Assembly: GCA_965238005.1 (NCBI GenBank)
Contig: OZ250165.1
Span: 2,720,001-2,784,000 of the forward strand
Direction of reading: 5' to 3'
Length of the DNA stretch: 64,000 nucleotides
Origin: Longimicrobiales bacterium
Lineage (GTDB): Bacteria; Gemmatimonadota; Gemmatimonadetes; Longimicrobiales; Gaopeijiaceae
Part shown: positions 1-64,000 of the stretch, one piece after another
How the letters are laid out: each line of letters begins with the position of its first letter
How positions within the stretch are numbered: the stretch's first letter is position 1
Position numbers and translations under genes: made by a program
The notes under the pieces: generated by a model
What the model saw: the letters and a program-made list of their open reading frames with translations, nothing else
What the model was told of the DNA's origin: nothing
Databases searched by the model: none

Positions 1-1400
1 ATCGGAGGTGATCTCCACGCCGGTGACCGCGGTCGCGACTAGGACGTTGTTGGTGACGGAATTGTTGCTGGAGAACGCATTGCCATTGCCGACGGCGTCC
101 CTGACCGTGTTTAAGCTCAAGCTTACGGTGACCGTCTGACCATGCCCCAGGGCGGTCCTGAGAGTCAGCACGACGGTCGCACCGCTGACAGTCGCTCCGG
201 AGACGCTGGACTGCCTGTTGTTCACTAAAATCTGTGAGTGGTCGACGCTGCTGAGGGTCTCGCTGAAGGTGGCGGTGATGGTCGTGCCGTCCGTCGAGGT
301 TTCGGCGCTGACGAAGGTCGGCCGCACGCCGTCCACCTTGTGGTCGGCATCGGCCGCCACCGCGGCATGGGTCAGGACGGCGTCCGTGGTCCCCGCCTTG
401 ATCGTGCCGCCGTTCAGGGCCAGCTGGTTCGCCGCGATCGCGATGCCGTCGGTGTCCGCATCGTTCGCCGCCACCGTGTAGGCGAACACCAGTTGCGTCG
501 CCGTCGAGTCCGTGGCGCTGTAGTCGGCGGTCTTGTCCGTCCCGCCGACGTCCAGGGTGAGCTGCGGGGTGCCGGTCACCGTCACGTCCGCGCTGAAGGT
601 CACCGTCGCCTGGATCGCGTCGCCGATGGCGTAGGTGGCGTCGTCGCCGTCACGGTCGTCATCGTTGGGATCGGAGGTGATCTCCACCGAGGTGACCGTC
701 GGGGCCGTGGTGGTGTCGGCCTTCTCGGTGCCCTTGACGACGATGACCAGACTGCCGGTAGTCTCCCTGCCGCCCCACGACTGCGTTTCCAAGCCCCTCT
801 GAATCCGACCGTCTCCGATGCTCCAGCCGGTCTCGCCCGTCTGGCCATTGCCGCTGGCTCGCCTAAGGCCTGTCCGACTCGATATTCCCTCGCCTACGGA
901 GATCCAGTAGGTCGTGGTGGCATCGAGGGTGGTGTTGGCCGGCGCGGTAAAAGTGTTGAGGTGGTGGTCAAGGTGGCCGGGTTGGTGAGGGTCGCCACCA
1001 AGTCACCCGGCTGGTTGCTGGCGTTGTTCTCCCGGATCGTCACGGATGTCGAGGTGCCTGCGGGGACGCTACTTATACTGACCTGAACCTCCGAAAGCGT
1101 GAAGCCCGTGTTGCCGGTGGTGTTGGCGCCGGTGGTGAAGTCCTGGGCCTGAAAGTTACCGTTCGAGCTAGGCGACACGGTCTCGCCGGTGTTGCTGACG
1201 AAGGTGGTCTGCGCCTCGACCGGCGCCACGCCGGCAAGGAGGGTCAGGACGACAAGGAGGGGAACGAAGGCGAGCCCGGCCGCGGCGCGGCGCCGGCCGC
1301 GCGCGGGACCCGCCTTGAGGGCAGGGCGTCGCGTGTCCTGAGCAGGTGCGGGTCCGCCCGCGAGGGACGCGGGCGAGTCAGGCGCCCGGCCTGACCGGGT
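1..1400 (-). pseudogene. 5' part of a large secreted surface/adhesin protein (signal peptide ending VEAQ, N-terminal beta-sandwich, Ig-like repeats); apparent frameshifts near 950 and 770; runs off the window
   Basis: Minus-strand translation gives LAFVPLLVVLTLLAGVAPVEAQ-TTFVSNTGET...AQDFTTG, then APTVTSVEITSDP...YAIGDAIQATVTFSADVTVTGTPQLTLDVGG in another frame. The start is uncertain and the frameshifts could be sequencing errors. Confidence 0.7.
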
Positions 1401-1592
1401 TGCGCTCAGCCGAGGCCTGACGCGCCCCGGTGAAACCGTGCGTGCGGGTAGGCTTAGGTCAGAGGTGGCTCTTGGCTCTTATAATGGTGGATCACTTCGC
1501 CTCCCGATTTGTCAACCCCTAATTCGATGTATTCTACTCCGTGTTCCGAGGGCCGAGCAAGTGGTAACCCCACTCAGCCTGGAACGAGCGGT

Positions 1593-2043
1593 GACTCCAA
1601 GCTCCCTCTCGGACCTACGCTGGGAGTGCTCGTCGAAGCTATGGACGGCCGAATCGGATTCTGGCCTCATCGAAGCCTACGACCGGGTTCACCGCAATGG
1701 GTCTGGTCCGGGAGCAAGTTGCCCTTGGACTCTTTCCCAGGGGGGAGAGACGAGCTGACGACGAAGCGGCGAGGGGCTATTCCACTGCGGCACCACCCGG
1801 CAAACGGTGCGCCTCTCCGGGGCGCACTTCCGGTGACCTGCCTGCCTGTCATGCCACGACTGGGATGTGCAAGACACGTCGGGGGTCGATACACAGATTG
1901 CCCCGGCAGCGATTCACACGGGCGCGGCTCTTCATGCGATTGTAGCTAATGCAGTTACGCCTTGTGCTGGCCGGTCGGCGCGGCAAACCGGGCAGCACCG
2001 AGGTTGACGGGAGGCGACCCCCCGATCTGACGATCCGGTACGG
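1593..2043 (+). repeat. ~450-bp non-coding dispersed repeat, copy 1 (inverted copy at 36141-36584)
   Basis: Blocks such as gaatcggattctggcctcatcgaagcctacgaccgggttcaccgc and tgtagctaatgcagttacgcc recur as reverse complements. Confidence 0.85.
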
Positions 2044-2143
2044 GGGTTCGGGGGGCATCCCCCGCCCGCGAACTCCGCCGGAGCGCGGGCCTCCTGGGGG
2101 ATCGAAGGGGGAGCGTGGAGCATCCCCTCGCCAGATCGCAATG

Positions 2144-2860
2144 GTAGAGTCGAGGGCTGGCGCGCCGACGGTAGGGTCCGGTGGCTATTCCGTCGCTTTC
2201 GCTCCGGGCCTCAGACCGGCTCCCATAGTCACGTTTCCAGTCCCCGCTCATCGGTAGGGTCGGGAGCTGGCGCGCCGACGGTAGGGTCCGGTGGCTGTCC
2301 CATCGCTTTCGCTCTGGCCCTCAGTCCGGCTCCCGTGACCACGTTTCCAGCTCCCGCCTCGTCAAACGCAGCATGCGGTTTTCCCGCACTACGCTTTCCT
2401 GTTGCCTTCATCCCATGGGTTATGGGGCCTACTGAGCCGGGAGCGCTTTCGGCGACAGATAGCGAACCCGGTACTGTGAGAACAATCCGAGCCGCTCATA
2501 TAGCCATCGCCTACTCCACCTCTTCCAGCCAAATCCCCGACGTCCGCGCTGTTGCATCAGATGTCGCCGTATCTTCTTCTCGACCCAATCCTTGACCTGA
2601 CCGAAACATCTGCTCGCATGCCCTACGCAAAAATAGTTCACCCATCCACGCAGGATCGGGTTGATCAGGTCCACGACCTGCTCCACCGGTTGCGAGCGAT
2701 AACGTCGGAACACTTCCTTGAGTCGGCGCAGGAGTTTGGTGCGTGCCTTCATTGTCGGCACACACCTCACCCCCCACTTGCCCCGCCGCGTTTTCGCACG
2801 GCGGATCTCAAACCCCAGAAAACGGAAACTCTCGCCATTGGCAAGATCAACAGCGACACT
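2144..2860 (-). mobile_element. Group II intron 3' remnant: RT C-terminus/maturase fragment, domain V and two tandem domain VI ends
   Basis: Protein FRFLGF...INPILRGWVNYF...WLYERLGL; DV aagcgtagtgcgggaaaaccgcatgctgcgtttgacgag; 3' ends cccgaccctac (2254) and ctcgactctac (2144). Confidence 0.9.
2429..2850 (-). pseudogene. Group II intron reverse transcriptase/maturase, C-terminal fragment (frameshift near 2770)
   Basis: Maturase-domain motif NPILRGWVNYF; the RT core is missing. Confidence 0.9.
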
Positions 2861-2896
2861 GCAACTAGGAGCGTCCTACATAACCCACTGCGGTAG

Positions 2897-2963
2897 CTAT
2901 AGTTAGATAATCTTACCAGACACATATGGATTGTATTGGAATCTGTGTGTAGCAGACGGTTGG
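2897..2963 (+). mobile_element. Orphan integrase-proximal end of an E1-family element; core CGGTTGG at 2957-2963, abutting a ~50-bp virB4 fragment
   Basis: ttaccagacacatatggattgtattggaat matches the E1 right end (about 14125-14155) with the same 14-nt distance to the core; the adjoining minus-strand LLGPAEASRLLSELTNR continues at 59104 as ELINRPGTIW. Confidence 0.75.
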
Positions 2964-3215
2964 TCAGCTCGGAGAGGAGCCGGGAAGCCTCGGCGGGCCC
3001 CAGCAGGTAGGTCGGCGCACTCGCTTGACGGCGGCGGCGCCACCGTAAGGGGGGGTGGATGCCCCATCTGACGGTACGCGAGGCAGTCGAATAGTTGAAG
3101 GTCAGGGAGCGATTCATCGTCTGCTCGCCAAGGCAGACATTCCCGGCATTCAAGGTCGGCTACTTCGGGGATTCGGAAACGGTGAGATCGACCGATTGGA
3201 CGGACTCGCACCGTA

Positions 3216-3320
3216 GTGAAGAAGCTCCGCCCGAAGCTCGGCGACGACGCGGCCAGACCGGGCCTACGTCTTCAACGAGCGCGGGGTCGGCTACCGGATG
3301 GCGAGGCCGGACGGGGCGTA
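3216..3320 (+). pseudogene. C-terminal fragment of an OmpR/KdpE-type winged-helix response regulator
   Basis: VKKLRPKLGDDAARP / YVFNERGVGYRM, with a frameshift. Confidence 0.6.
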
Positions 3321-3348
3321 CCGGACGGGGCGTACCGGACGGGGCGTA
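3307..3348. repeat. 14-bp tandem repeat x3 (ccggacggggcgta)
   Basis: Three perfect units read directly. Confidence 0.95.
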
Positions 3349-3590
3349 CTCCGTCACTGGCGGTCCGGGGGCCCGCACAGCCCGCCTCGCGGATCTGCGT
3401 CACCCCCGGGCCCTGGCGGCGCCCCGCCCCGGACTGCCACGCGGCGCAGGCGCCGAGACAGCTCGAGGGAATATCCGCCGAGATCGCTCTGGGATCCGTA
3501 CCGCCGGCTTCCCCCACCAAATCCTTCACCAGATACGCGTAGCGCGCCCGGGACGCAGACCTGTGACGTTCCCCGGACAGGTTGCTGGGT

Positions 3591-3905
3591 TCAGTCCCAG
3601 TCGCCTTCGGCGTCCCTCTTGAGCGCGCGGGCGAGCTCGGGATCGCCCTCACCGCGGCGGACCGAGCGCTCGACGAGGTCGACGCGGCGCCCGAGGTCGG
3701 CGAGTCCGGCAGCGCGCGCGACGCCGTAGATGGCGGCCGCAACGGCTGCAAGCCCCAGCGCCACGTGGAAAGCGATCGCAAGGCCGTGGTCCGCGAGAAT
3801 CACGGGCCAGAACGACGCGAGATACTGGAGGCGGGACCCGGCGAGGAGGAAGGCGGAGCCGACAAGTGCTGCGCTGAGCCCTACGCTGATTCTCCAGGGT
3901 TGCAT
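3591..3905 (-). CDS. Small membrane protein of the ICE backbone (paralog at 52536-52850)
   Basis: 104 aa with two hydrophobic segments; full-length conserved paralog. Confidence 0.8.
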   Translation of the reverse strand: MQPWRISVGLSAALVGSAFLLAGSRLQYLASFWPVILADHGLAIAFHVALGLAAVAAAIYGVARAAGLADLGRRVDLVERSVRRGEGDPELARALKRDAEGDWD

Positions 3906-4744
3906 GGCGGTGTGCTAGAGCTCGAGCGTGGCCGGGTCCCGCTCGGCGGGACCTCGTATGGAGCTGCGGTCGCCGTCTTGGCCCAGTGCTTGAAGCACCC
4001 GTGCGCGGCCAGCGGCTCCGTTGGCATGGACGACGAACCCGGCGTTGGCCTTGGCTCGGATGGAGGGGGCCCGGTAGTTACCCGAAGCGACCTCAATGTT
4101 GACACGTCCGGTCCGCCCGTCGGCGTCGACGCACTCGATCTGGGCGTCCGGATAGAGCACGCGGCCCCGGGCATCTATGGGTAGGCCGAGTTCGTGGGCG
4201 GCGCGGTGCCGCTCGGCGTCGGCGGCCCGCCGGCCGTCTCTCGCCCGCGCGGACTCGCTCTTGCGTGCTACGGCGCTCTTGAGCTCGCCGTCGAGCCGGA
4301 CGCGCCGGATGGCGGCGCCCTGCGTGAGCAGGCGTTGGTGCTCCAGCCGGCAAGCGCGATAAATGGCAGTGTCGTGTGCGGCTTCGGCGGGCCGGGTACG
4401 TGCGAACCCGATCTCCTGACCGGGATCCAGCCCTCGCGCGGAGGCCAGCTCGCGTGCGGCGGCGCCGCCGCTCCGTGTGAGGGTCAGGACCTTGAACGGC
4501 CTTCCCTTTGGTCCCTTGGCCGTGGACTCCTTGACGAGCCCTTCGCGGATCCAGGCGTTCACGGCCCGCCGCGTGGTGTAGGGATGCCCGCCGAAGTGAG
4601 CCTCGGCGAGATCGCGGTACGAGACGGCGCCGTAGATGCCGATGTCGGCGAGCGCCCCACGGCACCGTTCTCTGAAGGAGGTGGACCCGCGGTCCCGGCT
4701 CGCGTCGTATTCTCGGCGATGGCCGTCCCGCATGCGGTAGCTAG

Positions 4745-6345
4745 GAGTCTGCGCCGCAGAACCCTGCGGCGGCTATCTTTGGTGGTAGCGAAGGCATTGG
4801 GAAGGCTTGCGGATCACCGAGGGGGGTGAATGGGAACGACATTTCGACCGTACGATCCGGAGCAGATGTTGTTGCTGCCTCCGGATCTTCGGGAGTGGGT
4901 GTCGGAGGGTCATTTGGCGCACCATGTGAGCGACCTGGTGGACGCGGTGGAGCTGAGCGCGTTCTACGGGCGGTACCGGGGGGACGGGCGGCGCAACTCG
5001 CCGTACGACCCTCGGATGATGGTCAAGGTGCTGATCTACGCGTATGCGACGGGCACCTTCTCGTCGCGGAAGATGGCGAGGAAGCTGGAGGAGGATGTCG
5101 CGTTTCGGATGCTGGCGGCGGAGAACTTCCCGAAGCACCGGACGCTGTGCGAGTTCCGCAAGCGCCATCTCGGGGATTTCCGGGCGGTGTTTGTGGAGGT
5201 GGTGATGCTCGCGCGGGCCTTGGGGCTGGCGGGGCTTGGCAGGGTGTCGGTGGACGGGACGAAGGTTCGGGCGAACGCGAACAAGCGCAAGGCGATGAGC
5301 TACGGCCGGATGGTGACCGGGGAGCCTCGGCTGGAGGCGGAGATCCGGGGGCTGTTGGAGAGGGCCGAGGCGGTGGACGAAGCGGAAGACGAGCGCTACG
5401 GCGAGGAAGCATGCGGAGACGAGGTGCCGGAGGAGCTCAAGCGGCGCGAGGACCGGCTGGCGGCGATCCGGGAGGCGAAGGCGCGCCTGGAAGCCGAGCA
5501 GAGAGCGGCGGACGACGCACGGGGCCGCAAGCCGGGGCAGACGCGCAACCCGAAGGGCGGCAGGCCCTACAAGCGGGAGTACGGAGAGCCGGACGAGGCG
5601 GCGCAGAGCAACTTCACGGACCCTGAGAGCCGGATCATGAAGACGAGTTCGGAGGGGTTCCAGCAGTGCTACAACGCACAGACGGTCGTGGAGGGGGAGA
5701 ACCAGCTGGTGGTCGGGGCCGAGGTGACGGACAACGCGAGCGACCAGGGCCAGCTGGTGCCCATGGTCGACGCGGTGGCGCAAGCGTACGGCGAGACGCC
5801 GGCGCAGGTGCTGGCGGACACGGGCTATTGCAACGAGCGGGATCTCGAGGAACTGGAAGAGCGAGACATCGACGGGTATGTGGCGCTGGCCCGGGAGGGC
5901 AAGGCCGCCCCCACGGTTGACAAGGAGGAATATCCGGCGAAAGTCCGCATGGCGGAGAAGCTGGCGAGCGAAGATGGCCGCAGACGCTACGCACGGCGAA
6001 AGTCGCAGGCCGAGGCGCCCATCGGCTGGATCAAGGAAGTGATGGGCTTTCGACGATTCAGCTACCGGGGCCTCGAGAAGGTCCGGGCCGAGTGGACCCT
6101 CGTGTGCCTGGCACTCAATGTGAAGCGGCTGCACACCCTTCAGGCGGCATGACTGCACGAGGGTTCACCCGCATCTGCCGGCGCGAGGGCTCTCGTAGCT
6201 CTCTTGCCCCCCCAACGCATCCATTCCGCTCTCCCGATCCGTCGCAGACACAAGTCCTCAACCTCCCAATCACCCGGATCCGCCTCGCCGCGGACGGCTC
6301 GATGACCATTCGGCTCAGTCAGCTGTGCTTCTGCGGCGCAGACTC
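4745..6345 (+). mobile_element. Complete IS1182-family element with 17-bp terminal inverted repeats and a CTAG target duplication
   Basis: gagtctgcgccgcagaa (4745-4761) / ttctgcggcgcagactc (6329-6345); CTAG at 4741-4744 and 6346-6349; the empty site matches the paralog near 51685-51710. Confidence 0.95.
4830..6152 (+). CDS. IS1182-family DDE transposase
   Basis: LLLPPDLREWV..H, YDPRMMVKVLIYAY, VDGTKVRANA, NFTDPESRIM, ADTGY, GFRRFSYRG. Confidence 0.95.
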   Translation: MGTTFRPYDPEQMLLLPPDLREWVSEGHLAHHVSDLVDAVELSAFYGRYRGDGRRNSPYDPRMMVKVLIYAYATGTFSSRKMARKLEEDVAFRMLAAENFPKHRTLCEFRKRHLGDFRAVFVEVVMLARALGLAGLGRVSVDGTKVRANANKRKAMSYGRMVTGEPRLEAEIRGLLERAEAVDEAEDERYGEEACGDEVPEELKRREDRLAAIREAKARLEAEQRAADDARGRKPGQTRNPKGGRPYKREYGEPDEAAQSNFTDPESRIMKTSSEGFQQCYNAQTVVEGENQLVVGAEVTDNASDQGQLVPMVDAVAQAYGETPAQVLADTGYCNERDLEELEERDIDGYVALAREGKAAPTVDKEEYPAKVRMAEKLASEDGRRRYARRKSQAEAPIGWIKEVMGFRRFSYRGLEKVRAEWTLVCLALNVKRLHTLQAA

Positions 6346-6425
6346 CTAGCGCGGTTTTGCGGCGCGGCGGGCCGCGGGTCCGATCCGATCGTGCGGTCGA
6401 GCATCTGTCGACTCCTTCTTTGGCG

Positions 6426-7454
6426 TCAGCGGCCCGGACCGAAGTTCCGTTTGGGGAGCGGCAGCGGGAGCTCCGGCCTTGCGGCGTGCTGCGGGTCGGG
6501 AGCCCGAGTGGCGGCCACCGGAGTGGGCTCCCGCTCGGCCTGGCGCTCGCGGCTCCGGGCCAGCACGAAGTCGGAGATCTTCTGTGCGTCGGCCGCGGCG
6601 CGGCGGATCTCCCTTGGGTCTTCCTCGAGGGCAGTGACCCACCCCTCGACGTAGGCGGCCCCTCGGCTCGGGTCATGGCCGACGCCCACGCGCTCGCCGG
6701 TCATCATTGCGCTGATCTCCGCGCGGAGCTCCTCCTTCGCATAGGCCGGTGAGCCGAACCCTTCGCCGATCCCTTGGGTGAGCGTGGCGCGGTTCATCCG
6801 CTCGGGATGGCCCGTGCTGTGCCCCAGCTCGTGCAGCGCGGTCTGGTAGTAGTGGTTCGCCGAGGGGAACTGTCCCCTCTCCGGAAGCACGATCTCGTCG
6901 CGGTTCAGGTTGTAGAACGCCCGGTCGCCGGCCATGTGACGGACGGGGACCCCGCTGTCCTCGAGGACGCGTTCGGCCTGCTGGTGGACCTTCCAGAGCG
7001 GCTCGGCAGCGGGCGCGGGCCGCGCGGGCAACCCGTCGGCCTGCTCGGCGTTGAAGACGGTGTACTGCCGGACGACGGGCGCGCGCATCCGCTCGTATCG
7101 GTAGACGCGCTTGCCTTCGTTGTCCGTGACGGGCCGTCCGCGCTCGTCGTTGACGGCGATCTTCCGGTGGTCCTGGAAGGAGAGGATGCGGGTGCCCTGC
7201 TCGCCCTTCCGCACCTGTCCGCCCCGGGCTTGGATCTGGCGGTAGGTTCCCCAGCGCACGTCGCCGTAGCCGCGCTCCTGCTGGACGGCGGCAAGGTGCA
7301 GGCTGTTCCCTCCCGAGTAGGAGCGTCCGGTATCGACGTTCGCGGGAAGCACGCGCTCGCCCGGCCCCCAGGGCTTCTGCCAGGGCGCCGTGCCCTGGCG
7401 GATCTGCTCGATGACCCGGTCGGCGAACTGGCGGTGGTATTCGTCGTGTTTCAT
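6426..7454 (-). CDS. ardC: ArdC-family ssDNA-binding antirestriction protein with zincin-like C-terminal domain
   Basis: APWQKPW, YSGGN, WGTYRQIQARGGQVRKGE, VFNAEQ, HELGHSTGH, YAKEELRAEI. Confidence 0.92.
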   Translation of the reverse strand: MKHDEYHRQFADRVIEQIRQGTAPWQKPWGPGERVLPANVDTGRSYSGGNSLHLAAVQQERGYGDVRWGTYRQIQARGGQVRKGEQGTRILSFQDHRKIAVNDERGRPVTDNEGKRVYRYERMRAPVVRQYTVFNAEQADGLPARPAPAAEPLWKVHQQAERVLEDSGVPVRHMAGDRAFYNLNRDEIVLPERGQFPSANHYYQTALHELGHSTGHPERMNRATLTQGIGEGFGSPAYAKEELRAEISAMMTGERVGVGHDPSRGAAYVEGWVTALEEDPREIRRAAADAQKISDFVLARSRERQAEREPTPVAATRAPDPQHAARPELPLPLPKRNFGPGR

Positions 7455-7681
7455 CGGTCTTCCTCCTCCCGGCCGTGCGGATCCTCCGAGGCGTCCCGGA
7501 TCTCGTCTTCGGTGCCCACGTCCTCGGGGAAGAGGCCGTACTCTTCTGCCAATGAGGCCGGGACCTGGAGGGTCTCGCCCCCGTCCCGTCCGAGCTCGCG
7601 GTCGAAGTCGTCGAGCGTCTCGACGCGGACGATCTTCTCGTCGCTTTCCATGTCCTCACTCCTTTTCTGTTTGTTCTTCAT
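7451..7681 (-). CDS. Small acidic hypothetical protein
   Basis: Lies between virB11 and ardC; its stop overlaps the ardC start (ATGA). Confidence 0.6.
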   Translation of the reverse strand: MKNKQKRSEDMESDEKIVRVETLDDFDRELGRDGGETLQVPASLAEEYGLFPEDVGTEDEIRDASEDPHGREEEDR

Positions 7682-7925
7682 CGTCCTTCCTCCAGACGGG
7701 TTCGGTGAGCCAGCGGTTGGCGGCCGCCTCGTAGCCCTTCACACGGAGCGCTTCCTCGACGAACCTCCGGCCCCCTCGCCGGGTCATGTGGACAACGAGC
7801 GAGATGCCGTCGACGACGCCCCTGCAGGTCACCTCCCAGGGGAGCGCGCCTCCGGCCTGCATGGCGCAACTCGCCAGGCGCGAGAGCGCGGAGCGGGCGT
7901 TGTTGGCGTGCACGGTGGTGAGCGA
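7656..7925 (-). CDS. virB11: VirB11/CpaF-family secretion ATPase, C-terminal part (split by E1)
   Basis: SLTTVHANNARSALSRL continues NTGHGGSL of the 14169-14889 part. Confidence 0.9.
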   Translation of the reverse strand, partial: SLTTVHANNARSALSRLASCAMQAGGALPWEVTCRGVVDGISLVVHMTRRGGRRFVEEALRVKGYEAAANRWLTEPVWRKDDEEQTEKE

Positions 7926-8425
7926 GCAGCTATCAACGATGTGCTTTAATCGTCGTAACTATATGATATATAGTTAGTTACAGATGAAGTAGTTTTTGGT
8001 ACGACTCGTTTCTATCGTATGTGATCCCGTATAAGCGGCGGGCGATTACACGGGAGCGTACGGTACGTTCGCGGAACCCGTGACGGGTTCTGCCTTCGGC
8101 GTCGCGCGGGGCTGAGGAAGACCCGGCAGGTGACGACGTGGCGATCCCGAAAACTGGAATCTCGTCGCGACGGCGGGGGCGTTCGGGCACATGCTGGCGA
8201 CGCGCGATGAGGCAGTCCCGAAGCGGGCCGGACGGTATGCGTTCGGGTCAGGGGATTATGAGGCCCTTGCGGGCAAGGTGTTTTCACAGGTCTCGCGGAG
8301 AGCGGGAAGACTCGCCAGAGGCCGAGAAGCCCTCAAGATGGGTCAGAGAAAGGGAGGGGAGGGTCCCAGGCTCCTGAGGGTCCTCCCTCCAGCTAGTGCG
8401 CTTCGGATCGCCCGCCGAACTCGAT

Positions 8426-9375
8426 CTATAGCCTGAACTTCGATTTGTGGATGTGGAACCATTCGCTAACCGCGTCGATGGCTACGCCCACCTGATCTCG
8501 CAACGTGCCAGCGCCGTCGCGAAGAGCCGCATCTGCAGCTTCCTTCGTTGCTACCACCTTCTCTACGGCAGCAGCGCGCGTGTCGTCCCCGATCGCCTGC
8601 CAGATGCGCTCACCCGAATTCCACGCGTACAAGCTTCCACCCACTCCTGCGAAACCCACCAGCACCGGAGTGCCCACAGTGACACCCAGCGCGCTCGCCG
8701 TGGCAACTACGCCGACTGTCGAACCGACGACAGCCGTGGCAATACTGACCGACCGCGCGAAATCAAGCACCGCAGTCCAAGCGCCTTTCGCCCGTTTACC
8801 ACGTGCAGCGTCTCCACAGAAGCTGAGACGGGCAATTCCACCAGGGCGCCGATTGCGCCGCCCCTCGCGAGGCTGGCCAGAATTGGGCGACGTGCAGCTC
8901 CCAAGCCCATGCGGGCGTTGTGCGTGTGCATCCGCAGCTTGTCCGGGAACCCCATGTCTCTGGGACCACGTCCTTGGTTCCATTTCGGAGGCTCAAAGAC
9001 CACGTTACCGGCGCTGGCCGCCAATTCGGGATGGCGATTCACTGATCGTATATGACTCACGTCATGGACGTCGAGAAAGCCCAGTACCGCCTTCCCACCT
9101 GCCACCCGAACACCGCCGGGAATCTTCCTATAGAGATCCTCCGCAGTTACCCGGCCGACATTTGCTCTCCAATTGACCGTCGATGCCCGCTGATTCAGCC
9201 TCGTGTGAACTTTGGGCAGGTCACTCAATCTCGCGGGAATGAGTTCGGCCCAGATTTTCTCCACCCACGGAGTCATGACTGAAGCTGCTTGCGACTGCAA
9301 ACCGACATTAGCGTGAGCTGACAGAGGTCCAGCAACTGCTAGGGTGACCAGAATGATGGTCACAAAGACCCTCAT
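8426..9375 (-). pseudogene. Secreted HNH-like protein with a hydrophobic C-terminus; apparent frameshift near 8790
   Basis: Signal peptide MRVFVTIILVTLAVAGPLSAHA; DVSHIRSV..HPELA...NVVFE...NQGRG; Gly/Ala-rich TM tail in a second frame. Confidence 0.5.
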
Positions 9376-9795
9376 GGCTCTCCTCATGCGGGAAGCGGAC
9401 GACTGCCGGAGTGCGTCATCGGTACGCAACGGCCCGAGCACGGCAGACTGACCCCGTCATCCTAAACGTAAGTCCGGACGGCCACCTGCGTCCATGTCCG
9501 TTGCGCTCCCTCAGCGGCTTTCAGAGCGGCGATCACAGGTGGCCCCGAAGGCCCCACGGGGCCGTGACCCGGGGAGTTCGTCTGTTTCACGACCGCGGCA
9601 GGGCCGAGAGGAGCCCTCAGTGGCCGTCAGAGCCGACTTCTCGGCGCCGGATGACCCACAGGGGACCCGGGGATCCACTGCGGACGGTCCTCTCACACAT
9701 TGCGGAGCGCTATCGGTACGGTTTCTTATTGAGGCTGCGCCGCTGATAATCGTCAGCCTGCGTGCAAGCCATATTGCCAAGGGGTTACCCGATAG

Positions 9796-10560
9796 ATGAG
9801 TCTCGCTCAGGCAGTGGTGCAAGCAAGCCGCGCATTCGACCACGTCGCCCGCCGGACATGGTGCGTCAAACCGGCTGTGCCGATTCTTTTTTTCGGCGAC
9901 CTCGACGCGTATCGAGCTTCGCCGCTACACGTGCTGACGGTCGGACTGAATCCCTCGCGGCATGAGTTTCCGGCTGACCAGCCGTTCCTGCGCTTTCCGC
10001 TCGCAGAAGGCGGCCTTGGCGGGGAGCCATCCCGGTACCTCGAAGCAATGTCCGCCTATTTTCGAATCGCCCCCTACGACGGGTGGTTCAGCGCCTTCGA
10101 GCCGCTGCTCAACGGCATGAAGGCGAGCTACTACCACGGCGGCGCATCGACGGCGCTCCACACCGACATCTGCTCACCCGTCGCGACGAACTCGACGTGG
10201 AACGACCTCGACAAAGCTGATCGTGAAGCACTCGAGTCCGATGGCGGCCCGCTCTGGCACATGCTTCTGGAGGAGCTAGAGCCACAAATCGTGGCTCTGT
10301 CGGTGGCGAAGGCTCACCTCGAGGGCATCAAGTTCACGCCCTTGACCAGTTGGGAGGTCATCCACGCCTTCGAGCGGACAGGCAGCGGCGCCCTTCGGTC
10401 CCGACCGTACGAGGTCCACGCACGGTGGTACGACGTAGGCGGTGAACGGTCGCTGTTCATCTTCGGCAGAGCAGCTCAGAAGCCCTTTGGGCTGCTGGCC
10501 AACACCCACAAGCGCAAGGCAGGCGCGGTGGTACTGAAGGCATATCAGGATGGCCGATAA
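9796..10560 (+). CDS. Uracil-DNA-glycosylase-superfamily-like protein
   Basis: PILFFGD...VLTVGLNPS motif and later LEPQIVAL strand. Confidence 0.6.
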   Translation: MSLAQAVVQASRAFDHVARRTWCVKPAVPILFFGDLDAYRASPLHVLTVGLNPSRHEFPADQPFLRFPLAEGGLGGEPSRYLEAMSAYFRIAPYDGWFSAFEPLLNGMKASYYHGGASTALHTDICSPVATNSTWNDLDKADREALESDGGPLWHMLLEELEPQIVALSVAKAHLEGIKFTPLTSWEVIHAFERTGSGALRSRPYEVHARWYDVGGERSLFIFGRAAQKPFGLLANTHKRKAGAVVLKAYQDGR

Positions 10561-11539
10561 GCGTTGCTTCGTTCAGTTCCCGCACCCGGGGGGCGAGCAC
10601 CGACCCGACCGTAGCGGAAGTAAGCCGTGGCACACCCGGGCAAGCAGCCATGCGCGGAAGTTCATGCAGTTCCCTGGCGAGTGGATTGCGTCGGACGACA
10701 GCCCGCACCGCGGCGAATTGTGGGCGTGGGGCGAGTGGGAGCCCGAGTCGCGCCTCATTCGTGAGCTCGACCAGTCCCGTGGCAACCGGGACTATCCGCG
10801 TTACCTCTGGCAGCCGTACTACGTCCTGAGGGACAACTACCGGGGACTGCACAATACCGACCCGTTCATCTTCGGCGAACGCTTCCTCTATTCGAACTGC
10901 CGTCAAGGGGCCCACAGCCCCGGCTTGATGCGCCTCGGTGAGGGGTCCGTGATCGCCTTCGGCAGCGGTAAGCAGGGAGTCGGGGGCGAGTGGAGATGGT
11001 GGCTCGATACCGTGTTCGTGGTCGCGAATTCCGATCTCTATCCGGTATCCGAGGCAGACCGGGTGCTGAAGGACTGGACGTCTGACGTGTTCGGCATCGT
11101 GACCGGCGGACCGCTCGCCGACAACCACGAAGGCGGGTGCGCAGCGGACGTGCGGCTCAGGCTCTATCGGGGCGCGACGCCGGACGATCCGGTGGACGGA
11201 ATGTTCAGCTTCTTCCCCGCGCAGCCCGCCGGTGACGGGACGGGCTTTCCGCGACCGGGCATCGACCTGCCAAGCGAGTACTTCAACCCCGCCTGCTATA
11301 TAGCTCCCAAGGGGGTCAGCCGCGAGCACTGCCGCGATCAGCTACACTCGATCTGGATGGCCCTCGTCGCGCAGGTGCGGCAAGCCGGGCTCGTGCTCGG
11401 CACATACGCGGAAGTGCCACCACAACGGGCACACACGGGTGCTTCTAACGATCTGAACACCGACGGAAACCGTTCTCTGGGAACGACCGCTCAGGTCCCG
11501 CTCAGGGCACCGAGATGCGGCAGATGTGCACAGCCATGA
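10550..11539 (+). CDS. Hypothetical protein overlapping the UDG-like gene; possible modified-nucleotide-binding protein
   Basis: 329-aa aromatic-rich ORF with HPGGEH, WGEWEP, NTDPFIFGERFLYSNC, GSVIAFGS. Confidence 0.7.
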   Translation: MADKRCFVQFPHPGGEHRPDRSGSKPWHTRASSHARKFMQFPGEWIASDDSPHRGELWAWGEWEPESRLIRELDQSRGNRDYPRYLWQPYYVLRDNYRGLHNTDPFIFGERFLYSNCRQGAHSPGLMRLGEGSVIAFGSGKQGVGGEWRWWLDTVFVVANSDLYPVSEADRVLKDWTSDVFGIVTGGPLADNHEGGCAADVRLRLYRGATPDDPVDGMFSFFPAQPAGDGTGFPRPGIDLPSEYFNPACYIAPKGVSREHCRDQLHSIWMALVAQVRQAGLVLGTYAEVPPQRAHTGASNDLNTDGNRSLGTTAQVPLRAPRCGRCAQP

Positions 11540-11629
11540 TCAGCTCCTCCTCACAGCCTCTGCCACGTATGGGCAGGTGGAGGACTTGATGATCCAGGCT
11601 TCCGAGCGTCGGGCGACGAGTTCGTTTAA

Positions 11630-11940
11630 TGTACGAGAGCCAGCATACCCCTTGGGGCCACGCTTCGCGGGTCCCGGGCAGGGGCTGGCGAGGGGTAGCT
11701 CCGCCCCCCTTCGAACCCCCGAGGCCCGCGCTCCTGCGGAGTGCTTTGCCCCCCTCCCCCTTGCCGGTGCGCTGATGGCTGAGCGCCGCACGTCACCGCC
11801 GCCGCCCGCGTATCGCCAGCTGAGCTCACCGACTGGCGGGCCACGGCAACGGTCGCTGGCGTGCCTCTCTCGGAGCTGATGCGGCAAGCCATGGCACGCG
11901 CACGGACGTGGGCCGCCCCGACATCGGCGGAGCGAGTGAT
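11630..11940 (+). pseudogene. mobC: Degenerate oriT-like module followed by a frameshifted mobC remnant
   Basis: MAERRT/VTAAARVSPAELTDWRATA..GVPLSELMRQAMARARTW matches the mobC starting at 50260. Confidence 0.75.
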
Positions 11941-11967
11941 ATTGAACCCACGCTACCATTGGGAGGC

Positions 11968-12606
11968 ATGCCGATGACGGGCACCGTGGTCGGATACGAC
12001 CCTGGTGGCAACCGCAAGCATGGACTTGCGTGGGCGACGGTTGAAGACGGGAATATCGTCAACGTGACTACGAAGACCCTCTGCAACGTTGAGGAGGTGG
12101 TTGCATTGATTTTCGATATCGAAACACCCCTTGGGCTCGGTATCGACACCCTCACCTGCTGGGGCACTGGTCGCAGTGGCTGGCGTCCGGCGGATCGCTG
12201 GCTTCGACGGCGCTATCCCGACGTGCAGAACAGCGTCCAAGCGCCAAACTCCCTTTACGGGGCCATGAGCGTCAGCGGAATGGCATTGCTGGTCGCCGTG
12301 CGACAGGCCTTCCCCGACATCTTCGTTACCGAAACCCACCCCAAGGTGCTGTACCACGCGCAGTGCAACGAACGCTACGACTACAACGGCCCGAACACAT
12401 CCGTCATGAACAAGCACCTGAGTCGATTGCTCGCCGTCGATGTCGCACTTCAGAACGAGCACGAGTGGGACTCTGCCATCTCGATTCTCGCGGCCGTCCG
12501 TGGACTTCATGGGTTATGGCAGCGTGACCTGCACGCTCTGCCGACCGATTCCGACGAACGTTTGGTGCAGCCGTGCGGCAGGACGGCCTACATGTGGCCC
12601 GAATAG
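11968..12606 (+). CDS. DUF429-like RNase H-fold predicted nuclease
   Basis: VVGYDPGG, LGIDT, WRPADRWL, ETHPK, HEWDSAIS; GGAGG RBS. Confidence 0.75.
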   Translation: MPMTGTVVGYDPGGNRKHGLAWATVEDGNIVNVTTKTLCNVEEVVALIFDIETPLGLGIDTLTCWGTGRSGWRPADRWLRRRYPDVQNSVQAPNSLYGAMSVSGMALLVAVRQAFPDIFVTETHPKVLYHAQCNERYDYNGPNTSVMNKHLSRLLAVDVALQNEHEWDSAISILAAVRGLHGLWQRDLHALPTDSDERLVQPCGRTAYMWPE

Positions 12607-12679
12607 AATGTCGGGCCGGTCATCCGGCTCCCAACCCCACTAGCCGGCCCTCGGACTCGCGAGGCTTTTGGAGCGGATC

Positions 12680-12790
12680 GCTCGCGAACTCCGCCGGAGC
12701 GCGCGCCTCCAGGGGATCGAAGGGGCGGAGCCCTCGCCAGCCCCAATGTACCCACATTGGGTAGGCTGGCTTAAGCACCTTAGTCTCCGC
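12680..12790 (+). other. oriT-like site directly downstream of the E1 integrase
   Basis: Hairpin cccaatgt/acattggg (12742-12761) followed by CTGGCTTA (12766-12773), the ColE1-type nic consensus. Confidence 0.7.
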
Positions 12791-12818
12791 CTGAGGTGCC
12801 GCGACGGTGGGCTGCAAC

Positions 12819-14006
12819 CTATGGCTTGCGACTGTCGCCGGTGAGGTACGCAGCCCAAAGCTCCATCAGGACGCGCCTGCGCTCGAACAGGTCGGAACGA
12901 GCGTAGGCGGCCTCCGCCTTGTTGCGGACCACGTGCGCCAAGGCCGCCTCCATGACCGCATGGGGGGTGTCCGTGCATTCGGCCGCCCAGTCCCTGAAGC
13001 TGGACCGGAAGCCGTGCGGCACGGCCGCGATGCCCAGTCCTCGAAGCAGCCTGGGGAGGTTGGTGTCGGAAAACACGCGGCCCTCCGGCGACGGGAACAC
13101 CAGACCGCCACCACCGCCGAGCGTCCGCGCCTCCTCGAGGATCACCATGGCGCGCCCGGACAGCGGCACCCTGTGGGGGCGCTGGGCCTTCATGCGCTCA
13201 CCGGGGATGGTCCACTCGGCCGTCTCGAGATTGATGTCATCCCAGCTTGCCAAGCGAACCTCACTGGAGCGGCACGCCGTCAGCACCAGGAACTCGAAGG
13301 CGAGCCTTGTCGTGAGGGTCGACGCCGAAGTCCGGGCCGCCTCGATCGCGCCCGCGACCTCCGCGTGAGGCAACGCGCGCATGTGCCGGACTACGACGCG
13401 CTGTCGGCCGAGCGCTTGACCGAGCACATCGCCAGCGGGGTTGTCCGGCCGAAGCTCCATCGCCACCGCCCACTTCATCACCGCCCCGATGCGCTGGCGC
13501 ACCCGCCGGGCGGTCACCTGCTTGTCGTGCCAGATCGGTGTCAGAACCGCCAGAACGTCGGCTGTCGTTATCTCGCCGACCGGTCGATTGCCCAGCTGTG
13601 GGAACGCATAGACGCGCAGGCTGGTGACCCAGTCCTTCGCATGCTTGGCGGTACGCCAGCCCGGCCGCAGCTGTTCCAGAACACGGGCGGCCGCCTCGGC
13701 GAACGTGGGCATGTCCCGGATCTTGTGCCGCTCGGTACGCGGATCGCCGCCCGAGCGCGCGATCTTGCGGTTCATGAATGCCTTCTCGCGCGCCTCGGCC
13801 AGCGATACCAGCTGGTAGCCCCCGAGCCCCATCGTGCGGGGTCGGCCCTGGATCCGTAGACGCTGCTCCCATCGGCGCGCGCCGGATCGGTCCACGCGCA
13901 GATAGAGGCCGTTCCCGTCACAGTAGTATCCGGGCTTGGCACTGCGCACGAAGGCCGCGCTGAGTGCGTTGTGCGGGCGTCTCCCTCGGTGTTTGGGCAA
14001 ATCCAT
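12819..14006 (-). CDS. int: P4-like tyrosine recombinase/integrase of E1
   Basis: Arm domain YCDGNGLYL; LTACRSSE, MKAQRPHRVPL, HGFRSSF, LAH, AY. Confidence 0.95.
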   Translation of the reverse strand: MDLPKHRGRRPHNALSAAFVRSAKPGYYCDGNGLYLRVDRSGARRWEQRLRIQGRPRTMGLGGYQLVSLAEAREKAFMNRKIARSGGDPRTERHKIRDMPTFAEAAARVLEQLRPGWRTAKHAKDWVTSLRVYAFPQLGNRPVGEITTADVLAVLTPIWHDKQVTARRVRQRIGAVMKWAVAMELRPDNPAGDVLGQALGRQRVVVRHMRALPHAEVAGAIEAARTSASTLTTRLAFEFLVLTACRSSEVRLASWDDINLETAEWTIPGERMKAQRPHRVPLSGRAMVILEEARTLGGGGGLVFPSPEGRVFSDTNLPRLLRGLGIAAVPHGFRSSFRDWAAECTDTPHAVMEAALAHVVRNKAEAAYARSDLFERRRVLMELWAAYLTGDSRKP

Positions 14007-14168
14007 TTCCTATATCCCGTATAAAGTATCGTATGACATGTACGGGAACATAGCGGACATACAGCGACTCTGTAACCCGGAGTGTAGTTATATAACTAAC
14101 TGCTATACTGAGAGTTATATAACCTTACCGGACACATATGGATTGTATTGGAATTTATGTACTGGAGA

Positions 14169-14889
14169 TGAGCGATCCGCCGTGGCCAGTGTTCAGCGCT
14201 TGGAGGAGATCGGCGGCCTCGCCGCCCCTGACCTCTCCGACGACGATGTGGTCGGGCCGGTGGCGGAGCGCGTGCCGGACCAGGTCGCGGATCGACACGG
14301 GCGCGTCGGAGCCGACGGCTCCGGCCTCGAAGCGCAGGCAGTTCGCGCGCTCGATCCTGAGCTCGAGCGTGTCCTCGATGGCGACGATCCTCTCCTCCTC
14401 GGGGAGCAGCTCGATCAGTGCGTTGAGGAGTGTGGTCTTGCCCGAGCCGGTGCCTCCGGAGACCAGGATGTTGCGCCGCGAAGTGAGAGTGTCGCGGGCG
14501 GCGCGGAACACCGTCTCTGGCAAGGCGCCCTGGCCAACGAGGTCTTCGGCCGAGAACGCGCGGCCCCCGAACCGGCGGATGGTCATAGCCACGTGGGGGC
14601 TTGCGGGCGGCGTGCATATGGCGACCCGGGAGCCGTCCTCGAGCCGCGCGTCTAGGACGGGCCGTGTGGCCGGATCGAGCCCGAGCGGCCTGGCGATGTG
14701 GATGGCCGCCCGGTAGAGTGCCGCGGCGGTGAGCGCCGGTGCCTCGATGGGCTCGAGCTCTCCGCCGCGCTCGACCCAGACGTTGCCGGGGCCGTTGATC
14801 ATCAGCTCGGAGACCTCCGGATCCTCGAGCACGGCCTCGAGGCCGGGCAGAAACGGCTTCAGATGCCCGATCCCGCTCGCGCGCTTCAT
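14169..14889 (-). CDS. virB11: VirB11/CpaF-family ATPase, N-terminal part (split by E1)
   Basis: GGTGSGKTT Walker A, IEDTLE, RHRPDHIVVGEVRG, NTGHGGS; ATGA overlap with the virD4 stop. Confidence 0.92.
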
Positions 14890-16168
14890 AGCCGGCCCTC
14901 CTCGCGGAGCCGCCAGTAGCCCGTGCTCCTCGGCAGGTAGTGGGGCTGCAGGTAGACCCGCCGGGCCGGAAGGGACTTCGTGCCGTCGTAGGGCAGGCAG
15001 ATCGCCTGATAGTTGGCGAGGAGCGTGAAGTCCCTCGGCGTGAACACCGGCTCCCGTGCCTGCCGGAACGACTTGCTCGCGCCGATCGTGCCCCGTCCGC
15101 CTCCGGCGCGTCCCGATAGCAGCGAGAACTCCGGCCTGCCCGTCGTCTCGGTGAACGTGTAGGACGGCTGCGTCTTCATGACGCTGCCGCACATCTCCGA
15201 TGCGATCCGGGCCGAGGACTCGTCGCTCAAGGACAGGAAGATCCGGGTGCGGAGCGTCTGGACCAGGGTGCGCCACGCGTCCGTGCCCGACAGCACGGAG
15301 CGGAGCGAGGAGATCGACTGCGTCGCGACGATCGGGATGCAGCGGCACTGCCGCGTCAAGGCGAACGCCTTCTCGTCGCCAGCGGGGTCGTCCTGGCCCA
15401 CGGTCGCGAACGCTTGGTACTCGTCGCAGATGAACACGGCGGGCCGGAGGTAGCGGCCGGGCCGGCGGGCGGCCTCGGCGGGCCGCCGGAGCAGCGCCTG
15501 CATCCAGGCGTTCTTGAGCAGCACGCCGATGGCGCGTCCGAGCGCCGGGTTCGCGCCGGCGGGCATGTTGAGGGCCAGGACCCTGCCCCCTTCGATCAGC
15601 TCGGCGAGCGGCGGCAGGCGGCGGCGAAGGCCCGGCATGGGCCGGACGGCCGCCGCATCCTCGTCCGGTGTCTCCTTATATAGATGTGTGGGCGCATCCG
15701 GATCCGGAGGCGGCGGACAGAACACGCTCGCGACCTGCGGCTGGTCGAAGAGCGAGAGGAAGACGGAGATGCCCTCGACGATCGAGGTGCGGAGCTTGGC
15801 ATCGAGCGCCATCCAATCGTTCAGGTACCAGCGCTCGATCGCCTCGACCTGGTCCTTGAGTTCGCTGCCTGCGCCGCTCTCGCCTTTCTCGGTCTCGAAC
15901 GGGATCTCGAACTCGGCGAGCCGATCCCGGAGGACCGGGTCGAGCCGGCACGTCACCGTGTCCTCACCGGAGGTATATATCCAGACCCAGTCATTCAGCG
16001 CTTCCGGATGGCCGATCATGTCGTCGTGGGAGATGACGACGCGCGCCGGGCACGCCTCAGCCACCAGGTCCTTGGCCTCGCGGATTCTCTCGGCGAATAG
16101 TTCCGCGTCGATCGTGCAGCGGTAGATGTCCTGCAGCGTGACCCAGCCCCCCGGCAGGAGCCGGTGCA
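14886..16168 (-). CDS. virD4: VirD4/TraD-like coupling protein, C-terminal part (split by E2)
   Basis: FICDEYQ Walker B, IVATQSISSL, SARIASEMCG. Confidence 0.88.
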
Positions 16169-16369
16169 ACCTATCTAAAAGGCTCGTAAGTCGTTGTGGG
16201 TATTACCTAATCGGTTTGCGCGTGTCTAACAGTGCCCCCAGAGTTGCCCCATAATCGCACCCGCATCCAGCGCTCGCCATCAGCGTCCATTGCGATCCAG
16301 CATAGCGGAGCCATCGTCTCGGCCCCGCGGGTGCCAGCTGGCCGGCGCGGCCGCCCCGCAGGGCAGCCT

Positions 16370-16700
16370 AGTAAGATCATGCTATATCATCCGAGGCAGC
16401 CCTACGGACTGCCTCGGACAGCTAAATAACTCATTTTATACAAACGAGTTATATATTTAGCGACGGTGCTCTGCCCCCCATTATTTCCACCGGGACGAAA
16501 CGGATTTCCTCGGCCCTTCGTGGCCGTGAACGGACGCGTCAGTCCGAATGCCACGCGGCCACGCGCCCAAGGCCGAGCGGCTGAGCGTGGGGTCGGTGAT
16601 GCTCCGATCCGTACCGCCTGTGCCCAACCGACCCGGCGTCACGCCGCCCAACCAGTGGGTAGCATCTCCGCCTGTTCGAGTACCGCCCGCATCGCCATCA
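16370..16700 (-). repeat. attP-like junction plus ~300-bp distal end of an E3-family element (inverted homolog of 46431-46729)
   Basis: Reverse complement reads ccgaggcagt-CCGTAGGG-ctgc, i.e. E3 right end + core + start of the E3 left end. Confidence 0.8.
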
Positions 16701-16701
16701 A

Positions 16702-17472
16702 TCACGATCCGGTCGTTGAGTTCGAAGTTACCCCCGCCGACGGGCAGATGGGTCCCATGTAGCATTCGCCGCACGCGGGTGCCCGCCTTGCGTGACACCA
16801 CGTGCGTCCGATCTGCCATGTTGGCCAGTCAAGCTCTCCGGGCCAATCCGGGTTGAGTTCGCGAGCGCGCAGCTGGAGCCCAATCTTCTGTTTCTCCGTG
16901 GTCGACCGTAGCTGGCTGTGTTCGAACCCTGGGAGAAGGTCCAGTCGCTTCCACACGCGTAGGACGTGAGTATCGACGGGAATGTCGGGCCTGGGCGTCG
17001 GGAGCTCGATGCCGAAGTCGCGGATCAGGATGTTCGCCGCCATGCTGGCAATCTTCGGACCCACACCGTCAAACTCCAGGAACCGTCTGGCGACTGCAAC
17101 ACCGCTGCTTCCGTTGGCCCAGATTCGTGCGGCGTCCCCGCCGTACCTGTCGCCGATAAGTCGGATGGCTGCGGGAAGTAATCGCTCCATGTCGGTGGCC
17201 AGCCGGTGGCCGGATGACGCGAGTACGGAGGACCAGACACTCCCCCGAAGCCCCGCTAGGGTCTCGAACTCGAAGTCCCCCGCGGCCTTACAAATCGCGT
17301 GTGGAAGGCTCCATGCGATATCGGCTTGCGTTTGACGGTCGGCGATGCACGCCAGCACGAACGCGTGCGGATAATGCTCAAGGTCGTTCACGAGGTCGCG
17401 CGCGGCGGGCTCGACGGTGATGCCGGAGACGCCACGCTCCTGCTCGAGCGAATCCTCACCGAACCGCTTCAA
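16702..17472 (-). CDS. HhH-GPD/endonuclease III-like DNA glycosylase with Fe-S motif
   Basis: FDGVGPKIASMA HhH, PVDTHVLRV, C-x6-C-x2-C-x5-C. Confidence 0.88.
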   Translation of the reverse strand: MKRFGEDSLEQERGVSGITVEPAARDLVNDLEHYPHAFVLACIADRQTQADIAWSLPHAICKAAGDFEFETLAGLRGSVWSSVLASSGHRLATDMERLLPAAIRLIGDRYGGDAARIWANGSSGVAVARRFLEFDGVGPKIASMAANILIRDFGIELPTPRPDIPVDTHVLRVWKRLDLLPGFEHSQLRSTTEKQKIGLQLRARELNPDWPGELDWPTWQIGRTWCHARRAPACGECYMGPICPSAGVTSNSTTGS

Positions 17473-17804
17473 ACATGAGACGATGCGGTTTATCTCTGCC
17501 AGATAGAATCCCCCCTCATGGCCCTAGTTGCCTCAACTTGGAACCAAGCAACTGGACCCGTCTGTCTTCACAGCGGTCGCTCTCGCCGAGGCGGAGAATC
17601 CCGAGCGCGTGGAGCTTGCAGGTGGCCGACCCGCAGACCGGGCCGACGAAACCGGCCAAGACCTCTGAGCTAAGCCGACTGCTGAGAATCAACGTACGGC
17701 CACGGGCCTTCGCATCAAAGCCGAACTCCCTTCGTGGACTACGACGGCCCCCATCCCTCGGCCCGGTCCTCTCCGTGCAACTTCCCGGCGGTGTTCAGCC
17801 GCAG

Positions 17805-17934
17805 CGCGGCGCTGGCACACAAAGGTCCGCAACCAGATCGAGGCAGCGTATCGGCGCACGGACCTGTTCGAGCGCCGACGGCGACTCATGGACGATTGGG
17901 CCGCGTACCTCGCCGGTGGAAGCCGCAAGCCATA
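17805..17934 (+). pseudogene. Integrase C-terminal remnant, followed by an oriT-like site
   Basis: VRNQIEAAYRRTDLFERRRRLMDDWAAYLAGGSRKP*. Confidence 0.85.
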
Positions 17935-17969
17935 GGTTGCAGCCCGCCGTCACGGCACCACAGGCGCAG

Positions 17970-18095
17970 GCTAAGGTGCGTAAGCCAGCCCACGCAATGT
18001 TAAACATTGCGAGCTGGCGAGGGGGGTGCTCCGCCCCCCCTTCGACCCCCCGAGGACCCGCGCTTCGGCGGATTTCGTGGGCGGGGGACTCCCCC
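17970..18095 (-). other. oriT-like site
   Basis: CTGGCTTA on the minus strand (17981-17988) next to hairpin cgcaatgt/acattgcg (17993-18011). Confidence 0.7.
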
Positions 18096-18226
18096 CGGCC
18101 ACGGGCCATACTCTCGCTCTGGCCCATGCTCGGACCGCAAGACGCCGTGGACCGTGGATGTAAGCGTTCGGCGGGGCCATGAGGATGGCGCCGGACTTGG
18201 CCCACAACGGGGCTCCCTGACGGGGC

Positions 18227-18346
18227 GCGCGAGGTCATCGAAGCAACCCTCGCGCATGTGGCCCAGAACAGAGTGGAGGCGGCCTACCGGTGCTCGGAGC
18301 TGCTCCAGCGCCGACGCAAGCTGATGGACGACTGGGCTGCCTGTTG
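18227..18346 (+). pseudogene. Second integrase C-terminal remnant
   Basis: REVIEATLAHVAQNRVEAAYRCSELLQRRRKLMDDWAA. Confidence 0.8.
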
Positions 18347-18383
18347 ATGCTGCCTATTTTTCACGATTGAACTGTGCCAAGCA

Positions 18384-19118
18384 TCACCGAGACGATGGGA
18401 GGCGTTTGCCCAACTTCCAGATGCCCCTAAGGTGCATCATGTCAACCATTGGATTATACTCGCGGCCAAGGTTCTCTACAAAGAGCTTTGCTTTTCTCTC
18501 ATCGAACCTGTCGAAATCGTCAGCATCAGCGAGGAATTCTGATATATACCGAACCGCGTGACTTGCCCTTTCGAGCATGACGATAAATCGGTTAGCGTAC
18601 ATTGGGTGAACGACTTCGTTCATCATATGTATACCGAGGCGCCGCAAATCGAATTTTTGGAGAACTTCGTATATCGCATCAGTGGCATCGGAGATGTCAT
18701 TGACTGATTGTGGACCGATTCCGGAGCCTTCTAGAGACTGCTTCTCGTCAGCATGAGCGATGGTCTTGTTTCTGGCGACACGAGCAGATTTCGTGGCTTC
18801 CTTTGCCTTTTTCAAGGCATTCTCGATATCCACACGTAGCTCATCATCGTCATCACAAAACTCCAACAACCGTTCCACACTGACATTTGTCTTGGATCCT
18901 GTCTTAGGAGGGTCCGTCAGTCGCGATAACCGCAGAATCAAGTCATCCCAGAGCCTTGGCCAAATGTAGAGGTGAAATAAATCGCCGCCAAAAGGGTCAA
19001 TCGTTTGTCGTGCATCTAGCTCGCTGAACAAGTCCTTGTAGCTGTCGAGCGACCATTTCAGAGTAGTCCAATCCTCCCACAGCTTCTCGTGTATCTCAGC
19101 AGCCTTCCCTTCAAGCAT
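18384..19118 (-). CDS. HEPN-domain (AbiU2-like) protein
   Basis: ILRLSRLTDP and RNKTIAH motif; lower GC than the flanks. Confidence 0.7.
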   Translation of the reverse strand: MLEGKAAEIHEKLWEDWTTLKWSLDSYKDLFSELDARQTIDPFGGDLFHLYIWPRLWDDLILRLSRLTDPPKTGSKTNVSVERLLEFCDDDDELRVDIENALKKAKEATKSARVARNKTIAHADEKQSLEGSGIGPQSVNDISDATDAIYEVLQKFDLRRLGIHMMNEVVHPMYANRFIVMLERASHAVRYISEFLADADDFDRFDERKAKLFVENLGREYNPMVDMMHLRGIWKLGKRLPSSR

Positions 19119-19595
19119 GATCGTCGTTCCGTTCGCCCGAGCCCCGCTGATCGTCTGCCTCTACTGCCCGCGGTGCGCCAGCTTGGGCGACGCCAAGGCC
19201 AGCAAGCGCCCCGATGACGTTCTGGTGCGGATCGTGCCGGAAGCGGTTCAGCGTTCGCACGGATTCGGTCTTGGAGCAGACGCGGCTGCCCCTGCGTAAG
19301 TGGGTGATCGCCATCTACCTTTACACGACCAACCTTAAGGGCGTGTCGAGCATGAACCTCCACCGCGACCTGGACATCACCCAGAAGTACGCGTGGTTCA
19401 TGCTTCACCGCATCCGCAAGGCGTGGGGCGGCCAGTCGGCCAGCTTCTCCGGGCCGGTCGAGGTTGACGAAACCTACATCGGCGGGAAAGAGAAGAACAA
19501 GCACTCATCGAAGCGGCTTCGGGCTGGCCGTGGCGCGGTCGGGAAAACGGCGGTCGTCGGAGTCAAGGACCGCGAGACCAACAAGGTCGCGGTCG
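19119..19595 (+). pseudogene. IS1595-family transposase fragment
   Basis: Zn-ribbon CPRC/CGSC, KGVSSMNLHRDL, VEVDETYIGG. Confidence 0.9.
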
Positions 19596-19900
19596 GCTTG
19601 CCATATCCGTTGCGGTAGCCCTCGGCCGAGTCCACCGTACTCCTGCGCTCTGACCTCTCCCGGCCTAACAACTCCGTGACTTCCTCCTCCATGATCTGTT
19701 GGATGAACTCCTGCGCCTTCTCCCTAACCATCCCCTCGAGCGTCTCCCACATCGGCCTGCTGGACGCACCCTGGGGTCCCGCGATATCCTCTCTCATGAG
19801 GCGACGTTCCTTTCCCCGGGCTGTCACCCGGGCTCGCTGGTTTAAATCTCAGCGCAAAGGTGCGTCGCCTCTCTTTTTACACACCCTTTGATCCTAGCTC
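19596..19900 (-). pseudogene. IS256-family left end and transposase N-terminal fragment
   Basis: EEEVTELLGRERSER...GYRNGYGKP; terminal IR gagctaggatcaaagggtgtgtaaa starting at 19900. Confidence 0.85.
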
Positions 19901-19918
19901 GGAGCTGGAGGGGTTGGA

Positions 19919-20749
19919 GTGAGCGACGCGTCGAACATGGACGCCCCCTCAGGCTCTGACATAGTCCTTCAGGCCAAGGCCCTACCCCACCGGTCACCAC
20001 GAGAGCAGGCCCAGGCCCTAGTCGCCCTAATCCCCTACGTCGGCGGTGCAGTATCGGCGTACTGGGCGGGTAAGGACCTTGAGAGAGTCGTGGAGCGTAT
20101 CGAGCAGTTCGTGGGGGAGACCAGTGCTCGCATACGGCGCCTGGAAGCCCATGACAATCTCGATAAGGGCTTTCTTGAGACCGAGGAAGCGGCCGAATTT
20201 GTTATTGAGGTGACGAATACGGTCACCTTGGAGCGCGACTCCGAGAAACGGAATCTCTACGCGACCATCCTCGCAAATACCGCTCGACGGGATATCAACC
20301 GTTCGTTTTACCCGACGGCCCTGAAGCTGCTCGACGCGCTGGCACCCATTCATATAGAACTCTTGCGCGAACTCTTGCGGCGGAGAGAGAAGCATGAGAA
20401 AGGTGGGGGAGAGCATCATACCAGCACGAGGGAACTAGCGATCAAACTCCACCTTCAGGATCTGGAACAACTACGGTTGGCCGGACTGTCGGATGAAATT
20501 CCCCACGTCTTTTCCGAGAAGCCGGATGGTGTCCGTGGCTGGGACGCAGCGTTGGGAGCGGCCGACAACATCGGTGGCCCAGGCGCCGAAGCCTTGAAAG
20601 ACAAGTTTCGACAGTGGGACGATGACATCTTGGCGCACCTCCAATACATGGGGAAAGAGGGGTTGGTAGAACAGGTGTCCGAGAGACGAAGCAGCATCAC
20701 CCAGCTGAGTGTCCGACTGTTGGAGTGGCTATCGGAACCCGAGGGCTGA
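19919..20749 (+). CDS. Hypothetical protein, possibly Abi-alpha/DUF4393-like
   Basis: IPYVGG N-terminus, EKRNLYATILAN, C-terminal wHTH-like tail. Confidence 0.6.
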   Translation: MSDASNMDAPSGSDIVLQAKALPHRSPREQAQALVALIPYVGGAVSAYWAGKDLERVVERIEQFVGETSARIRRLEAHDNLDKGFLETEEAAEFVIEVTNTVTLERDSEKRNLYATILANTARRDINRSFYPTALKLLDALAPIHIELLRELLRRREKHEKGGGEHHTSTRELAIKLHLQDLEQLRLAGLSDEIPHVFSEKPDGVRGWDAALGAADNIGGPGAEALKDKFRQWDDDILAHLQYMGKEGLVEQVSERRSSITQLSVRLLEWLSEPEG

Positions 20750-20767
20750 CCCACCAACCGTCCCCGC

Positions 20768-21487
20768 TCAAGACTCTTTGCCCTCGTCTGTCTCGGGAGC
20801 GGCTGGGGCCATCTCCATAATCCTCTTTCCGATGGCCTTGAGCGACTCATCGGTCAACGACGGCCCTGTGCCAAGTGTCGACGTGCTCGTGTCCGCTGCG
20901 CCCACCAGGGAGTTAGGGGCTTGGTCGGGGAGCGGTCCTCTCCACGCGATGTACTCACGACCCTTTGGCGTCACCTCAATCAGGCCATCCCCCATCAGGA
21001 CCAAGTGGTGCCCTGCCAGCGCAGCGAGTATCGCGTTTCGCTCATTCGCACTGGGAATGAAGGCGTGAAGATCGGAGTCGAGGAGTCGCAGGGCGATTGG
21101 ACCGGCGGAAGAAGCTATGTGGTCCAGAACCAGTTGAGTCGCACGGACCAAGTAGCGATTTAGGTAGCGGTACTCCCACAGGTATGTCGCTGCCCGCTCT
21201 GACCGAATTGCTTCCCTCAGTCGATCGGCCTCTGCCCCACTGACGTCGGGTGGTAGCTCGACGTCGCCTTCTGGTACCTCGGGGGCGTCCTTGGTATCAG
21301 TTGGTGGGGCCTGTCGAGGAAGGGCGATCTCGCCCCCTCCTGGGAAACGGATCCTCGCAATCCGCCCGATTAGGGAACGCACCTCTTTCTTGAACAGAAC
21401 GAGCACAACCGTGCCGAGCAGGCCCACAAGAGGCGGCCAGCTTAGAAGGACCTCGAGATACGCGAGGACGATCTGGTGCACTTCCAT
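20768..21487 (-). CDS. Hypothetical membrane-anchored protein with a wHTH-like domain
   Basis: N-terminal TM LSWPPLVGLLGTVVLVLF; IEVTPKGREY; GGAGG RBS. Confidence 0.75.
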   Translation of the reverse strand: MEVHQIVLAYLEVLLSWPPLVGLLGTVVLVLFKKEVRSLIGRIARIRFPGGGEIALPRQAPPTDTKDAPEVPEGDVELPPDVSGAEADRLREAIRSERAATYLWEYRYLNRYLVRATQLVLDHIASSAGPIALRLLDSDLHAFIPSANERNAILAALAGHHLVLMGDGLIEVTPKGREYIAWRGPLPDQAPNSLVGAADTSTSTLGTGPSLTDESLKAIGKRIMEMAPAAPETDEGKES

Positions 21488-21613
21488 CTGCCCTACCTCC
21501 TCCGTTGGGTGCCTGGCGAGAAAGATCGTCTGATGCGAGGGGCTGGACCAGCGTCGTCCATCCCGTGGGTCGTAGAACGAATTAACTAGACACGCTCCAC
21601 CACGTCGGCGATC

Positions 21614-21740
21614 GAGGTTGGGTCAATAGGTGTGTAAACGTATCAGGCGGCATTCTTCCGCTGTTGTGTTGAGACGGGCTTTCCGTCTTCGAACTTCCTT
21701 CCTTCAAACACGTCCTTGAGGAGGTGAGGAGCGCTCGATC
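21614..21740 (-). pseudogene. IS256-family transposase C-terminus and right IR
   Basis: APHLLKDVFEGRKFEDGKPV...AA*; IR gaggttgggtcaataggtgtgtaaa matches the IR at 19900 at 20/25 positions. Confidence 0.75.
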
Positions 21741-21885
21741 TGAGCGCGGGTCATGAGCCGTTCACGGTTATCCAGCGTCAACCGGGCGTTTGCGGCAGCG
21801 AAGCCACTCGGGTCGGTCGGAGGATCATGCCATCCATCTCACTGGGGGTCTTGTGGGAAAGTCTTACAAAATGTAAGATAGGATC

Positions 21886-22179
21886 ATGGACGAGATTCCG
21901 AAGTTGTCGAAGAAGGAGGCGGTCATCCTCCACCTCCTTGTGAACCAGGGCAGCATGTATGGCCTGGAGATGATCCGTGTGAGCGACGAATTGAAGCGCG
22001 GCACTGTCTATGTGACTCTGGGCCGGATGGCGGAAAAGGGCTACGTCGAGTCCAACCTGGAGGACGCACCGGAGGGCGGAGTCGCTCGGAGAGTCTATCA
22101 GGCCACCGGACACGGCAAGCGCGTCCTTAGCTTTTGGGAGCGAATGCGGTCGCTCGCCCCCTCCTTGAGCACGGCATGA
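21886..22179 (+). CDS. PadR-family transcriptional regulator
   Basis: MYGLEM, GTVYVTLGRMAEKGYVES, RRVYQATGHG. Confidence 0.9.
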   Translation: MDEIPKLSKKEAVILHLLVNQGSMYGLEMIRVSDELKRGTVYVTLGRMAEKGYVESNLEDAPEGGVARRVYQATGHGKRVLSFWERMRSLAPSLSTA

Positions 22180-22982
22180 ACGGCTTCCACGACACCTCCG
22201 GGCTCCTTCGTCAGATAGAGGCTCTGAGGACCGCGATGGAGAGCATTCGTCGAACGCAGAAAGCGCTGGAATGCTCTCCCGTGCTGGAAGGAGTCCGAAG
22301 AGCGCAGGAGGCGCTGGACAACTCCCAGCTGTCCGAGAGCATTCGCCGGACGCAGAAGGCGCTCGACTGTTCTCCCATGCTGGAAGGAATCCGAAGAGCG
22401 CAGGAGGCCTTGGACAACTCCCAGCTGTTCGAGAGCATTCGCCGGACGCAGAAGGCGCTCGACTGCTCTCCGATGCTGGAAGGAATCCGAAGAACGCAGG
22501 AGGCCCTTGGCAATTCAAGCCTGGCCCTTCATAGAGTCATCCGCCAGATGGCGAAGGCAAACGCTCTGGACTTCCGCGTTGGACATACCGGGACCCGCCT
22601 GGCTGCTCACGTAACTGAGGCTAAAGTGACGAGAGAAAAGGCGCAGGGGCGCGATCTGCGTGGTCGGCGACTAAGAAAAGCCGGGCAAACCGCTACGAAC
22701 TGGCTCGTGCGGTTGGCGAGTCGCCGAAAAGTCCAACGGCCGGTTGGTTCCTCGCTGCGCGGCGTCGCCGAGTTCGTTTTCTCCAAGAAGTCTTGCGAGC
22801 AAATCTACGACCCGCTAATCAATGACTTGCGGTTTGAGTATTTCGAGGCCTTGGCTTCGAACCGCAGGTGGAAGGCACGGTGGGTGCACGCGCGGGGATA
22901 CGGTAGCTTCTTGACAGCTGTGTTAGCCCACGCTGCTGCGTCGGGCGGTCATCTTGTTGTTCGGGTATGGCGAATCTTCTAG
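22176..22982 (+). CDS. PadR-coupled hypothetical protein with three 32-aa helical repeats
   Basis: ATGA overlap with padR; 96-bp units starting at 22241, 22337 and 22433. Confidence 0.75.
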   Translation: MNGFHDTSGLLRQIEALRTAMESIRRTQKALECSPVLEGVRRAQEALDNSQLSESIRRTQKALDCSPMLEGIRRAQEALDNSQLFESIRRTQKALDCSPMLEGIRRTQEALGNSSLALHRVIRQMAKANALDFRVGHTGTRLAAHVTEAKVTREKAQGRDLRGRRLRKAGQTATNWLVRLASRRKVQRPVGSSLRGVAEFVFSKKSCEQIYDPLINDLRFEYFEALASNRRWKARWVHARGYGSFLTAVLAHAAASGGHLVVRVWRIF

Positions 22983-23205
22983 GCGGCCGGATAGAGGTAG
23001 GAGTACGGTAATCGCCTGAAACCCGGCCTCACCGAAGTGAGGGTCTACTCGGCTGGTTGCCGCCCGCGGACCGAGGACCAGTGGTTTTCTTTGGCCCTGC
23101 ACGGTGAGCGTAGCGCGCCGGGACGGTGGAGGTCGCCCACACCACGACCTTCTGCCGATCAGCTACAGGTGCGCGGTGCCGACGCGGACGATTCGCCCAA
23201 TTCCT

Positions 23206-25782
23206 TCACAATGTCCCCCGAAACAGCATCTCGTTCAGCCGCGCCTGCCACTCGTCCTCATCCACGACCTCGAAGCGCAGCACCTTGCTTCGCATCGCGG
23301 GCGCGAACTCGGCCCAATCGGCCTTGCGGGCGTGCTCGCTGCAGATGTCGAAGACGGACCGCTTGTATTCGGTATCCTCAGACGCCTTCAGGTGAACACC
23401 CTTGGTTTCGACCACGAACACCTGGTGGAAGCCGTCGTCCGCCCCGGGCTCGTCGCTCTGCAGTGTCACGATGAAGTCGGCGTAGATCCGGCGCGGCTTC
23501 CATCCCTGCACGTAATAGTCCTTGCGGGCGCGGTTGCGGTACCAGAAGAACAGCCGCGCCTGCTGGTCCAGGTAGGTCGCGACCTTGTTCTCGAACTGGT
23601 TGAGATCGTCCTCCGTGGTAACGTCGAAGAGGTTGCGCTGGTAGGGACTGCCGTCCTCTCGGTTCGCCTGCTTCGCCTTCGGGCCCTCGATCTTCTCGGG
23701 CAGGCGACCGAATTCAAGATCCTCTGCGACGACCAGAAAACGCATCCTTCCCGACTCTAGGAGGGCACGGAAGACCTCGCGCGACAGGCGGTCGCGCTCC
23801 ATCTCGACCTGTCGGCGCAGCTCTTCAAGGACGAACACATGATTGGCCGCCACCCGCTTGGTTGGGTAACGCTTGAGCAGGACCTCGAAGGTGCGTCGGG
23901 CGAGATCGCGGCCCCACCACGGGTTGGGAACCAGGTCCAGGAGGTGGCTGGCCGCGAAAAAGTAGTCCACGGGATCGCCGCCGTTACCCGAGTCGGCGGC
24001 GGGGGGGGCTTCGACGTTTCCGGGATCACCGCCGTTCGGGACGCCCGGCTCCACAACACGTTCCTCGGTCAGGTTCGCCCGGAGCAGGTCATCTCCCCCT
24101 CGCCCCTCGTCCAGCGTCAGATCGTCCAGCGCGGAGAGGTCGATGTCGTCCCAAGGCAACCGCGAAAGGATGTCCGCCTCGTAATGGACCAGACGCCAGC
24201 CGTCCACATCCCGGATCATGAACGCGGGAAAGACGAGATCACGCGCCGCCGCTCTATACGGCGTGCGCTGCCGGGTCGCCAGCTTCTCCGTTGGGCGCGT
24301 CGGGCCGCCATCGGATACCACCCTCCCTTCGAGGCCCTGCAACCCCTCCAACCCGAACCCCTTCCTGACCTCTTTCAGCAGTTCGTTTCCCCGGCGGCTG
24401 AAGCAGAAGACGTAGCTCTCGTCAAGCAGGGGCACTCCCGTCTTGCACGCGTAGGGCTGCCGCAGGATCCGGCCCACCAACTGGGTGATCCCCGTTTTCG
24501 ACATCGGGTTGGTGAGGATAGTGAGGACGTAGGCGAACGGGCAGTCCCAGCCCTCCTGCAACGCTTGTTTGGTGATGATGAAGCGGATCGGACAGTCGCG
24601 GGACATCAGGCCACCAACGTCGTCCACCTCCTTGAGTTCGTCCTTCACGCTAGTCTTGACCGCAATGTGCTCCGGAGCGATTCCCGGGTGCTGGAGCAGG
24701 TACTCGCGCACATCATCGGTGTGCACGTACCCGGGCTTCCTCTGCTCCTTGCCGGTCCGCTCCACCTGGATTACGCAGATGGGACGGATGTAGGTCCCGG
24801 ACTCGGCTTCACGAAGCCGCGCCTCGGCCTCGAGAGTTTCGCGGTGTTCGACCGACTCCAGCAGCGTGCCGCGCCAGTCACCGCTCGCCTTGTTACGGAT
24901 GTGCAGGTCGAGCTTGATCATCTCCTCAGCGTTGAGTTCCCGGCCCAGGATCTCGACGAGCACGTTGGCAGCGTTGGCCGGAGTGGCCGAAAGCTCGACG
25001 ATCATGCAGGGGTTGAACCCTTCGAGCGTTGCCTTCGCGTTGACGCTGTAGGCCTTGTGTCCCTCGTCGAGGATAATCAGCGGTCGCAGCAGCCGCACGG
25101 TGTTCCCGAGGGATGTCTTGATGTAGCGGCCCCAGAACCCCGTCGTTTGCTCGAAGGTGTCCAGATTGGGGTGTTCCTCAAGCAGTTTGGCGTGCGCGGC
25201 GGGATCGTCGTCCGGGGGGAAGAACCTGTCGAAGCCGCCGCTGTCGCGGAACATCCGGAGCGTATCCTTCGTCCGCCGGTTAGCCGACGGGAGCATGAGC
25301 AGGAGGATGCATAGGTTCTCGGCGACATCGCGCGGGCCGAACGCCATAGTCTTCTCGAAGATGCGCGTGCGCTGACCCGAAGAAAGGTCGAGCTGCTGCC
25401 GGTACGGGTGGTCGCGGTCCTTGAGCGCCCTGAGCGTCTGGTTGTAGATCTGCGTCGTGGGCACGATCCACAGCACCAGGCCGCGCCGGCTCTGCCGGAA
25501 TTGCGCGTTGACGAGATCGATCACCCGCGTCGCGAGCAGCGTCTTGCCGCCGCCGGTCGGGATCTTGAGGCAGAAGGCGGGAAGCTGCTCGCCGAGTCCG
25601 TTGCGGCGGGGGTGGTAGGGCCGCCCGGCCACGGTCTTGCCCCAAGCCCGCTGCACCCAGTCGAACCGCCATTCGGAGTCCTGGCTTCGCGCCGCCGCGT
25701 CCTTCTCCCGCCACACCGCAAGCTGTTCGAGGAAGCTGCGGACCGTCGCCAGCGTCTGCTTCTGGTATTCCTTCAGGATCAT
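23206..25782 (-). CDS. res: Type III restriction enzyme Res subunit
   Basis: PTGGGKT, DEGH, LQEGWD, QLVGRILR, C-terminal YADF...VETKG nuclease. Confidence 0.92.
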   Translation of the reverse strand: MILKEYQKQTLATVRSFLEQLAVWREKDAAARSQDSEWRFDWVQRAWGKTVAGRPYHPRRNGLGEQLPAFCLKIPTGGGKTLLATRVIDLVNAQFRQSRRGLVLWIVPTTQIYNQTLRALKDRDHPYRQQLDLSSGQRTRIFEKTMAFGPRDVAENLCILLLMLPSANRRTKDTLRMFRDSGGFDRFFPPDDDPAAHAKLLEEHPNLDTFEQTTGFWGRYIKTSLGNTVRLLRPLIILDEGHKAYSVNAKATLEGFNPCMIVELSATPANAANVLVEILGRELNAEEMIKLDLHIRNKASGDWRGTLLESVEHRETLEAEARLREAESGTYIRPICVIQVERTGKEQRKPGYVHTDDVREYLLQHPGIAPEHIAVKTSVKDELKEVDDVGGLMSRDCPIRFIITKQALQEGWDCPFAYVLTILTNPMSKTGITQLVGRILRQPYACKTGVPLLDESYVFCFSRRGNELLKEVRKGFGLEGLQGLEGRVVSDGGPTRPTEKLATRQRTPYRAAARDLVFPAFMIRDVDGWRLVHYEADILSRLPWDDIDLSALDDLTLDEGRGGDDLLRANLTEERVVEPGVPNGGDPGNVEAPPAADSGNGGDPVDYFFAASHLLDLVPNPWWGRDLARRTFEVLLKRYPTKRVAANHVFVLEELRRQVEMERDRLSREVFRALLESGRMRFLVVAEDLEFGRLPEKIEGPKAKQANREDGSPYQRNLFDVTTEDDLNQFENKVATYLDQQARLFFWYRNRARKDYYVQGWKPRRIYADFIVTLQSDEPGADDGFHQVFVVETKGVHLKASEDTEYKRSVFDICSEHARKADWAEFAPAMRSKVLRFEVVDEDEWQARLNEMLFRGTL

Positions 25783-27398
25783 TGTTCCAGCCTATCGATC
25801 GCTTCGTAGATCTGGAAGGGGAGCTGCTGGAAGTCGATCCGGTACTTGTGAAGGAACTCGCGATCGAGGTACTTGGTGGGCGCGAAGACGAGCTTCCTTC
25901 TCGATCCGGAGGGCAGGGTGCGGGCCATTGGCAACGAAAGCGCGAGATTCTTGAGCTTGTCGACATCGGGCTCGTAGAAGAGGAAGACATCGTGGGACGC
26001 GGTGCGCCCGACGAATCCGGTGTCAAAGTTGGTCTCGGTCGGGTCGAACTCCTGTCCGGTCGCCGTGAAGAAGATGTAGGAGGCCAGTTTCTCCCACGAC
26101 GGCAGGTGGGAGCCGTCGAGGAGCGACTCCTGGCGCATGGGGCGCCCAAGCTCGAAGTAGCTGAAGGTGCCGCCGAGGCCGGCCTTGAGGGCATCGTCCC
26201 TGGCGCTCGGAACCCCTTGAATGACGCGCCGAACGCGCTCGGCGGTGATGGTGTTGGCGTAGTCCTCGCACTCGACGAGGATGAAGCGCCGGTTGCCGCC
26301 GTCTTCCCGGTTTTGGGCGAGAACGGCGTGGGCCGTGGTGCCCGAACCGGCGAAGGAATCTAGGATGATCGAGTCGGGGTCGGTGGACAGGAGTACCATC
26401 CGCTGGATGAGCTCGAAGGGCTTGGTGGTGAAGCCGGGCAGCTCTTCCGGGAAGAGCTGTAGCAGCGTCTTCTTCGCACCCTGTGTGTGGTTGACTTCCT
26501 TGTAAGTCCAGATTGTCTCCGGGACCAATCCCGGCTGCACCTCGGACAGAAACCGTTTGATGGCGGGAACCTGGTTCTCGTCGCTACCCCAGAAGATCTG
26601 GTTGTCCTTGTCCAGTTCCCGGAAGCTGTCCTCCGAGACGGACCAGAATCGTCCAGCCGGGGGGCCATCGATGACCCGCCCCCCCGGACACCTAATCGCG
26701 TAGGTGCCCTTGCTATAGGGATTGCGTGCAGAAAGATCGCTGGACTTCCAAGATCCGCGTGGATCGTCATCCGGGTTCCCATAGCGTGCGTCGGCCTCCT
26801 TCGTCCGCGGAAGCAAGTTTCTCTTGAACAACTCCCTTCGTTTCGCGTACACGACCACGAAGTCGTGGTTTTCTGAGAAGTACTTCGCGCTGCTCTTCGG
26901 AGAGTACACTTTCTCCCAAATGATGGTCGCCACAAAGTTCTCCTCCCCGAACACCTCGTCCATCAGACAGCGCAGATGGTGCACCTCGTTGTCGTCGATG
27001 GACACGAAGATCGCCCCGTCCTCCCGGAGCAGTTCGCGGAGCAGCTTCAAGCGCGGCATCAACATGCAGCACCACTTGTCGTGCCGGGTCAGGTCATCGC
27101 GGTCCACCACCCGGCCCAGCCAGTCCCGCATGAGGGGCGAATTCACGTTGTCGTTGTACGCCCAGCCCTCGTTGCCCGTGTTGTAGGGCGGATCGATGTA
27201 GACGCACTTTACCTTTCCGTGATAGGTCGGCAGCAGAGACTTCAGCGCGGCCAAGTTGTCGCCGTGGACGATCAGGTTGTCGTGGAGGCTCGCCTTCTCG
27301 CTCAGCCCGTTCTCTCGCGCCGGCAGCAGCTCGTGGAAGGGTACGGCCAGGTGATGGTTCTCTACGAATACCTTCCCCTTGAAGTGGAGCCGTGGCAA
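25779..27398 (-). CDS. mod: Type III R-M methyltransferase Mod
   Basis: GDNL, IDPPY, ISIDDNE-like VSIDDNE, LDSFAGSGTT; ATGA overlap with res. Confidence 0.93.
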   Translation of the reverse strand: MPRLHFKGKVFVENHHLAVPFHELLPARENGLSEKASLHDNLIVHGDNLAALKSLLPTYHGKVKCVYIDPPYNTGNEGWAYNDNVNSPLMRDWLGRVVDRDDLTRHDKWCCMLMPRLKLLRELLREDGAIFVSIDDNEVHHLRCLMDEVFGEENFVATIIWEKVYSPKSSAKYFSENHDFVVVYAKRRELFKRNLLPRTKEADARYGNPDDDPRGSWKSSDLSARNPYSKGTYAIRCPGGRVIDGPPAGRFWSVSEDSFRELDKDNQIFWGSDENQVPAIKRFLSEVQPGLVPETIWTYKEVNHTQGAKKTLLQLFPEELPGFTTKPFELIQRMVLLSTDPDSIILDSFAGSGTTAHAVLAQNREDGGNRRFILVECEDYANTITAERVRRVIQGVPSARDDALKAGLGGTFSYFELGRPMRQESLLDGSHLPSWEKLASYIFFTATGQEFDPTETNFDTGFVGRTASHDVFLFYEPDVDKLKNLALSLPMARTLPSGSRRKLVFAPTKYLDREFLHKYRIDFQQLPFQIYEAIDRLEQ

Positions 27399-27736
27399 GG
27401 AGCCCTCCTTTGGCGCGTCCAGAGTGTCTCAAGCGCTCCGCCCGCTAGCATCGGACGGATGTTCACCCCCCAAAACTAATGCCTCATGCCCCGGCCGCGC
27501 AGGTCACGCGGCGGTCGTCCGCAGCCGATCCCGTGCCCGTTCCGCCTGCCTCTAGGCCCGGTCGCGTTCGATCCCCCGGCGTCATCTCTGTTGAACCCTG
27601 CGGGGGCGTTTGCCGTGCCGCTGGCGGCGGTGTCCAACAGCCCCTGTACCGTACTGAACGTCTCTGAACGCCACAGGCATTTAGGAGGTTTTCTACGGGT
27701 TGACTTCCTTGCAAACGGCTCCTCACCGTTAGGGGC

Positions 27737-28711
27737 ATGGAGACGCGGAAGCAGCAGTTCAACTCGGCGGCGAGCGATGCGATCGTCCACCTCCAGGGAC
27801 GCGAACAGGCGCTCGCGCCATTCGGCTGGACGGGAGAAAAGGCCGGGTGGATCGCGTTCGTCTGCCTCCACAGCGGCGCGTTCACCCGCGCCCAGTGCGC
27901 GCGGTTCCTTGAAGCGCACCCCGAACAGGTGCGGCGCGTCGTCCACGCCCTGATCGCGCAGGGCCTGGCCGCCGAGGAGACCGTGCCCGACGTCCGCGGG
28001 ATCGGCCGCGTGTGCCGGATCCATGCACGGAGCCTCTATCGCGCGCTCGGAGCCGAGCACATCCGCCACCGCCGCGACGCCTCTCCAGAGGTGCTCATGC
28101 GGCGCCTGCTCTCGCTCGACTACGTCATCGATCATCCCGGCCTGCCGTGGCTTGCCACCGAAGCCGAGAAGGTCGCCGCGTTCGAGGCCCTCGACATCGA
28201 CCGGGGGCTGCTGCCCGTCAGGGTGTACCGGGGAGCCGCCAGCACCGCGCGGCGCTACTTCCCGGTCAAGCTGCCGGTCGCGCTGGACGCCGAGCGCGCC
28301 GTCTTCGTCTACGCCGATCCCGGCCACGATACCGCGACCGCGCTCCGCTCCTGGGGCGTGGCGCACCGCCAACTCTGGTACGCGCTCCGGAGACAAGGCA
28401 GGTCAGTTGAGGTCGTCGTCGCCGCGCGCACGCATCGGGAGATGGAGCGGGCGCGGCAGGTCATGCGAGGCTGGGCCAGGCCTTCCGGCCACGCCGAACC
28501 CGCCCCCGAGGTCCGTGAGGAACTCGACCGGATCGAGCGGGCCATTCTCGAGGGCGCGGTCCAGATCCTCGAAGAGTTCGGCGGCCTCCAGGCCGCCATG
28601 AAGCGCAGCGTCGCGCTCACGAAACAGGCACGGCGACAGGCCGTCCACGGATCGATCCGCCGGGGCAGCACATGGCGGACCGCGCGCCTCGCCGGGGCTC
28701 GCTACCGATGA
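27737..28711 (+). CDS. ICE-backbone wHTH/Rep-like hypothetical protein (paralog of 47010-47945), carried inside E2
   Basis: VCLHSGAFTRAQ, IRHRR, RRLLSLDYV, RYFPVKLPVA shared with the paralog. Confidence 0.75.
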   Translation: METRKQQFNSAASDAIVHLQGREQALAPFGWTGEKAGWIAFVCLHSGAFTRAQCARFLEAHPEQVRRVVHALIAQGLAAEETVPDVRGIGRVCRIHARSLYRALGAEHIRHRRDASPEVLMRRLLSLDYVIDHPGLPWLATEAEKVAAFEALDIDRGLLPVRVYRGAASTARRYFPVKLPVALDAERAVFVYADPGHDTATALRSWGVAHRQLWYALRRQGRSVEVVVAARTHREMERARQVMRGWARPSGHAEPAPEVREELDRIERAILEGAVQILEEFGGLQAAMKRSVALTKQARRQAVHGSIRRGSTWRTARLAGARYR

Positions 28712-29027
28712 GCGGGGCGCGACTTACGGCCGGACTGGAGTGCGCAAACGACGTGGGGGTGCGATTCACACTTTGGCCCTCCGGCGATTCACAGGGGCCT
28801 TCCCGCGTATCCACTGGCGGGGCCGTGTCTTGCGCATCCGTGGCCCGGACGGCCGGCGCCGCGCGGGCCGCACCGGCCGTGGCGGGAGCGACCCCCCCTT
28901 CGGGATGCCTGGTACGGCATCGGGGAGGGTTGACATGTGCACGCACCTGCCACCCCTCCCCGGCGGGGTCGCTCCCGGCCAGATATCCCTCCGGGAAGGG
29001 TTTTCAACGCCGCTGCCAGGCGGCGGA

Positions 29028-30410
29028 TCACCCAGTTCGCCGACCGTCCAGCCGGTGTGTCGGCGCTACCGCGAAGGACCCGGGCGGGGAGCTGGGGACA
29101 GGGCCGACCGTGGGAGGCACGGCTCCAGCTACCGGGAACGGCGGGCCGTGAGTTGGTGTTCCGGGATCCCCGGCGACGTTGGTATTTCGGAAAGCCCCGG
29201 TTCCGTGAGTCGCCTCGATCTCTTCCCCGGCTCTGAGCCGGTCCAGATAGTCGGCCCAGGCCTGCATCATCACGCGGCGCTCGGGCAGGAACGCCGTCCG
29301 GTTGTAGGCCCGGCCGTTGGGGTCCCTGACCCGGTGGGCCAGCTGGTGCTCGATGAAGTCGGGCCGGAAGCCCAGCACCTCGTCCAAGATGGTGCGCGCC
29401 ATCGCCCGGAAGCCATGCGGCGTCATCCGTTCCGGAGGGATGTCCAAGGCCCGGAACGCCCCCCAAAAGGTGGTGTTGCTCATCGTCCGGTCGCGTTGCC
29501 GATAGCGCGCATTCGGGAACACGTAGCGGTGGTGCCCCGTCACGGGATGCAACTCGCGAAGGATCTCGACCGCCTGACGCGCCAGTGGGACCACATGCGG
29601 CGTGTCGGTCTTGGTCGCCGTGTAGCGCCACTCGGCTCCATCGAGGTCGATGTCGGCCCATTCGGCCTTGCGCAACTCGCCGGGCCGCACGAAGAGCAGC
29701 GGCACCAGACGCAGCGCGCACCGCACCGGCAGCGTGCCCGGGTAGCCGTCCAGGAGCCGGAGAAGCGGGCCGACCTCCTTCGGGTCGGTGATCGCCGGGA
29801 AGTGCTTCCGCTTCACCGGAGGGAAGGCTCCGCGCAGGTCCCCCGACACGTCCCGCTCCGCTCGGCCCGTTGCCACCGCATAGCGCAGCACCCGCCCACA
29901 GACCTGAAGCGTGCGATGCGCCGTGTCCAGGGTGCCGCGGGCTTCGATGCGGCGCAGCGCGGCCAGCAGCTCCGGTGCCGTGAGCTCCGCGACCGGCTTC
30001 TCTCCGATCCACGGGAAGACATCCTTACCCAGATCGCGCTCGAGTCGCCGAGCGTAGCTCGCGCACCAGTTCGGCGAGTGCTTGGCGAGCCATTCAGCGG
30101 CCACGGCCTCGAAGCTGTTCCTGGCCCATTGCCGCTTCGACTGCTTCTGCGCCTTCCGGTAGGCGCTCGGGTCGATGTCCCGGGCCAGCAGCTTGCGGGA
30201 ATCGTCGCGCCGCTCGCGGGCGAGCTTCAGCGAGACCTCGGGATAGATGCCCATCGAGATGCGCTTCTCCTTCTCGGCGAAACGGTACTTGAAGCGCCAG
30301 GCCTTGGTGCCGCGCGGGGCGATCTCGAGGTACAGGCCGCGGCTGTCGTAGAGCTTGCGCGGCTTGTCGCGGGGCTTGGCCTTTCGGATGGCGGTGTCGG
30401 TCAGCGGCAT
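29028..30410 (-). CDS. int: P4-like integrase of E2
   Basis: MPLTDTAIRKAKP, DSRGLYL, FVRPGELR, HGFRAMART, QLAH, AYNR. Confidence 0.95.
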   Translation of the reverse strand: MPLTDTAIRKAKPRDKPRKLYDSRGLYLEIAPRGTKAWRFKYRFAEKEKRISMGIYPEVSLKLARERRDDSRKLLARDIDPSAYRKAQKQSKRQWARNSFEAVAAEWLAKHSPNWCASYARRLERDLGKDVFPWIGEKPVAELTAPELLAALRRIEARGTLDTAHRTLQVCGRVLRYAVATGRAERDVSGDLRGAFPPVKRKHFPAITDPKEVGPLLRLLDGYPGTLPVRCALRLVPLLFVRPGELRKAEWADIDLDGAEWRYTATKTDTPHVVPLARQAVEILRELHPVTGHHRYVFPNARYRQRDRTMSNTTFWGAFRALDIPPERMTPHGFRAMARTILDEVLGFRPDFIEHQLAHRVRDPNGRAYNRTAFLPERRVMMQAWADYLDRLRAGEEIEATHGTGAFRNTNVAGDPGTPTHGPPFPVAGAVPPTVGPVPSSPPGSFAVAPTHRLDGRRTG

Positions 30411-30579
30411 GTTGGGGCACCGGTTGAGGTTTCAGGAATATGCCCCAAAACATGCCCCAGAAAAGTCGTGGCTGTCAAGGGGTGGCACTGGATGTTCCGG
30501 AGTATGAGAAATCTCCCAACTCATTATATATCACTGTTTATGTGTACACTAAGGAGCATTACTGCACGTCAATGGATGC

Positions 30580-31342
30580 GCCGGTGCAGTTCGACGATCC
30601 AGCGCACGAGATTCGTATAGGCTTGCTGCCAGAACGGTTCGCGGCTCTTGCCGAAGAGCTGGTTGATCAGGGAGGCGACGCTGTAGGCGAGCGAGTAGGT
30701 ATCGAGGAGGGGATCGTCGAGCGGGTTCCACTGCCAGGCGCCGTCGAGCCCGATCTCCACGTAGTCGTCCCCGCGCCCGGCGTCCCCGAGGATCCGGCGC
30801 ACCGCGTGGCAGAAGTCGCCCTTGACCTCGAGCACCAAGGCGCTGGCCCGGCGTGCGGGCCGGTCGGCCTGCCACGAGAGGAGCTGCTGGGCGAACGGAT
30901 ACATGCAGGCCGAGGTCTTGCCGGAGCCGACGGCGCCGACGATCAGGATGCCGGTGTAGAGCCCCGTCTCGGGAACGACGAGCCAGGAGGGCCGCTCGCT
31001 CTCGCGCGGGACGACGGGATGGTGGAGCTCGCCGATCACCAGCGATGGTGTCTCGTCCTCGGGCGAGGCGGGCCAGGGTGGCAACGTGCCCCGGCGCCCT
31101 CCTCCCGCTCGTGGCTGGAGCCAGACTCTCCAGACCGAGAGGCCGAGGCTGCCGAAGAGCACCACGGCGACGGCGGGCGCCACGTAGTACCAGACGCGGA
31201 TCACCGTGTGGAAGCCCGGATCGTGGTAGGCGATGAGGTCGAGCACGGGATTACCGCCGCTGGCGGGAAACGGCGCCCAGAAGGCGTGGGCGATCGCGGC
31301 CGCGGCGGCGGCGCCAGCCAGGATCAGCGCGGGCCGCCTCAT
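30580..31342 (-). CDS. virD4: VirD4/TraD-like coupling protein, N-terminal part
   Basis: Two TM segments, GAVGSGKT Walker A, LEVKGD, WNPL; ends WIVELHR at the core. Confidence 0.88.
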
Positions 31343-31528
31343 CGCTGTGACAACCTTCCCGTAGGGCTGCATGGTAGGATATTACCATTATGTCCAGCCA
31401 AGGCCCGTAACGCACATAACTGACGTGTTTATATTGACCTATAACGATACATGAGGATATGTCCTGTCCCATGCCGCTCCGCTCCATCCCCTTGCATCCA
31501 CCATATGATGGTGGATATATTGGCGGGT

Positions 31529-32752
31529 ATGGCACTCCCCAACCGACCTCCGCAACGCAAGCCGCGCGGCCAACATCCCCACAACGCGCTCACGCCCGCC
31601 TTCGTCCGCAACGTGAGCCAGGCCGGACGATATTGCGACGGCCAGGGCCTCTATCTCGATGTCCGGCCCACGGGTAGCCGGGGCTGGGTGCAGCGCCTCA
31701 CGATCCGGGGCCGCCGAACCGAGCTCGGGCTCGGCGGATTCCCCCTCGTCTCGCTGAAGGAAGCGCGCGAGAAGGCGTTCGCGAACCGGAAGCTGGCCCG
31801 CGACGGTGGTGACCTCCTGGCCGAGAAGCGGCGGGCCGAGTCGATGCCCACCTTCGCGGAGGCGGCGCGGCAGGTCTGGAACCAGCTGCGGCCGGGCTGG
31901 CGCTCCCCTCAGCATGCGCAGCTCTGGCTGAAGAGCCTGGAGCGCTACGCCATCCCCCGCATCGGGGAGATGCCGATATCGGAGGTGACGAGCGCCGACG
32001 TGATCGGGATTCTCGCTCCGATCTGGCACGACATGCCGCCCACCGCCCGGAAGTTGCGCCAGCGCATCCGCGCGGTCATGGAGTGGGCCGTGGCGATGGA
32101 TCTCAGGCCCGACAACCCATGCGACCGGATCGGTCCTGTCCTCGGAGCGCAGGGGGGGCTTGTTCGGCACATGCGGGCGTTGCCGCACCGCGACGTGGCG
32201 TCCGCGATCGAGACGGTGCGGGCGTCGAACGCGCGGCCGGTCGTCAAGCTGGCCTTCGAGTTGCTGGTGCTGACGGCCGTACGCTCCGGCGAGGTCCGGG
32301 GGGCGGTGTGGCCGGAGATCGACCGGGACGCAGGCGTGTGGACCATCCCGGCGCTGCGCACGAAGGGGAACCGCGAGCACCGGGTCCCGCTATGCCGCCG
32401 TGCGTTGGAGATCCTCGAGGAAGCGCGGATGCTCGGTCGCGGCGGCCCGCTCGTGTTTCCGGGGGCGCGCGGAAAGCCATTCGCGAGCACGGCGCTGTCG
32501 GAACTGCTCGGGGAGTTGAAGGTCGCGGCCGTGCCGCACGGCTTTCGGTCGAGCTTTCGCTACTGGGCGGCCGAAGAGACGGACCACCCTCGCGAGGTGG
32601 CCGAGGCGGCGCTGGCGCACAAGGTCCGCAACCAGATCGAGGCGGCGTACCGGCGTTCGGACCTGTTCGAGCGCCGACGCCGACTCATGGACGATTGGGC
32701 CGCGTATCTGTCCGGCGAGCGTCGAGATCCGGAGGCCGGACCGGTTCGCTGA
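31529..32752 (+). CDS. int: P4-like integrase of E3
   Basis: YCDGQGLYL, LTAVRSGE, HGFRSSF, LAH, AY. Confidence 0.95.
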   Translation: MALPNRPPQRKPRGQHPHNALTPAFVRNVSQAGRYCDGQGLYLDVRPTGSRGWVQRLTIRGRRTELGLGGFPLVSLKEAREKAFANRKLARDGGDLLAEKRRAESMPTFAEAARQVWNQLRPGWRSPQHAQLWLKSLERYAIPRIGEMPISEVTSADVIGILAPIWHDMPPTARKLRQRIRAVMEWAVAMDLRPDNPCDRIGPVLGAQGGLVRHMRALPHRDVASAIETVRASNARPVVKLAFELLVLTAVRSGEVRGAVWPEIDRDAGVWTIPALRTKGNREHRVPLCRRALEILEEARMLGRGGPLVFPGARGKPFASTALSELLGELKVAAVPHGFRSSFRYWAAEETDHPREVAEAALAHKVRNQIEAAYRRSDLFERRRRLMDDWAAYLSGERRDPEAGPVR

Positions 32753-32779
32753 GGCGCTGGCTCATGACCGGTTACCTGT

Positions 32780-32910
32780 CATGAGCCAGCATACCCTTTG
32801 TACCCACAAAGGGGCTGGCGAGGGGGGCGCTCCGCCCCCCCTTCGATCCCCCTGAGGCCCGCGCTCCGGCAGAGTTCACGGGCAGGGAGCGAGCCCCCCC
32901 GAACCCCCCT
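32780..32910 (-). other. oriT-like site (variant CTGGCTCA) downstream of the E3 integrase
   Basis: tgagccag at 32782-32789; hairpin ccctttgt/acaaaggg at 32794-32813; same GC-rich tail as the other copies. Confidence 0.6.
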
Positions 32911-32959
32911 GCCAGTGCGCTGATAGCTGATTGCCGCATCGCCACCGCTTCCTTCCCGG

Positions 32960-33914
32960 CCTCGAGAAGCTTCATGTTCTCGCGGTTGTAATTCGTGACC
33001 TTGAACCGCACGCTGCCGACGCCAGCTAGCATCAGACCAGCTTTGAGCAGGAAGTCCTGGGAGAATCTGAAACCGTCCCCGATGCGGTTAATGTTGCCAA
33101 CGGTTCCGTGAATCGCCTCGCGGGCGTCCAAGTTCTCCCACTGCGCCGTGGCCATGCTCATGAGCATGTCGGAATAGCTCAGCGTCGTTCCGCCACTGTT
33201 CGTGCGGATGAAGATGTCCAGAACTTTGTCGAGATCCTGGCTCTCCTCCTCGTAGTATACGATGACCGGCTCCGTGTGTACGACCTTGTGGAGCCCAGCA
33301 AGAACCCTGAGCGGACCACGTCTATTGGCAAGTTCCCTGTCGAGGAGAAAGTCGTGTAGATCCACAGTGTCCCGGGCGTCGAGGATCTCGCCGACTTGGT
33401 ACCAGTAGTGGGTCTCATCCCGGTGTCTAGCGTCCTTTTCCCTCAGGAAACGGAAGTCGTACCGCATGCCTGCCTCATTCTCGTCCGCCTCGGCGAGGAT
33501 GTTGAGGTACAGATGCCGCGTGGGAAACGCGTCCTGGCTTCTCCACCACAGGCGCGGCAGCTTGTAGGCGTAGCTCCCACGCAGGCCGATGTTCAACGCG
33601 GTGAGTCGCTGCTGGCCGTCGAGCACCGCCGTGATCTCGTCCCGGCTGACCGCACCGAGGGACCCACAGTGAGGATTGTCCCTCTGATGGTAGCGGAGCA
33701 TGAAGTCGTAGAACTTGTACTGTTCGATGCTTCCGCGCCTGACGATCCAGAACAGGAACGAGCCTATCGGGTAACCCCGCATGAGGCTGTCGAAAAGACG
33801 TTCGATCTGGTTGGGCTGCCAGACGAACTGCCGCTGGATCGCGGGCAGGACGTACTCTCGCCGTTCGATGGCTCCGAGTGCCTTGCTAGTCGTGATTGGG
33901 GTCTGAAACGCCAT
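32960..33914 (-). pseudogene. DUF262 (ParB-like, GmrS-type) protein, 3'-truncated
   Basis: LPAIQRQFVW, LDGQQRLT, IFIRTNSGG; the ORF runs into the oriT module and the usual C-terminal part is absent. Confidence 0.85.
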
Positions 33915-34067
33915 GCCTGCATAGCTTCCTGGCGAGCGTGTTCGGTGACGCGACAGTCACCAAGGGGAGAGCACGGCGGAAGTTGCCAGTGTTCGATGGA
34001 GAGCTGACTGGTGCTTGGAACTCCGCCGTGAGAGTTTCCATGCCAATTATACTACTGATACGAGTTC

Positions 34068-34952
34068 CTATTTGGTCAACGACAGGAAGTAGGTCTGGCC
34101 TGTGTGTACAGAAGAACTGATATAGGAATTGTCTTCTCCGCCGAGCAGTGCTACTAACAATCGGCAGACGAAAGCACTCATCTCAAATGTAATGTCCACG
34201 CCAGTGCCGGCCCCGTACACGTCGAAACCAAGCGGTTCGTCCCCGAATAGAGCTTCGTGTAGTGCGTTGTTGCGAAGAGCTGATACCACCGTACCGCTTG
34301 CGCTAGTGGCCTGGGCCCACGATGGATTTGTTACGCCGAATTCACGGCACATCCACCCGATTCGTTCGTAGTGCTTGTGTCTGTCCTTCGGACGTCGTAG
34401 GGATTTGGCTAGGGCGTAACAGGCGTCTATCGCTGTATAGAGATAGATAAACCTTTCAAATTGCAGCGCTTGTGAGTATCGGCCCAAGAACAGTGCATGA
34501 ATTGCTGCCTTGAGTCGTTGCGCATTGCGCGGCTGTCTGCGGTTCGTCCTCCAGAAACGCTCGGTCAGCTCGATTGCCCGCACACGGTTCTTATCACCAG
34601 ACAGATCGAAGTCTATGAGTTTGCGTAGCTCAATAGGAGTGGCGTCTAGGAATCCTCTCTCAGTTGTCGTCAGCCGCATGCCGAGAAAGAAAGACAAAGT
34701 CCAAATGTGAAAGTCGAGATGATCTTCGCCCGTGGCCTTTGCGTGTTCTAACACATGGGTCTTTGGCAAGCCAAACACGCGGGCACCGTATCGGTGAGAT
34801 GGCACATATAGCCAGCCGTTCTCGATCCCGTCGTAGGAAGCAACCTCTTTGACAGCCTTGTCGAAATCGGGGAGGGATCGAACCTTGATCGGGCCTGCGT
34901 CGACTTCGAGAGGCTCTGGATAGAACCCGAACTCCATCTCGATCTTACTCAC
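34068..34952 (-). CDS. HEPN-like (ApeA-type) hypothetical protein
   Basis: ERFIYLYTAID and LRNNALHE (RxxxxH); lower GC. Confidence 0.65.
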   Translation of the reverse strand: MSKIEMEFGFYPEPLEVDAGPIKVRSLPDFDKAVKEVASYDGIENGWLYVPSHRYGARVFGLPKTHVLEHAKATGEDHLDFHIWTLSFFLGMRLTTTERGFLDATPIELRKLIDFDLSGDKNRVRAIELTERFWRTNRRQPRNAQRLKAAIHALFLGRYSQALQFERFIYLYTAIDACYALAKSLRRPKDRHKHYERIGWMCREFGVTNPSWAQATSASGTVVSALRNNALHEALFGDEPLGFDVYGAGTGVDITFEMSAFVCRLLVALLGGEDNSYISSSVHTGQTYFLSLTK

Positions 34953-35679
34953 GAGCTATCACCCTGTAGTCTCTCTCGCAGTCCAGTCCCAATTCTCTGT
35001 ACGAGAATTCGACTTGATCAATACCGTCTTCCGGGTAGCTCTCAGCGGACCCTGGGCCGGGGTCCGGCGCCTGCGGTGCTCCCAGGAGCCAGCCACCGCC
35101 AGCCGCGTGGAGTGCCGCCCAAGGGTCCCTCTTCTTGACGACATCATGCCCACGACCTCGGCGCCCATGTGATCGAGCCACTGTACGACCGTCGCGGCGG
35201 CCTTGCCGCTGTCCTAGACGGCTCCGGGTCCGTCCTTCAGCGCCGGACCGTAAAGGCAGCCGGTCCCGTTGGGCCTGAGATCGAGGGGATTCGAGTCGAA
35301 AGATGCGGCGCGAATACTCCGTCCGAAATGAGACGGGGTGCTGCGCCTTCTGGGCCGACGCACCACCCCGCCGATGCCGTTTGAGATCAGAGCCTATTCC
35401 CGGAATTGCACCGGTGCAAGGTAGGCCGGGCCTTCTTGGGAGCTTGGCCCCGGATGGTTGGCGAATCGTTGCTGCCCAGATGCCGAAGCGCCTCTGCGTC
35501 CGAAGCTCGTCCGCTTACTACCCAGCAACCGACCTGGCCACCGCCGCTTTACGTGGCATCAAACGTCCTGCCCGACGGGGCCTCCCTGATCTGGCGACCA
35601 GCCAAAAACACCTTTGAGGCTATGGCCTCCAAGCTGATCACCCCCTCCATAGTCAGAGGTTCAAAGACACGCTCACACA

Positions 35680-35874
35680 TCAAGTGTGCGCGTAGTACTC
35701 CAGTACCCACTCACCGGTATCCGGGTCCTGCTCCATCATGTACTTGAGCTCACGCTTGCTTCGGGTGTTGGGATCGACGCTCCAATGCTTGAGGGTCCCG
35801 TCCCGGAGCTCTAGGAAGCGCTCTGCACATTCACCTTTGTTGAGGCCGCGGACTTCACCATTGGTCCCGCCCAT
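35680..35874 (-). CDS. Small hypothetical protein
   Basis: 64-aa ORF with plausible composition and an upstream GGAAGG. Confidence 0.4.
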   Translation of the reverse strand: MGGTNGEVRGLNKGECAERFLELRDGTLKHWSVDPNTRSKRELKYMMEQDPDTGEWVLEYYAHT

Positions 35875-36140
35875 GCTGATCCCTTCCAGTAGCTGCCGCG
35901 AAGCGTCGGGCTGTAGGCCGGACGCGATCTGCTCCGGTTGTTGGCCGGGTGTAATTCTGCGCGTGACATTTGACTGCTACACCCAGCGGCTTGCCGTCCT
36001 GTAGAGCCAACCCTGCCAGCACGTTGATGATCCGCTGCTCTCTCAAATCGGCGGTCGATGGCCTTCCCGCTAGGGATCATTGGATCGGGAGCGACCCCAG
36101 GGGGCGGGGCCAGCGTGTGAAAACACACCTGGCCCCACGC

Positions 36141-36584
36141 CCGTACCAGGCCCTCGGCCTGGGGGGTCGCTCCCGTACCGGTCGGTGCTGCCCGGTTCGC
36201 CGCGCCGACCGACCAGCACCAGGCGTAACTGCATTAGCTACAATCGCATGAAGAGCCACGCCCGTGTGAATCGCTACCGGGGTAATCTGTGCATCGACCC
36301 CCCGGGTCGTTTTCACATCCCGGTCCAGGCATGACACGCAGGCAGGTCATCGGAAATGCGCCCCGGAGAGTCGCACCGTTTGCCAGGTGGTGCCGCAGTG
36401 GGATAGCTCCTGGCTTCTTCGTCATCAGTTGGTCTCTCCCCTTGGAAAAGAGTCCAAGGCCAACTTGCTCTTGAACCAGACCATCGCGGTGAACCCGGTC
36501 GTAGGCTTCGATGAGGCCAGAATCCGATTCAGACGTCCACAGCTTCGACGAGCGCCCCCGCTGGTCCAAGAGGGAGCTCGGGGT
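36141..36584 (-). repeat. ~450-bp non-coding dispersed repeat, copy 2
   Basis: Reverse complement of 1593-2043. Confidence 0.85.
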
Positions 36585-37156
36585 CGACGCTCGCATGGCG
36601 CCCGAATTCCGTCCGCTTGACACCCGTACGCCGAACAAACTCGTCGCCCGACGCTTGGGAACCTGCGCCGTCAAATCTCCATACCCATACATTGAGGAGC
36701 CCGCTTCGGGCAGTGTCAACAACGGGCAAAGACGCCATGTCCCTAGAGTTCCAGCGACGTATTCGAGGCGGACCCGCCTCCGCCAGCGGATGCTCGAACT
36801 CCTCCCGAAGGACCGCTTGAACCAGCGGTGGCCTCGATCGCGATCGGTCTATCTGGAGCAGTCCATCCATCGCAGCACGCTCCGGATCTTAGCCGAGCAT
36901 GACCGCGAAGCCCTGGCAACGGAACTGGCTGGCCCCCGAGGGTTGTCTACGATCCCGGCTGCTCCTCGGGCATGTTCGTCCATTGCAGACCGGGAATCTG
37001 TCGCGAACGAACTTGGACATAGGTGTGTAATCGTCATCGGTCGGCCAATGACGTTGGAAATCGTCGAGGTTATTCTGGCGGTCGGCTGGGTTCTACTCTC
37101 ACGACAGACAACACTTGCCGAGGGGGCTGGCCAAGTGGTAACGTATCAGTTACCCG

Positions 37157-37492
37157 ATGTCGATGATTGAGATCAGGGAATACATCGACACCGAAGGCCG
37201 TAGCCCGTACGCCAGATGGTTCAATCGGCTTGACGCCGAAGCTGCAGCCAAGGTGGCGACGGCGCTGGTCCGGATGGAGCAAGGCAACCTCTCCAACGCT
37301 AAGGCCGTGGGCGCCGGTGTCTTCGAACACCGGATAGACTTCGGCCCCGGCTACCGGGTCTATTTCGGCAAGGGCGCCGAGACCCGGATCATCCTCTTGG
37401 GTGGTGGGACCAAGAAGAGACAGCAACAGGATATCGAGACTGCCCACGACCTCTGGCAAGAATACAGGCGGCGCAAGCGACGGGAGACTTGA
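37157..37492 (+). CDS. RelE/HigB-like addiction module toxin
   Basis: GRSPYARWF, RIDFGPGYRVYF, LGGGTKKRQQQDI. Confidence 0.92.
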   Translation: MSMIEIREYIDTEGRSPYARWFNRLDAEAAAKVATALVRMEQGNLSNAKAVGAGVFEHRIDFGPGYRVYFGKGAETRIILLGGGTKKRQQQDIETAHDLWQEYRRRKRRET

Positions 37493-37497
37493 GAACC

Positions 37498-37815
37498 ATG
37501 TCCCTGACACGAAACTTCAAGGAAACGATTCAGGCGCGTATCGAGCGCGATCCTGCCTTCCGCGAGGAACTGCTCAAAGAGGGGGTGGAATGCTTGCTCG
37601 CCGGCGACGTGGACACCGGCAAGGCGGTACTGAGGGACTACATCAACGCCACCATCGGCTTTCAGGAGCTTGGTGCGTTGACCGCGAAGTCTCCGAAGAG
37701 CCTGATGCGTATGTTCGGCCCCAACGGCAACCCCCAGGCCCGGAACCTGTTTGAGATCATCGGTTACCTCCAGAAACGCGAGGGACTTCACCTGAGGATC
37801 CGCGCCGTTCGATAG
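37498..37815 (+). CDS. Addiction module antitoxin (HTH)
   Basis: DPAFREELL, LRDYINATIGF, KSLMRMFGPNGNP; follows the toxin. Confidence 0.9.
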   Translation: MSLTRNFKETIQARIERDPAFREELLKEGVECLLAGDVDTGKAVLRDYINATIGFQELGALTAKSPKSLMRMFGPNGNPQARNLFEIIGYLQKREGLHLRIRAVR

Positions 37816-37908
37816 GCACCGAGTTCGTGTAAACAGAGAGGATTGGGAGAAGGACACACAGGCAGTACCAAGCTCGCCTCACCGCACCGGGAAAGCGACC
37901 GAATCCCC

Positions 37909-40437
37909 ATGAACGAAGCGACCGCGCGGATCAAGCTCAACAAACTTCTCGAAGCCGCCGGCTGGCATTTCTTCGCCGACGGAGACTCGCCTGCCAATAT
38001 CTGCCTCGAACCAAATGTCACGATCAGAACGTCCGATCTCGACGCCCTGGGCAACGACTTCGAGAAGACATCCAAGGGCTACATCGACTTCCTGCTCCTC
38101 GACACCAAGGGATTTCCCTACATCGTCCTGGAAGCCAAGTCGGAGGACAAGAACCCGCTCGCCGGCAAGGAGCAGGCCCGCAAATACGCCCGCTCGCAGA
38201 ATTGCCGCTTCGTCATCCTGTCGAACGGCAACCTGCACTACTTCTGGGATCTGGAGCGAGGCAACCCTTCGATCATCACTGCGTTTCCGACGCCCGACTC
38301 GGTATCCGACTACCGGAAGGTCACGCCCAACCCGCAACGCCTGATCGAGGAACAGGTCGGCGACGACTATATCGTTCTTACTCACCGGCCGAATTATGCT
38401 TCTGAAGCGGCGTGGAAGAATGAAGCCGAGCGGCCAGGATTCGTCCAAGCTAGTAAATTGCGCTTTCTGCGAGCCTATCAGATCAAAGCGATCCATGCGT
38501 TACAGCGGGCGGTACAGGACGGAGACGATCGCTTCTTGTTCGAGATGGCGACAGGCACCGGAAAGACACTCACGGCCGCGGCCGTCATCAAGCTGTTCCT
38601 GCGCTCGGGCAATGCCAGCCGAGTGCTTTTCCTGGTCGACCGGCTGGAATTGGAAGATCAGGCGCATAAGGTCTTCATCGCGTTGCTTTCGGCGGACTTT
38701 CAGACGGTTGTCTATAAGGAGAACCGCAACGACTGGCATCGTGCCGAGATCGTCGTCACTACCGTTCAATCCCTGCTGTTCAACAACAAGTATCAGCGGC
38801 TCTTCTCTCCCACGGACTTCGATCTTGTCATTTCCGACGAAGCACACCGCTCAATCGGCGGGAACGCCCGCGCAGTGTTCGACTTCTTCGTGGGCTACAA
38901 GCTCGGGTTGACCGCGACGCCCCGTGACTATTTGAAGGGCACTGGCAAGACGCTCACCGCGACGCGTGACCCGCGTGAAGCCGAGAGGCGCCTCCTGCTC
39001 GACACCTACCGAACCTTTGGCTGCGAGAGTGGGCAACCCACCTTCCGCTACTCGCTGCTCGATGGCGTGAAAGACGGATTTCTGATCAACCCGACAGTGG
39101 TCGACGCGCGTACGGAGGTGACCACCCAGCTCCTATCCGAAGAGGGGTTTGTCGTTTCATTCATCGACGAAACGGGTGAAGACCAAGAGGAAGCCTACAA
39201 GCGACGCGAGTTTGAAAGGCGCTTTTACTCTGAGGCTACCAACCAGCTTTTCTGCAAGACCTTCCTTGAGAACGCGCTACGTGACCCGATCAGCGGGGAA
39301 ATCGGAAAGTCCATCGTCTTTGCTGTCAGCCAGCGCCACGCGGCCAAGCTCGCGCAGGTCTTCAACCAGATCGCTGATCGGATGTTTCCCGGCAAGTACC
39401 GCTCCGACTTCGCCGTGCAGGTGACCTCGCAGATCGCAGATGCCCAGAAATTCACCGTCAACTTCGCCAACAACAACCTGCTGGGCTCAGCCAACTTCCG
39501 GCCCGGCTACCGGACCAGCAAGGCTCGTGTCTGCGTCACGGTGGGCATGATGACCACCGGGTATGACTGCACCGACATCCTGAATCTTGGCCTGTTCCGC
39601 CCCATCTTCTCGCCCACCGATTTCGTCCAGATCAAGGGGCGCGGCACCCGCAGGCACGACTTCCGGGACGAGCTTCTCGGTGACAGCCTCAAGGACAGCG
39701 TCACCGATGCGCAGAAGACCGCGTTCAAGCTCTTCGATTTCTTCGGCAACTGCGAGTATTTCGAGACCGAGTTCAACTACGACGAGGTGCTGAAGCTACC
39801 CCGGCCCCAAGCGAGTAGCGGCGGGGAGGACATCGGACCGACTGAGTTCGCGGGCTCTTACGAACACCTCGGGGCCGACATCATCGCCTCCGTACGCGAA
39901 GAGACCATCGACTACGAAGGGATGAAGATCGACCGGATGCTCTTCGAGAAGTTCGAGGACACCGTGCGCAGAGATGAGACCATCGCCGATGCAGTGATGG
40001 CCGGCCAGTGGGATCGCGTCATCGATTACGTCAACCGAGAGGTCTTCGACAAACCGGAGGAGTACTACACCCTCAAGAAGCTGCGCCAAGCCACGTATGT
40101 GAACCGCCGCATTACCTTGCGTGAGATTCTGGAAAAGATATTCGGCCTCATTCCCGATTTCAAATCCAAGGATGAGCTATTGGAAGAGGAATTCGCGAAG
40201 TTCGTGGTGGATTACAAACCCGACGAGGCCGCCGCCATCCCGGCCATCAAGAGCTACTTCAAAGCCTATGCCACCAGCGACCAGGTGCGCCATATTGTCG
40301 ATAGCAAGCGTTTCGCAGACCTTGCCACCAACCCGTCCTTTTCCACCGGCGATTTCCGCGCCGTACCGTACAAGTACCGCAACCTCATTCCGGAATACAT
40401 CAAGGACTACGTTTCCTTGAACCAATTTGCCGCGTAG
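37909..40437 (+). CDS. hsdR: Type I restriction enzyme R subunit
   Basis: DFLL...LEAK nuclease, MATGTGKT, DEAH, LTATP, QIKGRGTR. Confidence 0.93.
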   Translation: MNEATARIKLNKLLEAAGWHFFADGDSPANICLEPNVTIRTSDLDALGNDFEKTSKGYIDFLLLDTKGFPYIVLEAKSEDKNPLAGKEQARKYARSQNCRFVILSNGNLHYFWDLERGNPSIITAFPTPDSVSDYRKVTPNPQRLIEEQVGDDYIVLTHRPNYASEAAWKNEAERPGFVQASKLRFLRAYQIKAIHALQRAVQDGDDRFLFEMATGTGKTLTAAAVIKLFLRSGNASRVLFLVDRLELEDQAHKVFIALLSADFQTVVYKENRNDWHRAEIVVTTVQSLLFNNKYQRLFSPTDFDLVISDEAHRSIGGNARAVFDFFVGYKLGLTATPRDYLKGTGKTLTATRDPREAERRLLLDTYRTFGCESGQPTFRYSLLDGVKDGFLINPTVVDARTEVTTQLLSEEGFVVSFIDETGEDQEEAYKRREFERRFYSEATNQLFCKTFLENALRDPISGEIGKSIVFAVSQRHAAKLAQVFNQIADRMFPGKYRSDFAVQVTSQIADAQKFTVNFANNNLLGSANFRPGYRTSKARVCVTVGMMTTGYDCTDILNLGLFRPIFSPTDFVQIKGRGTRRHDFRDELLGDSLKDSVTDAQKTAFKLFDFFGNCEYFETEFNYDEVLKLPRPQASSGGEDIGPTEFAGSYEHLGADIIASVREETIDYEGMKIDRMLFEKFEDTVRRDETIADAVMAGQWDRVIDYVNREVFDKPEEYYTLKKLRQATYVNRRITLREILEKIFGLIPDFKSKDELLEEEFAKFVVDYKPDEAAAIPAIKSYFKAYATSDQVRHIVDSKRFADLATNPSFSTGDFRAVPYKYRNLIPEYIKDYVSLNQFAA

Positions 40438-40446
40438 AGCTTATTC

Positions 40447-42903
40447 ATGCTGGATTCTGACACCAAGCGCCGCATCGACACTGCCCGCGATATCCTGGTC
40501 GGCAAGGTGCCGGACCCCAAGAGCCAGGTTGAGCAGATTACGATCGCGCTGATCTACAAGTTCATGGACGACATGGACGCCGAAAGCGAGGAATTCGGAG
40601 GGAAGCGCAGTTTCTTTGCCGGCGAGTTCGCACGCTACGGGTGGACCCAGCTGATGCGCGCCGGCCTCGGCGGCCATGAGACCTTGAATCTCTACGCAGA
40701 GGCTATCACCAAGATGCCGGAGAACCCCGGCATTCCAACGTTGTTTCGCGACATCTTCAATAACGCCTACCTGCCTTATCGCGATCCTGAGACCCTTCGC
40801 GCCTTTCTAAAGGTCATCGACGAGTTCACTTACGATCACTCCGAGCGCCTGGGTGACGCCTTTGAGTATCTGCTCTCGGTCCTCGGCTCGCAGGGGGATG
40901 CCGGGCAGTTCCGTACACCGCGCCATATCATCGATTTCATTGTTGCCATCATCGATCCGAAGAAAGGCGAAACGGTGCTGGACCCCGCGTGCGGCACCGC
41001 CGGATTCCTGATTTCATCCTACAAGCACATCCTTGCGGCCAACACTGATCCGCAAGGCGGCAGCACGCTGACGCCGGATGACAAGGGCCGGCTAGCGGCG
41101 GACTTCAAGGGCTACGACATCTCGCCCGATATGGTGCGCCTGTCGCTCGTGAACCTGTACCTGCACGGCTTTGCCGACCCGCATATCTTCGAATACGACA
41201 CGCTCACCAGCGAGGAGCGTTGGAACGAGTACGCCGATGTGATTCTCGCCAATCCTCCGTTTATGTCGCCAAAAGGCGGCATACGGCCCCACAACCGCTT
41301 CTCAGTGCAGTCCAAGCGGAGCGAGGTGCTGTTCGTGGATTACATGGCCGAGCACCTGATGCCTTCCGGACGTGCAGGCATCATCGTCCCCGAGGGAATC
41401 ATCTTCCAGAGCCAGAACGCCTACAAACAGCTTCGCAAGATGCTGGTAGAGGAATACCTAGTCGCCGTTGTTTCCCTGCCGGCAGGCGTTTTCAACCCTT
41501 ATTCCGGCGTCAAAACCTCGATTCTCATCCTCGACAAGTCGCTGTCGAAGAAGACGGACCGCGTCGGCTTCTTTAAGGTCGAGAACGACGGGTTCGATCT
41601 AGGCGCTCAGCGGCGAGAGATTGACAAGGACGACTTGCCGCAGGTGCAGGCCGAGATTGGCGAATATCTACGGCAGCTGCGGGCAGAGGAACTGGTGGAC
41701 GGCTTTGAGGCGACGCTGGGGCTGGTCGTCGAGAAGGGGAAGATCGCGGCGAATGGGGAATACAACCTGAATGGAGAAAGATATCGGGAGAGTGGTACCC
41801 GCACATCGCAGTTCTCCCTTGTGTCATTAAGTGAAGTTGTAGATATCCTAGACAACCGAAGAAAACCGATAACCAAACATGATAGAAAGCCGGGCCCATA
41901 CCCGTACTATGGAGCAACGGGAGTGCTTGACCATGTTGAAGGCTACCTTTTCGACGAGCCGCTGGTACTAGTAGGTGAGGATGGAGCGAAGTGGGAATCG
42001 GGAGAACAGAGTGCGTTTCCTGTCGAGGGTAAAGTCTGGGTCAACAATCACGCACACGTTCTGAGACCCAGGCGCGACAGATTGCTTGATCGGTTCCTGA
42101 TCGAGGTTCTCAATGAGGCGGACCTTACCCCATACGTCACCGGAGTCACTGTTCCCAAGCTCAACCAAGGGAAGCTCAAGAGCATCCAAATCCCACTCCC
42201 GCCGCTGGAGGTGCAGAAAGAGATCGTCGCTGAGATCGAGGGCTATCAGAAGGTCATTGATGGCGCACGCGCCATCGTCGACAACTATAGGCCGCAGATC
42301 ACCGCAGACCCCAATTGGCCGATGGTGCCGATTGGTGACATTTGCGATCTTGTCAATGGACGGGCTTTCAAACCACGAGATTGGGAAGACGTTGATAGTG
42401 GAGGCCTTCCAATTGTCAGAATTCAAAACCTCAACACTCCCGATAGTAGGTTCAATTACTACACTGGAGAAGTAAGGAACCGGTTCATAATCAACGAAGG
42501 ACAACTTCTTTTCTCGTGGTCCGGTTCGCGGGGAACTTCATTCGGTGCACACATTTGGAACGGTGGGAAGGCTGTACTCAACCAACATATTTTCAAGGTC
42601 GTCTACGATAACGAACGGGCAATTAAGCTGTACTTGTTTCACGCGCTCAACAAGGCAGTCACGCAGATAGAGGATAACCTTCATGGTGGAGTGGGCCTCG
42701 TTCACATCACGAAAGGAAACTTGGAGAAAATTCAAATCTCCCTCCCACCCCTGGAGATGCAGAAGGAAATCGTCGCTGAAATCAAAGTGGAGCAGGCATT
42801 GGTCAATGCCAACCACGAGTTGATTGGCCGCCTTGAGAAAAAGATCCAGGACACCCTTGCCCGCACCTGGAGCGAGGACGAATCGGCCCCGGCAAAGGCG
42901 TGA
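40447..42903 (+). CDS. hsdM: Fused type I methyltransferase-specificity subunit (HsdM-HsdS)
   Basis: GQFRTP, DPACGTAGF, NPPF, then two TRDs each ending LPPLE.QKEIVAEI; single ORF. Confidence 0.92.
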   Translation: MLDSDTKRRIDTARDILVGKVPDPKSQVEQITIALIYKFMDDMDAESEEFGGKRSFFAGEFARYGWTQLMRAGLGGHETLNLYAEAITKMPENPGIPTLFRDIFNNAYLPYRDPETLRAFLKVIDEFTYDHSERLGDAFEYLLSVLGSQGDAGQFRTPRHIIDFIVAIIDPKKGETVLDPACGTAGFLISSYKHILAANTDPQGGSTLTPDDKGRLAADFKGYDISPDMVRLSLVNLYLHGFADPHIFEYDTLTSEERWNEYADVILANPPFMSPKGGIRPHNRFSVQSKRSEVLFVDYMAEHLMPSGRAGIIVPEGIIFQSQNAYKQLRKMLVEEYLVAVVSLPAGVFNPYSGVKTSILILDKSLSKKTDRVGFFKVENDGFDLGAQRREIDKDDLPQVQAEIGEYLRQLRAEELVDGFEATLGLVVEKGKIAANGEYNLNGERYRESGTRTSQFSLVSLSEVVDILDNRRKPITKHDRKPGPYPYYGATGVLDHVEGYLFDEPLVLVGEDGAKWESGEQSAFPVEGKVWVNNHAHVLRPRRDRLLDRFLIEVLNEADLTPYVTGVTVPKLNQGKLKSIQIPLPPLEVQKEIVAEIEGYQKVIDGARAIVDNYRPQITADPNWPMVPIGDICDLVNGRAFKPRDWEDVDSGGLPIVRIQNLNTPDSRFNYYTGEVRNRFIINEGQLLFSWSGSRGTSFGAHIWNGGKAVLNQHIFKVVYDNERAIKLYLFHALNKAVTQIEDNLHGGVGLVHITKGNLEKIQISLPPLEMQKEIVAEIKVEQALVNANHELIGRLEKKIQDTLARTWSEDESAPAKA

Positions 42904-42906
42904 GCA

Positions 42907-43644
42907 ATGGAAGAAGCGGCCGAACTGAGCGACTACCTCCCGCTCTCCTTCACTAGCCCGAGGGAGCAAGAGTACATTGCCTTTCTGTGGGATGCCTTCG
43001 AGACCAACTACACCCACAGCAAGTACCAGTTCGCCTTTCTCGCTTATCACATGCTTACCATGAGCTTCGTCTACTTCAACATCTGGCAGATCAAGATGAC
43101 GGAGCCCAAGAACTTCGCGATGAGCCTCATCGGCTTCGGTAGGGACGTGGAGAAGAACCTGATGGAAGCTACTTCACCCTTCGTTTTCAGCAGCGTCAAC
43201 GAACGCACTATACTGCGGATTCTCAAGCTGATTGACTGCGACAACGGCCAGATCAGCACCTATGCCAGGCTGGTGAACGAGCGCAACCAAATCGCCCACT
43301 CAAACGGTAACATCTTCTGTAGAACTCAGACCTCGTTAGACACCAAGATCACCGAATATATGCGCGTGATTCAAGAAATTCATACTCATTCGAAACCCAT
43401 AATTGAACGCTGTTATCGCAAGTTCTTACTCTCCAGCTACGACCCCGATGAGCGTGAGTACCCCATCGCGTCCGACCAGATTCACGAAGTCCTTATTCAT
43501 GGAAACTACATGTCTCAAATGGACATTGAGTTTTGTCTAGAACACGATCTCTCTGACCTTTATAGACGTGGTGAAGCCGCCCAGATTGAGATTCTTCACA
43601 ATTGCCTACAAACCGCATACGGGATGGAGAATGAACCCGTATGA
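42907..43644 (+). CDS. Hypothetical protein with a HEPN-like RxxxxH motif in the type I operon
   Basis: ERNQIAHSN; starts 3 nt after hsdMS. Confidence 0.7.
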   Translation: MEEAAELSDYLPLSFTSPREQEYIAFLWDAFETNYTHSKYQFAFLAYHMLTMSFVYFNIWQIKMTEPKNFAMSLIGFGRDVEKNLMEATSPFVFSSVNERTILRILKLIDCDNGQISTYARLVNERNQIAHSNGNIFCRTQTSLDTKITEYMRVIQEIHTHSKPIIERCYRKFLLSSYDPDEREYPIASDQIHEVLIHGNYMSQMDIEFCLEHDLSDLYRRGEAAQIEILHNCLQTAYGMENEPV

Positions 43645-43719
43645 CACTCTTCATTATATTGCTATTTGCCAAATATGCCATGCTAGTATAGCTGAAAAGA
43701 TCCGGATTCTTCCCCGAAA

Positions 43720-44035
43720 GCTCGGCATGCTCGTGGTGAGTCCCTTGGCGGGAAGCTACGCGTGGCGAGGCAGTGGACGTTCGCGTCGTGCGAAGCGTGA
43801 CGAGGAGCTGCACGGCACCTACAGGGTGCCTCGAAGTCTATGCGGAGGTGGTGGCCAGTGGCTGCCGGTAGGTCGCAAACGGGTGGCTCGTCTGATGCGC
43901 GAGGTGGGCTTGGTCTGGGTGAGCCGGTGCCGGACCGGGTCGAACGCCAGTTCCAGGCCGACGAGCCGGACCGGATCTGGCTGACCGACACTACCTGCGT
44001 GCCAACCTGGACCGGGTTCGTGTACCTGGGGTGAC
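43720..44035 (+). pseudogene. IS3-family transposase fragment
   Basis: GRKRVARLMR, PDRVERQF..DEPDRIWLTD, WTGFVYL. Confidence 0.85.
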
Positions 44036-44269
44036 CGATTACGGGAGGGGCTCGCTACGGCTGACGCCGGGAGGCGCGACGGCGTTGCAGAGCGATCTGT
44101 CGATGGCGATGGCAGCGGCTGGAACGCGCGGCACCCTGCTCGGCTCCGGGAGCGCGGGCGGGTTCGGCCCTGGCATTGAAGGCGGATGCGCTCTCGGTGG
44201 GCACGGCTACGAAGGGAGTGGATGGCCCCACGGGCCGTCTTGTCGGCGCGGATGCAGCGTTTTCCAGAG

Positions 44270-44375
44270 TTCGGAGTGGGTTCGCATCCGGTAGCTGTTG
44301 CCGCGGATGTCACGATGTGGCAGTGGTGAAGCAGTCGGTCGATCAAGGCGGCGGCCATGATGTCGTTGCCGAATA
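44270..44375 (-). pseudogene. istB: IS21 IstB C-terminal fragment
   Basis: FGNDIMAAALIDRLLHHCHIV / GNSYRMR. Confidence 0.8.
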
Positions 44376-44431
44376 AAACCCGAAACTCTATTGTTGAGAG
44401 CATTGGTACCGTTTGGCCGAAGGGACTCCCC

Positions 44432-45217
44432 ATGCCTGATCGCAGCGCAATTGAGTGGACGGACGCCACTTGGAACCCAAGCACCGGGTGCACCCGGGTC
44501 TCAGCGGGTTGCGATCACTGTTACGCTGCCCGGATGTCCGTGCGGCTTACGGCTACCTACCGGTCGCGCCTCCCCGTTGTGAACGACGCCGAAAACCGCC
44601 GTGATCCCTTCGCGGTGCGGCTCTGGCCGGAGCGTCTCTCGATTCCGGGATCCTGGAGAGCACCGCGGCATGTCTTCGTCAACTCGATGTCCGATCTGTT
44701 CCACAGGGACATACCAAAGACGTTCATCAGGAAGTGCTTTGAGGTCATGCTGGAGGTGGACCGGCATGTCTACCAGATCCTGACGAAGCGTCCCGCGAGG
44801 GCGGCCAAGTTTGTAGCCCGGAACGCGGACCTGCTTCCAGAGGGGTTGCCGGAGCACATTTGGATCGGGACCTCGATTGAGGACCAGTCGGCGGACTACC
44901 GCGTGCGTCATCTAATGGATGTGACGGCAAAGATCCGTTTCCTCAGTTGCGAACCACTGATCGCGCCGCTCGACCTCGGCGCTTTCATGAGCGGCCCGTC
45001 TGATCTCCACTGGATCATCGTCGGCGGCGAAAGTGGACCGGGTGCCAGGCCCATCAACCCAGAGTGGGTTCGCCTCCTCCGGGATCAGTGTGTGGTTGCC
45101 GGCATCCCGTTCTTCTTCAAGCAGTGGGGGGGGACCACTCCGAAGGCTGGCGGGCGCGAGCTCGACGGTGGGACGTGGGACCAGTATCCCCGCAGCGATG
45201 CTCTGGCGGTTCCGTAG
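44432..45217 (+). CDS. DUF5131 (phage Gp37/Gp68-like) three-Cys-motif protein
   Basis: IEWTDATWNP, GCTRVSAGCDHCYA, NSMSDLFH, LTKRP, GGESG, FFKQWGG. Confidence 0.93.
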   Translation: MPDRSAIEWTDATWNPSTGCTRVSAGCDHCYAARMSVRLTATYRSRLPVVNDAENRRDPFAVRLWPERLSIPGSWRAPRHVFVNSMSDLFHRDIPKTFIRKCFEVMLEVDRHVYQILTKRPARAAKFVARNADLLPEGLPEHIWIGTSIEDQSADYRVRHLMDVTAKIRFLSCEPLIAPLDLGAFMSGPSDLHWIIVGGESGPGARPINPEWVRLLRDQCVVAGIPFFFKQWGGTTPKAGGRELDGGTWDQYPRSDALAVP

Positions 45218-45253
45218 GGCTCTGTCCCTCCTCACAACAGGCTTCCAGCACTG

Positions 45254-46369
45254 TTGCCGAAATCGAAACTCTGGAAGCGCGAGCGGCACACCGAGGGCAA
45301 GCACCTCGTTCTGAGGTCGTACCTTCAGGCGTGGCTGCCAATCATTGGCAGATGGAACAAGCGAATTCTCTTCATCGATGGCTTTGCAGGCCCGGGGGAA
45401 TACGAGGGGGGTGAGGAGGGCTCGCCGCTCGTGGCGATGCGGTCCCTCGTTGAGCACGCGTCCAGCCATGCGATCAACGCGCAGGTGGTCTTCTTCTTCA
45501 TCGAGAAGGATCGAAGTAGGGCCGAACACCTCAGGAAGCAGGTCGGAGGATGGCGTTCTAGATTGCCGGAGAGGGCTGAAGCACATGTGATCGAGGGCGA
45601 GTTCGATCGTTCGATGACGGAGCTCTTGAACGAGTTCGACGAGCAGCGGAGGGCTATGGCCCCAGCCGCCTTCGTGATGATCGATCCGTTCGGAGTGAAA
45701 GGCACACCGATGGAGGTGATTCGCCGCATACTAGGTAATCCCAAGTGTGAGGTGTACGTCACGTTCATGTGGGAGCACATCAACCGTTTCTTGCGTGAGC
45801 GCGAATTTGAGCCTCATCTGACCGACCTTTTCGGTACTGAGGAGTGGAAGGCTGCGTCTGTGTATGAACTCGAGCCCGACCGGCGTCGGATCTTCTTGTA
45901 CGGGTTATACGAACGACAGCTTCGAGCCGCGGGCGCCAAACAGGTCGTGCACTTCGACCTATACAAGAAAGATCGCCATGTCTATTCGATCTTCTTCGGC
46001 ACAGGGCATCATAGAGGATCTGATCGCATGAAGGAGGCGATATGGAGGGTTGCGCCCTTCGGCGATTTCGCCTTCCGGGGTCATGACCAGCTGATGCTGG
46101 GGGTCGCCCCAGACGATACGCCCCTCCGCGAGGGGCTACTGCGACAGTTCGGCGGCACGGGGTGGGTGTCGATCGAAGAAGTCTTGGAGTTCGTTGCTTC
46201 GGATGCTACCGACTTTCACACCGGACAGGTCAGGAAGCTAGCCCTCAAACCCATGGAGAAGGACGGGCTGGTCGAAGTTGACAAGTCGACTAGGAAACAG
46301 CGATGGGCCTACCCAAAGGGGTGCAAGCTCCGGTTCGGCAGTCCAGCTTCGGGCACGTTGCAGACTTAG
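45254..46369 (+). CDS. Three-Cys-motif partner protein (TcmP-like methyltransferase fold)
   Basis: HTEGKH..LRSYL, FIDGFAGPG, IDPFG, MKEAIW; adjacent to DUF5131. Confidence 0.88.
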   Translation: MPKSKLWKRERHTEGKHLVLRSYLQAWLPIIGRWNKRILFIDGFAGPGEYEGGEEGSPLVAMRSLVEHASSHAINAQVVFFFIEKDRSRAEHLRKQVGGWRSRLPERAEAHVIEGEFDRSMTELLNEFDEQRRAMAPAAFVMIDPFGVKGTPMEVIRRILGNPKCEVYVTFMWEHINRFLREREFEPHLTDLFGTEEWKAASVYELEPDRRRIFLYGLYERQLRAAGAKQVVHFDLYKKDRHVYSIFFGTGHHRGSDRMKEAIWRVAPFGDFAFRGHDQLMLGVAPDDTPLREGLLRQFGGTGWVSIEEVLEFVASDATDFHTGQVRKLALKPMEKDGLVEVDKSTRKQRWAYPKGCKLRFGSPASGTLQT

Positions 46370-47009
46370 GTTTGTGCGACCTTCGCTCGGACTCTCCGAA
46401 GTGCCCGAGCGAACCGCGCGCGGATAGGAATGGCGACGCGGGCGGTGCTCGAACAAGCGGAGGTGCTACCCGCTGGCTGGGCGGCGTGACACCGGGTCGG
46501 TTAGGCACGGGCGGTACGGATCGGAGCATCGCCGATCCCACGTTCAGCCGCTCGACCTTGGGCGCGTGGACGCGTGACAATCCGGGCCGACGCGTCCGTT
46601 CACGGCCACGGAGGGCCGAGGAAATCCGTTTCGTCCCGGTGGATATAATGGGGGGCAGAGCACCGTCTCTAAATACATAACTCGTTTATGGCAAACGCTT
46701 TGCGTCCCTACCCGAGGCAGTCCGTAGGGATCCATGGCTGGGAGCGACCCCCCGGCGGAGGGTGGCATGGGCGTGCACATGCCAGCCCTCCCCGATGCCG
46801 ATCGAGGCATCCCGAAAGGGGGGGTCGCTCCCTTCTTCGGCCGGGAGCTCCGGAGCGGCGTCGCCGCTCCGGCGGCTGTGCCGCAACTGCAAGACAGCCA
46901 GGCACATAAGGGAGCGCTGGCGCGCACATGAAAATGGCGTTTCGGTGCACATGCACCCCGTTGTCTGATGTGCACTCGCCGATCAGCACCGACGCTCGCC
47001 GATCCGCGT

Positions 47010-47945
47010 TCAAAATCCGCCTCCAGGGAGCCGTCTCGAGCGCCATGTCGCGAAGCCGTGGATCATCGTTCCTGGAGTCGAGGATCGGTGGAGGTCGTTC
47101 AGCTCGACGATCCGCTTGAGGCAGGCCTGCAGGTCGCCATACTCTTTGAGCACCCGGTCATCCTTCTTGCGGATGGCCTGCTCGATTCGGGCGATCTCGC
47201 GGCGGGCCGCACTGTCGGGTTCCGGAACAGCGGAGGGGCCGGATGCTGTAGATGTGTTGGTCCAGTTCTCGAGGATCGTCAGGGCCCGCTGCAGCTCCCT
47301 CACGGTGCGGACGACGGCCACGACCTCGATGGATCGGCCGCGCTCCCGCAGCGCTTCCCAGAGGCCGCGATGTGCCACGGCCCAGGAGCGTAGCGCCGTC
47401 GTGGTATCGTGTCCGGGATCGACGTAGACGAACACGGCGCGCTCGGCTTCGAGCGCGACCGGCAGCTTGACTGGGAAGTAACGCCGCGTGTTCCCGGCGG
47501 CTCCCCGGTAGAGCCGCGAGGGCAGGAGCCGGCGCTCGATGCCGAGCGCCTCGAACGCGCCGACCTTCTCGGACTCGGTGGGGAGCCACGGCAAGCCGGT
47601 GTGCTCGAGCACGTAGTCGAGCGAGAGCAGGCGCCGCAGGAGCACTTCATCGGAAGCGATCCGGCGGTGGCGGATGTCCTCGGCCCCGAGCGCGCGGTAG
47701 ATCCCGCGCCCGCAGATCCGGCAGACTTTCCGGCCTTCCAGTGTCTCGTCGGCCGCCAGCCTTCGCTCCGACATGGCCCGGACGAACCGAAGAGCCTGCC
47801 AGCGATCGATCCGTAGATAGGCGGAGAGCTGGGCGCGGGTGAACACGCCGCTGTGGAGACAGGCCAGCGCGATCCATTCGGCCTGGCGTCCCGTCCAACC
47901 GAATGGCTCGAGCGCCCTCTCTCGCCCGGCGAGATGGGCGATCAT
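47010..47945 (-). CDS. ICE-backbone wHTH/Rep-like hypothetical protein
   Basis: ATGA overlap with the virB8-like gene; paralog of 27737-28711. Confidence 0.75.
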   Translation of the reverse strand: MIAHLAGRERALEPFGWTGRQAEWIALACLHSGVFTRAQLSAYLRIDRWQALRFVRAMSERRLAADETLEGRKVCRICGRGIYRALGAEDIRHRRIASDEVLLRRLLSLDYVLEHTGLPWLPTESEKVGAFEALGIERRLLPSRLYRGAAGNTRRYFPVKLPVALEAERAVFVYVDPGHDTTTALRSWAVAHRGLWEALRERGRSIEVVAVVRTVRELQRALTILENWTNTSTASGPSAVPEPDSAARREIARIEQAIRKKDDRVLKEYGDLQACLKRIVELNDLHRSSTPGTMIHGFATWRSRRLPGGGF

Positions 47946-48362
47946 CGCGGGGCTTCCGTGACCAGGGCCCGGTCGGCCTGCAGGTAGGTGATGAGGATGC
48001 CCATCGGGTTGTAGACGACGAGCTCGGAGGGGATGACGGTGAGGAACGTGAACCGGAGCGTGATCGACCACCGTTCCCTCAGGGTCTCCTGCCCCTGCCT
48101 GAGGTGCACCAGATCGAAGTCGGCGGTCGCGCCGTGCGGCGCCTCCGGTGCGGGGTGGATGCGGAGCACGACCTGCTCGACCTGGTGCTCGGTGTCGGAG
48201 GTGCCGGCCGCCATGGCGGCGACCTCGGCGCCGTCGCGCGTGAACGCGGCGTTCGCCAGCTCGGTCGAGAGGAACCGGAGGCTCCGCGTCCAGTGCTCCT
48301 CGACCGTGGCCTGGCGCCTGGAGTAGAAGTCGGCGATAAACCGGTTCAGGAAGAACTTTGCC
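47942..48362 (-). pseudogene. VirB8/TrbF-like T4SS protein, 5'-truncated at an integrase element end
   Basis: KFFLNRFIADFYSR...YNPMGILITY; GC drops abruptly at about 48362. Confidence 0.7.
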
Positions 48363-48534
48363 GATGACGTTCCAAGATAGCCCGTAACGACCCGTAGTGA
48401 CCCTATAACCTCTGAAACTACAGCGTTTTGCGTTACATAGGCTGAGTCGATTCGTCTATTGCCGTGCCGGGACACCTATTGTATTCTCTCTTGTATAGTG
48501 TACTATCAAGTGATCCACAGCACGGGAGAATACG

Positions 48535-49689
48535 ATGACACGGCGACCGGCAACCCTTACTGCCGCCTTCGTTCGGACGGTGAGCAAGCCCGGCGTTTAC
48601 GGCGACGGACGCGGCTCGCGCGGCCTGAGCTTGCGCGTTCACCGGATGAAGAGCGGCCGGCTATCGCGCACATGGAGGCAACGGTTGCGCGTCGCGGGGC
48701 GGCTGACGACGACCGGGCTCGGCCGGTATCCCGAAGTCTCGTTGGCGGAAGCCCGGCGCAAGGCCATTGAGAACGCGCGGGCCATCGGCCAGGGTGTGGA
48801 CCCGCGCGGCGGCGGCGTCCCGACGTTTCGCGAAGCCGCCGAAGAGACGATCCGGCTACACGCCGAATCGTGGAAAGCCGGCTCGCCGCTCCCCCGGGAA
48901 TGGCGCTCGACGTTCAGGCTGTACGCCACGCCGATCCGGGACAAGCCGGTGGACCGGATCACGTCGGGCGACGTGCTGGCGTGTCTCCGGCCGGTATGGA
49001 ACGTGAAGCCAGCCGCCGCGCGGAAAGCCCGGAACCGGCTCCGCGTGGCATTTCGCTGGTGCGTCGGACAAGGCTACATCTCGACGAATCCCGTGGACCG
49101 CGCAGTGGCCGCGCTCCCGAAGGTCAACGGCAACGGCACGACGCACCATCGCGCGCTCCCGCACGGTGAGGTTCCGGACGCGCTCCGGCGCATTCGGTCG
49201 GCCAACGCCCCGGAATCCGCGCGGCTCGCCGTCGAGCTGATCGTCTTGACGGCGGCGCGCTCCGGCGAAGCGCGCGCCGCGACGTGGGATGAAATCGACA
49301 CGGCGGCGAAGGTTTGGACGATCCCGCCGGCGAGAATGAAAGCCGGCCGGGAGCATCGCGTGCCGCTGTCCAGCGGCGCGCTCGACGTGCTGCGGGGCGC
49401 CAGCGAGCTTGCCGGCGATTCGCCGTTCGTCTTCCCGATGCGGGCCGGCCGCGCGCTGTCCTCGAAATCCACTTACCGGGTGCTCCAGCTGGCCGGTGTC
49501 ACCGGGACGACGCTGCACGGTTTCCGAACGTCGATTCGTGTCTGGATGGCCGAAACCGGCGTGGACCGCGAGACGGCGGAAGCCGTGTTGGCTCACGTCG
49601 TGCGCGGCACCGAGGGCGCGTACATGAGATCGGACCTGCTGGCGCGCCGGTGCGAAGTCATGCAGGCATGGAGCGACTATGTCGCATAG
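48535..49689 (+). CDS. int: P4-like integrase (E4; distal end not identified)
   Basis: YGDGRGSRGLSL, LTAARSGE, MKAGREHRVPL, HGFRTS, LAH, AY. Confidence 0.95.
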   Translation: MTRRPATLTAAFVRTVSKPGVYGDGRGSRGLSLRVHRMKSGRLSRTWRQRLRVAGRLTTTGLGRYPEVSLAEARRKAIENARAIGQGVDPRGGGVPTFREAAEETIRLHAESWKAGSPLPREWRSTFRLYATPIRDKPVDRITSGDVLACLRPVWNVKPAAARKARNRLRVAFRWCVGQGYISTNPVDRAVAALPKVNGNGTTHHRALPHGEVPDALRRIRSANAPESARLAVELIVLTAARSGEARAATWDEIDTAAKVWTIPPARMKAGREHRVPLSSGALDVLRGASELAGDSPFVFPMRAGRALSSKSTYRVLQLAGVTGTTLHGFRTSIRVWMAETGVDRETAEAVLAHVVRGTEGAYMRSDLLARRCEVMQAWSDYVA

Positions 49690-49914
49690 TACGCGGAAGG
49701 ATGGACCAGGGTGGCGCTCAACGTAGACGACGTGTTCATGGGACTTCGACCCCGAACGGCCGTCGGTCGAGTTGCCGGTATCGCCGAGCAAGATTGAAGC
49801 CGATGAGCGGGTCCGCGCCCGGTCCAATGATCCTGCTGGAAGGCCGCTTGCTTGGCCCATCGAGACACGCTCGCCCGAATCTCCTATAATCAGTGCGACA
49901 AGTCTGAGAGGACA

Positions 49915-50040
49915 GTACGTTCCGGGCCTTGGACATCCCTCCGGAACGGATGACGCCGCATGGCTTCCGAGCGATGGCGCGCACCATTCTGGACGAGGTG
50001 CTGGGCTTCCGGCCCGACTTCATCGAGCACCAGCTGGCCC
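49915..50040 (+). pseudogene. Fragment of an E2-type integrase
   Basis: RALDIPPERMTPHGFRAMARTILDEVLGFRPDFIEHQLA, identical in protein to the E2 integrase. Confidence 0.9.
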
Positions 50041-50260
50041 AGCGGGCGATCTGGTTGAGGTTGTTGCCGATGCGCGCGATCTGCCGAGTGCGCTCGCGCT
50101 CGATGGCCCGTGCCGGCGCGGTCCACGTTCGCGTCCGCGCCATCGCCTGCCGGAGCAACTCGGACGGCGACACGCCAGCGGCCGCCGCCTTGTCCTGCCA
50201 GGCGGCATGCTCCGCTGGCGTGACGCGGGCGGCGACCGTGACGGTGCGGCGCTCAGACAC
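50035..50260 (-). pseudogene. mobC: MobC/MbeC-like relaxosome accessory protein, 3'-truncated
   Basis: RHH-like N-terminus and IARIGNNLNQIAR signature. Confidence 0.85.
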
Positions 50261-50334
50261 GGGCGCACCGGCGACGGGGTTCGGGTGGCGGCGCCTCCGG
50301 CCCGCCGACTGCCTCGGCAGCGGCGCGGAAGGCT

Positions 50335-50410
50335 GGGGGTTCTAAGGGGGGCGCAGCGTCCCCTTGCCAGGCCGCAGTGTTAAACACTGCGTGGGCTGGC
50401 TTACGTCCCT
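50335..50410 (+). other. oriT-like site upstream of mobC
   Basis: Hairpin cgcagtgt/acactgcg (50373-50391) followed by CTGGCTTA (50396-50403). Confidence 0.75.
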
Positions 50411-50769
50411 TACGTGCCTCCCGTGCGACCGGCAAACTCGTCCGCCGACGCTTGGAAACCTGCGCCGTCAACATCTCCATACCCGTACATTGAGGAGCCC
50501 GGTTTAGGCCGTGTCAACGACGGGCAGAGTGGCGATGTCCCTAGAGTTCCAGCCACGTACTAGAGGCGGACCCGGCTCCGCCAGCGGACGCTTGAGCTGC
50601 TCCCGGAGCACCGGAGGAAGAACCTCCTTCGCGGTCGGCCGAAGTGCGTTCTATTCAGGGCGATGGCAGGGTGAGCGCCAGAGTTATGATACCCGGCTGT
50701 CGTGCCAGCACTCGGTCACGTCCGCGCCTCCTACGTACCGTCACAACCTCGCGATTCCGCGGCACGCGG

Positions 50770-51615
50770 CACTACCCCGACGTGCGCTGGGGCACCTACC
50801 GCCAGATCCAAGCCCGGGGCGGCCAAGTCAGAAAAGGCGAACAGGGCACCCGCATCCTCTCCTTCCAGGACCACCGGCGGATCGCCGTCAACGACGAGCG
50901 CGGCCGGCCCGTCACGGACAACGAAGGCAAGCGCGTCTACCGCTACGAGCGGATGCACGCGCCTGTCGTCCGGCAGTACACCGTCTTCAACGCCGGGCAG
51001 GCCGACGGGCTGCCGGCCCGGCCCGCGCCCGCTGCCGAGCCGCTCTGGAAGGTGCACCAGCAGGCCGAGCAGGTCCTCGAGGACGGAGGGGTGCCCGTCC
51101 GTCACGTGGCGGGGGACCGGGCGTTCTACAACCTGAACCGCGACGAGATCGTGCTCCCCGAGCGTGGACAGTTCCCCTCCGCGAACCACTACTACCAGAC
51201 GGCGCTGCACGAGCTGGGGCACAGCACCGGCCACCCGGAGCGCATGAACCGCGCAACGCTCGTCCAGGGGATCGAGGGCGGGTTCGGGTCGCCGGCCTAT
51301 GCGAAGGAGGAGCTCCGCGCGGAGATCAGTGCCATGATGACGGGCGAGCGCGTGGGCGTCGGCCATGACCCGAGCCGGGGCGCCGCGTACGTCGAGGGCT
51401 GGATCCAGGCGCTCGAGGAGGACCCCCGCGAGATCCGCCGCGCCGCCGCCGACGCGCAGAAGATCTCCGACTTCGTGCTCGCCCGAACCCGCGAGCGTGA
51501 GCCCGAGCGCGAGCCGGCTCCCGTGGCCGCCACCCGCGCTCCCTCCCGAGAGCCCGCCCTCCGGCCGGAGCGTCCGCTGCCGCTCCCGACCCGGAGCTTC
51601 GGCCCGCGCCGCTGA
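50770..51615 (+). pseudogene. ardC: Second ardC copy, 5'-truncated
   Basis: Similarity to 6426-7454 begins only at DVRWGTYRQ. Confidence 0.85.
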
Positions 51616-51638
51616 CGTCGAGGACGGAGCCCTAGGAG

Positions 51639-52526
51639 ATGTTCGACCGCACGATCGGATCGGACCCGCGTCCCGCCGCGCCGCAAAGCCCCGCTACCTA
51701 CCGCATGCGGGACGGCCATCGCCGAGAATACGACGCGAGCCGGGACCGCGGGTCCACCTCCTTCCGCGAACGGTGCCGTGGGGCGCTCGCCGACATCGGC
51801 ATCTACGGCGCCGTCTCCGTCCGCGATCTCGCCGAGGCCCGCTTCGGCGGCCATCCCTACACCACGCGGCGGGCCGTGAACGCCTGGACCCGCGAAGGGC
51901 TCGCCAACGAGTCCACGGCCAAGGGACCAAAGGGAAGGCCGTTCAAGGTACTGACGCTCACGCGCAAGGGAGCGGCCGCCATCCGCGACCTGGACGCCGG
52001 GCACGGCCTGGACCCCGGACAGCACATAAGGTCCGCCGCTCGTCTCCTCCAACACGCCCAGCTCGCGCACGACACGGCCATCTACCGGGCCTGCGGCCGC
52101 GAACGCCAACGCTTGCTCGAGCGGGGCGCCGCCATCCGGCGCGTACGGCTCGACGGCGAGCTCAAGAGCGCTGTCGCGCGCCGGAGCGAGTCCGCGCGTG
52201 CGAGAGACGGTCGCCGGGCCGCGGACGCCGAGCGGCACCGCGCCGCCCGGGAGCTGGAGCTCCCCATCGACGCCCGGGGCCGCGTGCTCTACCCCGATGC
52301 GCAGATCGAGTACACCGACGCCGAGGGGCGCACCGGACGCGTCAACATCGAGGTCGCATCGGGCAACTACCGGGCTCGCTCCATACGTGCCAAGGTGGCC
52401 GCCGGGTTCCGGATGCACGCAAACGGGCCGGCCGGAGCGCGGGTGCTTAGGGCGCTCGGCTGCGAGGATCATGGCTCCTCCCTACGGGGCCCGGCCGAGC
52501 GGGACCCGGCCGCGATCGAGCTCTAG
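51639..52526 (+). CDS. Intact replication-relaxation/MOB_C-like relaxase candidate
   Basis: Paralog of the IS-disrupted gene; AGGAG RBS; YPD..IE...IEV motif. Confidence 0.65.
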   Translation: MFDRTIGSDPRPAAPQSPATYRMRDGHRREYDASRDRGSTSFRERCRGALADIGIYGAVSVRDLAEARFGGHPYTTRRAVNAWTREGLANESTAKGPKGRPFKVLTLTRKGAAAIRDLDAGHGLDPGQHIRSAARLLQHAQLAHDTAIYRACGRERQRLLERGAAIRRVRLDGELKSAVARRSESARARDGRRAADAERHRAARELELPIDARGRVLYPDAQIEYTDAEGRTGRVNIEVASGNYRARSIRAKVAAGFRMHANGPAGARVLRALGCEDHGSSLRGPAERDPAAIEL

Positions 52527-52535
52527 CACACCCCC

Positions 52536-52850
52536 ATGCAACCCTGGCGTATCAGCGTAGGCCTCAGCGCCGCACTTGTCGGCTCGGGCGTCCTCCTCAC
52601 CGGGTCGCGCCTCGAGTATCTCGCGCCGTTCTGGCCTGTGATCCTGGCGGACCACGGCGTTCCAATTGCCTTGCACCTGGCATTGGCGCTGGCCGCCGTC
52701 TTGGCCGCCCTCTACGCCGTCGCCCGAGCCGCAGGGCTCGCCGACTTGGGACGCCGCGTCGATCTCGTCGAGCGCTCCGTCCGGCGAGGCGAGGGCGATC
52801 CGGAGCTCGCCCGTGCGCTCAAGAGCGACGCCGAGGGCGACTGGGACTGA
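52536..52850 (+). CDS. Small membrane protein (paralog of 3591-3905)
   Basis: Conserved 104-aa ORF. Confidence 0.8.
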   Translation: MQPWRISVGLSAALVGSGVLLTGSRLEYLAPFWPVILADHGVPIALHLALALAAVLAALYAVARAAGLADLGRRVDLVERSVRRGEGDPELARALKSDAEGDWD

Positions 52851-52969
52851 ACACAGACACTTGTGGGGGCTGGACGCGTCCCGGGAAGACTCACTCCCGA
52901 TGTGGACCGTCTCAGCAGCGTTGCTGCCCGTCTGCACGGATGTCGCACGAGGACCTCCGCATGCCGCCC

Positions 52970-53222
52970 CCCTGGGTCGCGACAGCAAATCGATCCGGGT
53001 CGCGTGGCGGCGATGCTTGGCCTCACGCCGATGGAGAGCCGGGTCGCGGCGTTGCGGGCCGAAGGCAAGACCGTCGGCGAGATCGCCTCGGCGACGGGCC
53101 GTCGCGTAAACACCATCCGTACGCACGCGCGCCACATCTTCAGGAAGCTCGGAATCACCCGGCAAGTGGACCTTGTGCGGCTCGTGCCGTCGACGGCGGG
53201 CGCGCCCCGCACTCGGCGTTGA
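52970..53222 (+). pseudogene. LuxR-type HTH C-terminal fragment
   Basis: GLTPMESRVA..AEGKTVGEIA..NTIRTHARHIFRKLG. Confidence 0.8.
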
Positions 53223-53460
53223 AAGCGACAGGAGCGCTCTGGCGGCTCGGCGCTCGACTCTCCATAATCAATGAGCTGACGGTGGCCTCGGCGCCCTGGA
53301 TGCGCGCGGATATGTAGAGACCGTGCTGGGCTAGGGTCTAATTCGTTCGAGCCGTGGCGGACAGCATCACGGGGCGCCTGCAAAGCATGATCGGGAGATT
53401 TGCAGCAAATGTCGAAAAAGGACTTGACATCCAACGCCCGTTTTGATACGGCTATTATAA

Positions 53461-53592
53461 GCCGAGCCGAGCCGAGCCGAGCCGAGCCGAGCCGAGCCGA
53501 GCCGAGCCGAGCCGAGCCGAGCCGAGCCGAGCCGAGCCGAGCCGAGCCGAGCCGAGCCGAGCCGAGCCGAGCCGAGCCGAGCCGAGCCGAGC
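53461..53592. repeat. (GCCGA)26 simple sequence repeat
   Basis: 130 bp of perfect pentamer read directly. Confidence 0.98.
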
Positions 53593-54073
53593 TTATTGCC
53601 TAAGCTCAACCCGACCGCCTGAGCCCTCCGCCGCGCCTGCCGGGGCGCGGCCATCCGGCGCCCCCGGTCCGTCCGACCGAACCCGACACGCCCCTTCCGC
53701 CTCGCGGCCCGCGCGCGCGTTCCTCGCCGTCTGCCTCCTCGCCGCCGCGGCTCTGCTCGGGAGCCCCGGCACCGCGCAAGCGCAGACCGAGCTCAGGAGT
53801 GGGTGGTCCGCCAGGCCGGAGGGCGACCGCGCGACAGAAAGCTCGCAGCAGTACGCGGCACCCCGCCTGCCGTGGGCGGAACTCCCGGCATGGATCCGGG
53901 GAGCCAGAGCGAGGCAAAAGCCCCTCGAGTAACCCAAGCCACCGCCCGCCGCATGGAGAACGCGACACCGAAGCGAAGCGGAGCGCCGCGCCGAGGCAGA
54001 AGAAACCAACCACGAGCGGCGCATCCACTGGCGCCGGCCGTGGAAGCAAGCACAAGTACGACGGAGGAAAGAG

Positions 54074-57000
54074 CATGGAAACCGGAAAGACCCAACTCCG
54101 CGGGAGAGGCCGCGGGGAACGCACAGCCGACGGCACGAGCGGATCGATCAGGGAGCTGAAATCAACGGCGACACGAGGGGCAGGCTGGAAGCAGAGGCTG
54201 GTCACGACAATCGCGACGATCACCGCGCTGGCCGGAGTGGCCGGACCGGCGGCGGCACAGGTCCTGGTGACCAACCTCGGGGAAACCAGCCTGGGTACGA
54301 CAACAGAATTCAGGCTGAGCGTGAACGACTTCGCTCAGCCGTTCACGACGGGACCGAACGCGACCGGGTACCGGCTCGAAGCAGTTTCCCTGGAGTACAC
54401 GACAGGGAGAGTTCGCAAGTACGACCTGGTGTACGTCAGCGTGTACGGAGACCACCCCACGGAGTTCTACCGGCCGAGCGACACCAATCAGGTGGCGCAC
54501 CTGACAACGCATCTACTGGAACAAGAAGGTCCTGTCGCAGGGGTGAACAAGTACAGGGTGAGAAGCAGACGGTTCGGGGGCACGCCGGTAACGTCAGTGC
54601 ACCTCGAGCCGAACACACAGTATTGGGTGGAGATCTTCGCAGGGGAGGACGCGACGACAGCACAACTCGCAGTCACGGCGTCAGGTGACGAGAGTGGAGC
54701 GACAGGGTGGACGATCGGGAGCTATGTACTCACCAAACCGGAAGGAACCTCGGACACTAACTACAGCGTGCTGACCGAGACTTTGAAGCTGAAGGTCGAG
54801 GGCTACGCCAACCCCGAGGTACTGCTGTCGATCAGCGACGCCACGGCGACCGAGGGCGTCGACGAGACGATGGACTTCGTCGTCTCGCTGAGCAGGAGCT
54901 GGAGCAGGACCATAACCGTCGACTACATCACGCTCTCCACCACCGCATCGGCAACACCCGGGGTGGACTACGAAGACATAAACGGAACCCTGACGTTCCG
55001 GCCCGGCGAGACCAGCAAGATCATCTCGGTCCCGATCATCAACGACACCGTGGAAGACAGCGGCGAGACATTCAACGTATTGCTGTACGACGCGAAGGGC
55101 GCCGATCTCGACGCCGATCTGGGAACAGGACTCGGCACCATCCTCAACACGGAGATCCTGACCGGCAGCTTCGAGAACGTGCCAGCCGAGCACGACGGCA
55201 GCACGCCGTTCACCTTCGACGCCGTCTTCAACAGCGACATCGGAATCAGCTACGCGACGCTGCGCGACCACTCGTTCACGGTGACGAACGGCAAAGTGAC
55301 CGGCGCCCGCCGCAGCAACGGGCGGAACGACAGCTGGGAGATCACCGTCACGCCGTGGGGCAACGACGCCGTCACGGTCACGCTCCCGGGCAACCGCGAT
55401 TGCGGAACGACGGCCGCCATCTGCACCAAGGAGGACCACCCGGTACAGCTGAGCAACAGTCCATCGGCGACGGTCGCCGGGCTCCCGGGTCCCGAGGCCG
55501 CCGCCGACGATGACGCCGCCGACGACACGGACGACGCCGACGACACGGCGCCGGCGCCGCTGACGGCGAGCTTCGAGGACGTGCCGTCGGAGCACGACGG
55601 GTCGACAGTGTTCACCTTCCGGCTGCGTTTCAGCGAGGATCCGGCGGTGAGCTACGAGGTGCTCCGGGATCGCGCGTTCACGGTGTCGGGCGGCACCGTG
55701 AAGAAGGCACGCCGGGTGGACGGCCGCAACGACCTGCGGGAGATCCATGTGCAGCCAGAGACCACCGGCGAGATCCGCATCGACCTGCCGGCGACGACCG
55801 ACTGCGACGCGGTCGACGCGATCTGCACCGAGGACGGCAGGCCCCTGTCGCATTCGCTGTCGGAGACCATTGCCAGTCCGGTGGGGATATCGGTCGCAGA
55901 CGCGCGGGTGGACGAAAACGGCGGGGCGCCGCTGGCCTTCGCGGTCACCTTGAGCCGCGCGGCTGCCGGGCAGGTGACGGTGGACTACCAGACGGTGAAC
56001 GGTACGGCGTCGGCGGGGACGGACTACACGGCCACGAACGGTACGCTGACGTTCGAGGCGGGCGAGTCGTCGCAGACGGTCGAGGTCTCGGTGCTCGACG
56101 ATTCGCACGACGAGGGCGAGGAGACGATGACGCTCCGGCTCTCGAATCCGTCGGAGGGCCGGCTGGCCGACGCGGAAGCGACGGGGACGATCGAGAACAC
56201 CGATCCGCTGCCGCGCGCGCTCCTGGCGCGGTTCGGGCGGGCGACGGCGCTCCACGTGATGGAACAGGTCGAGGAGCGTCTGGAGGCGTCCAGAGCTTCG
56301 GGCTTCCGGGGCCGGTTCGCGGGGCGTGAGCTCAGGCGTGGGATGGAGCGCGATATGGGCCGGAACTTCCTGAGCCGGCTTCAGTCCACGGCGGTTCAGG
56401 GCGCTCGGGATACGATGGGTGTCCAGTCCGATCTGAGCGGCTCCGAGCTACTGCGGACGGGTCTCGGGGGCGGGGACGTGCTGATGGGCTCGGGGTTCGT
56501 GTTGAACCGCGAGACGGGCGGAGGCGCGAGCGTCTCGCTCTGGAGCCGCGGGATGGAGTCGCGGTTCAGCGGCCGGGACGGCGAGCTGTCGCTCGACGGC
56601 GGGGTCCGCACGACGATGTTCGGCGCCGACTACGCGAAGGGGCCGCTGATGGCGGGGCTGATGCTCTCGCACCGGCGGGGCCTGGGCGGCTACCAGGGAG
56701 CCGATATCGGCCAGGTGGCCTCGTCGGTCACGGGGCTCCACCCCTGGGTGGGTTACCAGCTGACTGAGCGGGTCACGCTCTGGGGCGTGACCGGATACGG
56801 GAGGGGCTCGCTGAGCTTGACGCCGGGCGAGGCAGTGTCTCTACCAACGTCTCTCGCGGCTCCCGTTGCTCTCGAGGGCGGGCTCTCGATGTCGATGCTG
56901 GCCGGGGGCGTGAGGGGCGATCTGGTGGACTCCGGTGCGGGCGGGTTCGGGCTCGCGTTCAAGGCGGACGCGCTGTGGGTCGGCACGGGCAGCGAGGCCG

Positions 57001-57677
57001 TGGACGGTCCGGCAGGCCGACTGGCTGGGACCGAAGCGGTGGTGACGCGTGTGCGGACAGCGCTCGAGGCCTCGAGGGGCTACGTCTTCGGACACGGCAT
57101 CGCGCTCCGGCCGAGCTTCGAGGTCGGGCTCAGGCGCGACGGCGGGGACGCCGAGACGGGCGTGGGCGCCGACATCGCCGCGAGCCTGATCGCATCGGAC
57201 CCGCTGACCGGACTGTCGGTCGACGTGCGGGTGCGGACGCTGCTCGTGCATCAGGACGAAGGGTTCAGGGAACGGGGCGTGTCGGTGTCGTTCAGCTACG
57301 ACCCGACGCCACAGACGCCGCTGGGCTTCACGGCGCGGGTCGCGCCCTCGTGGGGCGGTCAGGCGATGAGCGGTGCCGACGCGCTCTGGGGCCGCGATAC
57401 GATGGAGGGGCTCGGCGCGGCAGGCCCGGGATCGGGCGACCGCATCGACGCCGAGCTCGGCTATGCGCTGCCGGTCGGGAGTCGGCTGGTGGGGACCCCG
57501 AGGTTCGGCGTCACGACTTCCGAGTACGGGCGCGGCTACCGGCTGGGCTACAGCCTGGCTGTCGTGCAGGGTGGCGCCATGAGCTTCCAGTTCGGCCTCG
57601 ACGCCCAGCGCCGCGAGAGCCTGGGCCGGGGAGACGCCGACCACAGCCTGGTGGGCCGACTCACAGTGGGCTGGTAG
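54074..57677 (+). CDS. Large surface protein with Calx-beta and Ig-like domains and an autotransporter-like C-terminal beta-barrel
   Basis: Signal ending PAAAQ; two Calx-beta motifs (SISDATATEG..GTLTF..GET); two FE(N/D)VP.EHDGS domains; LARFGR helix, beta-rich tail ending in W. Confidence 0.88.
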
Positions 57678-58050
57678 GCGCCAGCGGGCAGGTGGTAGTG
57701 TCCCCGGCGCGCCGGGTGTCCTTGCGAGCGTCGTCCTCCGGGCGATGGCCGTCCCGCATGCGGTGGGCCAGCGCGGCTTTGTCGCGCGGCCGGCCGCAGG
57801 CCCGGTTCGATCCTGCGGTCGACACATCTCATGGCTCCCCTGTGGTGTCAGCTTCTAGTCGCGGCCGCCCGCACTGGCCGCCCTGCCGGCATCGATGTCA
57901 ATGCACCGCACGGTGCAGCCCTTCGCCGCGATCCGTCGGCCGGCCCTCGACTCGCTGGAAGCACCCTCCGAGGCGGCATCCGGTCGCGCTCGGCCACGCG
58001 CCGCAGTGCATGAGCGGGTCCTCACATGCCGGGTCTCGACCCCAACTGCC

Positions 58051-58240
58051 ATGGAGACGCTGACGAGGCACTTCGAATCGCGAGTGGGTGCATCCCTCGA
58101 GCGCACGGGCCTGAAGCCGTCGACGTTCGGCCTGCAGGCGGTGGGCGATCTCAACCCGGTGCGTCAGCTCCGTCCTGGCCGATCCCCGAGACTGGCGATG
58201 GCCTGCCAGGTCCCCGTGTTCATCGAAGCCTGCCGCCGGG
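58051..58240 (+). pseudogene. Small Cro-like HTH protein, probably degenerate
   Basis: LERTGLKPSTFGLQAVGD..VRQLR.GRSPRL; upstream of alpA. Confidence 0.5.
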
Positions 58241-58315
58241 CCCATGTGGCCCCTGTTCCCTCCCCCGGGGCAACGCGCCCCGGAATTCTTCACCGAACAG
58301 AACGGAGGCAGACCG

Positions 58316-58543
58316 ATGACCAGAGCAATGGAACAGAGCATGGACGCGCCCGCGCGCGTCCTGAGGTTACCTCGAGTGCAGGCCCGCACCGGGCTGGCGC
58401 GGAGCACGATCTACGTGCGGGTGGCCGACGGGAGCTTTCCCCAACCGATCCGGCTAGGCGCGCGCGCCGTCGGCTGGATCGAGTCCGAAGTGGATGCGTG
58501 GATCCGAGAACAGATCGCGGCGAGCCGTGGCCGCGAGGAGTAA
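58316..58543 (+). CDS. alpA: AlpA-family regulator / probable recombination directionality factor
   Basis: LRLPRVQARTGLARSTIY...FPQPIRLG.RAVGW.ESEV; GGAGG RBS. Confidence 0.93.
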   Translation: MTRAMEQSMDAPARVLRLPRVQARTGLARSTIYVRVADGSFPQPIRLGARAVGWIESEVDAWIREQIAASRGREE

Positions 58544-58849
58544 TCTGAGACGATAATCATCTCACAGTTCACCATAAGAGAGGGCAGGGGCCATCGACAA
58601 ACTGCCCTCCGGCAAGCTTCGCTCCTTCGCCGTTTCGCCTACAGCCTGCGTCGACCAAGTGCCTATGCCGATCAGGGTGACACGGCGCTCAGCGAGGTTG
58701 GTTCGCTATCGTTTTTCCCCTAACTCGCCCTTCTGGGCGGACACTCCGTCGCTTGTAGGCCCCGATTGTACAGAGATGGTAATGACCTGACACTCGGCCC
58801 TCGCCGGAGCTGCGTCTAGGCTGCCTTCTTGTTGGAGTCCTCCTTGCTG

Positions 58850-59117
58850 GCCTTTGCGGGCGACGAGAATACAATCTTCGGATCGCCTCATCGTCATCCG
58901 CGTGGTCTCGCTCAGCCCCGCGCGACGCCCGCGACGCCCAAGGGAGCACCCGTCACGGGTTCCGCGAACGTACCGTAAGCTCCCGTGTAATCGCCCGCCA
59001 ATTATACGGGATCACATACGATAGAAACGAGTCGGACCAGAAACTACTGCATCCATAACTAACTACAGATCATATACTTATGACGACATAGGGACAGGAT
59101 AGGGAGCTGATCAACCG
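58850..59117 (-). mobile_element. E1-family distal end abutting the 5' truncation of virB4 (core at 59111-59117)
   Basis: Reverse complement aligns in register with 7926 onward (tagttagtta, gactcgtttctatcgtatgtgatcccgtata, cccgtgacggg). Confidence 0.88.
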
Positions 59118-60551
59118 TCCGGGCACGATCTGGGACGGCGCGACGGGGAGCGGCATGAACTGGCGGCTCGCGCTTTCGGAGCTCGAGGCGGAGCGCTCCC
59201 ACCTGCGCCTCGACGGCGAGCCCGTGATCCTGTACTCGCTTCTGTCCCCGCCAGGGCAGGCCTACGCGAACCTGCTCCGGGAGCTCTACTGCCTGGACGC
59301 GGTGATGACGGTCTCGCTCGAGTGGCGGCCCTGGGCGGTGGAAGCGGCGAGGCGCCGGATCCGTGGTGCGCAGCGGCACTACTTCGCGCGCCGCTACTCG
59401 ATGATGGCGCACGTGCAGGAGACGGAGGGCACGGCCGCCGCGATGGTCGACTCGGCCGCGGCCACGGAGTCGGACCGTCTGGGCGAGGCGCTGGTCGAGC
59501 TGGAAGCGGACGGAGTGAGCTACGGCGAGGCCACGCTGACCGTGGCGCTCCACGGCGAGCTTGGGAGCATCGAACGCGTGGACGGCGACCTGCGTCGGCT
59601 GTTCGCCGCCCACGACGCGAAAGTGATCCGGGAGGGCTACGGCCAGCTGCCGGCCTGGTTCTCGCGGCTGCCGGCCCAACCGCGTGGGCGGCAGGTGCGG
59701 AAGGTGTTCGTCTCGGCCGGAGTGGCGGCGTGCCTGGCGCCGCTGTTCGGGCCGCCCAAGGGCCGGGCTAAGAGCAAACACCTTGGCCGCGAGGCGCTCG
59801 CGGTCTTGGAGACCCCGTGGCGCACGGCGTACCACTACGACCTGTTCGCCGGCGACGTGGGCCACACGCTGATGCTCGGCGCGACCGGCTCGGGCAAGAG
59901 CTTCACGCTGAACTTCCTCCTGGTCGAAGCTCTCAGGTACGACCCACGCGTCCTGATCCTGGACCTGGGCGGCTCGTACCGCTGGCTGACCCGGTTCCTC
60001 GGGGGCCGCTACCTGGAGCTGTCGCCCGGCGAGGCGGAGCCCACGCTCCGGCTGCAGCCGTTCGCGCTGCCGGCGGGCACGCGGACGTTCCAGTTCCTGA
60101 CGGGCTGGGTGCTCCGGCTACTGAAGCTCGGCGGTTGGGAGGCGAGCGGGGCGGATACGAGCGAGATCCGGGCCCGGATCGAGGACCTCTACGCGTTCGA
60201 GCCGGAGCGGCGGACGCTGAGCGTCTTGGCAAGCTCGCTTCCGTCCGCGACGTGGCCGGCCTGGAGCCGCTGGACCCAAGGCGGCGCCTGGGGCGCGTAC
60301 TTCGATAACCCGGCCGTCGGAGCGCCGGATCTCGAGTTCGCCGACTGGCAGGTGATCGATCTCGCCGGCGCGGTCGAGCATCCGGATCTCTGCGACGCGG
60401 CGCTCTCCTACCTGCTCGAGCGGATGCGCTTGGAGGTGGAGGACCCGTCCGAGGCGGCGCGGCTGAAGCTGATGGTCGTGGACGAAGCCTGGCGCTACCT
60501 GCAGGACCCGGCCGTACTGAGCTACCTGGCCGAGGCGGCGAAGACGTGGCG
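59111..60551 (+). pseudogene. virB4: VirB4-like ATPase, central fragment bounded on both sides by element ends
   Basis: GHTLMLGATGSGKS Walker A, ILDLGGSY, VVDEAW Walker B; breaks at AKTWR. Confidence 0.88.
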
Positions 60552-60860
60552 TCAGTTATAGACGACGTTCTTACATCGTCGTAACTCTATGACATATAGT
60601 TAGTTATGGGTGTCTTAGTTTCTGGTCCGACTCGTTTATATCGTATGTGATCCCGTATATTATTAGGGGGATTACACGGGACCATGCGGTGCGTTCACGG
60701 ACCCCGTGACGGGTTCTTCCTTGGGCGTCGCGGGCGTCGCGGGGGGGGTTGAGAAAGACCCGGCAGATGACGGCGTGGCGATCCCGAAGATCGAATTTTC
60801 GTCGCCACGTCGCGGGCGTTCGGGTACGTACTGGGCCATCCGCGAGGGCGATTCGCTCAC
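60545..60860 (+). mobile_element. Left end of another E1-family element (E5) inserted in virB4; predicted core CGTGGCG at 60545-60551; the element continues past the window
   Basis: Aligns with the E1 left end, with the same 30-nt register from the junction to tcgtcg. Confidence 0.85.
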
Positions 60861-60922
60861 CTCGGCTCACGGCAACGTGCCGACCGCGACGAAGGTGGCC
60901 GCCCGAAGCGCCCGGCGCTCGC

Positions 60923-63328
60923 CTACCGTACGGTGAGGGTGGCTACGGCCGACACCTCGTCTGCGTCCGAACGGGCGACCACGGTGAAGGTGTACGTGCC
61001 CGGCGCGACCGTAGGTTGCTCCGGAGCTGGACCGGTCATGTCTCCGCCGCACCCCGACTGCATGCTCAGGACCACGAAGATCAGTAGCGCGGGGACCCGG
61101 ACCCGTCGTCTGCGGGGCTGGCTCTCCCGGGCGGCGAGCACGAGGCCCAAAGCGGCCATCGCGGCCAGCATGAGCCACACGCTTCCGGCCGGGCCGCGAC
61201 CGCCCGGGGCCTCCGGAGCGAACAACACCTCGGCCAATCGGGAAGCGGTCGTGACCGTGAGGGCAGACGTCACGGGCGCATCGCCCGCGACCAGCGAGGC
61301 CGGTGAGAACGCACACGACGCGTTCGGCGGCAGCTCCTCGCACGCGAGCCGCAGCACCGCGCCCGGCGAGGCCGCGCCCGGCTCCAGGGTGATCGTGTAG
61401 AACGCCGTCTCGCCGACCCGGACAGCGCGATCGCCCGGATCTATGCGCAGGGGTGGAGACGTCGTAGCGCTGACGACCGCCGACCACTCGCCCGTCCCGG
61501 CATCGTTGACGGCCCGCACCCGGTAGTGGCGGGTCGTGCCTCCGTCGAGCCCGGTGTCACCGTACTCGGTCCCCGTGCCGCCGTGGGCCGGGTCCACCCC
61601 CGTCCAGCCCGTCTCGCCGTCAGCCGACCACTCGACTTCGTAGCCGGTCACCTCGCCCTCCGGCGCCGTCCACGACACGTCGATCCTCGAGGCGCCCGAT
61701 GCCGTGGCCGAGACGTTCTCCGGTGCATCCGGCACTGTCGTAGCGCTGACGACCGCCGACCACTCGCCCGTCCCGGCATCGTTGACGGCCCGCACCCGGT
61801 AGTGGCGGGTCGTGCCTCCGTCGAGCCCGGTGTCACCGTACTCGGTCCCCGTGCCGCCGTGGGCCGGGTCCACCCCCGTCCAGCCCGTCTCGCCGTCAGC
61901 CGACCACTCGACTTCGTAGCCGGTCACCTCGCCCTCCGGCGCCGTCCACGACACGTCGATCCTCGAGGCGCCCGATGCCGTGGCCGAGACGTTCTCCGGT
62001 GCATCCGGCACTGTCGTAGCGCTGACGACCGCCGACCACTCGCCCGTCCCGGCATCGTTGACGGCCCGCACCCGGTAGTGGCGGGTCGTGCCTCCGTCGA
62101 GCCCGGTGTCACCGTACTCGGTCCCCGTGCCGCCGTGGGCCGGGTCCACCCCCGTCCAGCCCGTCTCGCCGTCCGCCGACCACTCGACTTCGTAGCCGGT
62201 CACCTCGCCCTCCGGCGCCGTCCACGACACGTCGATCCTCGAGGCGCCCGATGCCGTGGCCGAGACGTTCTCCGGTGCATCCGGCACTGTCGTAGCGCTG
62301 ACGACCGCCGACCACTCGCCCGTCCCGGCATCGTTGACGGCCCGCACCCGGTAGTGGCGGGTCGTGCCTCCGTCGAGCCCGGTGTCGCCGTACTCGGTCC
62401 CCGTGCCGCCGTGGGCCGGGTCCACCCCCGTCCAGCCCGTCTCGCCGTCCGCCGACCACTCGACTTCGTAGCCGGTCACCTCGCCCTCCGGCGCCGTCCA
62501 CGACACGTCGATCCGCGAGGTGCCCGATGCCGTGGCCGAGACGTTCTCCGGTGCATCCGGCACTGTCGTCGCGCTAACGACCGCCGACCACTCGCCCGGC
62601 CCGGCATCGTTGACGGCTCGCACCCGGTAGTGGCGGGTCGTGCCTCCGTCGAGCCCGGTGTCGCCGTACCCGGTCTCCGTCCCGCCGTGGGCCGGGTCCA
62701 CTCCCGTCCAGCCCGTCTCGCCGTCCGGCGACCACTCGACTTCGTAGCCGGTCACGGCACCCTCCGCGCCGCCGTCGCTCGACGGTGCGTCCCAACTCAG
62801 TACAACCTCGCCGTCCCCGGCCACCGCCATCAGGTTCCCGACCGCGCCCGGCACGGACACTACCGGTCCGCCTCCTCCACCACCTCCGCCAGCCGACACA
62901 GTGACCGACACGGCACCTGAGCAGTTGTTCGTCGTGTCGGATTCCCCGGGTACCTCGTCCACGCACGCGCCGTAGTAGTACGTGTCAGCCTTCGATGGCG
63001 CCGTCAGACGAATCGTTGCCGCGTAGCCCTGGTTAACGAGAAGCGCTCGAACCGCGTCCGTCCCTTCCTCCTTGTCGGATGCCGTGATCGTCGCATCCGT
63101 CGAGCGTAGGTACCGTACCGTGGTAGCCGCCGACTGTGACTGCGCATCGCCATCGTTGGTCACCGTCGCAATAAACCAAAACGTCTCGCCCGTCTCCACG
63201 CTGGTTTTGCTCACGTTCGGCCCCGGCACAACCAAATCCGGTGCAGACTGCGCGGCAACGCCCACCGGTAGCGCCAGCAGCATCGCAGCAGTCAGGATTG
63301 TCCGTTTGATGCTTCCTCTCGTCGTCAT
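60923..63328 (-). CDS. Secreted/membrane fibronectin type III repeat protein (CARDB-like N-domain, five FN3 domains, C-terminal TM/GCGG module)
   Basis: Signal ending VAAQ; VSWTAP..VTGYEVEWS..HYRVRAVNDAG repeats. Confidence 0.92.
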   Translation of the reverse strand: MTTRGSIKRTILTAAMLLALPVGVAAQSAPDLVVPGPNVSKTSVETGETFWFIATVTNDGDAQSQSAATTVRYLRSTDATITASDKEEGTDAVRALLVNQGYAATIRLTAPSKADTYYYGACVDEVPGESDTTNNCSGAVSVTVSAGGGGGGGGPVVSVPGAVGNLMAVAGDGEVVLSWDAPSSDGGAEGAVTGYEVEWSPDGETGWTGVDPAHGGTETGYGDTGLDGGTTRHYRVRAVNDAGPGEWSAVVSATTVPDAPENVSATASGTSRIDVSWTAPEGEVTGYEVEWSADGETGWTGVDPAHGGTGTEYGDTGLDGGTTRHYRVRAVNDAGTGEWSAVVSATTVPDAPENVSATASGASRIDVSWTAPEGEVTGYEVEWSADGETGWTGVDPAHGGTGTEYGDTGLDGGTTRHYRVRAVNDAGTGEWSAVVSATTVPDAPENVSATASGASRIDVSWTAPEGEVTGYEVEWSADGETGWTGVDPAHGGTGTEYGDTGLDGGTTRHYRVRAVNDAGTGEWSAVVSATTVPDAPENVSATASGASRIDVSWTAPEGEVTGYEVEWSADGETGWTGVDPAHGGTGTEYGDTGLDGGTTRHYRVRAVNDAGTGEWSAVVSATTSPPLRIDPGDRAVRVGETAFYTITLEPGAASPGAVLRLACEELPPNASCAFSPASLVAGDAPVTSALTVTTASRLAEVLFAPEAPGGRGPAGSVWLMLAAMAALGLVLAARESQPRRRRVRVPALLIFVVLSMQSGCGGDMTGPAPEQPTVAPGTYTFTVVARSDADEVSAVATLTVR
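61460..62755. repeat. Near-identical 276-bp tandem repeats (about 4.7 units) encoding the FN3 domains
   Basis: Identical shadow ORFs spaced 276 bp apart (61648, 61924). Confidence 0.95.
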
Positions 63329-63774
63329 CGGATGGCCCTCGACGGAACTTTCCGAGTCCAGGTTCTCGTAGTGGGGTCCTCGTTTTCTTGTCTTCTCGAC
63401 CGTCAGCGAGAATGAACTCCCCCTCCTGGTGAGTCAACTGCTACCGAAAGACCGGCCACTCTTGGAGCCGGATGGCTCAGGAGGCTGTGGCGGGCGCGCG
63501 TCACGGGGGGCCTCCGTGTCGAGAGTACTCGGTCGAGCAGGCTAGAGGAACCCCTTCGGCCAAGCCTGCTCGCCGCCGCTGGGAACCCGCTGCAAGGCAC
63601 GGGAGACGGTCGTCGAGGGGGAAGCGTTGCTGGTCCGTTCCCTCCACCGCGTTCGAGCCGAGCCCGCTCTCGTGGTGCTCCGGTGAGCCCACGAGAGCCT
63701 TCACCGGCAGCTCAGAGGGGACGCACCCGCCGGGGGGTGCGTTTCCGACCGCCGTCGCGCCACCTTGGACGGAC

Positions 63775-63865
63775 ACCAAGGTGCTTAAGCCAGCCCACGC
63801 AATGTCAAACATTGCGGTCTGGCCAAGGGGACGCTGCGCCCCCCTTGAACCCCCAACTTCCCGGG
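63775..63865 (-). other. oriT-like site, followed by a degenerate mobC-like start
   Basis: taagccag at 63786-63793 and hairpin cgcaatgt/acattgcg at 63798-63816. Confidence 0.7.
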
Positions 63866-64000
63866 CTGCTGCCGGGGCAGCGAGCGGTGGGTGCCGCCAT
63901 CGCGAACCGCGTCGCCGGTGCGATCACCGCGCACCGCCTCAGCGTCACCGGCGCAGCTCGCGCCCACGCTCGGCGGAGCACGCCGCCTATCGGCACGAGG

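Follow-up and report, generated by a model that had tools for sequence, protein, structure and literature searches.

P4-type integrase islands with conserved attP arms and different cores in T4SS ATPase genes of a Longimicrobiales bacterium

How does one family of element ends come to adjoin three unrelated 7-bp sequences, each of them inside a T4SS ATPase gene? The question is raised by a window of 64,000 nucleotides (the whole stretch of DNA analysed here) in which a sequence-only reading had noticed ends with first bases at 7926 (+), 59110 (-) and 60552 (+), aligned in one register and adjoining TGAGCGA, CGGTTGA and CGTGGCG. The coordinates proved to be exact: TGAGCGA occupies 7919-7925 and is followed by gcagct starting at 7926, tcaaccg (reverse complement CGGTTGA) occupies 59111-59117 with agctga directly before it, ending at 59110, and CGTGGCG occupies 60545-60551 with tcagtt starting at 60552. 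The ends are about 80-90% alike across about 290 nt, and a repeat search paired 7927-8106 with 60553-60732 (82%), 7924-8106 with 58930-59112 (85%, complementary) and 58916-59095 with 60567-60746 (83%), a likeness far greater than chance would give; the same register was seen in an alignment of 10 ends and in a listing of 22. Profile matches identified the gene around the first end as a VirB11/TrbB-type ATPase (NCBIfam TIGR02788, TIGR02782 and TIGR03819; Pfam T2SSE) and the gene around the other two, cut at two places, as a VirB4/TrbE-type ATPase (TIGR00929). Judged from their sequence, the three ends are the integrase-distal attP arms of islands of 3.9-8 kb with a P4-type tyrosine integrase, here called E1 (type A), E2 (type B) and E3 (type C). 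The features are listed below in window positions.

2429-2770: GIIM domain (group II intron maturase fragment)
2850-2952, + strand: remnant of a type B integrase-side attP arm with no integrase, its left edge cut off beside the maturase fragment
2953-3017, - strand: core-like CGGTTGG (2953-2959) and a short diverged remnant of the virB4 N-terminal flank, which matches the site-2 flank of virB4 at 81% across 63 nt
7656-7925, - strand: VirB11/TrbB-like ATPase gene, C-terminal part, ending in the left TGAGCGA copy (7919-7925), which falls within the codons of the His-box motif
7926-14175, + strand: island E1, type A, 6250 bp including the right core copy (14169-14175); 7-bp direct repeat, both ends present
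7926-8220, + strand: E1 distal attP arm, with ATCGTAT at +95 from the core, CCCGTATA at +107 and inverted TACACGGG at +128
9796-12606, + strand: E1 cargo, three ORFs (9796-10560, 10550-11539 and 11908-12606), none of which matched anything in Pfam, NCBIfam, PADLOC or PHROGs
12819-14006, - strand: E1 integrase, type A, with Arm-DNA-bind_3, Phage_int_M and Phage_integrase domains
14007-14168, + strand: E1 integrase-side attP arm, ending in ggaga, with motifs at -153, -141 and -130
14176-15348, - strand: N-terminal part of the VirB11/TrbB-like ATPase gene cut by E1
58840-59110, - strand: island E2, type B, of which the distal attP arm is the sole part at this place; the integrase half lies at 2807316-2808661 of the genome (G000; window-equivalent about 87316-88661), in the opposite orientation
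59111-60551, + strand: middle fragment of virB4 (aa 277-760, 97.5% to an intact paralog), bounded by the tcaaccg and CGTGGCG cores
60552-64000, + strand: island E3, type C, 5102 bp in total, reaching window-equivalent 65653, its integrase past the window edge
60552-60840, + strand: E3 distal arm
60923-63328, - strand: E3 cargo, a fn3/CARDB repeat protein

Examination of the islands revealed a constant anatomy. The three domains of the E1 integrase matched Pfam with E-values of 1.8e-17 (Arm-DNA-bind_3), 1.1e-27 (Phage_int_M) and 9.5e-13 (Phage_integrase), and its arm-binding and core-binding domains match solved domains of P4/CP4-type integrases (PDB 2khv and 3jtz). A match to the NCBIfam integrase domain PRK09692 scored under its cut-off. 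The strings HGFRSSFR and AAYARSD are kept in 8/8 aligned integrases, and strings of this type may hold the catalytic Arg-His-Arg-Tyr residues. In all five complete elements, which represent the three types, the arm motifs stand at -152/-140/-129 and +95/+107/+128 from the core, to within 1 nt. These fixed-position repeats are probably arm-type integrase sites, and the N-terminal domain of the integrase would bind them. Among the ORFs of the complete elements only the integrase is common, in addition to the arms; the islands carry the integration/excision module of an IME (integrase and att arms), and the ORFs of E1, E3, L041, L046 and L053 held no relaxase, coupling-protein or replication domains.

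Direct repeats lie at the element ends in the predicted register, with exact blocks of 7-16 bp: TGAGCGA in E1 (7 bp), AGACGTGGCG in E3 (10 bp), 16 bp in E2, GACGGTTGATC in L041 and CGGTTGATC in L046. Of the five complete elements, all but L053, which has one mismatch, show the same 7-mer on either side, and E2 also carries one core at both ends, though its halves are now apart. Beyond position 64000, at the far end that the sequence-only reading had suggested checking, E3 does have a second CGTGGCG, at window-equivalent 65647-65653 (G000 2785647-2785653), followed by VirB4 aa 756-889, the C-terminal part. Reading by hand translation from the gene into the integrase-side arm of E1 leads to a stop after four residues, this attP having no replacement sequence. 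When the islands were removed in silico, the virB11-like gene gave an open frame of 589 aa, which is 91.7% like a paralog along 504 aa, and virB4 gave one of 824 aa, which is 97.3% like the intact virB4 with no gaps.

To see how cores, integrases and targets go together, we compared 22 distal ends and 19 integrase-side junctions from about 10 related Longimicrobiales genomes of one family. Core type agrees with distal-arm type in 22/22 ends and with integrase clade in 19/19 junctions, if variants of one and two bases are allowed. The integrase tree separates the clades (support 100/99 for B and 94/96 for A) with four label changes, the minimum, and integrases are 94-98% identical within clades and 82-87% between them; types C and D are represented by one integrase each. 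The sequence-only reading had named, as a result that would speak against retargeting within one family, cores that segregate with distinct and distant integrases: they do segregate with distinct clades, but these clades are close. Its suggestion that one family retargets by changing its overlap sequence stands, with conserved arms and four different cores instead of three, the fourth being a single CGGATCA junction within an integrase gene. Four other integrase-side junctions show one or two core mismatches (GGGGCGA, CGATTGA, CGGTGGA and, in the remnant, CGGTTGG), reflecting either tolerance of heterology or later mutation. The reported conservation of the core-adjacent bases was correct in part: aga on the integrase side was found at 19/19 junctions, which were located by a pattern requiring AGA that no row failed, and the proposed distal-side (t/g)cagYt fits type A (GCAGCT in 7/7 ends) and type C (TCAGTT in 2/2) but not type B, where TCAGCT occurs in one of 13 ends and the others have TCTACT, TCAGTC or TCTGCT.

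Most targets are conjugation genes, as had been supposed: T4SS ATPase genes hold 18/22 distal ends and conjugation genes 13/19 integrase-side junctions, counts that do not represent independent events, as islands can be inherited with their conjugative element. The primary targets are a virB11-like gene for TGAGCGA and virB4 at about aa 279 and aa 758 for CGGTTGA and CGTGGCG, and all of them are the most conserved motif-coding stretches of these genes. In paralogs the empty primary sites hold TGAGCGA in 4/7 virB11-like copies, CGGTTGA in 1/2 intact virB4 genes and CGTGGCG in 2/2. The three 7-mers occur 1096, 607 and 2501 times in the genome; GGTGNTGAGCGATC occurs only three times, and two of these occurrences are used sites. 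Off-target insertions, in an ABC-F gene and in an oxidoreductase-like gene, retain the element's own core. Where off-target sites are unoccupied, they contain the core in advance and resemble the primary site over 13-14 bp, the orthologous empty sites in G000 reading GGTGA-TGAGCGA-TCTCCC and CTGA-CGGTCGA-TCAGGG.

Placing these results into a model, we consider it very probable that the islands integrate in the homology-dependent manner of lambda and P4, that their attP cores have been retargeted, and that each sub-lineage has its own primary site in a conjugation ATPase gene. The attP of such an island would consist of two long arms and a short core whose central 7 bp form the strand-exchange overlap; integration would need the matching 7 bp and a few flanking bases in the target, and would leave a 7-bp direct repeat. 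At least three, perhaps four, sub-lineages have formed within the family, and they differ in their cores and slightly in their integrases. Insertion cuts the ATPase gene, and exact excision would restore its reading frame. The tropism for conjugation genes would then be maintained by selection and not by a special targeting factor, since an island without transfer genes could spread only with or through a conjugative element.

Whether the islands of the window still move is a separate matter. That they are inert relics, early insertions passed down within conjugative elements in decay and without present movement, is doubtful to our minds. In favour of it, the region is heavily rearranged, with the E2 halves 29.5 kb apart and inverted, the arm at 2850-2952 has lost its integrase, another end is decayed (G000 660440-660757), and one virB4 holds two islands while the neighbouring virB11 and coupling-protein genes hold one each. 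No excised circle and no restored site came to light. Contigs from four public runs lacked an exact excision joint, which by itself argues neither way; the joints found there across E1 belong only to empty virB11 paralogs whose letters at the site differ. Against the relic reading, E1, E3 and the E2 half have open, full-length integrase genes free of stops, the direct repeats are exact, and the cut genes can be restored and are 92-97% like intact paralogs. Moreover, cargo differs between islands sharing a site in different genomes, which speaks for turnover. The islands may still be able to excise.

A more ambitious reading, which we regard as rather unlikely, would make the islands obligate lodgers of the ICE and reversible breakers of its T4SS ATPases, with the AlpA of the ICE as their excisionase and with new specificities arising by modular exchange. 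No conserved excisionase gene was found in a comparison of the five complete elements, and AlpA genes occur only in the surrounding conjugative element, at 58244-58543 and at the head of the virB2-virB3-virB4 operon; modules with a lambda/P4-type integrase do not strictly need an excisionase of their own. In such a scenario the induced transfer operon of the ICE, beginning with the AlpA-type gene, would supply the missing excisionase, the islands would leave, the ATPase genes would be restored, and island and ICE would move together. New specificities would come about as sister integrases, together with their attP halves, exchange modules, a process of which type C could be a mosaic product: its single integrase resembles type B through residue 267 and type A over residues 269-359, and the core-proximal part of its distal arm is A-like. 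If true, this would be a conjugative counterpart of helper-embedded phage satellites.

The sequence-only reading had also considered that a target factor, such as relaxosome-bound or single-stranded DNA, might lead the integrase to conjugation genes. We find it very improbable that the integrase is steered by such DNA, by DNA in transfer or by a protein associated with the T4SS, with cores only secondary. In favour of this are the location of three unrelated sites within T4SS ATPase genes, a 14.4-kb island in the coupling-protein gene of that same element, placed there by an integrase that is unrelated (31% identity), and the analogous tropism of the integrases of helper-embedded PICIs, which those who described it call unexplained (PMC10111431). 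The ABC-F and oxidoreductase-like insertions track likeness to the primary site over 13-14 bp, so that such a factor is unneeded for site choice; plain sequence recognition predicts targets in the most conserved motif-coding stretches; the orientation of the island relative to the gene differs between site 3 and sites 1-2; and the islands have no candidate factor gene in common.

The other mechanism proposed before is Tn916-like coupling. A tyrosine transposon like Tn916 or CTnDOT makes staggered cuts in non-homologous coupling sequences, and its 7-mers, brought along from the site occupied earlier or taken from the target, need not match. This would account for unlike 7-mers beside related ends within one window and for the few junctions with one or two mismatched core bases. 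It is largely refuted by the constancy of the cores and is left with scant probability: the same core stands at both ends save for the single mismatch in L053, each clade keeps its 7-mer across genomes and at off-target sites, empty off-target sites hold the core beforehand, and the integrase is of the P4 type, with three domains and long arms. A transposition that duplicates 7 bp of the target, so that the 7-mers are copied from there and not borne by the element, would explain the exact 7-bp repeats of E1 but deserves almost no credence, as the elements have the integrase and arms but no transposase in common, each clade brings its own 7-mer even into unrelated genes, identity blocks reach 9-16 bp in types B and C, and the ends are not inverted repeats.

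The closest published parallels are the helper-embedded PICIs in prophage late genes and the Firmicute IMEs in traG. Tommasini, Mageeney and Williams (2023, PMC10111431) describe a clade of tyrosine integrases, close to the P4/PICI group, in which each subclade has its own site in helper genes, an attP with no replacement sequence so that the target gene stays cut until excision, a conserved motif at fixed distances on either side of the attP centre, and off-target events; all of this resembles our islands, and the tropism for helper genes is unexplained in both. Unlike those satellites, the islands lie in T4SS ATPase genes of a conjugative element at three, perhaps four, sites instead of at 14 sites in late genes of a prophage, share only integrase and arms where PICIs carry alpA, replication and capsid-related genes, have CCCGTATA/ATCGTAT as arm motif, and are hosted in Gemmatimonadota. 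In Guedon et al. (2017, PMC5704250), IMEs of Tn5252-superfamily ICEs occupy traG (VirD4) sites 1 and 2, Maff2 and SNF2, and those with a tyrosine integrase oriT. Here too, insertion is site-specific at internal sites of conserved conjugation genes, one ICE may hold several islands and one ATPase gene two sites, and the proposed logic, by which excision restores the gene and the island rides the ICE, would fit both; those IMEs, however, use mostly serine recombinases, carry replication or mobilisation genes and target the coupling protein, whereas ours have a P4-type tyrosine integrase, neither relaxase nor replication gene found, and VirB4 and VirB11 as targets. With these islands the phage-satellite pattern, in which an integrase clade repeatedly chooses helper genes as new sites evolve, reaches conjugative elements as well as Gemmatimonadota, a group little studied so far. 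Since they interrupt T4SS ATPase genes of all three classes within a single region, the islands bear on the silencing, regulation and exploitation of conjugative elements.

With P4/CP4-57-type genomic-island integrases the domain architecture is the same; classical members target tRNA or tmRNA genes, which a replacement sequence restores, whereas our islands cut protein-coding genes of another mobile element. Lambda and HK022 have their arm-type sites in common and differ in their core-type sites. The present integrases likewise kept the arm system and a 7-bp overlap while core specificity changed, at 82-87% identity against 70% for lambda and HK022, and the overlap of HK022 Int can be arbitrary if identical in both partners (PMC7736782); unlike two phages with one site each, however, the islands represent a radiation within one functional class of target genes. 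They amount to a natural experiment in the retargeting of a heterobivalent tyrosine integrase, with arms and arm-binding domain nearly unchanged beside three to four unrelated cores, and their known primary and off-target sites make a tractable set both for swapping parts and for engineering integrases toward new sites. Under the more ambitious reading above, this natural series of retargeted integrases, only 13-18% apart, could reveal the core-specificity residues; the core-flanking half-sites of the three targets are only weakly alike and do not point to individual residues. Substitutions in the catalytic domain would be the determinants: types A and B are set apart by 43 fixed differences, of which the catalytic domain holds 35 and the arm-binding domain two.

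The islands described here are a real and well-defined system, a radiation of P4-type integrases that is embedded in the conjugative elements of Longimicrobiales and has three to four retargeted cores. The source genome is a single contig of 4.84 Mb, and between 2.9 and 60.9 kb of the window nested and rearranged mobile elements are piled together, including pieces of conjugative elements (genes for ArdC, a VirB11/TrbB-like ATPase, the coupling protein and VirB4), several P4-type integrases, restriction-modification and other defence genes, and a high-copy IS. The three ends recognized in the sequence-only reading start exactly at the positions given there (7926, 59110 and 60552) and belong, as it proposed, to one family, with 82-85% match over about 180 nt in the repeat search and about 290 nt in an alignment with seven more ends. 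The 7-mers TGAGCGA, CGGTTGA and CGTGGCG occupy the identical register in the three aligned ends, and the flanking genes encode a VirB11/TrbB-type and a VirB4/TrbE-type ATPase. Examination of the islands yielded a second kind of end, unrelated to this integrase-distal arm, which spans about 170 nt, adjoins the integrase gene and has AGA as its last bases before the same 7-mer. The whole source genome has four distal and five integrase-side ends, and the islands of types A, B and C in or overlapping the window (E1, E2 and E3, respectively) are arranged as follows.

7926-14175: E1, 6250 bp, with TGAGCGA at 7919-7925 and 14169-14175
14176-15348 and 7656-7925, minus strand: halves of the virB11-like gene split by E1
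58840-59110: distal arm of E2, abutting VirB4 aa 277-760
29.5 kb rightward, opposite orientation: integrase half of E2, core CGGTTGA, abutting VirB4 aa 1-281
60552 to window-equivalent 65653: E3, 5102 bp, with CGTGGCG at both ends
2850-2952: integrase-side arm remnant without integrase, with CGGTTGG and a short virB4-like flank

The far end of E3, which the sequence-only reading proposed to check for a repeat of the core, indeed carries CGTGGCG followed by VirB4 aa 756-889. A simple single inversion does not explain the split of E2, its presumed breakpoints having no clean inverted-repeat pair; the AlpA-family gene adjoining the E2 arm is similar to the one that lies upstream of virB2 in the ICE, and additional deletions or exchanges thus took place. 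Immediately to the left of the truncated integrase-side remnant lies a fragment of a group II intron maturase (GIIM; 2429-2770), which may have taken the place of the integrase in that island.

Two other views of these ends were abandoned. A transposon with terminal inverted repeats running from 7926 to 59110 (a 183-nt inverted match) is contradicted by the separate partners of a different kind that each end possesses and by the unlike flanking 7-mers. The hairpin-rich arm as a structured RNA, an IS110 bridge RNA or an omega RNA was dropped after the integrase-side partner ends and the direct repeats emerged.

A search with a degenerate arm pattern added 18 distal ends from 9 Longimicrobiales MAG records to the four of the source genome, and a 29-base degenerate arm pattern matched nothing in a metagenome collection. 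In the protein search, which covered 401 genomes of the order and scored four candidates per genome, close integrases (at least 82% identity) were found in at least 8 genomes, all of one family, and provided at least 19 integrase-side junctions. The two sets overlap in the elements sampled, and because the genomes surveyed are related the following counts represent non-independent events.

Type A distal ends, n = 7: TGAGCGA then GCAGCTATCRACGATG; six at the virB11-like site, one in an ABC-F ATPase gene
Type B distal ends, n = 13: CGGTTGA (CGGTCGA once); 11 at virB4 near aa 279 (site 2), two elsewhere
Type C distal ends, n = 2: CGTGGCG; one at virB4 near aa 758 (site 3), one elsewhere
Type A integrase-side junctions, n = 4: three in virB11, one with GGGGCGA elsewhere
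Type B integrase-side junctions, n = 13: nine in virB4, four off-target or variant
Type C integrase-side junctions, n = 1
Fourth core (type D), CGGATCA, n = 1 junction: in the 3' part of another P4-type integrase gene (L060/L068, contig 13 of another Longimicrobiales genome, G002, about 196.8-198.3 kb)

The core-proximal 25-30 nt of type B are unlike those of type A. The CGGATCA-type integrase is 83-87% identical to every other type; the distal end of its island was looked for and not found. On the integrase tree the core labels require four changes, the minimum possible, with clade support of 100/99 for B and 94/96 for A, and identities are 94-98% within types. Against its own interpretation the sequence-only reading would have counted cores that each go with a distinct, distant integrase: the cores do segregate by clade, while the distance did not hold, the clades being 82-87% identical between types. 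Its view that the targets are mostly conjugation genes was borne out, T4SS ATPase genes hosting 18 of the 22 distal ends as judged by their flanks, and the question that it raised about this tropism is legitimate. A 45-nt REP-like repeat with about 70 dispersed copies in the source genome adjoins an off-target type B island (L046, left flank, G002 contig 14).

The mode of insertion is classical site-specific integration rather than the use of coupling sequences or target duplication, since the same core stands at both ends of an element, each clade keeps its core regardless of the target, and the orthologous empty off-target sites of the source genome already contain the core and show similarity to the primary site further out. 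On these same grounds the Tn916-like coupling sequences suggested earlier proved to be wrong; the anatomy given in the sequence-only reading was correct. In type A the off-target empty site is GGTGA-TGAGCGA-TCTCCC (primary, GGTGG-TGAGCGA-TCCGCC) and in type B CTGA-CGGTCGA-TCAGGG (primary, CGGA-CGGTTGA-TCAGCT). As bare 7-mers, TGAGCGA, CGGTTGA and CGTGGCG are present at 1096, 607 and 2501 places in the genome, respectively; the 14-mer GGTGNTGAGCGATC is present at three, two of these being used sites. Taking this likeness beyond the core together with the counts, recognition spans about 13-15 bp, in agreement with phage HK022, for which the available text of PMC7736782 gives an attB of 21 bp with a 7-bp overlap that is free but must match. 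In type A, attL and attR are identical over exactly 7 bp, which sets the maximum extent of the overlap.

All three primary sites lie in strongly conserved coding stretches, and the genome also contains empty copies of them in paralogous elements. Site 1 falls where the gene of the VirB11-like ATPase encodes GHGGSLTTVHAN, a stretch which we take to be the 'His box', and site 3 where virB4 encodes KTWRKKN. The attP carries no replacement sequence, and by hand translation the virB11 frame stops four residues into the E1 arm. With the islands taken out in silico, the virB11-like gene has an uninterrupted frame of 589 aa (91.7% identity to a paralog across 504 aa) and virB4 one of 824 aa (97.3% to the intact copy, with no gap), so the interruptions are reversible in principle. 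The coupling-protein (TraG-D_C/TrwB) gene of the same conjugative element is interrupted by an unrelated 14.4-kb island (16169-30579), whose empty site is at about 871445-871453 of the source genome; all three T4SS ATPase classes are thus interrupted in the region, by two integrase lineages.

16160-16168 and 30580-30588: 9-bp direct repeat, GCCGGTGCA
29028-30410: P4-type integrase, 31% identical to the E1 integrase
23206-27398: type III restriction-modification
18384-19118: AbiU2 HEPN protein

Five of the elements are complete (E1, E3 and another three found in other genomes), at 3.9-8 kb. What they have in common is limited to the two arms, distal and integrase-side, and the integrase gene together with about 100 nt that follow it; they share neither a relaxase nor a replication gene nor an excisionase. 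Their cargo differs.

E1: three orphan ORFs
E3: fn3/CARDB repeat protein
L041: outer-membrane beta-barrel protein
L046: TonB-dependent receptor and IS110
L053: IS3 only

The cargo of E1 has no primase, capsid or PHROG match, and its reading as a phage satellite was rejected; PADLOC matched no defence genes in it. Five tandem 276-nt repeats (61461-62864) lie in the fn3/CARDB gene, 98-100% identical except the last (71%). Both arms bear the motifs CCCGTATA, ATCGTAT and inverted TRYACGGG at offsets of -152/-140/-129 and +95/+107/+128 from the core, constant within 1 nt in all five elements and all three core types, which is the layout that would be expected for the arm-type sites of a heterobivalent integrase.

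Phages lambda and HK022 are the textbook pair in which arm sites are shared and cores changed. Their integrases are 70% identical, according to the available text of PMC7736782. In our islands the arm-binding domain is nearly invariant (two fixed differences between A and B across 80 positions); of the 43 fixed differences, 35 fall in the catalytic domain, where they amount to 21.9% of the positions and cluster around residues 214-235, 245-275, 311-323 and 341-352. The type C integrase is a mosaic, B-like to residue 267 and A-like at 269-359, and that of type D is likewise mosaic; in the distal arm of type C, the 40 nt nearest the core resemble type A. With one integrase sequence each for C and D, this hints that new specificities may come from exchange between sister elements. 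A B-like integrase-side arm in type C, with 3 versus 4 differences by eye in the last 32 nt, was not decisive.

The closest printed case is that of the helper-embedded PICIs, for which the available text of PMC10111431 describes an integrase clade near P4/PICI integrases, subclades each with one of 14 prophage late-gene sites, a doubled motif whose distances from the attP centre are fixed, off-target events and an attP without replacement sequence; its authors term the tropism unexplained. A conjugative precedent is found in Firmicute IMEs, which in the available text of PMC5704250 insert in ICE traG (two sites), Maff2, SNF2 or oriT, mostly with serine recombinases. A dedicated target factor directing the integrase to conjugation genes is unlikely, and not needed to account for the pattern of off-target insertions. 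We prefer to read the recurrence of sites in conjugation genes as selection: an island without transfer genes would need a conjugative element to spread in or through, and the motif-coding stretches of the ATPases of that element would be its most stable landing sites. In the literature searched, which lay outside subscription journals, no report of islands within virB4 or virB11 was found, and the matches listed held nothing relevant on comparable elements in Gemmatimonadota.

In four public runs the body of the island was present at low depth, on contigs that matched the window exactly. Joints from 7916 to 14173/14174 in public runs were rejected as E1 excision, as they carry TGTCAA, CGTCAA and CGTCAGT instead; they extend over no more than 21 letters on the shorter side and represent empty virB11 genes that are paralogous or foreign. 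The transfer operon of the host element runs AlpA, TrbC/VirB2 pilin, VirB3, VirB4 (L062:5619-7400, corresponding to 2808619-2810400 of the source genome), so that an AlpA-type regulator/excisionase gene, other than that beside the E2 arm, heads the T4SS genes interrupted by the islands. That this host AlpA might drive island excision is speculation.

ICE/IME-like elements are unusually abundant in the source genome. The module of ArdC, VirB11-like ATPase, coupling protein and integrase has about 10 paralogous copies (parts in the window at 3572-7925, 14176-16168, 30580-32752 and 50765-52906), virB4 only three, and P4-type integrase paralogs number about 20 at about 60% identity. The IS at 4739-6350, with a DDE_Tnp_1/DUF772 transposase (4830-6152), has more than 50 genome copies at about 99.8% identity. 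The stretch 32772-46369 is rich in defence genes.

32772-33914: GmrSD
37157-37815: Gp49-like toxin pair
37843-42903: type I restriction-modification, fused M-S subunit
42907-43644: RiboL-PSP HEPN
44357-45217: DUF5131

Finally, a perfect pentanucleotide microsatellite, (AGCCG/GCCGA)n with about 27 units (53460-53594), lies upstream of the gene for a 1292-aa Calx-beta protein (53799-57677) and could be a phase-variation tract.

Follow-up and report, generated by a model that had tools for sequence, protein, structure and literature searches.

A putative integrative island divides a conjugation ATPase gene within its His-box codons in a Longimicrobiales chromosome

What becomes of a conjugation module when another element settles inside one of its genes, and could the gene be restored? 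In this work, we addressed this question in a window of 64 kb (i.e. the whole stretch of DNA analysed) from a Longimicrobiales (Gemmatimonadota) chromosome, where a repeated T4CP-VirB11-ArdC conjugation module harbours an element, hereafter E1, of 6,250 bp including one copy of its core. E1 splits the VirB11/TrbB/CpaF-family ATPase gene inside the conserved His-box codons (GG-SL-TT). The features of the locus are collected in Table 1.

Table 1. Features of E1, of the gene that it splits and of the neighbouring module (positions in the window)
Feature	Position	Strand	Remarks
ArdC-like gene, downstream of the ATPase gene	6426-7454	-	Part of the T4CP-VirB11-ArdC module
VirB11/TrbB/CpaF-family ATPase, C-terminal 89 codons and stop	7656-7925	-	Starts with SLTTVHAN
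Core TGAGCGA, left copy (crossover/overlap region)	7919-7925		Junction with C-terminal ATPase piece
E1 body	7926-14168		Homology to 7 intact paralogs ends precisely at the borders
Putative att arm end-A, integrase-distal, non-coding	7926-8223	+	78-92% conserved in sister elements; TATCGTATG (8013), CCCGTATAA (8026)
Cargo ORF, 244 aa	8707-9441	-	Hydrophobic N-terminus; no family match
Cargo ORF, 254 aa	9796-10560	+	Widespread and highly conserved unnamed family; weak uracil/thymine-DNA-glycosylase fold leads
Cargo ORF, 329 aa	10550-11539	+	Widespread unnamed family; paired with upstream ORF, fused to it in some relatives
Cargo ORF, 232 aa	11908-12606	+	No family match; GC3 0.73
Tyrosine integrase, 395 aa (Pfam Arm-DNA-bind_3, Phage_int_M, Phage_integrase)	12819-14006	-	R246, K273, H331, R334, H358 and Y368 present
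Putative att arm end-B, integrase-proximal	14007-14168	+	CCCGTATAA (14016), TATCGTATG (14027)
Core TGAGCGA, right copy	14169-14175		Junction with N-terminal ATPase piece
VirB11/TrbB/CpaF-family ATPase, N-terminal 227 codons	14176-14856	-	Walker A GGTGSGKT to NTGHGG
Coupling protein (T4CP), C-terminal 427 codons, just upstream of the ATPase gene	14886-16169	-	Cut at 16168/16169 by E2
E2, second element, splitting the T4CP gene	16169-30579		9-bp repeat GCCGGTGCA

The initial annotation had placed a split between NTGHGG and SLTTVHAN of a VirB11-family gene, with TGAGCGA duplicated at both junctions, and our survey confirmed both points. The Pfam T2SSE profile was matched by the N-terminal piece over profile positions 13-238 (residues 176-390) and by the C-terminal piece over positions 239-263 (residues 9-33, from the S of SLTT); combined, the pieces span positions 13-263, the chain in the window being broken between GHGG and SLTT. 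At seven other loci of the same genome, the N piece (residues 1-395) and the C piece (residues 9-97) matched one continuous frame in tblastn with a 12-nt overlap, and the DNA of these intact paralogs reads GGCCACGGCGG, then A, C or T, then TCGCT(C/G)A and CCAC, without indel (uninterrupted site: GGCGGA-TCGCTCA-CCACC). The repeat of the window, a direct repeat on the plus strand, is TCGCTCA in gene sense (minus strand), followed on the N side by TCTCCAGTACAT and preceded on the C side by ATAGCTGC. The closest intact paralog (L081) was aligned with the solved CpaF 8rkd (E 4.1e-50) gaplessly over ALNTGHGGSLTTVHANNARSAL, so that the comparison of the joined frame with intact homologs, in the seven paralogs as in this structure, gave no indel at the junction. 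Residues 13-300 of the intact paralog align with CpaF 8rkd (4.1e-50), VirB11 2gza (1e-36) and HP0525 1g6o (5e-32). Across the two pieces taken together, as in the intact paralog, the order of the motifs (Walker A, Asp box, Walker B, His box) is that of a family chain of about 310-340 aa.

On the N side, the ORF at 14155-15348 (minus strand) terminates with the residues LQALNTGHGGSLISST, the frame meeting a stop within E1 four codons past the core. On the C side, the frame read from 7949 downwards gives LKHIVDSC, then SLTTVHANNARSAL, up to the stop at 7656, and a stop closes it eight codons upstream, also within E1. As proposed at the outset, E1 supplies no replacement gene half, and this copy is thus unable to make the full ATPase. 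That excision would rejoin the gene exactly also held at the sequence level, whereas the predicted length of 327 aa did not: from the first ATG, at 14856, the pieces add up to 227 + 89 = 316 aa. The 397-aa ORF starting at 15348 was rejected as the true N-terminal piece, as it overlaps the T4CP gene over its first 164 codons, and also as the paralogs and family models begin at the ATG at 14856.

The identification as virB11 stood as far as the ATPase family is concerned. The NCBIfam scores of the truncated piece were all below cut-off (cut-offs in brackets), i.e. TIGR03819 189 bits (373), TIGR02788 VirB11 172 (250) and TIGR02782 TrbB 159 (305); its top models were TadA/VirB11/TrbB and the best solved match was CpaF, so the label ‘VirB11-family’ rests on the family together with the context. 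This context is conjugative, with T4CP directly upstream, ArdC downstream and VirB4/TrbE pieces nearby.

E1 carries a predicted intact P4-type tyrosine integrase. Its frame is full length and its three domains are intact, with Pfam matches all above the cut-offs (Arm-DNA-bind_3, 1.8e-17; Phage_int_M, 1.1e-27; Phage_integrase, 9.5e-13, profile positions 3-168 of 172), and its NF007246 score was 161.5, under the cut-off of 434. The six residues listed in Table 1 were invariant in 11/11 aligned sequences (43-67% identity; L029, which has an internal stop, was left out), and we take them, from their spacing, to be the catalytic R-K-H-x-x-R-H/W-Y columns. The identical overlap at attL and attR falls within the 6-8 bp of a tyrosine recombinase, in agreement with the initial annotation, and the sister element cores CGTGGCG and CGGTTGA are also of 7 bp. 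The arm motifs CCCGTATAW and TATCGTATG occur in four copies each in the 64 kb (0.21 and 0.15 expected), all located in the ends of E elements. Length-variable indels in the end-A alignment argue against a coding function, and the element ends are conserved among E elements while the cargo is not.

The cargo consists of four ORFs, for which no Pfam, PADLOC, NCBIfam or PHROGs family was found. A PDB sequence search with two of them returned chance-level matches only, the models built with AlphaFold were of low quality (mean pLDDT 51.2 and 57.0), and Foldseek searches of the PDB with the models of the 254-aa and 329-aa ORFs gave nothing at E <= 0.001. The ESM Atlas provided leads only: Nmad3 (score 0.88) for 26% of a cluster, and UDG (score 0.93) for 11% of a cluster. 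For the 254-aa ORF, whose family displays an invariant GLNPS stretch, thymine-DNA-glycosylase chains recurred in Foldseek at E 0.24-0.9, and a uracil/thymine-DNA-glycosylase fold may be retained as a weak lead.

Judged by its relatives, E1 is a putative member of a family of islands, each targeting conserved motifs in DNA-transfer machinery. Two other Longimicrobiales MAGs (L001 and L002) have integrases 94-95% identical to that of E1 at this very site and core, accompanied by different cargo, and the junction of GGCGGATCGCTCAT with CTCCAGTACAT recurs in two independently assembled MAGs. The L002 sister element contains a relaxase-like ORF (PF03432, 2.6e-06). A quick tree of 36 integrases placed that of E1 in a clade of four rows (SH-aLRT 98), three of them at the VirB11 core TCGCTCA, and all members of an 11-row clade (SH-aLRT 99) had the core TCAACCG, 8/11 in VirB4 and 3/11 with other flanks. 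The closest integrase to that of E1 (97.5% aa) has a non-VirB11 flank and a different core, TCGCCCC; together with the three other flanks at TCAACCG, this indicates either that the specificity is not absolute or that ends were moved by rearrangements. Integrases about 84-86% identical at the protein level use different 7-bp cores in different catalytic-motif codons of conjugation ATPases, sister clades lying within VirB4. Within the genome, a T4SS ATPase gene piece lies within 1.5 kb of 11 of the 23 integrase homologs, eight of these abutting a cut ATPase frame, and the coupling-protein gene is split by other integrases. Among metagenome contigs, integrase identity peaked at 67%, and the search revealed neither an E1-type element nor a free attP.

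The synonymous divergence of the integrase (dS 0.116 vs L001, 0.131 vs L002) is 2-4 times below that of the flanking T4CP/VirB11/ArdC genes (0.23-0.35 and 0.45-0.54, respectively), a contrast that gene conversion among paralogous modules could blur, mosaic divergence being seen between copies. It suggests that E1 is younger than its host genes and, along with the different cargo, points to independent site-specific insertions. The E1 site is usually empty: the VirB11 flank was matched in 51 of 201 genomes of the order (50/200 besides that of the window), and the E1 junction in none of the 200 other genomes sampled, only the window's own genome matching. In this genome, 7/9 VirB11 loci are uninterrupted and four intact paralogs with the identical core are still unoccupied.

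AlpA, Xis and HTH families were found in none of the 57 stop-to-stop frames of 45-130 aa between 7900 and 12900. The genome has 13 AlpA matches, none of them within E1, and a single one falls in the window, at 58355-58504. No relaxase domain was detected by Pfam in the four cargo ORFs, one NikA-like match among the 57 small frames was sub-threshold (E 0.019, 15.5 bits vs a cut-off of 27), and Rfam gave no match at E <= 0.1 over 7600-14400. Compared with integrative and mobilisable elements (IMEs), E1 thus shows the integration module and the site-specific insertion with direct repeats, and no relaxase or mobilisation gene was found. Excision products were searched over 6400-16100 among contigs of 4 of the 22 public runs, i.e. 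assembled contigs, which cannot show rare forms, and the joints listed from these short contigs included no circle joint or excision product. A joint from 7916 to 14173 was rejected as excised E1, as it carries six other letters and belongs to another intact allele; likewise, the loose ends at 7925/7927 run on into other VirB11 alleles (paralogs or relatives).

On balance, we consider that E1 is probably a site-specific integrative island, made up of two conserved att arms, a tyrosine integrase of the P4 type and four cargo genes that can be swapped, which landed in a VirB11/TrbB-family gene. The integrase would have recombined an attP, whose overlap is TGAGCGA, with the His-box codons, where the same 7 bp occur, cutting the ATPase gene in two without a substitute half, and Int-mediated recombination of attL with attR would rejoin it exactly. 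The landing pad would be a conserved, multi-copy sequence, dispensable to the host and located on mobile DNA. E1 itself may be selfish and is probably still mobile, its excision presumably requiring a directionality factor in trans. The hit may have been tolerated because the genome has seven intact paralogs and the module was already crippled. A chimeric assembly is very improbable as an explanation of the junctions, although nine VirB11 loci and 23 related integrase matches in a metagenome-assembled chromosome are repeats of the kind that invites misjoins: the exact 7-bp repeat stands at both junctions, just where homology to seven paralogs ends, the identical junction was assembled independently in two MAGs, and contigs from runs of two studies cover the E1 cargo without differences. 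E1 might also have inserted once and become immobile, marking a dead conjugation module amid decaying mobile DNA. The surroundings fit such a scar: the module is accompanied by an IS at 4740-6350, of which the genome has about 60 near-identical copies, by E2 in the T4CP gene, by inverted duplications and by a VirB4 gene broken into three pieces that are not collinear, with no excision signal in the assembled contigs and no directionality factor found in E1. We nevertheless hold it to be unlikely, considering the full-length integrase with all catalytic residues, the identical core copies, the intact arm motifs and, elsewhere, near-identical integrases (dS 0.12-0.13) that share the site while the host genes around them have diverged further, an indication that the clade has moved recently.

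A more elaborate reading is that E1, purposely retained in the ATPase gene, works as a reversible lock or hitchhiker: on induction of the conjugative element, one of its factors (e.g. of the AlpA family) would trigger the excision of E1, the ATPase gene would be rejoined, the transfer machine would function, and E1 would be carried along and re-enter the site in the recipient. Exact restoration of the gene is possible at the sequence level, integrase and arms are intact, and a directionality factor absent from E1 could be provided by AlpA, encoded on conjugative backbone copies. The split pieces are free of stops and frameshifts, with dN/dS vs L001 of 0.11 for the N piece and 0 for the C piece (14 synonymous, 0 non-synonymous differences), and beside an older insertion of another integrase in T4CP (integrase dS 0.33 vs 0.38-0.40 for the adjacent gene piece) dN/dS is 0.14. 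The same hypothesis has been put forward for IMEs in traG of Tn5252-type ICEs (PMC5704250, PMC5357655). However, E1 being younger than the gene it splits, most of the low dN/dS reflects the time before the insertion, and nearly all relatives, like most VirB11 loci of the genome, have the site empty. Moreover, neither a relaxase nor an oriT was found in E1, and with T4CP split by E2 and VirB4 in three pieces, none intact nearby, excising E1 would not by itself bring transfer back. We therefore regard this reading as rather doubtful. Its extension, which we judge improbable, would be that Longimicrobiales tyrosine-integrase islands radiate by changing the 7-bp overlap of attP to match catalytic-motif codons across the three T4SS ATPases (VirB4 at ‘TWRKKN’ and at an N-terminal site, VirB11 at the His-box, other integrase lineages being in the coupling protein), serving as removable conjugation locks that lack their own directionality factor and are released by the AlpA of the conjugative element, so that the transfer machine could be built only once the islands are out and ready for carriage.

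Returning to the favoured reading of a site-specific island, classical P4-type integrase islands insert at the 3' end of a tRNA or tmRNA gene and rebuild the gene end, and CP4-57 is an AlpA-controlled example. E1 resembles them (NF007246-like) in its three-domain integrase and in the AlpA-family genes near related elements, but differs by its mid-gene position in a window where no tRNA was found. Prophage-like elements that switch genes from inside include the comK phage. The skin element in sigK and Sa3int phages in hlb, whose excision is shown to be regulated, share with E1 an insertion within a coding sequence without replacement half, precise excision rebuilding the gene (for E1, at the sequence level). 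They interrupt developmental or virulence genes of the host, whereas E1 interrupts a gene of another mobile element.

Tyrosine-integrase IMEs of Streptococcus agalactiae integrate at the oriT nic site of Tn916- and ICESt3-type ICEs (PMC5704250). Like E1, they combine a tyrosine recombinase with a conserved conjugative-element sequence as attB; their target is the non-coding oriT, whereas E1 hits catalytic-motif codons. The closest precedent for E1 is the group of serine-recombinase IMEs inside traG of Firmicute ICEs. These elements lie in traG (VirD4 coupling protein), maff2 or snf2 of streptococcal Tn5252-superfamily ICEs, with Tn6104 in Clostridioides difficile as a further case; they usually carry mobilisation or replication genes, disrupt the gene, up to two of them lying in a single gene, show integrase relatedness that tracks the target, and are hypothesised to restore the gene by excising on induction (PMC5704250, PMC5357655). 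E1 is likewise a small element inserted site-specifically into a conserved gene for conjugation, within a conjugative element that is itself integrated. It differs in its recombinase (a tyrosine integrase of the P4 type, with a 7-bp overlap and long att arms), in its Gemmatimonadota host, in its target (the VirB11 His-box, VirB4 for its sisters), and in that no relaxase was found. When an island lands in a gene of another mobile element, it determines whether that element can still spread, and E1 offers a testable case of whether nesting in conjugation genes amounts to sabotage of the conjugative element or to hitchhiking. Its related integrases with different cores and targets form a natural series for how tyrosine integrases change target. 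Compared with the traG elements, E1 takes islands within conjugation genes beyond Firmicutes and serine recombinases, into an uncultured phylum and with freely swapped cargo.

E1, an integrase island of 6,250 bp (with one core copy), splits the gene of a VirB11/TrbB/CpaF-family ATPase into an N and a C piece, with + strand copies of TGAGCGA at 7919-7925 and 14169-14175. On the - strand, the ORF terminates with ...EAADLLQALNTGHGGSLISST and a stop at 14155, and the frame leaving E1 as LKHIVDSC runs on as SLTTVHANNARSALSRLAS... to a stop at 7656. The Pfam T2SSE profile continues across the pieces (positions 13-238 in the N piece and 239-263 in the C piece, whose match begins at the core-encoded S). 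The split of virB11 with duplication of TGAGCGA reported in the initial annotation is confirmed. The 397-aa ORF of the N piece extends into the coupling-protein gene upstream; as paralogs and family models place the start at the ATG at 14856, the pieces comprise 227 and 89 codons and the rejoined product has 316 aa, instead of the 327 aa proposed initially.

The host genome is a single contig of 4.84 Mb, in which a tblastn search with both pieces retrieved seven more loci, each in one continuous frame and with matches overlapping by 12 nt. In gene sense, these uninterrupted loci read GGCCACGGCGG[A/C/T] TCGCT[C/G]A CCAC[C/G]GT[G/C]CAC, the N side of the split copy ...GGCGGA TCGCTCA TCTCCAGTACAT and its C side ...ATAGCTGC TCGCTCA CCACCGTGCAC. 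A census with full-length references gave nine VirB11 loci, i.e. these seven, the E1-split copy and one C-terminal remnant (~660.7 kb; genome 660437-660963) adjoining an orphan E1-like distal end with a degraded core. The nearest intact paralog aligned with the solved CpaF (8rkd, E 4.1e-50) ungapped through ALNTGHGGSLTTVHANNARSAL, and also matched Brucella VirB11 (2gza, 1e-36) and HP0525 (1g6o, 5e-32); an indel at the junction relative to homologs, which would have spoken against the initial proposal, was thus not found. E1 is almost certainly a site-specific insertion.

The E1 integrase retains R246, K273, H331, R334, H358 and Y368, all invariant in 11/11 relatives (43-67% identity). The ends of E1 are non-coding and AT-richer; CCCGTATAW and TATCGTATG each occur four times in the window (0.21 and 0.15 expected, respectively), every copy in an element end. 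Indels of variable length among ten aligned distal ends argue that the distal arm is not coding. GC3 was 0.64-0.78 for the four likely cargo genes versus 0.84-0.85 for the integrase and ATPase piece, and no family was assigned to these four ORFs by Pfam, PADLOC, NCBIfam or PHROGs, nor to E1 by Rfam. The cargo pair 9796-11539 represents two widespread, unnamed families (998 and 789 relatives, 55-87% identity) that co-occur on the same contigs, some relatives being fused (559 aa). A GLNPS stretch is invariant in the family of the 254-aa member, and thymine-DNA-glycosylase fold matches were weak; a glycosylase-like fold of the 254-aa protein is a weak lead, and together these hint at a DNA-base-excision enzyme. 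A G-rich repeat of 60-110 nt (GGGG..GCTCCGCCCCCC.TTCGA.CCCC) was also observed in E1 and at ~20 genome places, often directly downstream of integrase genes.

Features of the window discussed in the text (window coordinates)
Feature	Position	Strand	Description
E4-type integrase-proximal end remnant	2850-2948		core CGGTTGG, VirB4-like flank; no intact integrase gene on left
Inverted backbone copies	3572-7269; 50772-52869
IS	4740-6350		DDE transposase (DUF772 + DDE_Tnp_1), between ArdC and next module ORF
ATPase C piece	7656-7925	-
E1	7926-14168 (body)		core TGAGCGA, 7 bp
E1 distal end	7926-8223		78-87% match to three other genome places
E1 likely cargo gene	8707-9441	-
E1 likely cargo gene	9796-10560	+	254 aa
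E1 likely cargo gene	10550-11539	+
G-rich repeat	11637-11744; 12679-12744
E1 likely cargo gene	11908-12606	+
E1 tyrosine integrase	12819-14006	-	Arm-DNA-bind_3, Phage_int_M, Phage_integrase
E1 integrase-proximal end	14007-14168		78-83% match to four other genome places, including the partial remnant at 2850-2948
ATPase N piece	14176-14856	-
E2	16169-30579		14.4 kb; 9-bp direct repeat GCCGGTGCA at 16160-16168 and 30580-30588
E2 decayed integrase tail	~17822-18000
E2 AbiU2-like gene	18384-19118
E2 type III restriction-modification pair	23206-27398
Integrase of wider family	31451-32752		directly upstream of coupling-protein gene start
GmrSD	32772-33914
Type I restriction-modification	37843-42903
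Pentanucleotide array	53460-53594		(AGCCG)n, ~27 units, upstream of next gene
Calx-beta protein gene	53799-57677		1,292 aa
E4 ends	58860-59112; 88497-88662 (beyond window)	- (first end)	core CGGTTGA; cuts same VirB4 as E3, ~270 codons in (N-terminal part)
E3	60553-65646 (past window end)		core CGTGGCG; cuts VirB4/TrbE gene between ...AAKTW and RKKNAALIMATQ
E3 276-bp tandem repeats	61461-62864

What E1 and its relatives share is limited to the integrase, both arms and a short repeat that is found across the genome. The 4.4-kb E1 cargo is absent from the relatives, among which L001 carries a C5-methylase with Vsr and an acetyltransferase, L002 a relaxase-like protein, an Ig-domain protein and a second integrase, and L007 an outer-membrane barrel. 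The junction alignment comprised 22 elements (18 loci plus 4 elements of this genome); L005 and L039, whose integrases are partial, were omitted. L001 and L002, with integrases 95% and 94% identical to that of E1, share its VirB11 junction and core, and in L039 a VirB11 C piece adjoins an E1-like end. A VirB4 junction with TCAACCG was found for L006-L009, L012, L013, L018 and E4; L010, L011 and L017 have TCAACCG or a one-base variant in other flanks, core and flank differ in L003, the end of L004 is broken, and L014-L016 are distant from, and unlike, the other aligned elements. E3 lies opposite to its VirB4/TrbE gene, at ...KTW/RKKN..., and its tandem repeats encode five fibronectin-III repeats of an 801-aa protein. 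As the E4 ends, at 59112 and at 88650 beyond the window, are inverted and 29.5 kb apart, this VirB4 gene is broken into three pieces that are not collinear; an inversion involving related elements or modules is the indicated cause.

Labels were clustered in a maximum-likelihood tree built by a quick search from 36 integrases (13 changes versus a shuffled mean of 25.1; 0/200 shuffles equally low). E1, L001, L002 and c512, another integrase of this genome, formed a clade (SH-aLRT 98), as did 11 TCAACCG rows (SH-aLRT 99), with E3 as sister. A strict clade-to-site rule is contradicted by c512 (genome 510951-512303), the integrase closest to that of E1 (97.5% aa), which has a non-VirB11 flank and the core TCGCCCC. 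It lies ~148 kb from the orphan distal end at the VirB11 remnant.

Between the window and L001, dS was 0.116 for the integrase, 0.23 for the coupling protein, 0.35 and 0.25 for the ATPase pieces and 0.35 for ArdC, and relative to L002 0.131 for the integrase and 0.45-0.54 for the flanks, values that the evident gene conversion among paralogous modules may distort. E1 thus postdates the divergence of its host genes, which fits repeated site-specific insertion and not one inherited event. A 161-nt right-junction probe had matches in 51/201 genomes of the order (50/200 without the window's own); all those elsewhere start at the core or 6 nt before and cover the ATPase flank only, so the landing site is widespread and usually empty among the genomes searched.

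The split gene belongs to a repeated module (coupling protein, VirB11, a small ORF, ArdC and a further ORF), whose copy in the window also carries the IS and E2. The IS has ~60 genome copies with 99.6-99.9% identity, which indicates a recent burst. E2 cuts the coupling-protein gene between ...WIVELHR and LLPGGWV..., and its right end adjoins a distant homolog (31% aa identity) of the E1 integrase. For 11 of the 23 integrase homologs of the genome, a T4SS ATPase gene piece lies upstream at a distance of up to 1.5 kb, and 8 homologs directly adjoin a cut frame; among these, a distinct integrase clade occupies the coupling-protein gene at ~codon 545 in three modules. As only three coupling-protein and two VirB4 genes are uninterrupted in the genome, rejoining the ATPase gene alone would not revive this module. 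The integrase at 31451-32752 is followed by a defence-rich stretch to 46400 that also includes a HEPN protein and DUF5131, and paralogous modules have other cargo at this integrase position.

The analysis established an intact arm-type tyrosine integrase, a 7-bp overlap duplicated exactly, arms that are conserved, and cores and targets specific to integrase clades; that the E1 junctions are a misassembly is highly improbable. E1 would have integrated when Int exchanged strands between the codons of the His box and attP (...CTGGAGA TGAGCGA GCAGCT...); the ATPase would then end after GHGGSL and four foreign codons and lack both the His box and its 87 C-terminal residues. Excision would call for Int and a directionality factor supplied from elsewhere: the AlpA partner envisaged initially was not recovered in E1, no AlpA/Xis being found among 57 small frames and the 13 AlpA matches of the genome all lying outside the element. 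We favour, with moderate confidence, a selfish island that exploits motif codons of mobile DNA which are conserved, multi-copy and dispensable to the host.

We consider it rather unlikely that E1 acts as a reversible lock which the conjugative element would release. That E1 is a fossil appears more doubtful still than the lock.

Similar situations are described in a review and a survey of streptococcal elements (PMC5704250, PMC5357655), i.e. serine-recombinase IMEs inside traG (VirD4), which offers two insertion sites, maff2 and snf2 of Tn5252-type ICEs, with integrase families that track the target, and IMEs with tyrosine integrases at the nic site of oriT; an induced ICE is hypothesized there to trigger IME excision. 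The titles and abstract openings returned by a full-text literature search mentioned no tyrosine-integrase elements in virB11 or virB4, and none such in Longimicrobiales. The E1 family follows the same logic as the Firmicute IMEs but differs in recombinase class, phylum and targets, and should therefore be regarded as a variation on a known phenomenon, to which it adds a series of core changes visible among close relatives.

Follow-up and report, generated by a model that had tools for sequence, protein, structure and literature searches.

Genomic islands with CP4/P4-type integrases, for which P4 and CP4-57 are the familiar names, classically regenerate the 3' end of a tRNA or tmRNA gene, and the skin element in sigK is an example of an intervening element. 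Insertions inside traG, a VirD4 gene, are described in ICEs related to Tn5252 and Tn1549: Tn6104, IME_Sco1050_traG_site1, IME_Sco1050_traG_site2 and dICE_SanC238_traG (PMC5704250, PMC4701971). The elements come from streptococci and clostridia, use serine recombinases, single or as a triplet, and have repeats of 2-8 bp; some carry replication or mobilisation genes, and the authors also propose restoration of the gene on excision (PMC5704250, PMC4701971). A tyrosine integrase is employed by IME_oriT of Streptococcus agalactiae, which inserts in the oriT of ICEs related to Tn916 and ICESt3 (PMC5704250), and the comK prophage of Listeria is given as a regulatory-switch example (cited in PMC4701971).

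Here we describe E2, a segment of the genome of a Longimicrobiales bacterium (Gemmatimonadota) related to genomes seen in sponge metagenomes. It lies in a stretch of 64 kb, hereafter the window. We consider E2 probably to be a 14.4-kb integrative genomic island, driven by its integrase and lodged at a site in a coupling-protein gene. That gene, virD4, belongs to a resident multi-copy conjugative element.

The split virD4 gene

E2 occupies window positions 16169-30579 and is bounded by two copies of GCCGGTGCA, the only ones in the window (Table 1). The number of copies of this 9-mer is not by itself significant, two or more being reached in 33 of 100 shuffles, and does not suffice to define the insertion. 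The insertion is seen to be exact because uninterrupted paralogs consist of the N-flank, one core and the C-flank without any gap. Four virD4 copies elsewhere in the genome, three of them full-length, are uninterrupted here and read ...TGGATCGTCGAA CTGCACCGG CTCCTGCCGGGG..., and on uninterrupted copies the queries made from the N- and C-terminal fragments overlap by exactly 9 nt. The first-pass annotation had claimed that E2 splits virD4 with a duplicated 9-bp core, and the cores at both ends together with the gapless paralogs confirm it: E2 is an exact insertion into a minus-strand VirD4/TrwB-type gene after codon ~264.

Minus-strand translation of 30500-31450 ends in ...NLVRWIVELHRRIH*, the N-terminal fragment being followed by three E2-encoded codons and a stop at 30569. 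This fragment contains a Walker A-like GAVGSGKT, has a weak NCBIfam VirD4-like match and shares 78-93% identity with the corresponding N-terminal regions of paralogs in the genome. On the other side, translation of the minus strand of 14883-16172 begins RLHRLLPGGWVTLQDIYRC... and stays open for 427 codons up to a stop at 14886; this C-terminal fragment matches Pfam TraG-D_C (1.9e-07) and TrwB_AAD_bind (7.6e-05) and is 77-85% identical to paralogs of full length, while partial copies reach 97%. The domains of the coupling-protein family, an N-terminal membrane region and a Walker A NTPase were all found for virD4, and in an intact paralog (L013:718-2784) TrwB_AAD_bind scores 39.3 bits (cut-off 20.5) and TraG-D_C 32.3 bits (cut-off 22). 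A gene for a VirB11/TrbB-like ATPase follows virD4 directly. The coupling protein had no sequence match among solved structures, and we therefore regard it as a divergent member of its family.

Since the backbone is multi-copy and far deeper than the E2 cargo in metagenome contigs, a situation in which assemblers err, the junctions might be thought a chimeric join among repeated copies of the conjugative element. Such an artefact is exceedingly improbable: both junctions, with the same core, recur in the independent assemblies G001, G002 and G005 (C-fragment junctions at G001:C2, G002:C12 and G005:C14), matching arm repeats are present at both ends, and contigs from other runs match the cargo without mismatches. 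In all four of the public runs, contigs join 16159 to 30580, skipping exactly 14,420 nt, though with a shorter side of 25-37 nt they may come from intact paralogs and are evidence neither for nor against excision.

Table 1. Features of E2 and its flanks (window positions)
Feature	Position	Strand	Evidence
virD4 C-terminal fragment, codons ~265-689, free of stops and frameshifts	14886..16159	-	translation, Pfam
Left 9-bp core GCCGGTGCA	16160-16168		sequence, paralogs, motif count
Integrase-distal arm, two direct TGCCCC at 16233-16250	16169..16395		sequence, motif scan
Segment like the far end of E3-type elements	16396..16699		88% to window 46430-46729
Two relic 3' fragments of E1/E3-type integrase genes	17806..18342		blastn, direct repeat D4
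HEPN AbiU2-like protein, 244 aa	18384..19118	-	Pfam HEPN_AbiU2 1.5e-12
Transposase fragments and repeated element	19214..21741		Pfam, blastn, NCBIfam
PadR-family regulator (21886-22179) and 282-aa ORF	21886..22982	+	Pfam, repeat scan
Type III restriction enzyme Res, 858 aa	23206..25782	-	Pfam ResIII; PADLOC REase_III 7.2e-165
Type III methyltransferase Mod, 539 aa	25779..27398	-	Pfam N6_N4_Mtase 2.5e-39; PADLOC MTase_III 4.6e-170
Diverged conjugative-element backbone copy	27597..29030	+	blastn, homolog search, model and fold searches
E2 integrase, 460 aa, CP4/P4-type tyrosine recombinase, begins MPLTDTAIRK	29028..30410	-	Pfam, PDB
Integrase-proximal arm, 169 nt	30411..30579		sequence, motif scan
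Right 9-bp core GCCGGTGCA	30580-30588	reads TGCACCGGC on gene strand	sequence, paralogs, motif count
virD4 N-terminal fragment, codons 1-264	30581..31372	-	translation, paralog identity

The integrase, its arms and its targets

The E2 integrase has the three-domain architecture (arm-binding, core-binding, catalytic) of CP4/P4-type integrases, with Pfam matches to Arm-DNA-bind_3 (1.7e-26), Phage_int_M (3.5e-35) and Phage_integrase (5e-15), all above cut-offs. Domain matches in the PDB are 3ju0, 3jtz and 2kj8, match titles being 'CP4-like integrase' and 'Putative prophage CPS-53 integrase', and the match to the NCBIfam domain model PRK09692 (7.6e-73) is below the curated cut-off. Residues R242, H332, R335, H359 and Y369, which from general knowledge of the family we take to be the catalytic Arg, the His-x-x-Arg, the His and the Tyr nucleophile, fall in alignment columns with 99-100% conservation across 103 integrases; this check did not locate a catalytic Lys. 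The dN/dS ratio is 0.13-0.33 and 0.19-0.25 among near-identical integrases of sister genomes and, judged by its sequence, the enzyme is intact, full length and under purifying selection. It is the sole recombinase at the ends of E2, where no serine recombinase like those of the Firmicute traG elements is present. The flanks of E2 are the two virD4 halves and not the 3' end of a tRNA or tmRNA gene, integration at the latter being a habit of the family rather than something that decides membership of the integrase protein.

The claim that TGCCCC arm-like pairs occur at both ends of E2 was borne out, the pattern TGCCCC-N(4-10)-TGCCCC being confined in the 64 kb to 16233-16250 and 30441-30458, both on the plus strand; 0.16 occurrences are expected, and one of 100 shuffles reached two. 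Besides its direct pair, the integrase-proximal arm has a GGGGCA in inverted orientation (30414-30419), next to the start codon, and on the minus strand at ~30471-30479 a conserved TTGACAGCC box. This layout is kept in 13/13 E2-type loci and in 16/18 loci of a second comparison, including an outgroup that targets tRNA-Leu (L068); the exceptions are a tmRNA outgroup with GGGGTA (L047) and a locus without the TTGACAGCC box (L051). In G002:C12 and G005:C14 the same junction carries the distal arm with 91-93% conservation, and a relic of this arm survives at C1:493042-493292, where a second E2-type left junction has decayed. With its core 169 nt upstream of the integrase start, E2 is laid out like those relatives that recombine at tRNA/tmRNA 3' ends.

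Near-identical integrases (88-99% at the nucleotide level) sit at the same virD4 codon in five other loci of the sister genomes G001 and G002, preceded in each by a virD4 fragment ending at residue 264. Among Longimicrobiales-type relatives of at least 75% identity with enough flank, a tRNA or tmRNA gene is nearby in 0/15. More distant integrases (43-71% identical, from other phyla) have such a gene upstream in 52 of 62 loci, the integrase following the same-strand tRNA or tmRNA gene after a median of 174 nt in those 52, and two trees nest the E2 clade among tRNA/tmRNA-targeting integrases. Targeting of tRNA/tmRNA genes appears to be ancestral to the family. The first-pass annotation had held that tRNA/tmRNA targeting by close homologs would make virD4 a secondary site; distant relatives do target such genes and near ones do not. 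A secondary-site accident of an island normally found at a tRNA/tmRNA gene, for which the association in the wider family might speak, is very improbable in view of the five same-codon loci and the 0/15 count; moreover, ARAGORN found no tRNA or tmRNA across the whole window. By eye, comparison of the virD4 site with tRNA/tmRNA 3' ends gave no convincing register. The contrast between five same-codon loci and 0/15 on the one hand and 52/62 on the other supports virD4 codon 264 as the primary site of the E2 subclade.

Relatives of the E2 integrase also insert at virD4 codon 11, at the virB6/trbL 5' end and at another backbone site, and other members of the clade are found between genes of chromosomal appearance. 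Identity across the clade is 86-98% in the arm domain, whereas the core-binding domain, the most diverged part, falls to 69-86% in members with other targets; the conservation of the former and the divergence of the latter are consistent with a change of core specificity to virD4.

As had been claimed, the MPLTDTAIRK-type integrase is clearly unlike the E1/E3 type: it is 31-33% identical to the window's other three integrases (~30% for E1/E3) and falls on a separate branch. The integrase phylogeny annotated with targets, proposed earlier as a check, places E2 within the tRNA/tmRNA group and the E1/E3 clade as sister to integrases adjoining tRNA-Ser. With full sampling, a tree constrained to unite E2 and E1/E3 is worse by 398 log-likelihood units (p-AU 3e-64), the group in this test having been defined in part after a tree was seen; with the sparser sampling available before E3 relatives were added, a single clade was not rejected (p 0.365). 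Together, the separate nesting and the full-sampling test support the earlier proposal that independent integrase lineages converged on one operon. Five distinct insertion sites for two integrase lineages lie in the virD4-virB11 segment, and besides the site of E2 the conjugation operon of this genome holds at least four more that are integrase-specific.

Cargo, mobility and decay

Adjacent full-length Mod and Res genes overlapping by 4 nt make up what is, on sequence grounds, a complete type III restriction-modification system: PADLOC MTase_III covers residues 1-531 of 539 in Mod and REase_III residues 37-847 of 858 in Res. The AbiU2-like protein had no PADLOC match. The 282-aa ORF contains three 96-nt tandem repeats (22239-22526), and the region around it (21802-23065) has a counterpart of 92-96% identity at C1:666033-667491, next to an E2-type integrase that is truncated. 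The transposase fragments are of IS1595 (19214-19618) and Mutator-like (19474-19827) type, the ends of the repeated element (19594-19900 and 21614-21738) recur at at least seven places in the genome, and blastn matches the two relics at 17806..18342 to the 3' ends of many E1/E3-type integrase genes.

The backbone copy within E2 is 70-75% identical (blastn) to several other backbone copies and 93% to C1:777802-779239. It holds an ORF (27737-28711; 324 aa) with a winged-helix N-domain, corresponding to the gene that normally precedes virD4, and extends into the first virD4 codons, abutting the 3' end of the integrase gene. For the 324-aa protein, the only VIA-align matches were to winged helices of MarR-like type (Z 8-9, residues 6-134), and the ESM Atlas offered just a weak lead, Replic_Relax (score 0.84); Foldseek against the PDB and Pfam on 25 members of the family gave nothing at E <=0.001. 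PHROGs families in 18 E2 ORFs were limited to integrase, methyltransferase, helicase and transposase-like, with no phage structural, packaging or replication genes. Scans of the E2 ORFs with Pfam, NCBIfam and PHROGs turned up no family of relaxases, nor was an oriT recognised.

We suggest that a circular E2, its attP composed of the two arms joined around TGCACCGGC, would have been recombined by the integrase with the matching 9 bp in virD4, the core specificity of the subclade having moved from tRNA/tmRNA genes to this site. Being conserved and dispensable, present in multiple copies and brought in by horizontal transfer, this gene would offer a safe landing site, and the island may supply defence in the shape of the restriction-modification system and AbiU2. 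The coupling protein would be knocked out while E2 is integrated. As both halves are intact, precise excision would rebuild the virD4 reading frame, although this alone would not revive the present backbone copy, which is also broken by E1, E3 and an IS.

Between genomes, E2-type integrase genes are 98.1-99.1% identical whereas the adjoining 220 nt of virD4 are 86.8-90.0% identical, a difference that we count as evidence of recent mobility. The coupling protein is present in five of 61 related genomes, and E2-type integrases occur in four of these five and in none of the 56 others; this counts as evidence that E2-type islands depend on the conjugative element. Five other virD4 copies in the genome retain an empty site with a matching core, so that spread within the cell is evidently inefficient.

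The interior is a mosaic of dead integrase pieces, IS fragments and a piece of conjugative-element backbone, and E2 may accordingly be decaying. It could even be an immobile relic, an old insertion fixed in a decaying copy of the element and inherited vertically or through duplication of the region. The mosaic would fit, as would the other interruptions of the host backbone, the decayed second left junction, the truncated integrase (C1:665016-665966) and the lack of a recognisable excisionase or recombination directionality factor among 45 E2 ORFs of 45-84 aa (Pfam, E <=0.01). We nevertheless think a relic unlikely, given a full-length integrase with all five of the conserved residues listed above and under purifying selection, the contrast between integrase and target identities across species-level genomes, the absence of stops from both virD4 halves, and the island of ~23 kb at G002:C12, where the same ends enclose other genes, namely McrBC, a toxin of the MazF type and a helicase-nuclease of 1564 aa.

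The integrase gene has the orientation of virD4 and follows the fragment after 169 nt, and scans of the interval revealed neither a sigma-70 promoter nor an intrinsic terminator, although the consensus may not fit this phylum. With no terminator-like site between them, transcription of the operon could reach the integrase. This arrangement, the in-frame and in principle reversible split, the clustering of five sites in the virD4-virB11 segment and the further backbone sites used by relatives would suit an insertion selected for its effect on the conjugative element, either as a reversible lock or as a means for host or island to disarm incomers. Such selection also seems improbable: co-orientation is ancestral, as in the 52 loci with same-strand tRNA/tmRNA genes, other clade members use chromosomal-looking sites, and a conserved, dispensable target accounts for the pattern without any selected effect on conjugation. 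An integrative island at a safe site is the reading we retain.

Comparison with known systems

A bolder joint reading, which we offer as speculative and rather doubtful, is that in these Longimicrobiales, which are associated with sponge metagenomes, the conjugation operon of the multi-copy element is a dedicated landing pad for a guild of defence islands whose insertions act as reversible conjugation locks. At least two independently retargeted integrase lineages would then have split into site-specific 'species', at virD4 codons 2, 11, 190, 264 and 511, virB11 codon 238, the virB6 5' end and a further backbone site. If so, the islands would hold conjugative elements in place, travel with them or disarm them, and transfer would restart only after every lock had excised; were excision regulated, several nested elements would gate conjugation in these bacteria. 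The mobile elements of this phylum have hardly been studied, and E2 suggests that defence islands can use essential transfer genes as attachment sites. In practical terms, split transfer genes in such genomes should be checked for islands before being scored as decayed. The clade also offers what looks like a clear natural example of tyrosine integrases retargeted from the tRNA/tmRNA 3' end to several protein-coding sites, and a series in which arm domain and repeats are kept while the core-binding domain diverges is what is needed to decode core specificity.

E2 and the CP4/P4-type islands (outgroup loci L047-L117) have in common a three-domain integrase (43-71% identical), upstream GGGGCA-type arm repeats, a core ~165-180 nt before the integrase and a co-oriented target, but in E2 the target is a protein-coding gene that insertion disrupts. 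As in the comK prophage and skin, a gene is split into intact halves whose frame precise excision would rebuild; here, however, the interrupted gene belongs to another mobile element and not to the host. IME_oriT is likewise a tyrosine-recombinase element with its site in a conserved part of an ICE conjugation module, but it is a small mobilisable element that targets the oriT nic site, whereas E2 is an island with defence cargo that targets a gene. Word searches of the open-access literature, which are no proof of absence, returned neither a tyrosine-integrase island described from a coupling-protein gene nor any such element from the Gemmatimonadota.

The closest parallel is with the Firmicute traG elements. 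Like them, E2 is site-specific, occupies an internal site in the coupling gene of another element and belongs to a system with more than one site per gene; it differs in its CP4/P4-type tyrosine integrase, its arm sites, its phylum and the lack of a recognised mobilisation gene. Its strategy would thus mirror that of the serine-recombinase elements: insertion into the VirD4 gene traG is already known from Firmicutes, and to this E2 adds a tyrosine integrase and the Gemmatimonadota.

Insertion of E2 in the coupling protein gene

E2, an island with a type III restriction-modification (R-M) system, interrupts virD4, the type IV secretion coupling protein gene of a resident multi-copy conjugative element whose own DNA is here termed the backbone. 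The N-terminal ORF runs on the minus strand from 31372 to the junction, where ...NLVRWIVELHR gives way to three foreign codons with a stop after them. The C-terminal open frame, also on the minus strand, begins LLPGGWVTLQDIYRC... at 16159 and reaches its stop at 14886 after 427 codons. The 9-bp core GCCGGTGCA (+ strand) has just two copies in the window, at 16160-16168 and 30580-30588, a duplication that alone is not improbable since a 9-mer was found in two or more copies in 33 of 100 shuffles. The host genome (4.84 Mb in one contig, C1, with the window at 2720001-2784000) holds about a dozen virD4 copies or pieces, including three uninterrupted paralogs of 689 codons each (C1:694208-696274, 841032-843098 and 4832976-4835039). 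On all three, the N- and C-fragment queries share exactly 9 nt and the paralog DNA reads N-flank, CTGCACCGG, C-flank with zero gap. The insertion is therefore exact, adding 14,411 nt and a second copy of the core.

The split gene encodes a divergent type IV coupling protein: one intact paralog clears the Pfam cut-offs of both TrwB_AAD_bind and TraG-D_C, a Walker A-like GAVGSGKT is present in the N-fragment, and a VirB11/TrbB-like ATPase gene comes after virD4. A sequence search of the product against solved structures gave no match.

The conserved residues of the E2 integrase are R242, H332-x-x-R335, H359 and Y369. The motif TGCCCC-N(4-10)-TGCCCC, expected 0.16 times in the window, occurs there only at 16233-16250 and 30441-30458, and an inverted GGGGCA adjoins the integrase start codon. 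The first-pass annotation, which had proposed a virD4 split with a 9-bp core and TGCCCC arm-like pairs at both ends, is thus borne out on each point. This arm layout, together with a TTGACAGCC box, is kept in all 13 E2-type loci and in 16 of 18 loci of a second set; a tRNA-Leu-targeting outgroup (L068) is among the loci with an E2-like layout, and the exceptions are a tmRNA outgroup (L047), with GGGGTA instead, and L051, which lacks the TTGACAGCC box.

Target and ancestry of the integrase

E2-type integrases are present in 4 of 61 related genomes. At five other loci (L027, L028, L030, L031 and L032), whose integrases have 88-99% nucleotide identity to that of E2, a virD4 fragment that stops at residue 264 is followed by the same arm, the core being TGCACCGGC, TGTACCGGC or TACACCGGC; corresponding junctions on the C-fragment side are found in G002:C12, G005:C14 and G001:C2. 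The island in G002:C12, of about 23 kb, ends as E2 does and carries unrelated cargo (McrBC, a MazF toxin, a 1564-aa helicase-nuclease and a transposase). Between genomes the integrase genes are 98.1-99.1% identical (dN/dS 0.19-0.25), compared to 86.8-90.0% for the 220 virD4 nucleotides next to the core. The element has a later origin than the copies that host it, so its integrations were recent and repeated. The coupling protein is encoded by 5 of the 61 relatives: E2-type integrases occur in four of these five, whereas the remaining 56 have none.

The possibility that virD4 is a secondary site for an integrase whose close homologs target tRNA or tmRNA genes was assessed by surveying the flanks of 79 loci, one genome per species, the record titles of the close relatives being those of Longimicrobiales MAGs. 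Among 62 loci with integrases less than 75% identical to E2's (Proteobacteria, Acidobacteriota and others), 52 have a tRNA or tmRNA gene just upstream on the same strand, four have none although the flank is long enough, and six have too short a flank. Such a gene is absent from all 15 loci with enough flank at 75% identity or more (two further loci have short flanks). virD4 codon 264, shared by five further loci, is therefore the primary site for this integrase subclade. In the 52 loci the tRNA or tmRNA lies a median of 174 nt before the integrase start, and the E2 core 169 nt before it: the geometry was therefore kept and the partner changed. Besides virD4 codon 264, the Longimicrobiales clade uses virD4 codon 11 (L034, where the orientation is opposite), site C of the backbone, which lies about 3.4 kb beyond virD4, the virB6/trbL 5' end, and several sites flanked by chromosomal-looking genes. 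Across the clade the arm-binding domain is 86-98% identical to E2's, and in members with other targets the core-binding domain is 69-86% identical, the pattern that would be expected if the core-binding domain sets the core.

Integrases of the type found in the neighbouring islands E1 and E3 share 25-34% identity with that of E2 in every domain. In a first tree (103 rows, quick search, LG+G4) a 23-row Longimicrobiales clade including E2 is nested inside tRNA/tmRNA integrases, with 21 other integrases of the host genome across a long branch; one common clade was not rejected by the AU test (p 0.365). Sampling was then extended with integrases on metagenome contigs that are related to that of E3. 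No tRNA lies near those at 56% identity or more, two of which adjoin the virD4 start; at 37-49% identity, eight lie just after tRNA-Ser or tRNA-Phe and many others have short flanks or lack a tRNA. The resulting tree of 99 rows places the 32-row E1/E3 clade well away from E2's superclade and as sister, with support 99, to a group with three tRNA-Ser-adjacent integrases. A single origin of the E2 and E1/E3 clades was rejected on this tree (log-likelihood difference 398, p-AU 3e-64), the tested single-clade group having been partly defined after a tree was seen and both trees being quick searches. The earlier reading, a distinct integrase type in E2 and independent lineages converging on one operon, is supported.

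Make-up of E2 and the other insertions

As cargo E2 has both genes of a type III R-M system at full length, genes for an AbiU2-type HEPN protein, a PadR regulator and a repeat protein, IS fragments, a repeated element, and two 3' pieces of E1/E3-type integrase genes, both dead. Neither phage genes nor a relaxase were found among the E2 ORFs, and no excisionase was recognised among 45 small ORFs. In the segment 27597-29030, which adjoins the integrase 3' end, the backbone gene that comes before virD4 is present as a diverged copy extending into the opening codons of virD4; the segment 16396-16699 is similar to the far end of E3-type elements. Elsewhere in the backbone copies, the homologs of these segments are contiguous (upstream gene and virD4 start, then E3-type far end), and E2 is therefore a mosaic, with an integrase-attP module where an E3-type junction lies elsewhere. 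The module sits between these segments in circular permutation.

The 324-aa protein derived from the backbone is one of a large family (1190 matches at E 1e-5 or better), for which the few sources giving names say Gemmatimonadota or Candidatus Palauibacter; an N-terminal winged helix is its sole recognisable part. Members of this family, roughly 310-324 aa and without a Pfam family, precede virD4 in the conjugative element (window 47010-48071 and 27737-28711), and a VirB8 domain is present in two forms of 532 aa. At 22239-22526, inside ORF 22134-22982, a 96-nt unit is repeated three times in tandem at 81-89% identity. The stretch 21802-23065, with this ORF and the PadR gene, has a 92-96% identical copy at C1:666033-667491, beside a truncated E2-type integrase. 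The segments 19594-19900 and 21614-21738 are the ends of a repeated element found at seven or more places in the host genome; elsewhere they are ~950 nt apart, and in E2 1.7 kb apart with a different interior.

The window backbone was mapped against a less interrupted copy (C1:869035-880000), and integrase flanks were placed on the uninterrupted copy at C1:694208. Five insertion sites were mapped in the host genome, each with its own integrase type.

Features of the interrupted operon (window positions unless C1 is given; backbone and islands in gene orientation)
Feature	Position	Strand	Remark
Backbone	48358-46722
E3	46721-31375		island at virD4 second codon
Backbone	31374-30580
E2	30579-16169
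Backbone	16168-14169
E1	14168-7926		splits VirB11/TrbB-like ATPase gene downstream of virD4
Backbone	7925-6348
IS	6347-4741		between ArdC-like gene and next backbone gene
Backbone	4740-3589
E2 integrase	29028-30410	minus	460 aa, three domains of CP4/P4-type integrases
E1 integrase	12819-14006	minus	395 aa
VirB11/TrbB-like ORF	14155-15348		ends at profile position 248/308; backbone homology back at 7925
E3 integrase	31451-32752	plus
E3 GmrSD-like nuclease	32772-33914
E3 type I R-M	37843-42903
E3 weak HEPN match	42907-43644
E3 DUF5131 protein	44357-45217
IS transposase	4830-6152		DDE_Tnp_1
Insertion site	virD4 codon 2		E3-type integrase
Insertion site	virD4 codon ~190		integrase at C1:739260
Insertion site	virD4 codon 264		E2
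Insertion site	virD4 codon ~511		integrases at C1:875063, 708725, 329244
Insertion site	virB11 codon ~238		E1-type integrase
Further split virD4 copies	C1:870658-876918, 701317-710574, 328555-330404, 739260-741193		codon ~511 or ~190

Single N- and C-fragments of virD4 lie far from each other in the host genome, which suggests that rearrangements took place between islands. A 129-nt fragment at 49918-50046, in or beside a NikA/MobC-like ORF (49736-50260), matches a portion of the E2 integrase gene at 97% identity and probably remains from a further E2-type element.

Role and comparison with known systems

Contigs of four metagenome runs skip exactly 14,420 nt, but have short sides and may derive from intact virD4 paralogs; the best DNA runs among the matches listed are labelled sponge metagenome. 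In metagenome contigs of four runs (X9-X12) the backbone is tens to hundreds of times deeper than the E2 cargo (window 14000-32500), so that in those communities this family of conjugative elements is both abundant and multi-copy. For E2, virD4 could serve as a safe harbour, as a means of hitch-hiking on the conjugative element, or as a lock on conjugation.

The insertion itself is real, and the interpretation placed on it in the first-pass annotation is supported. Site-specific elements in internal sites of the traG (VirD4) gene of ICEs are described from streptococci and clostridia (PMC5704250, PMC4701971). Those elements use serine recombinases, whereas E2 has a CP4/P4-type tyrosine integrase; a tyrosine-integrase element described there has oriT as its target. 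Three aspects appear to be new in the literature searched: such a role for a CP4/P4-type integrase clade whose descent from tRNA/tmRNA-targeting ancestors is visible, the phylum of the host, and the concentration of five or more sites, belonging to two lineages, within a single operon.
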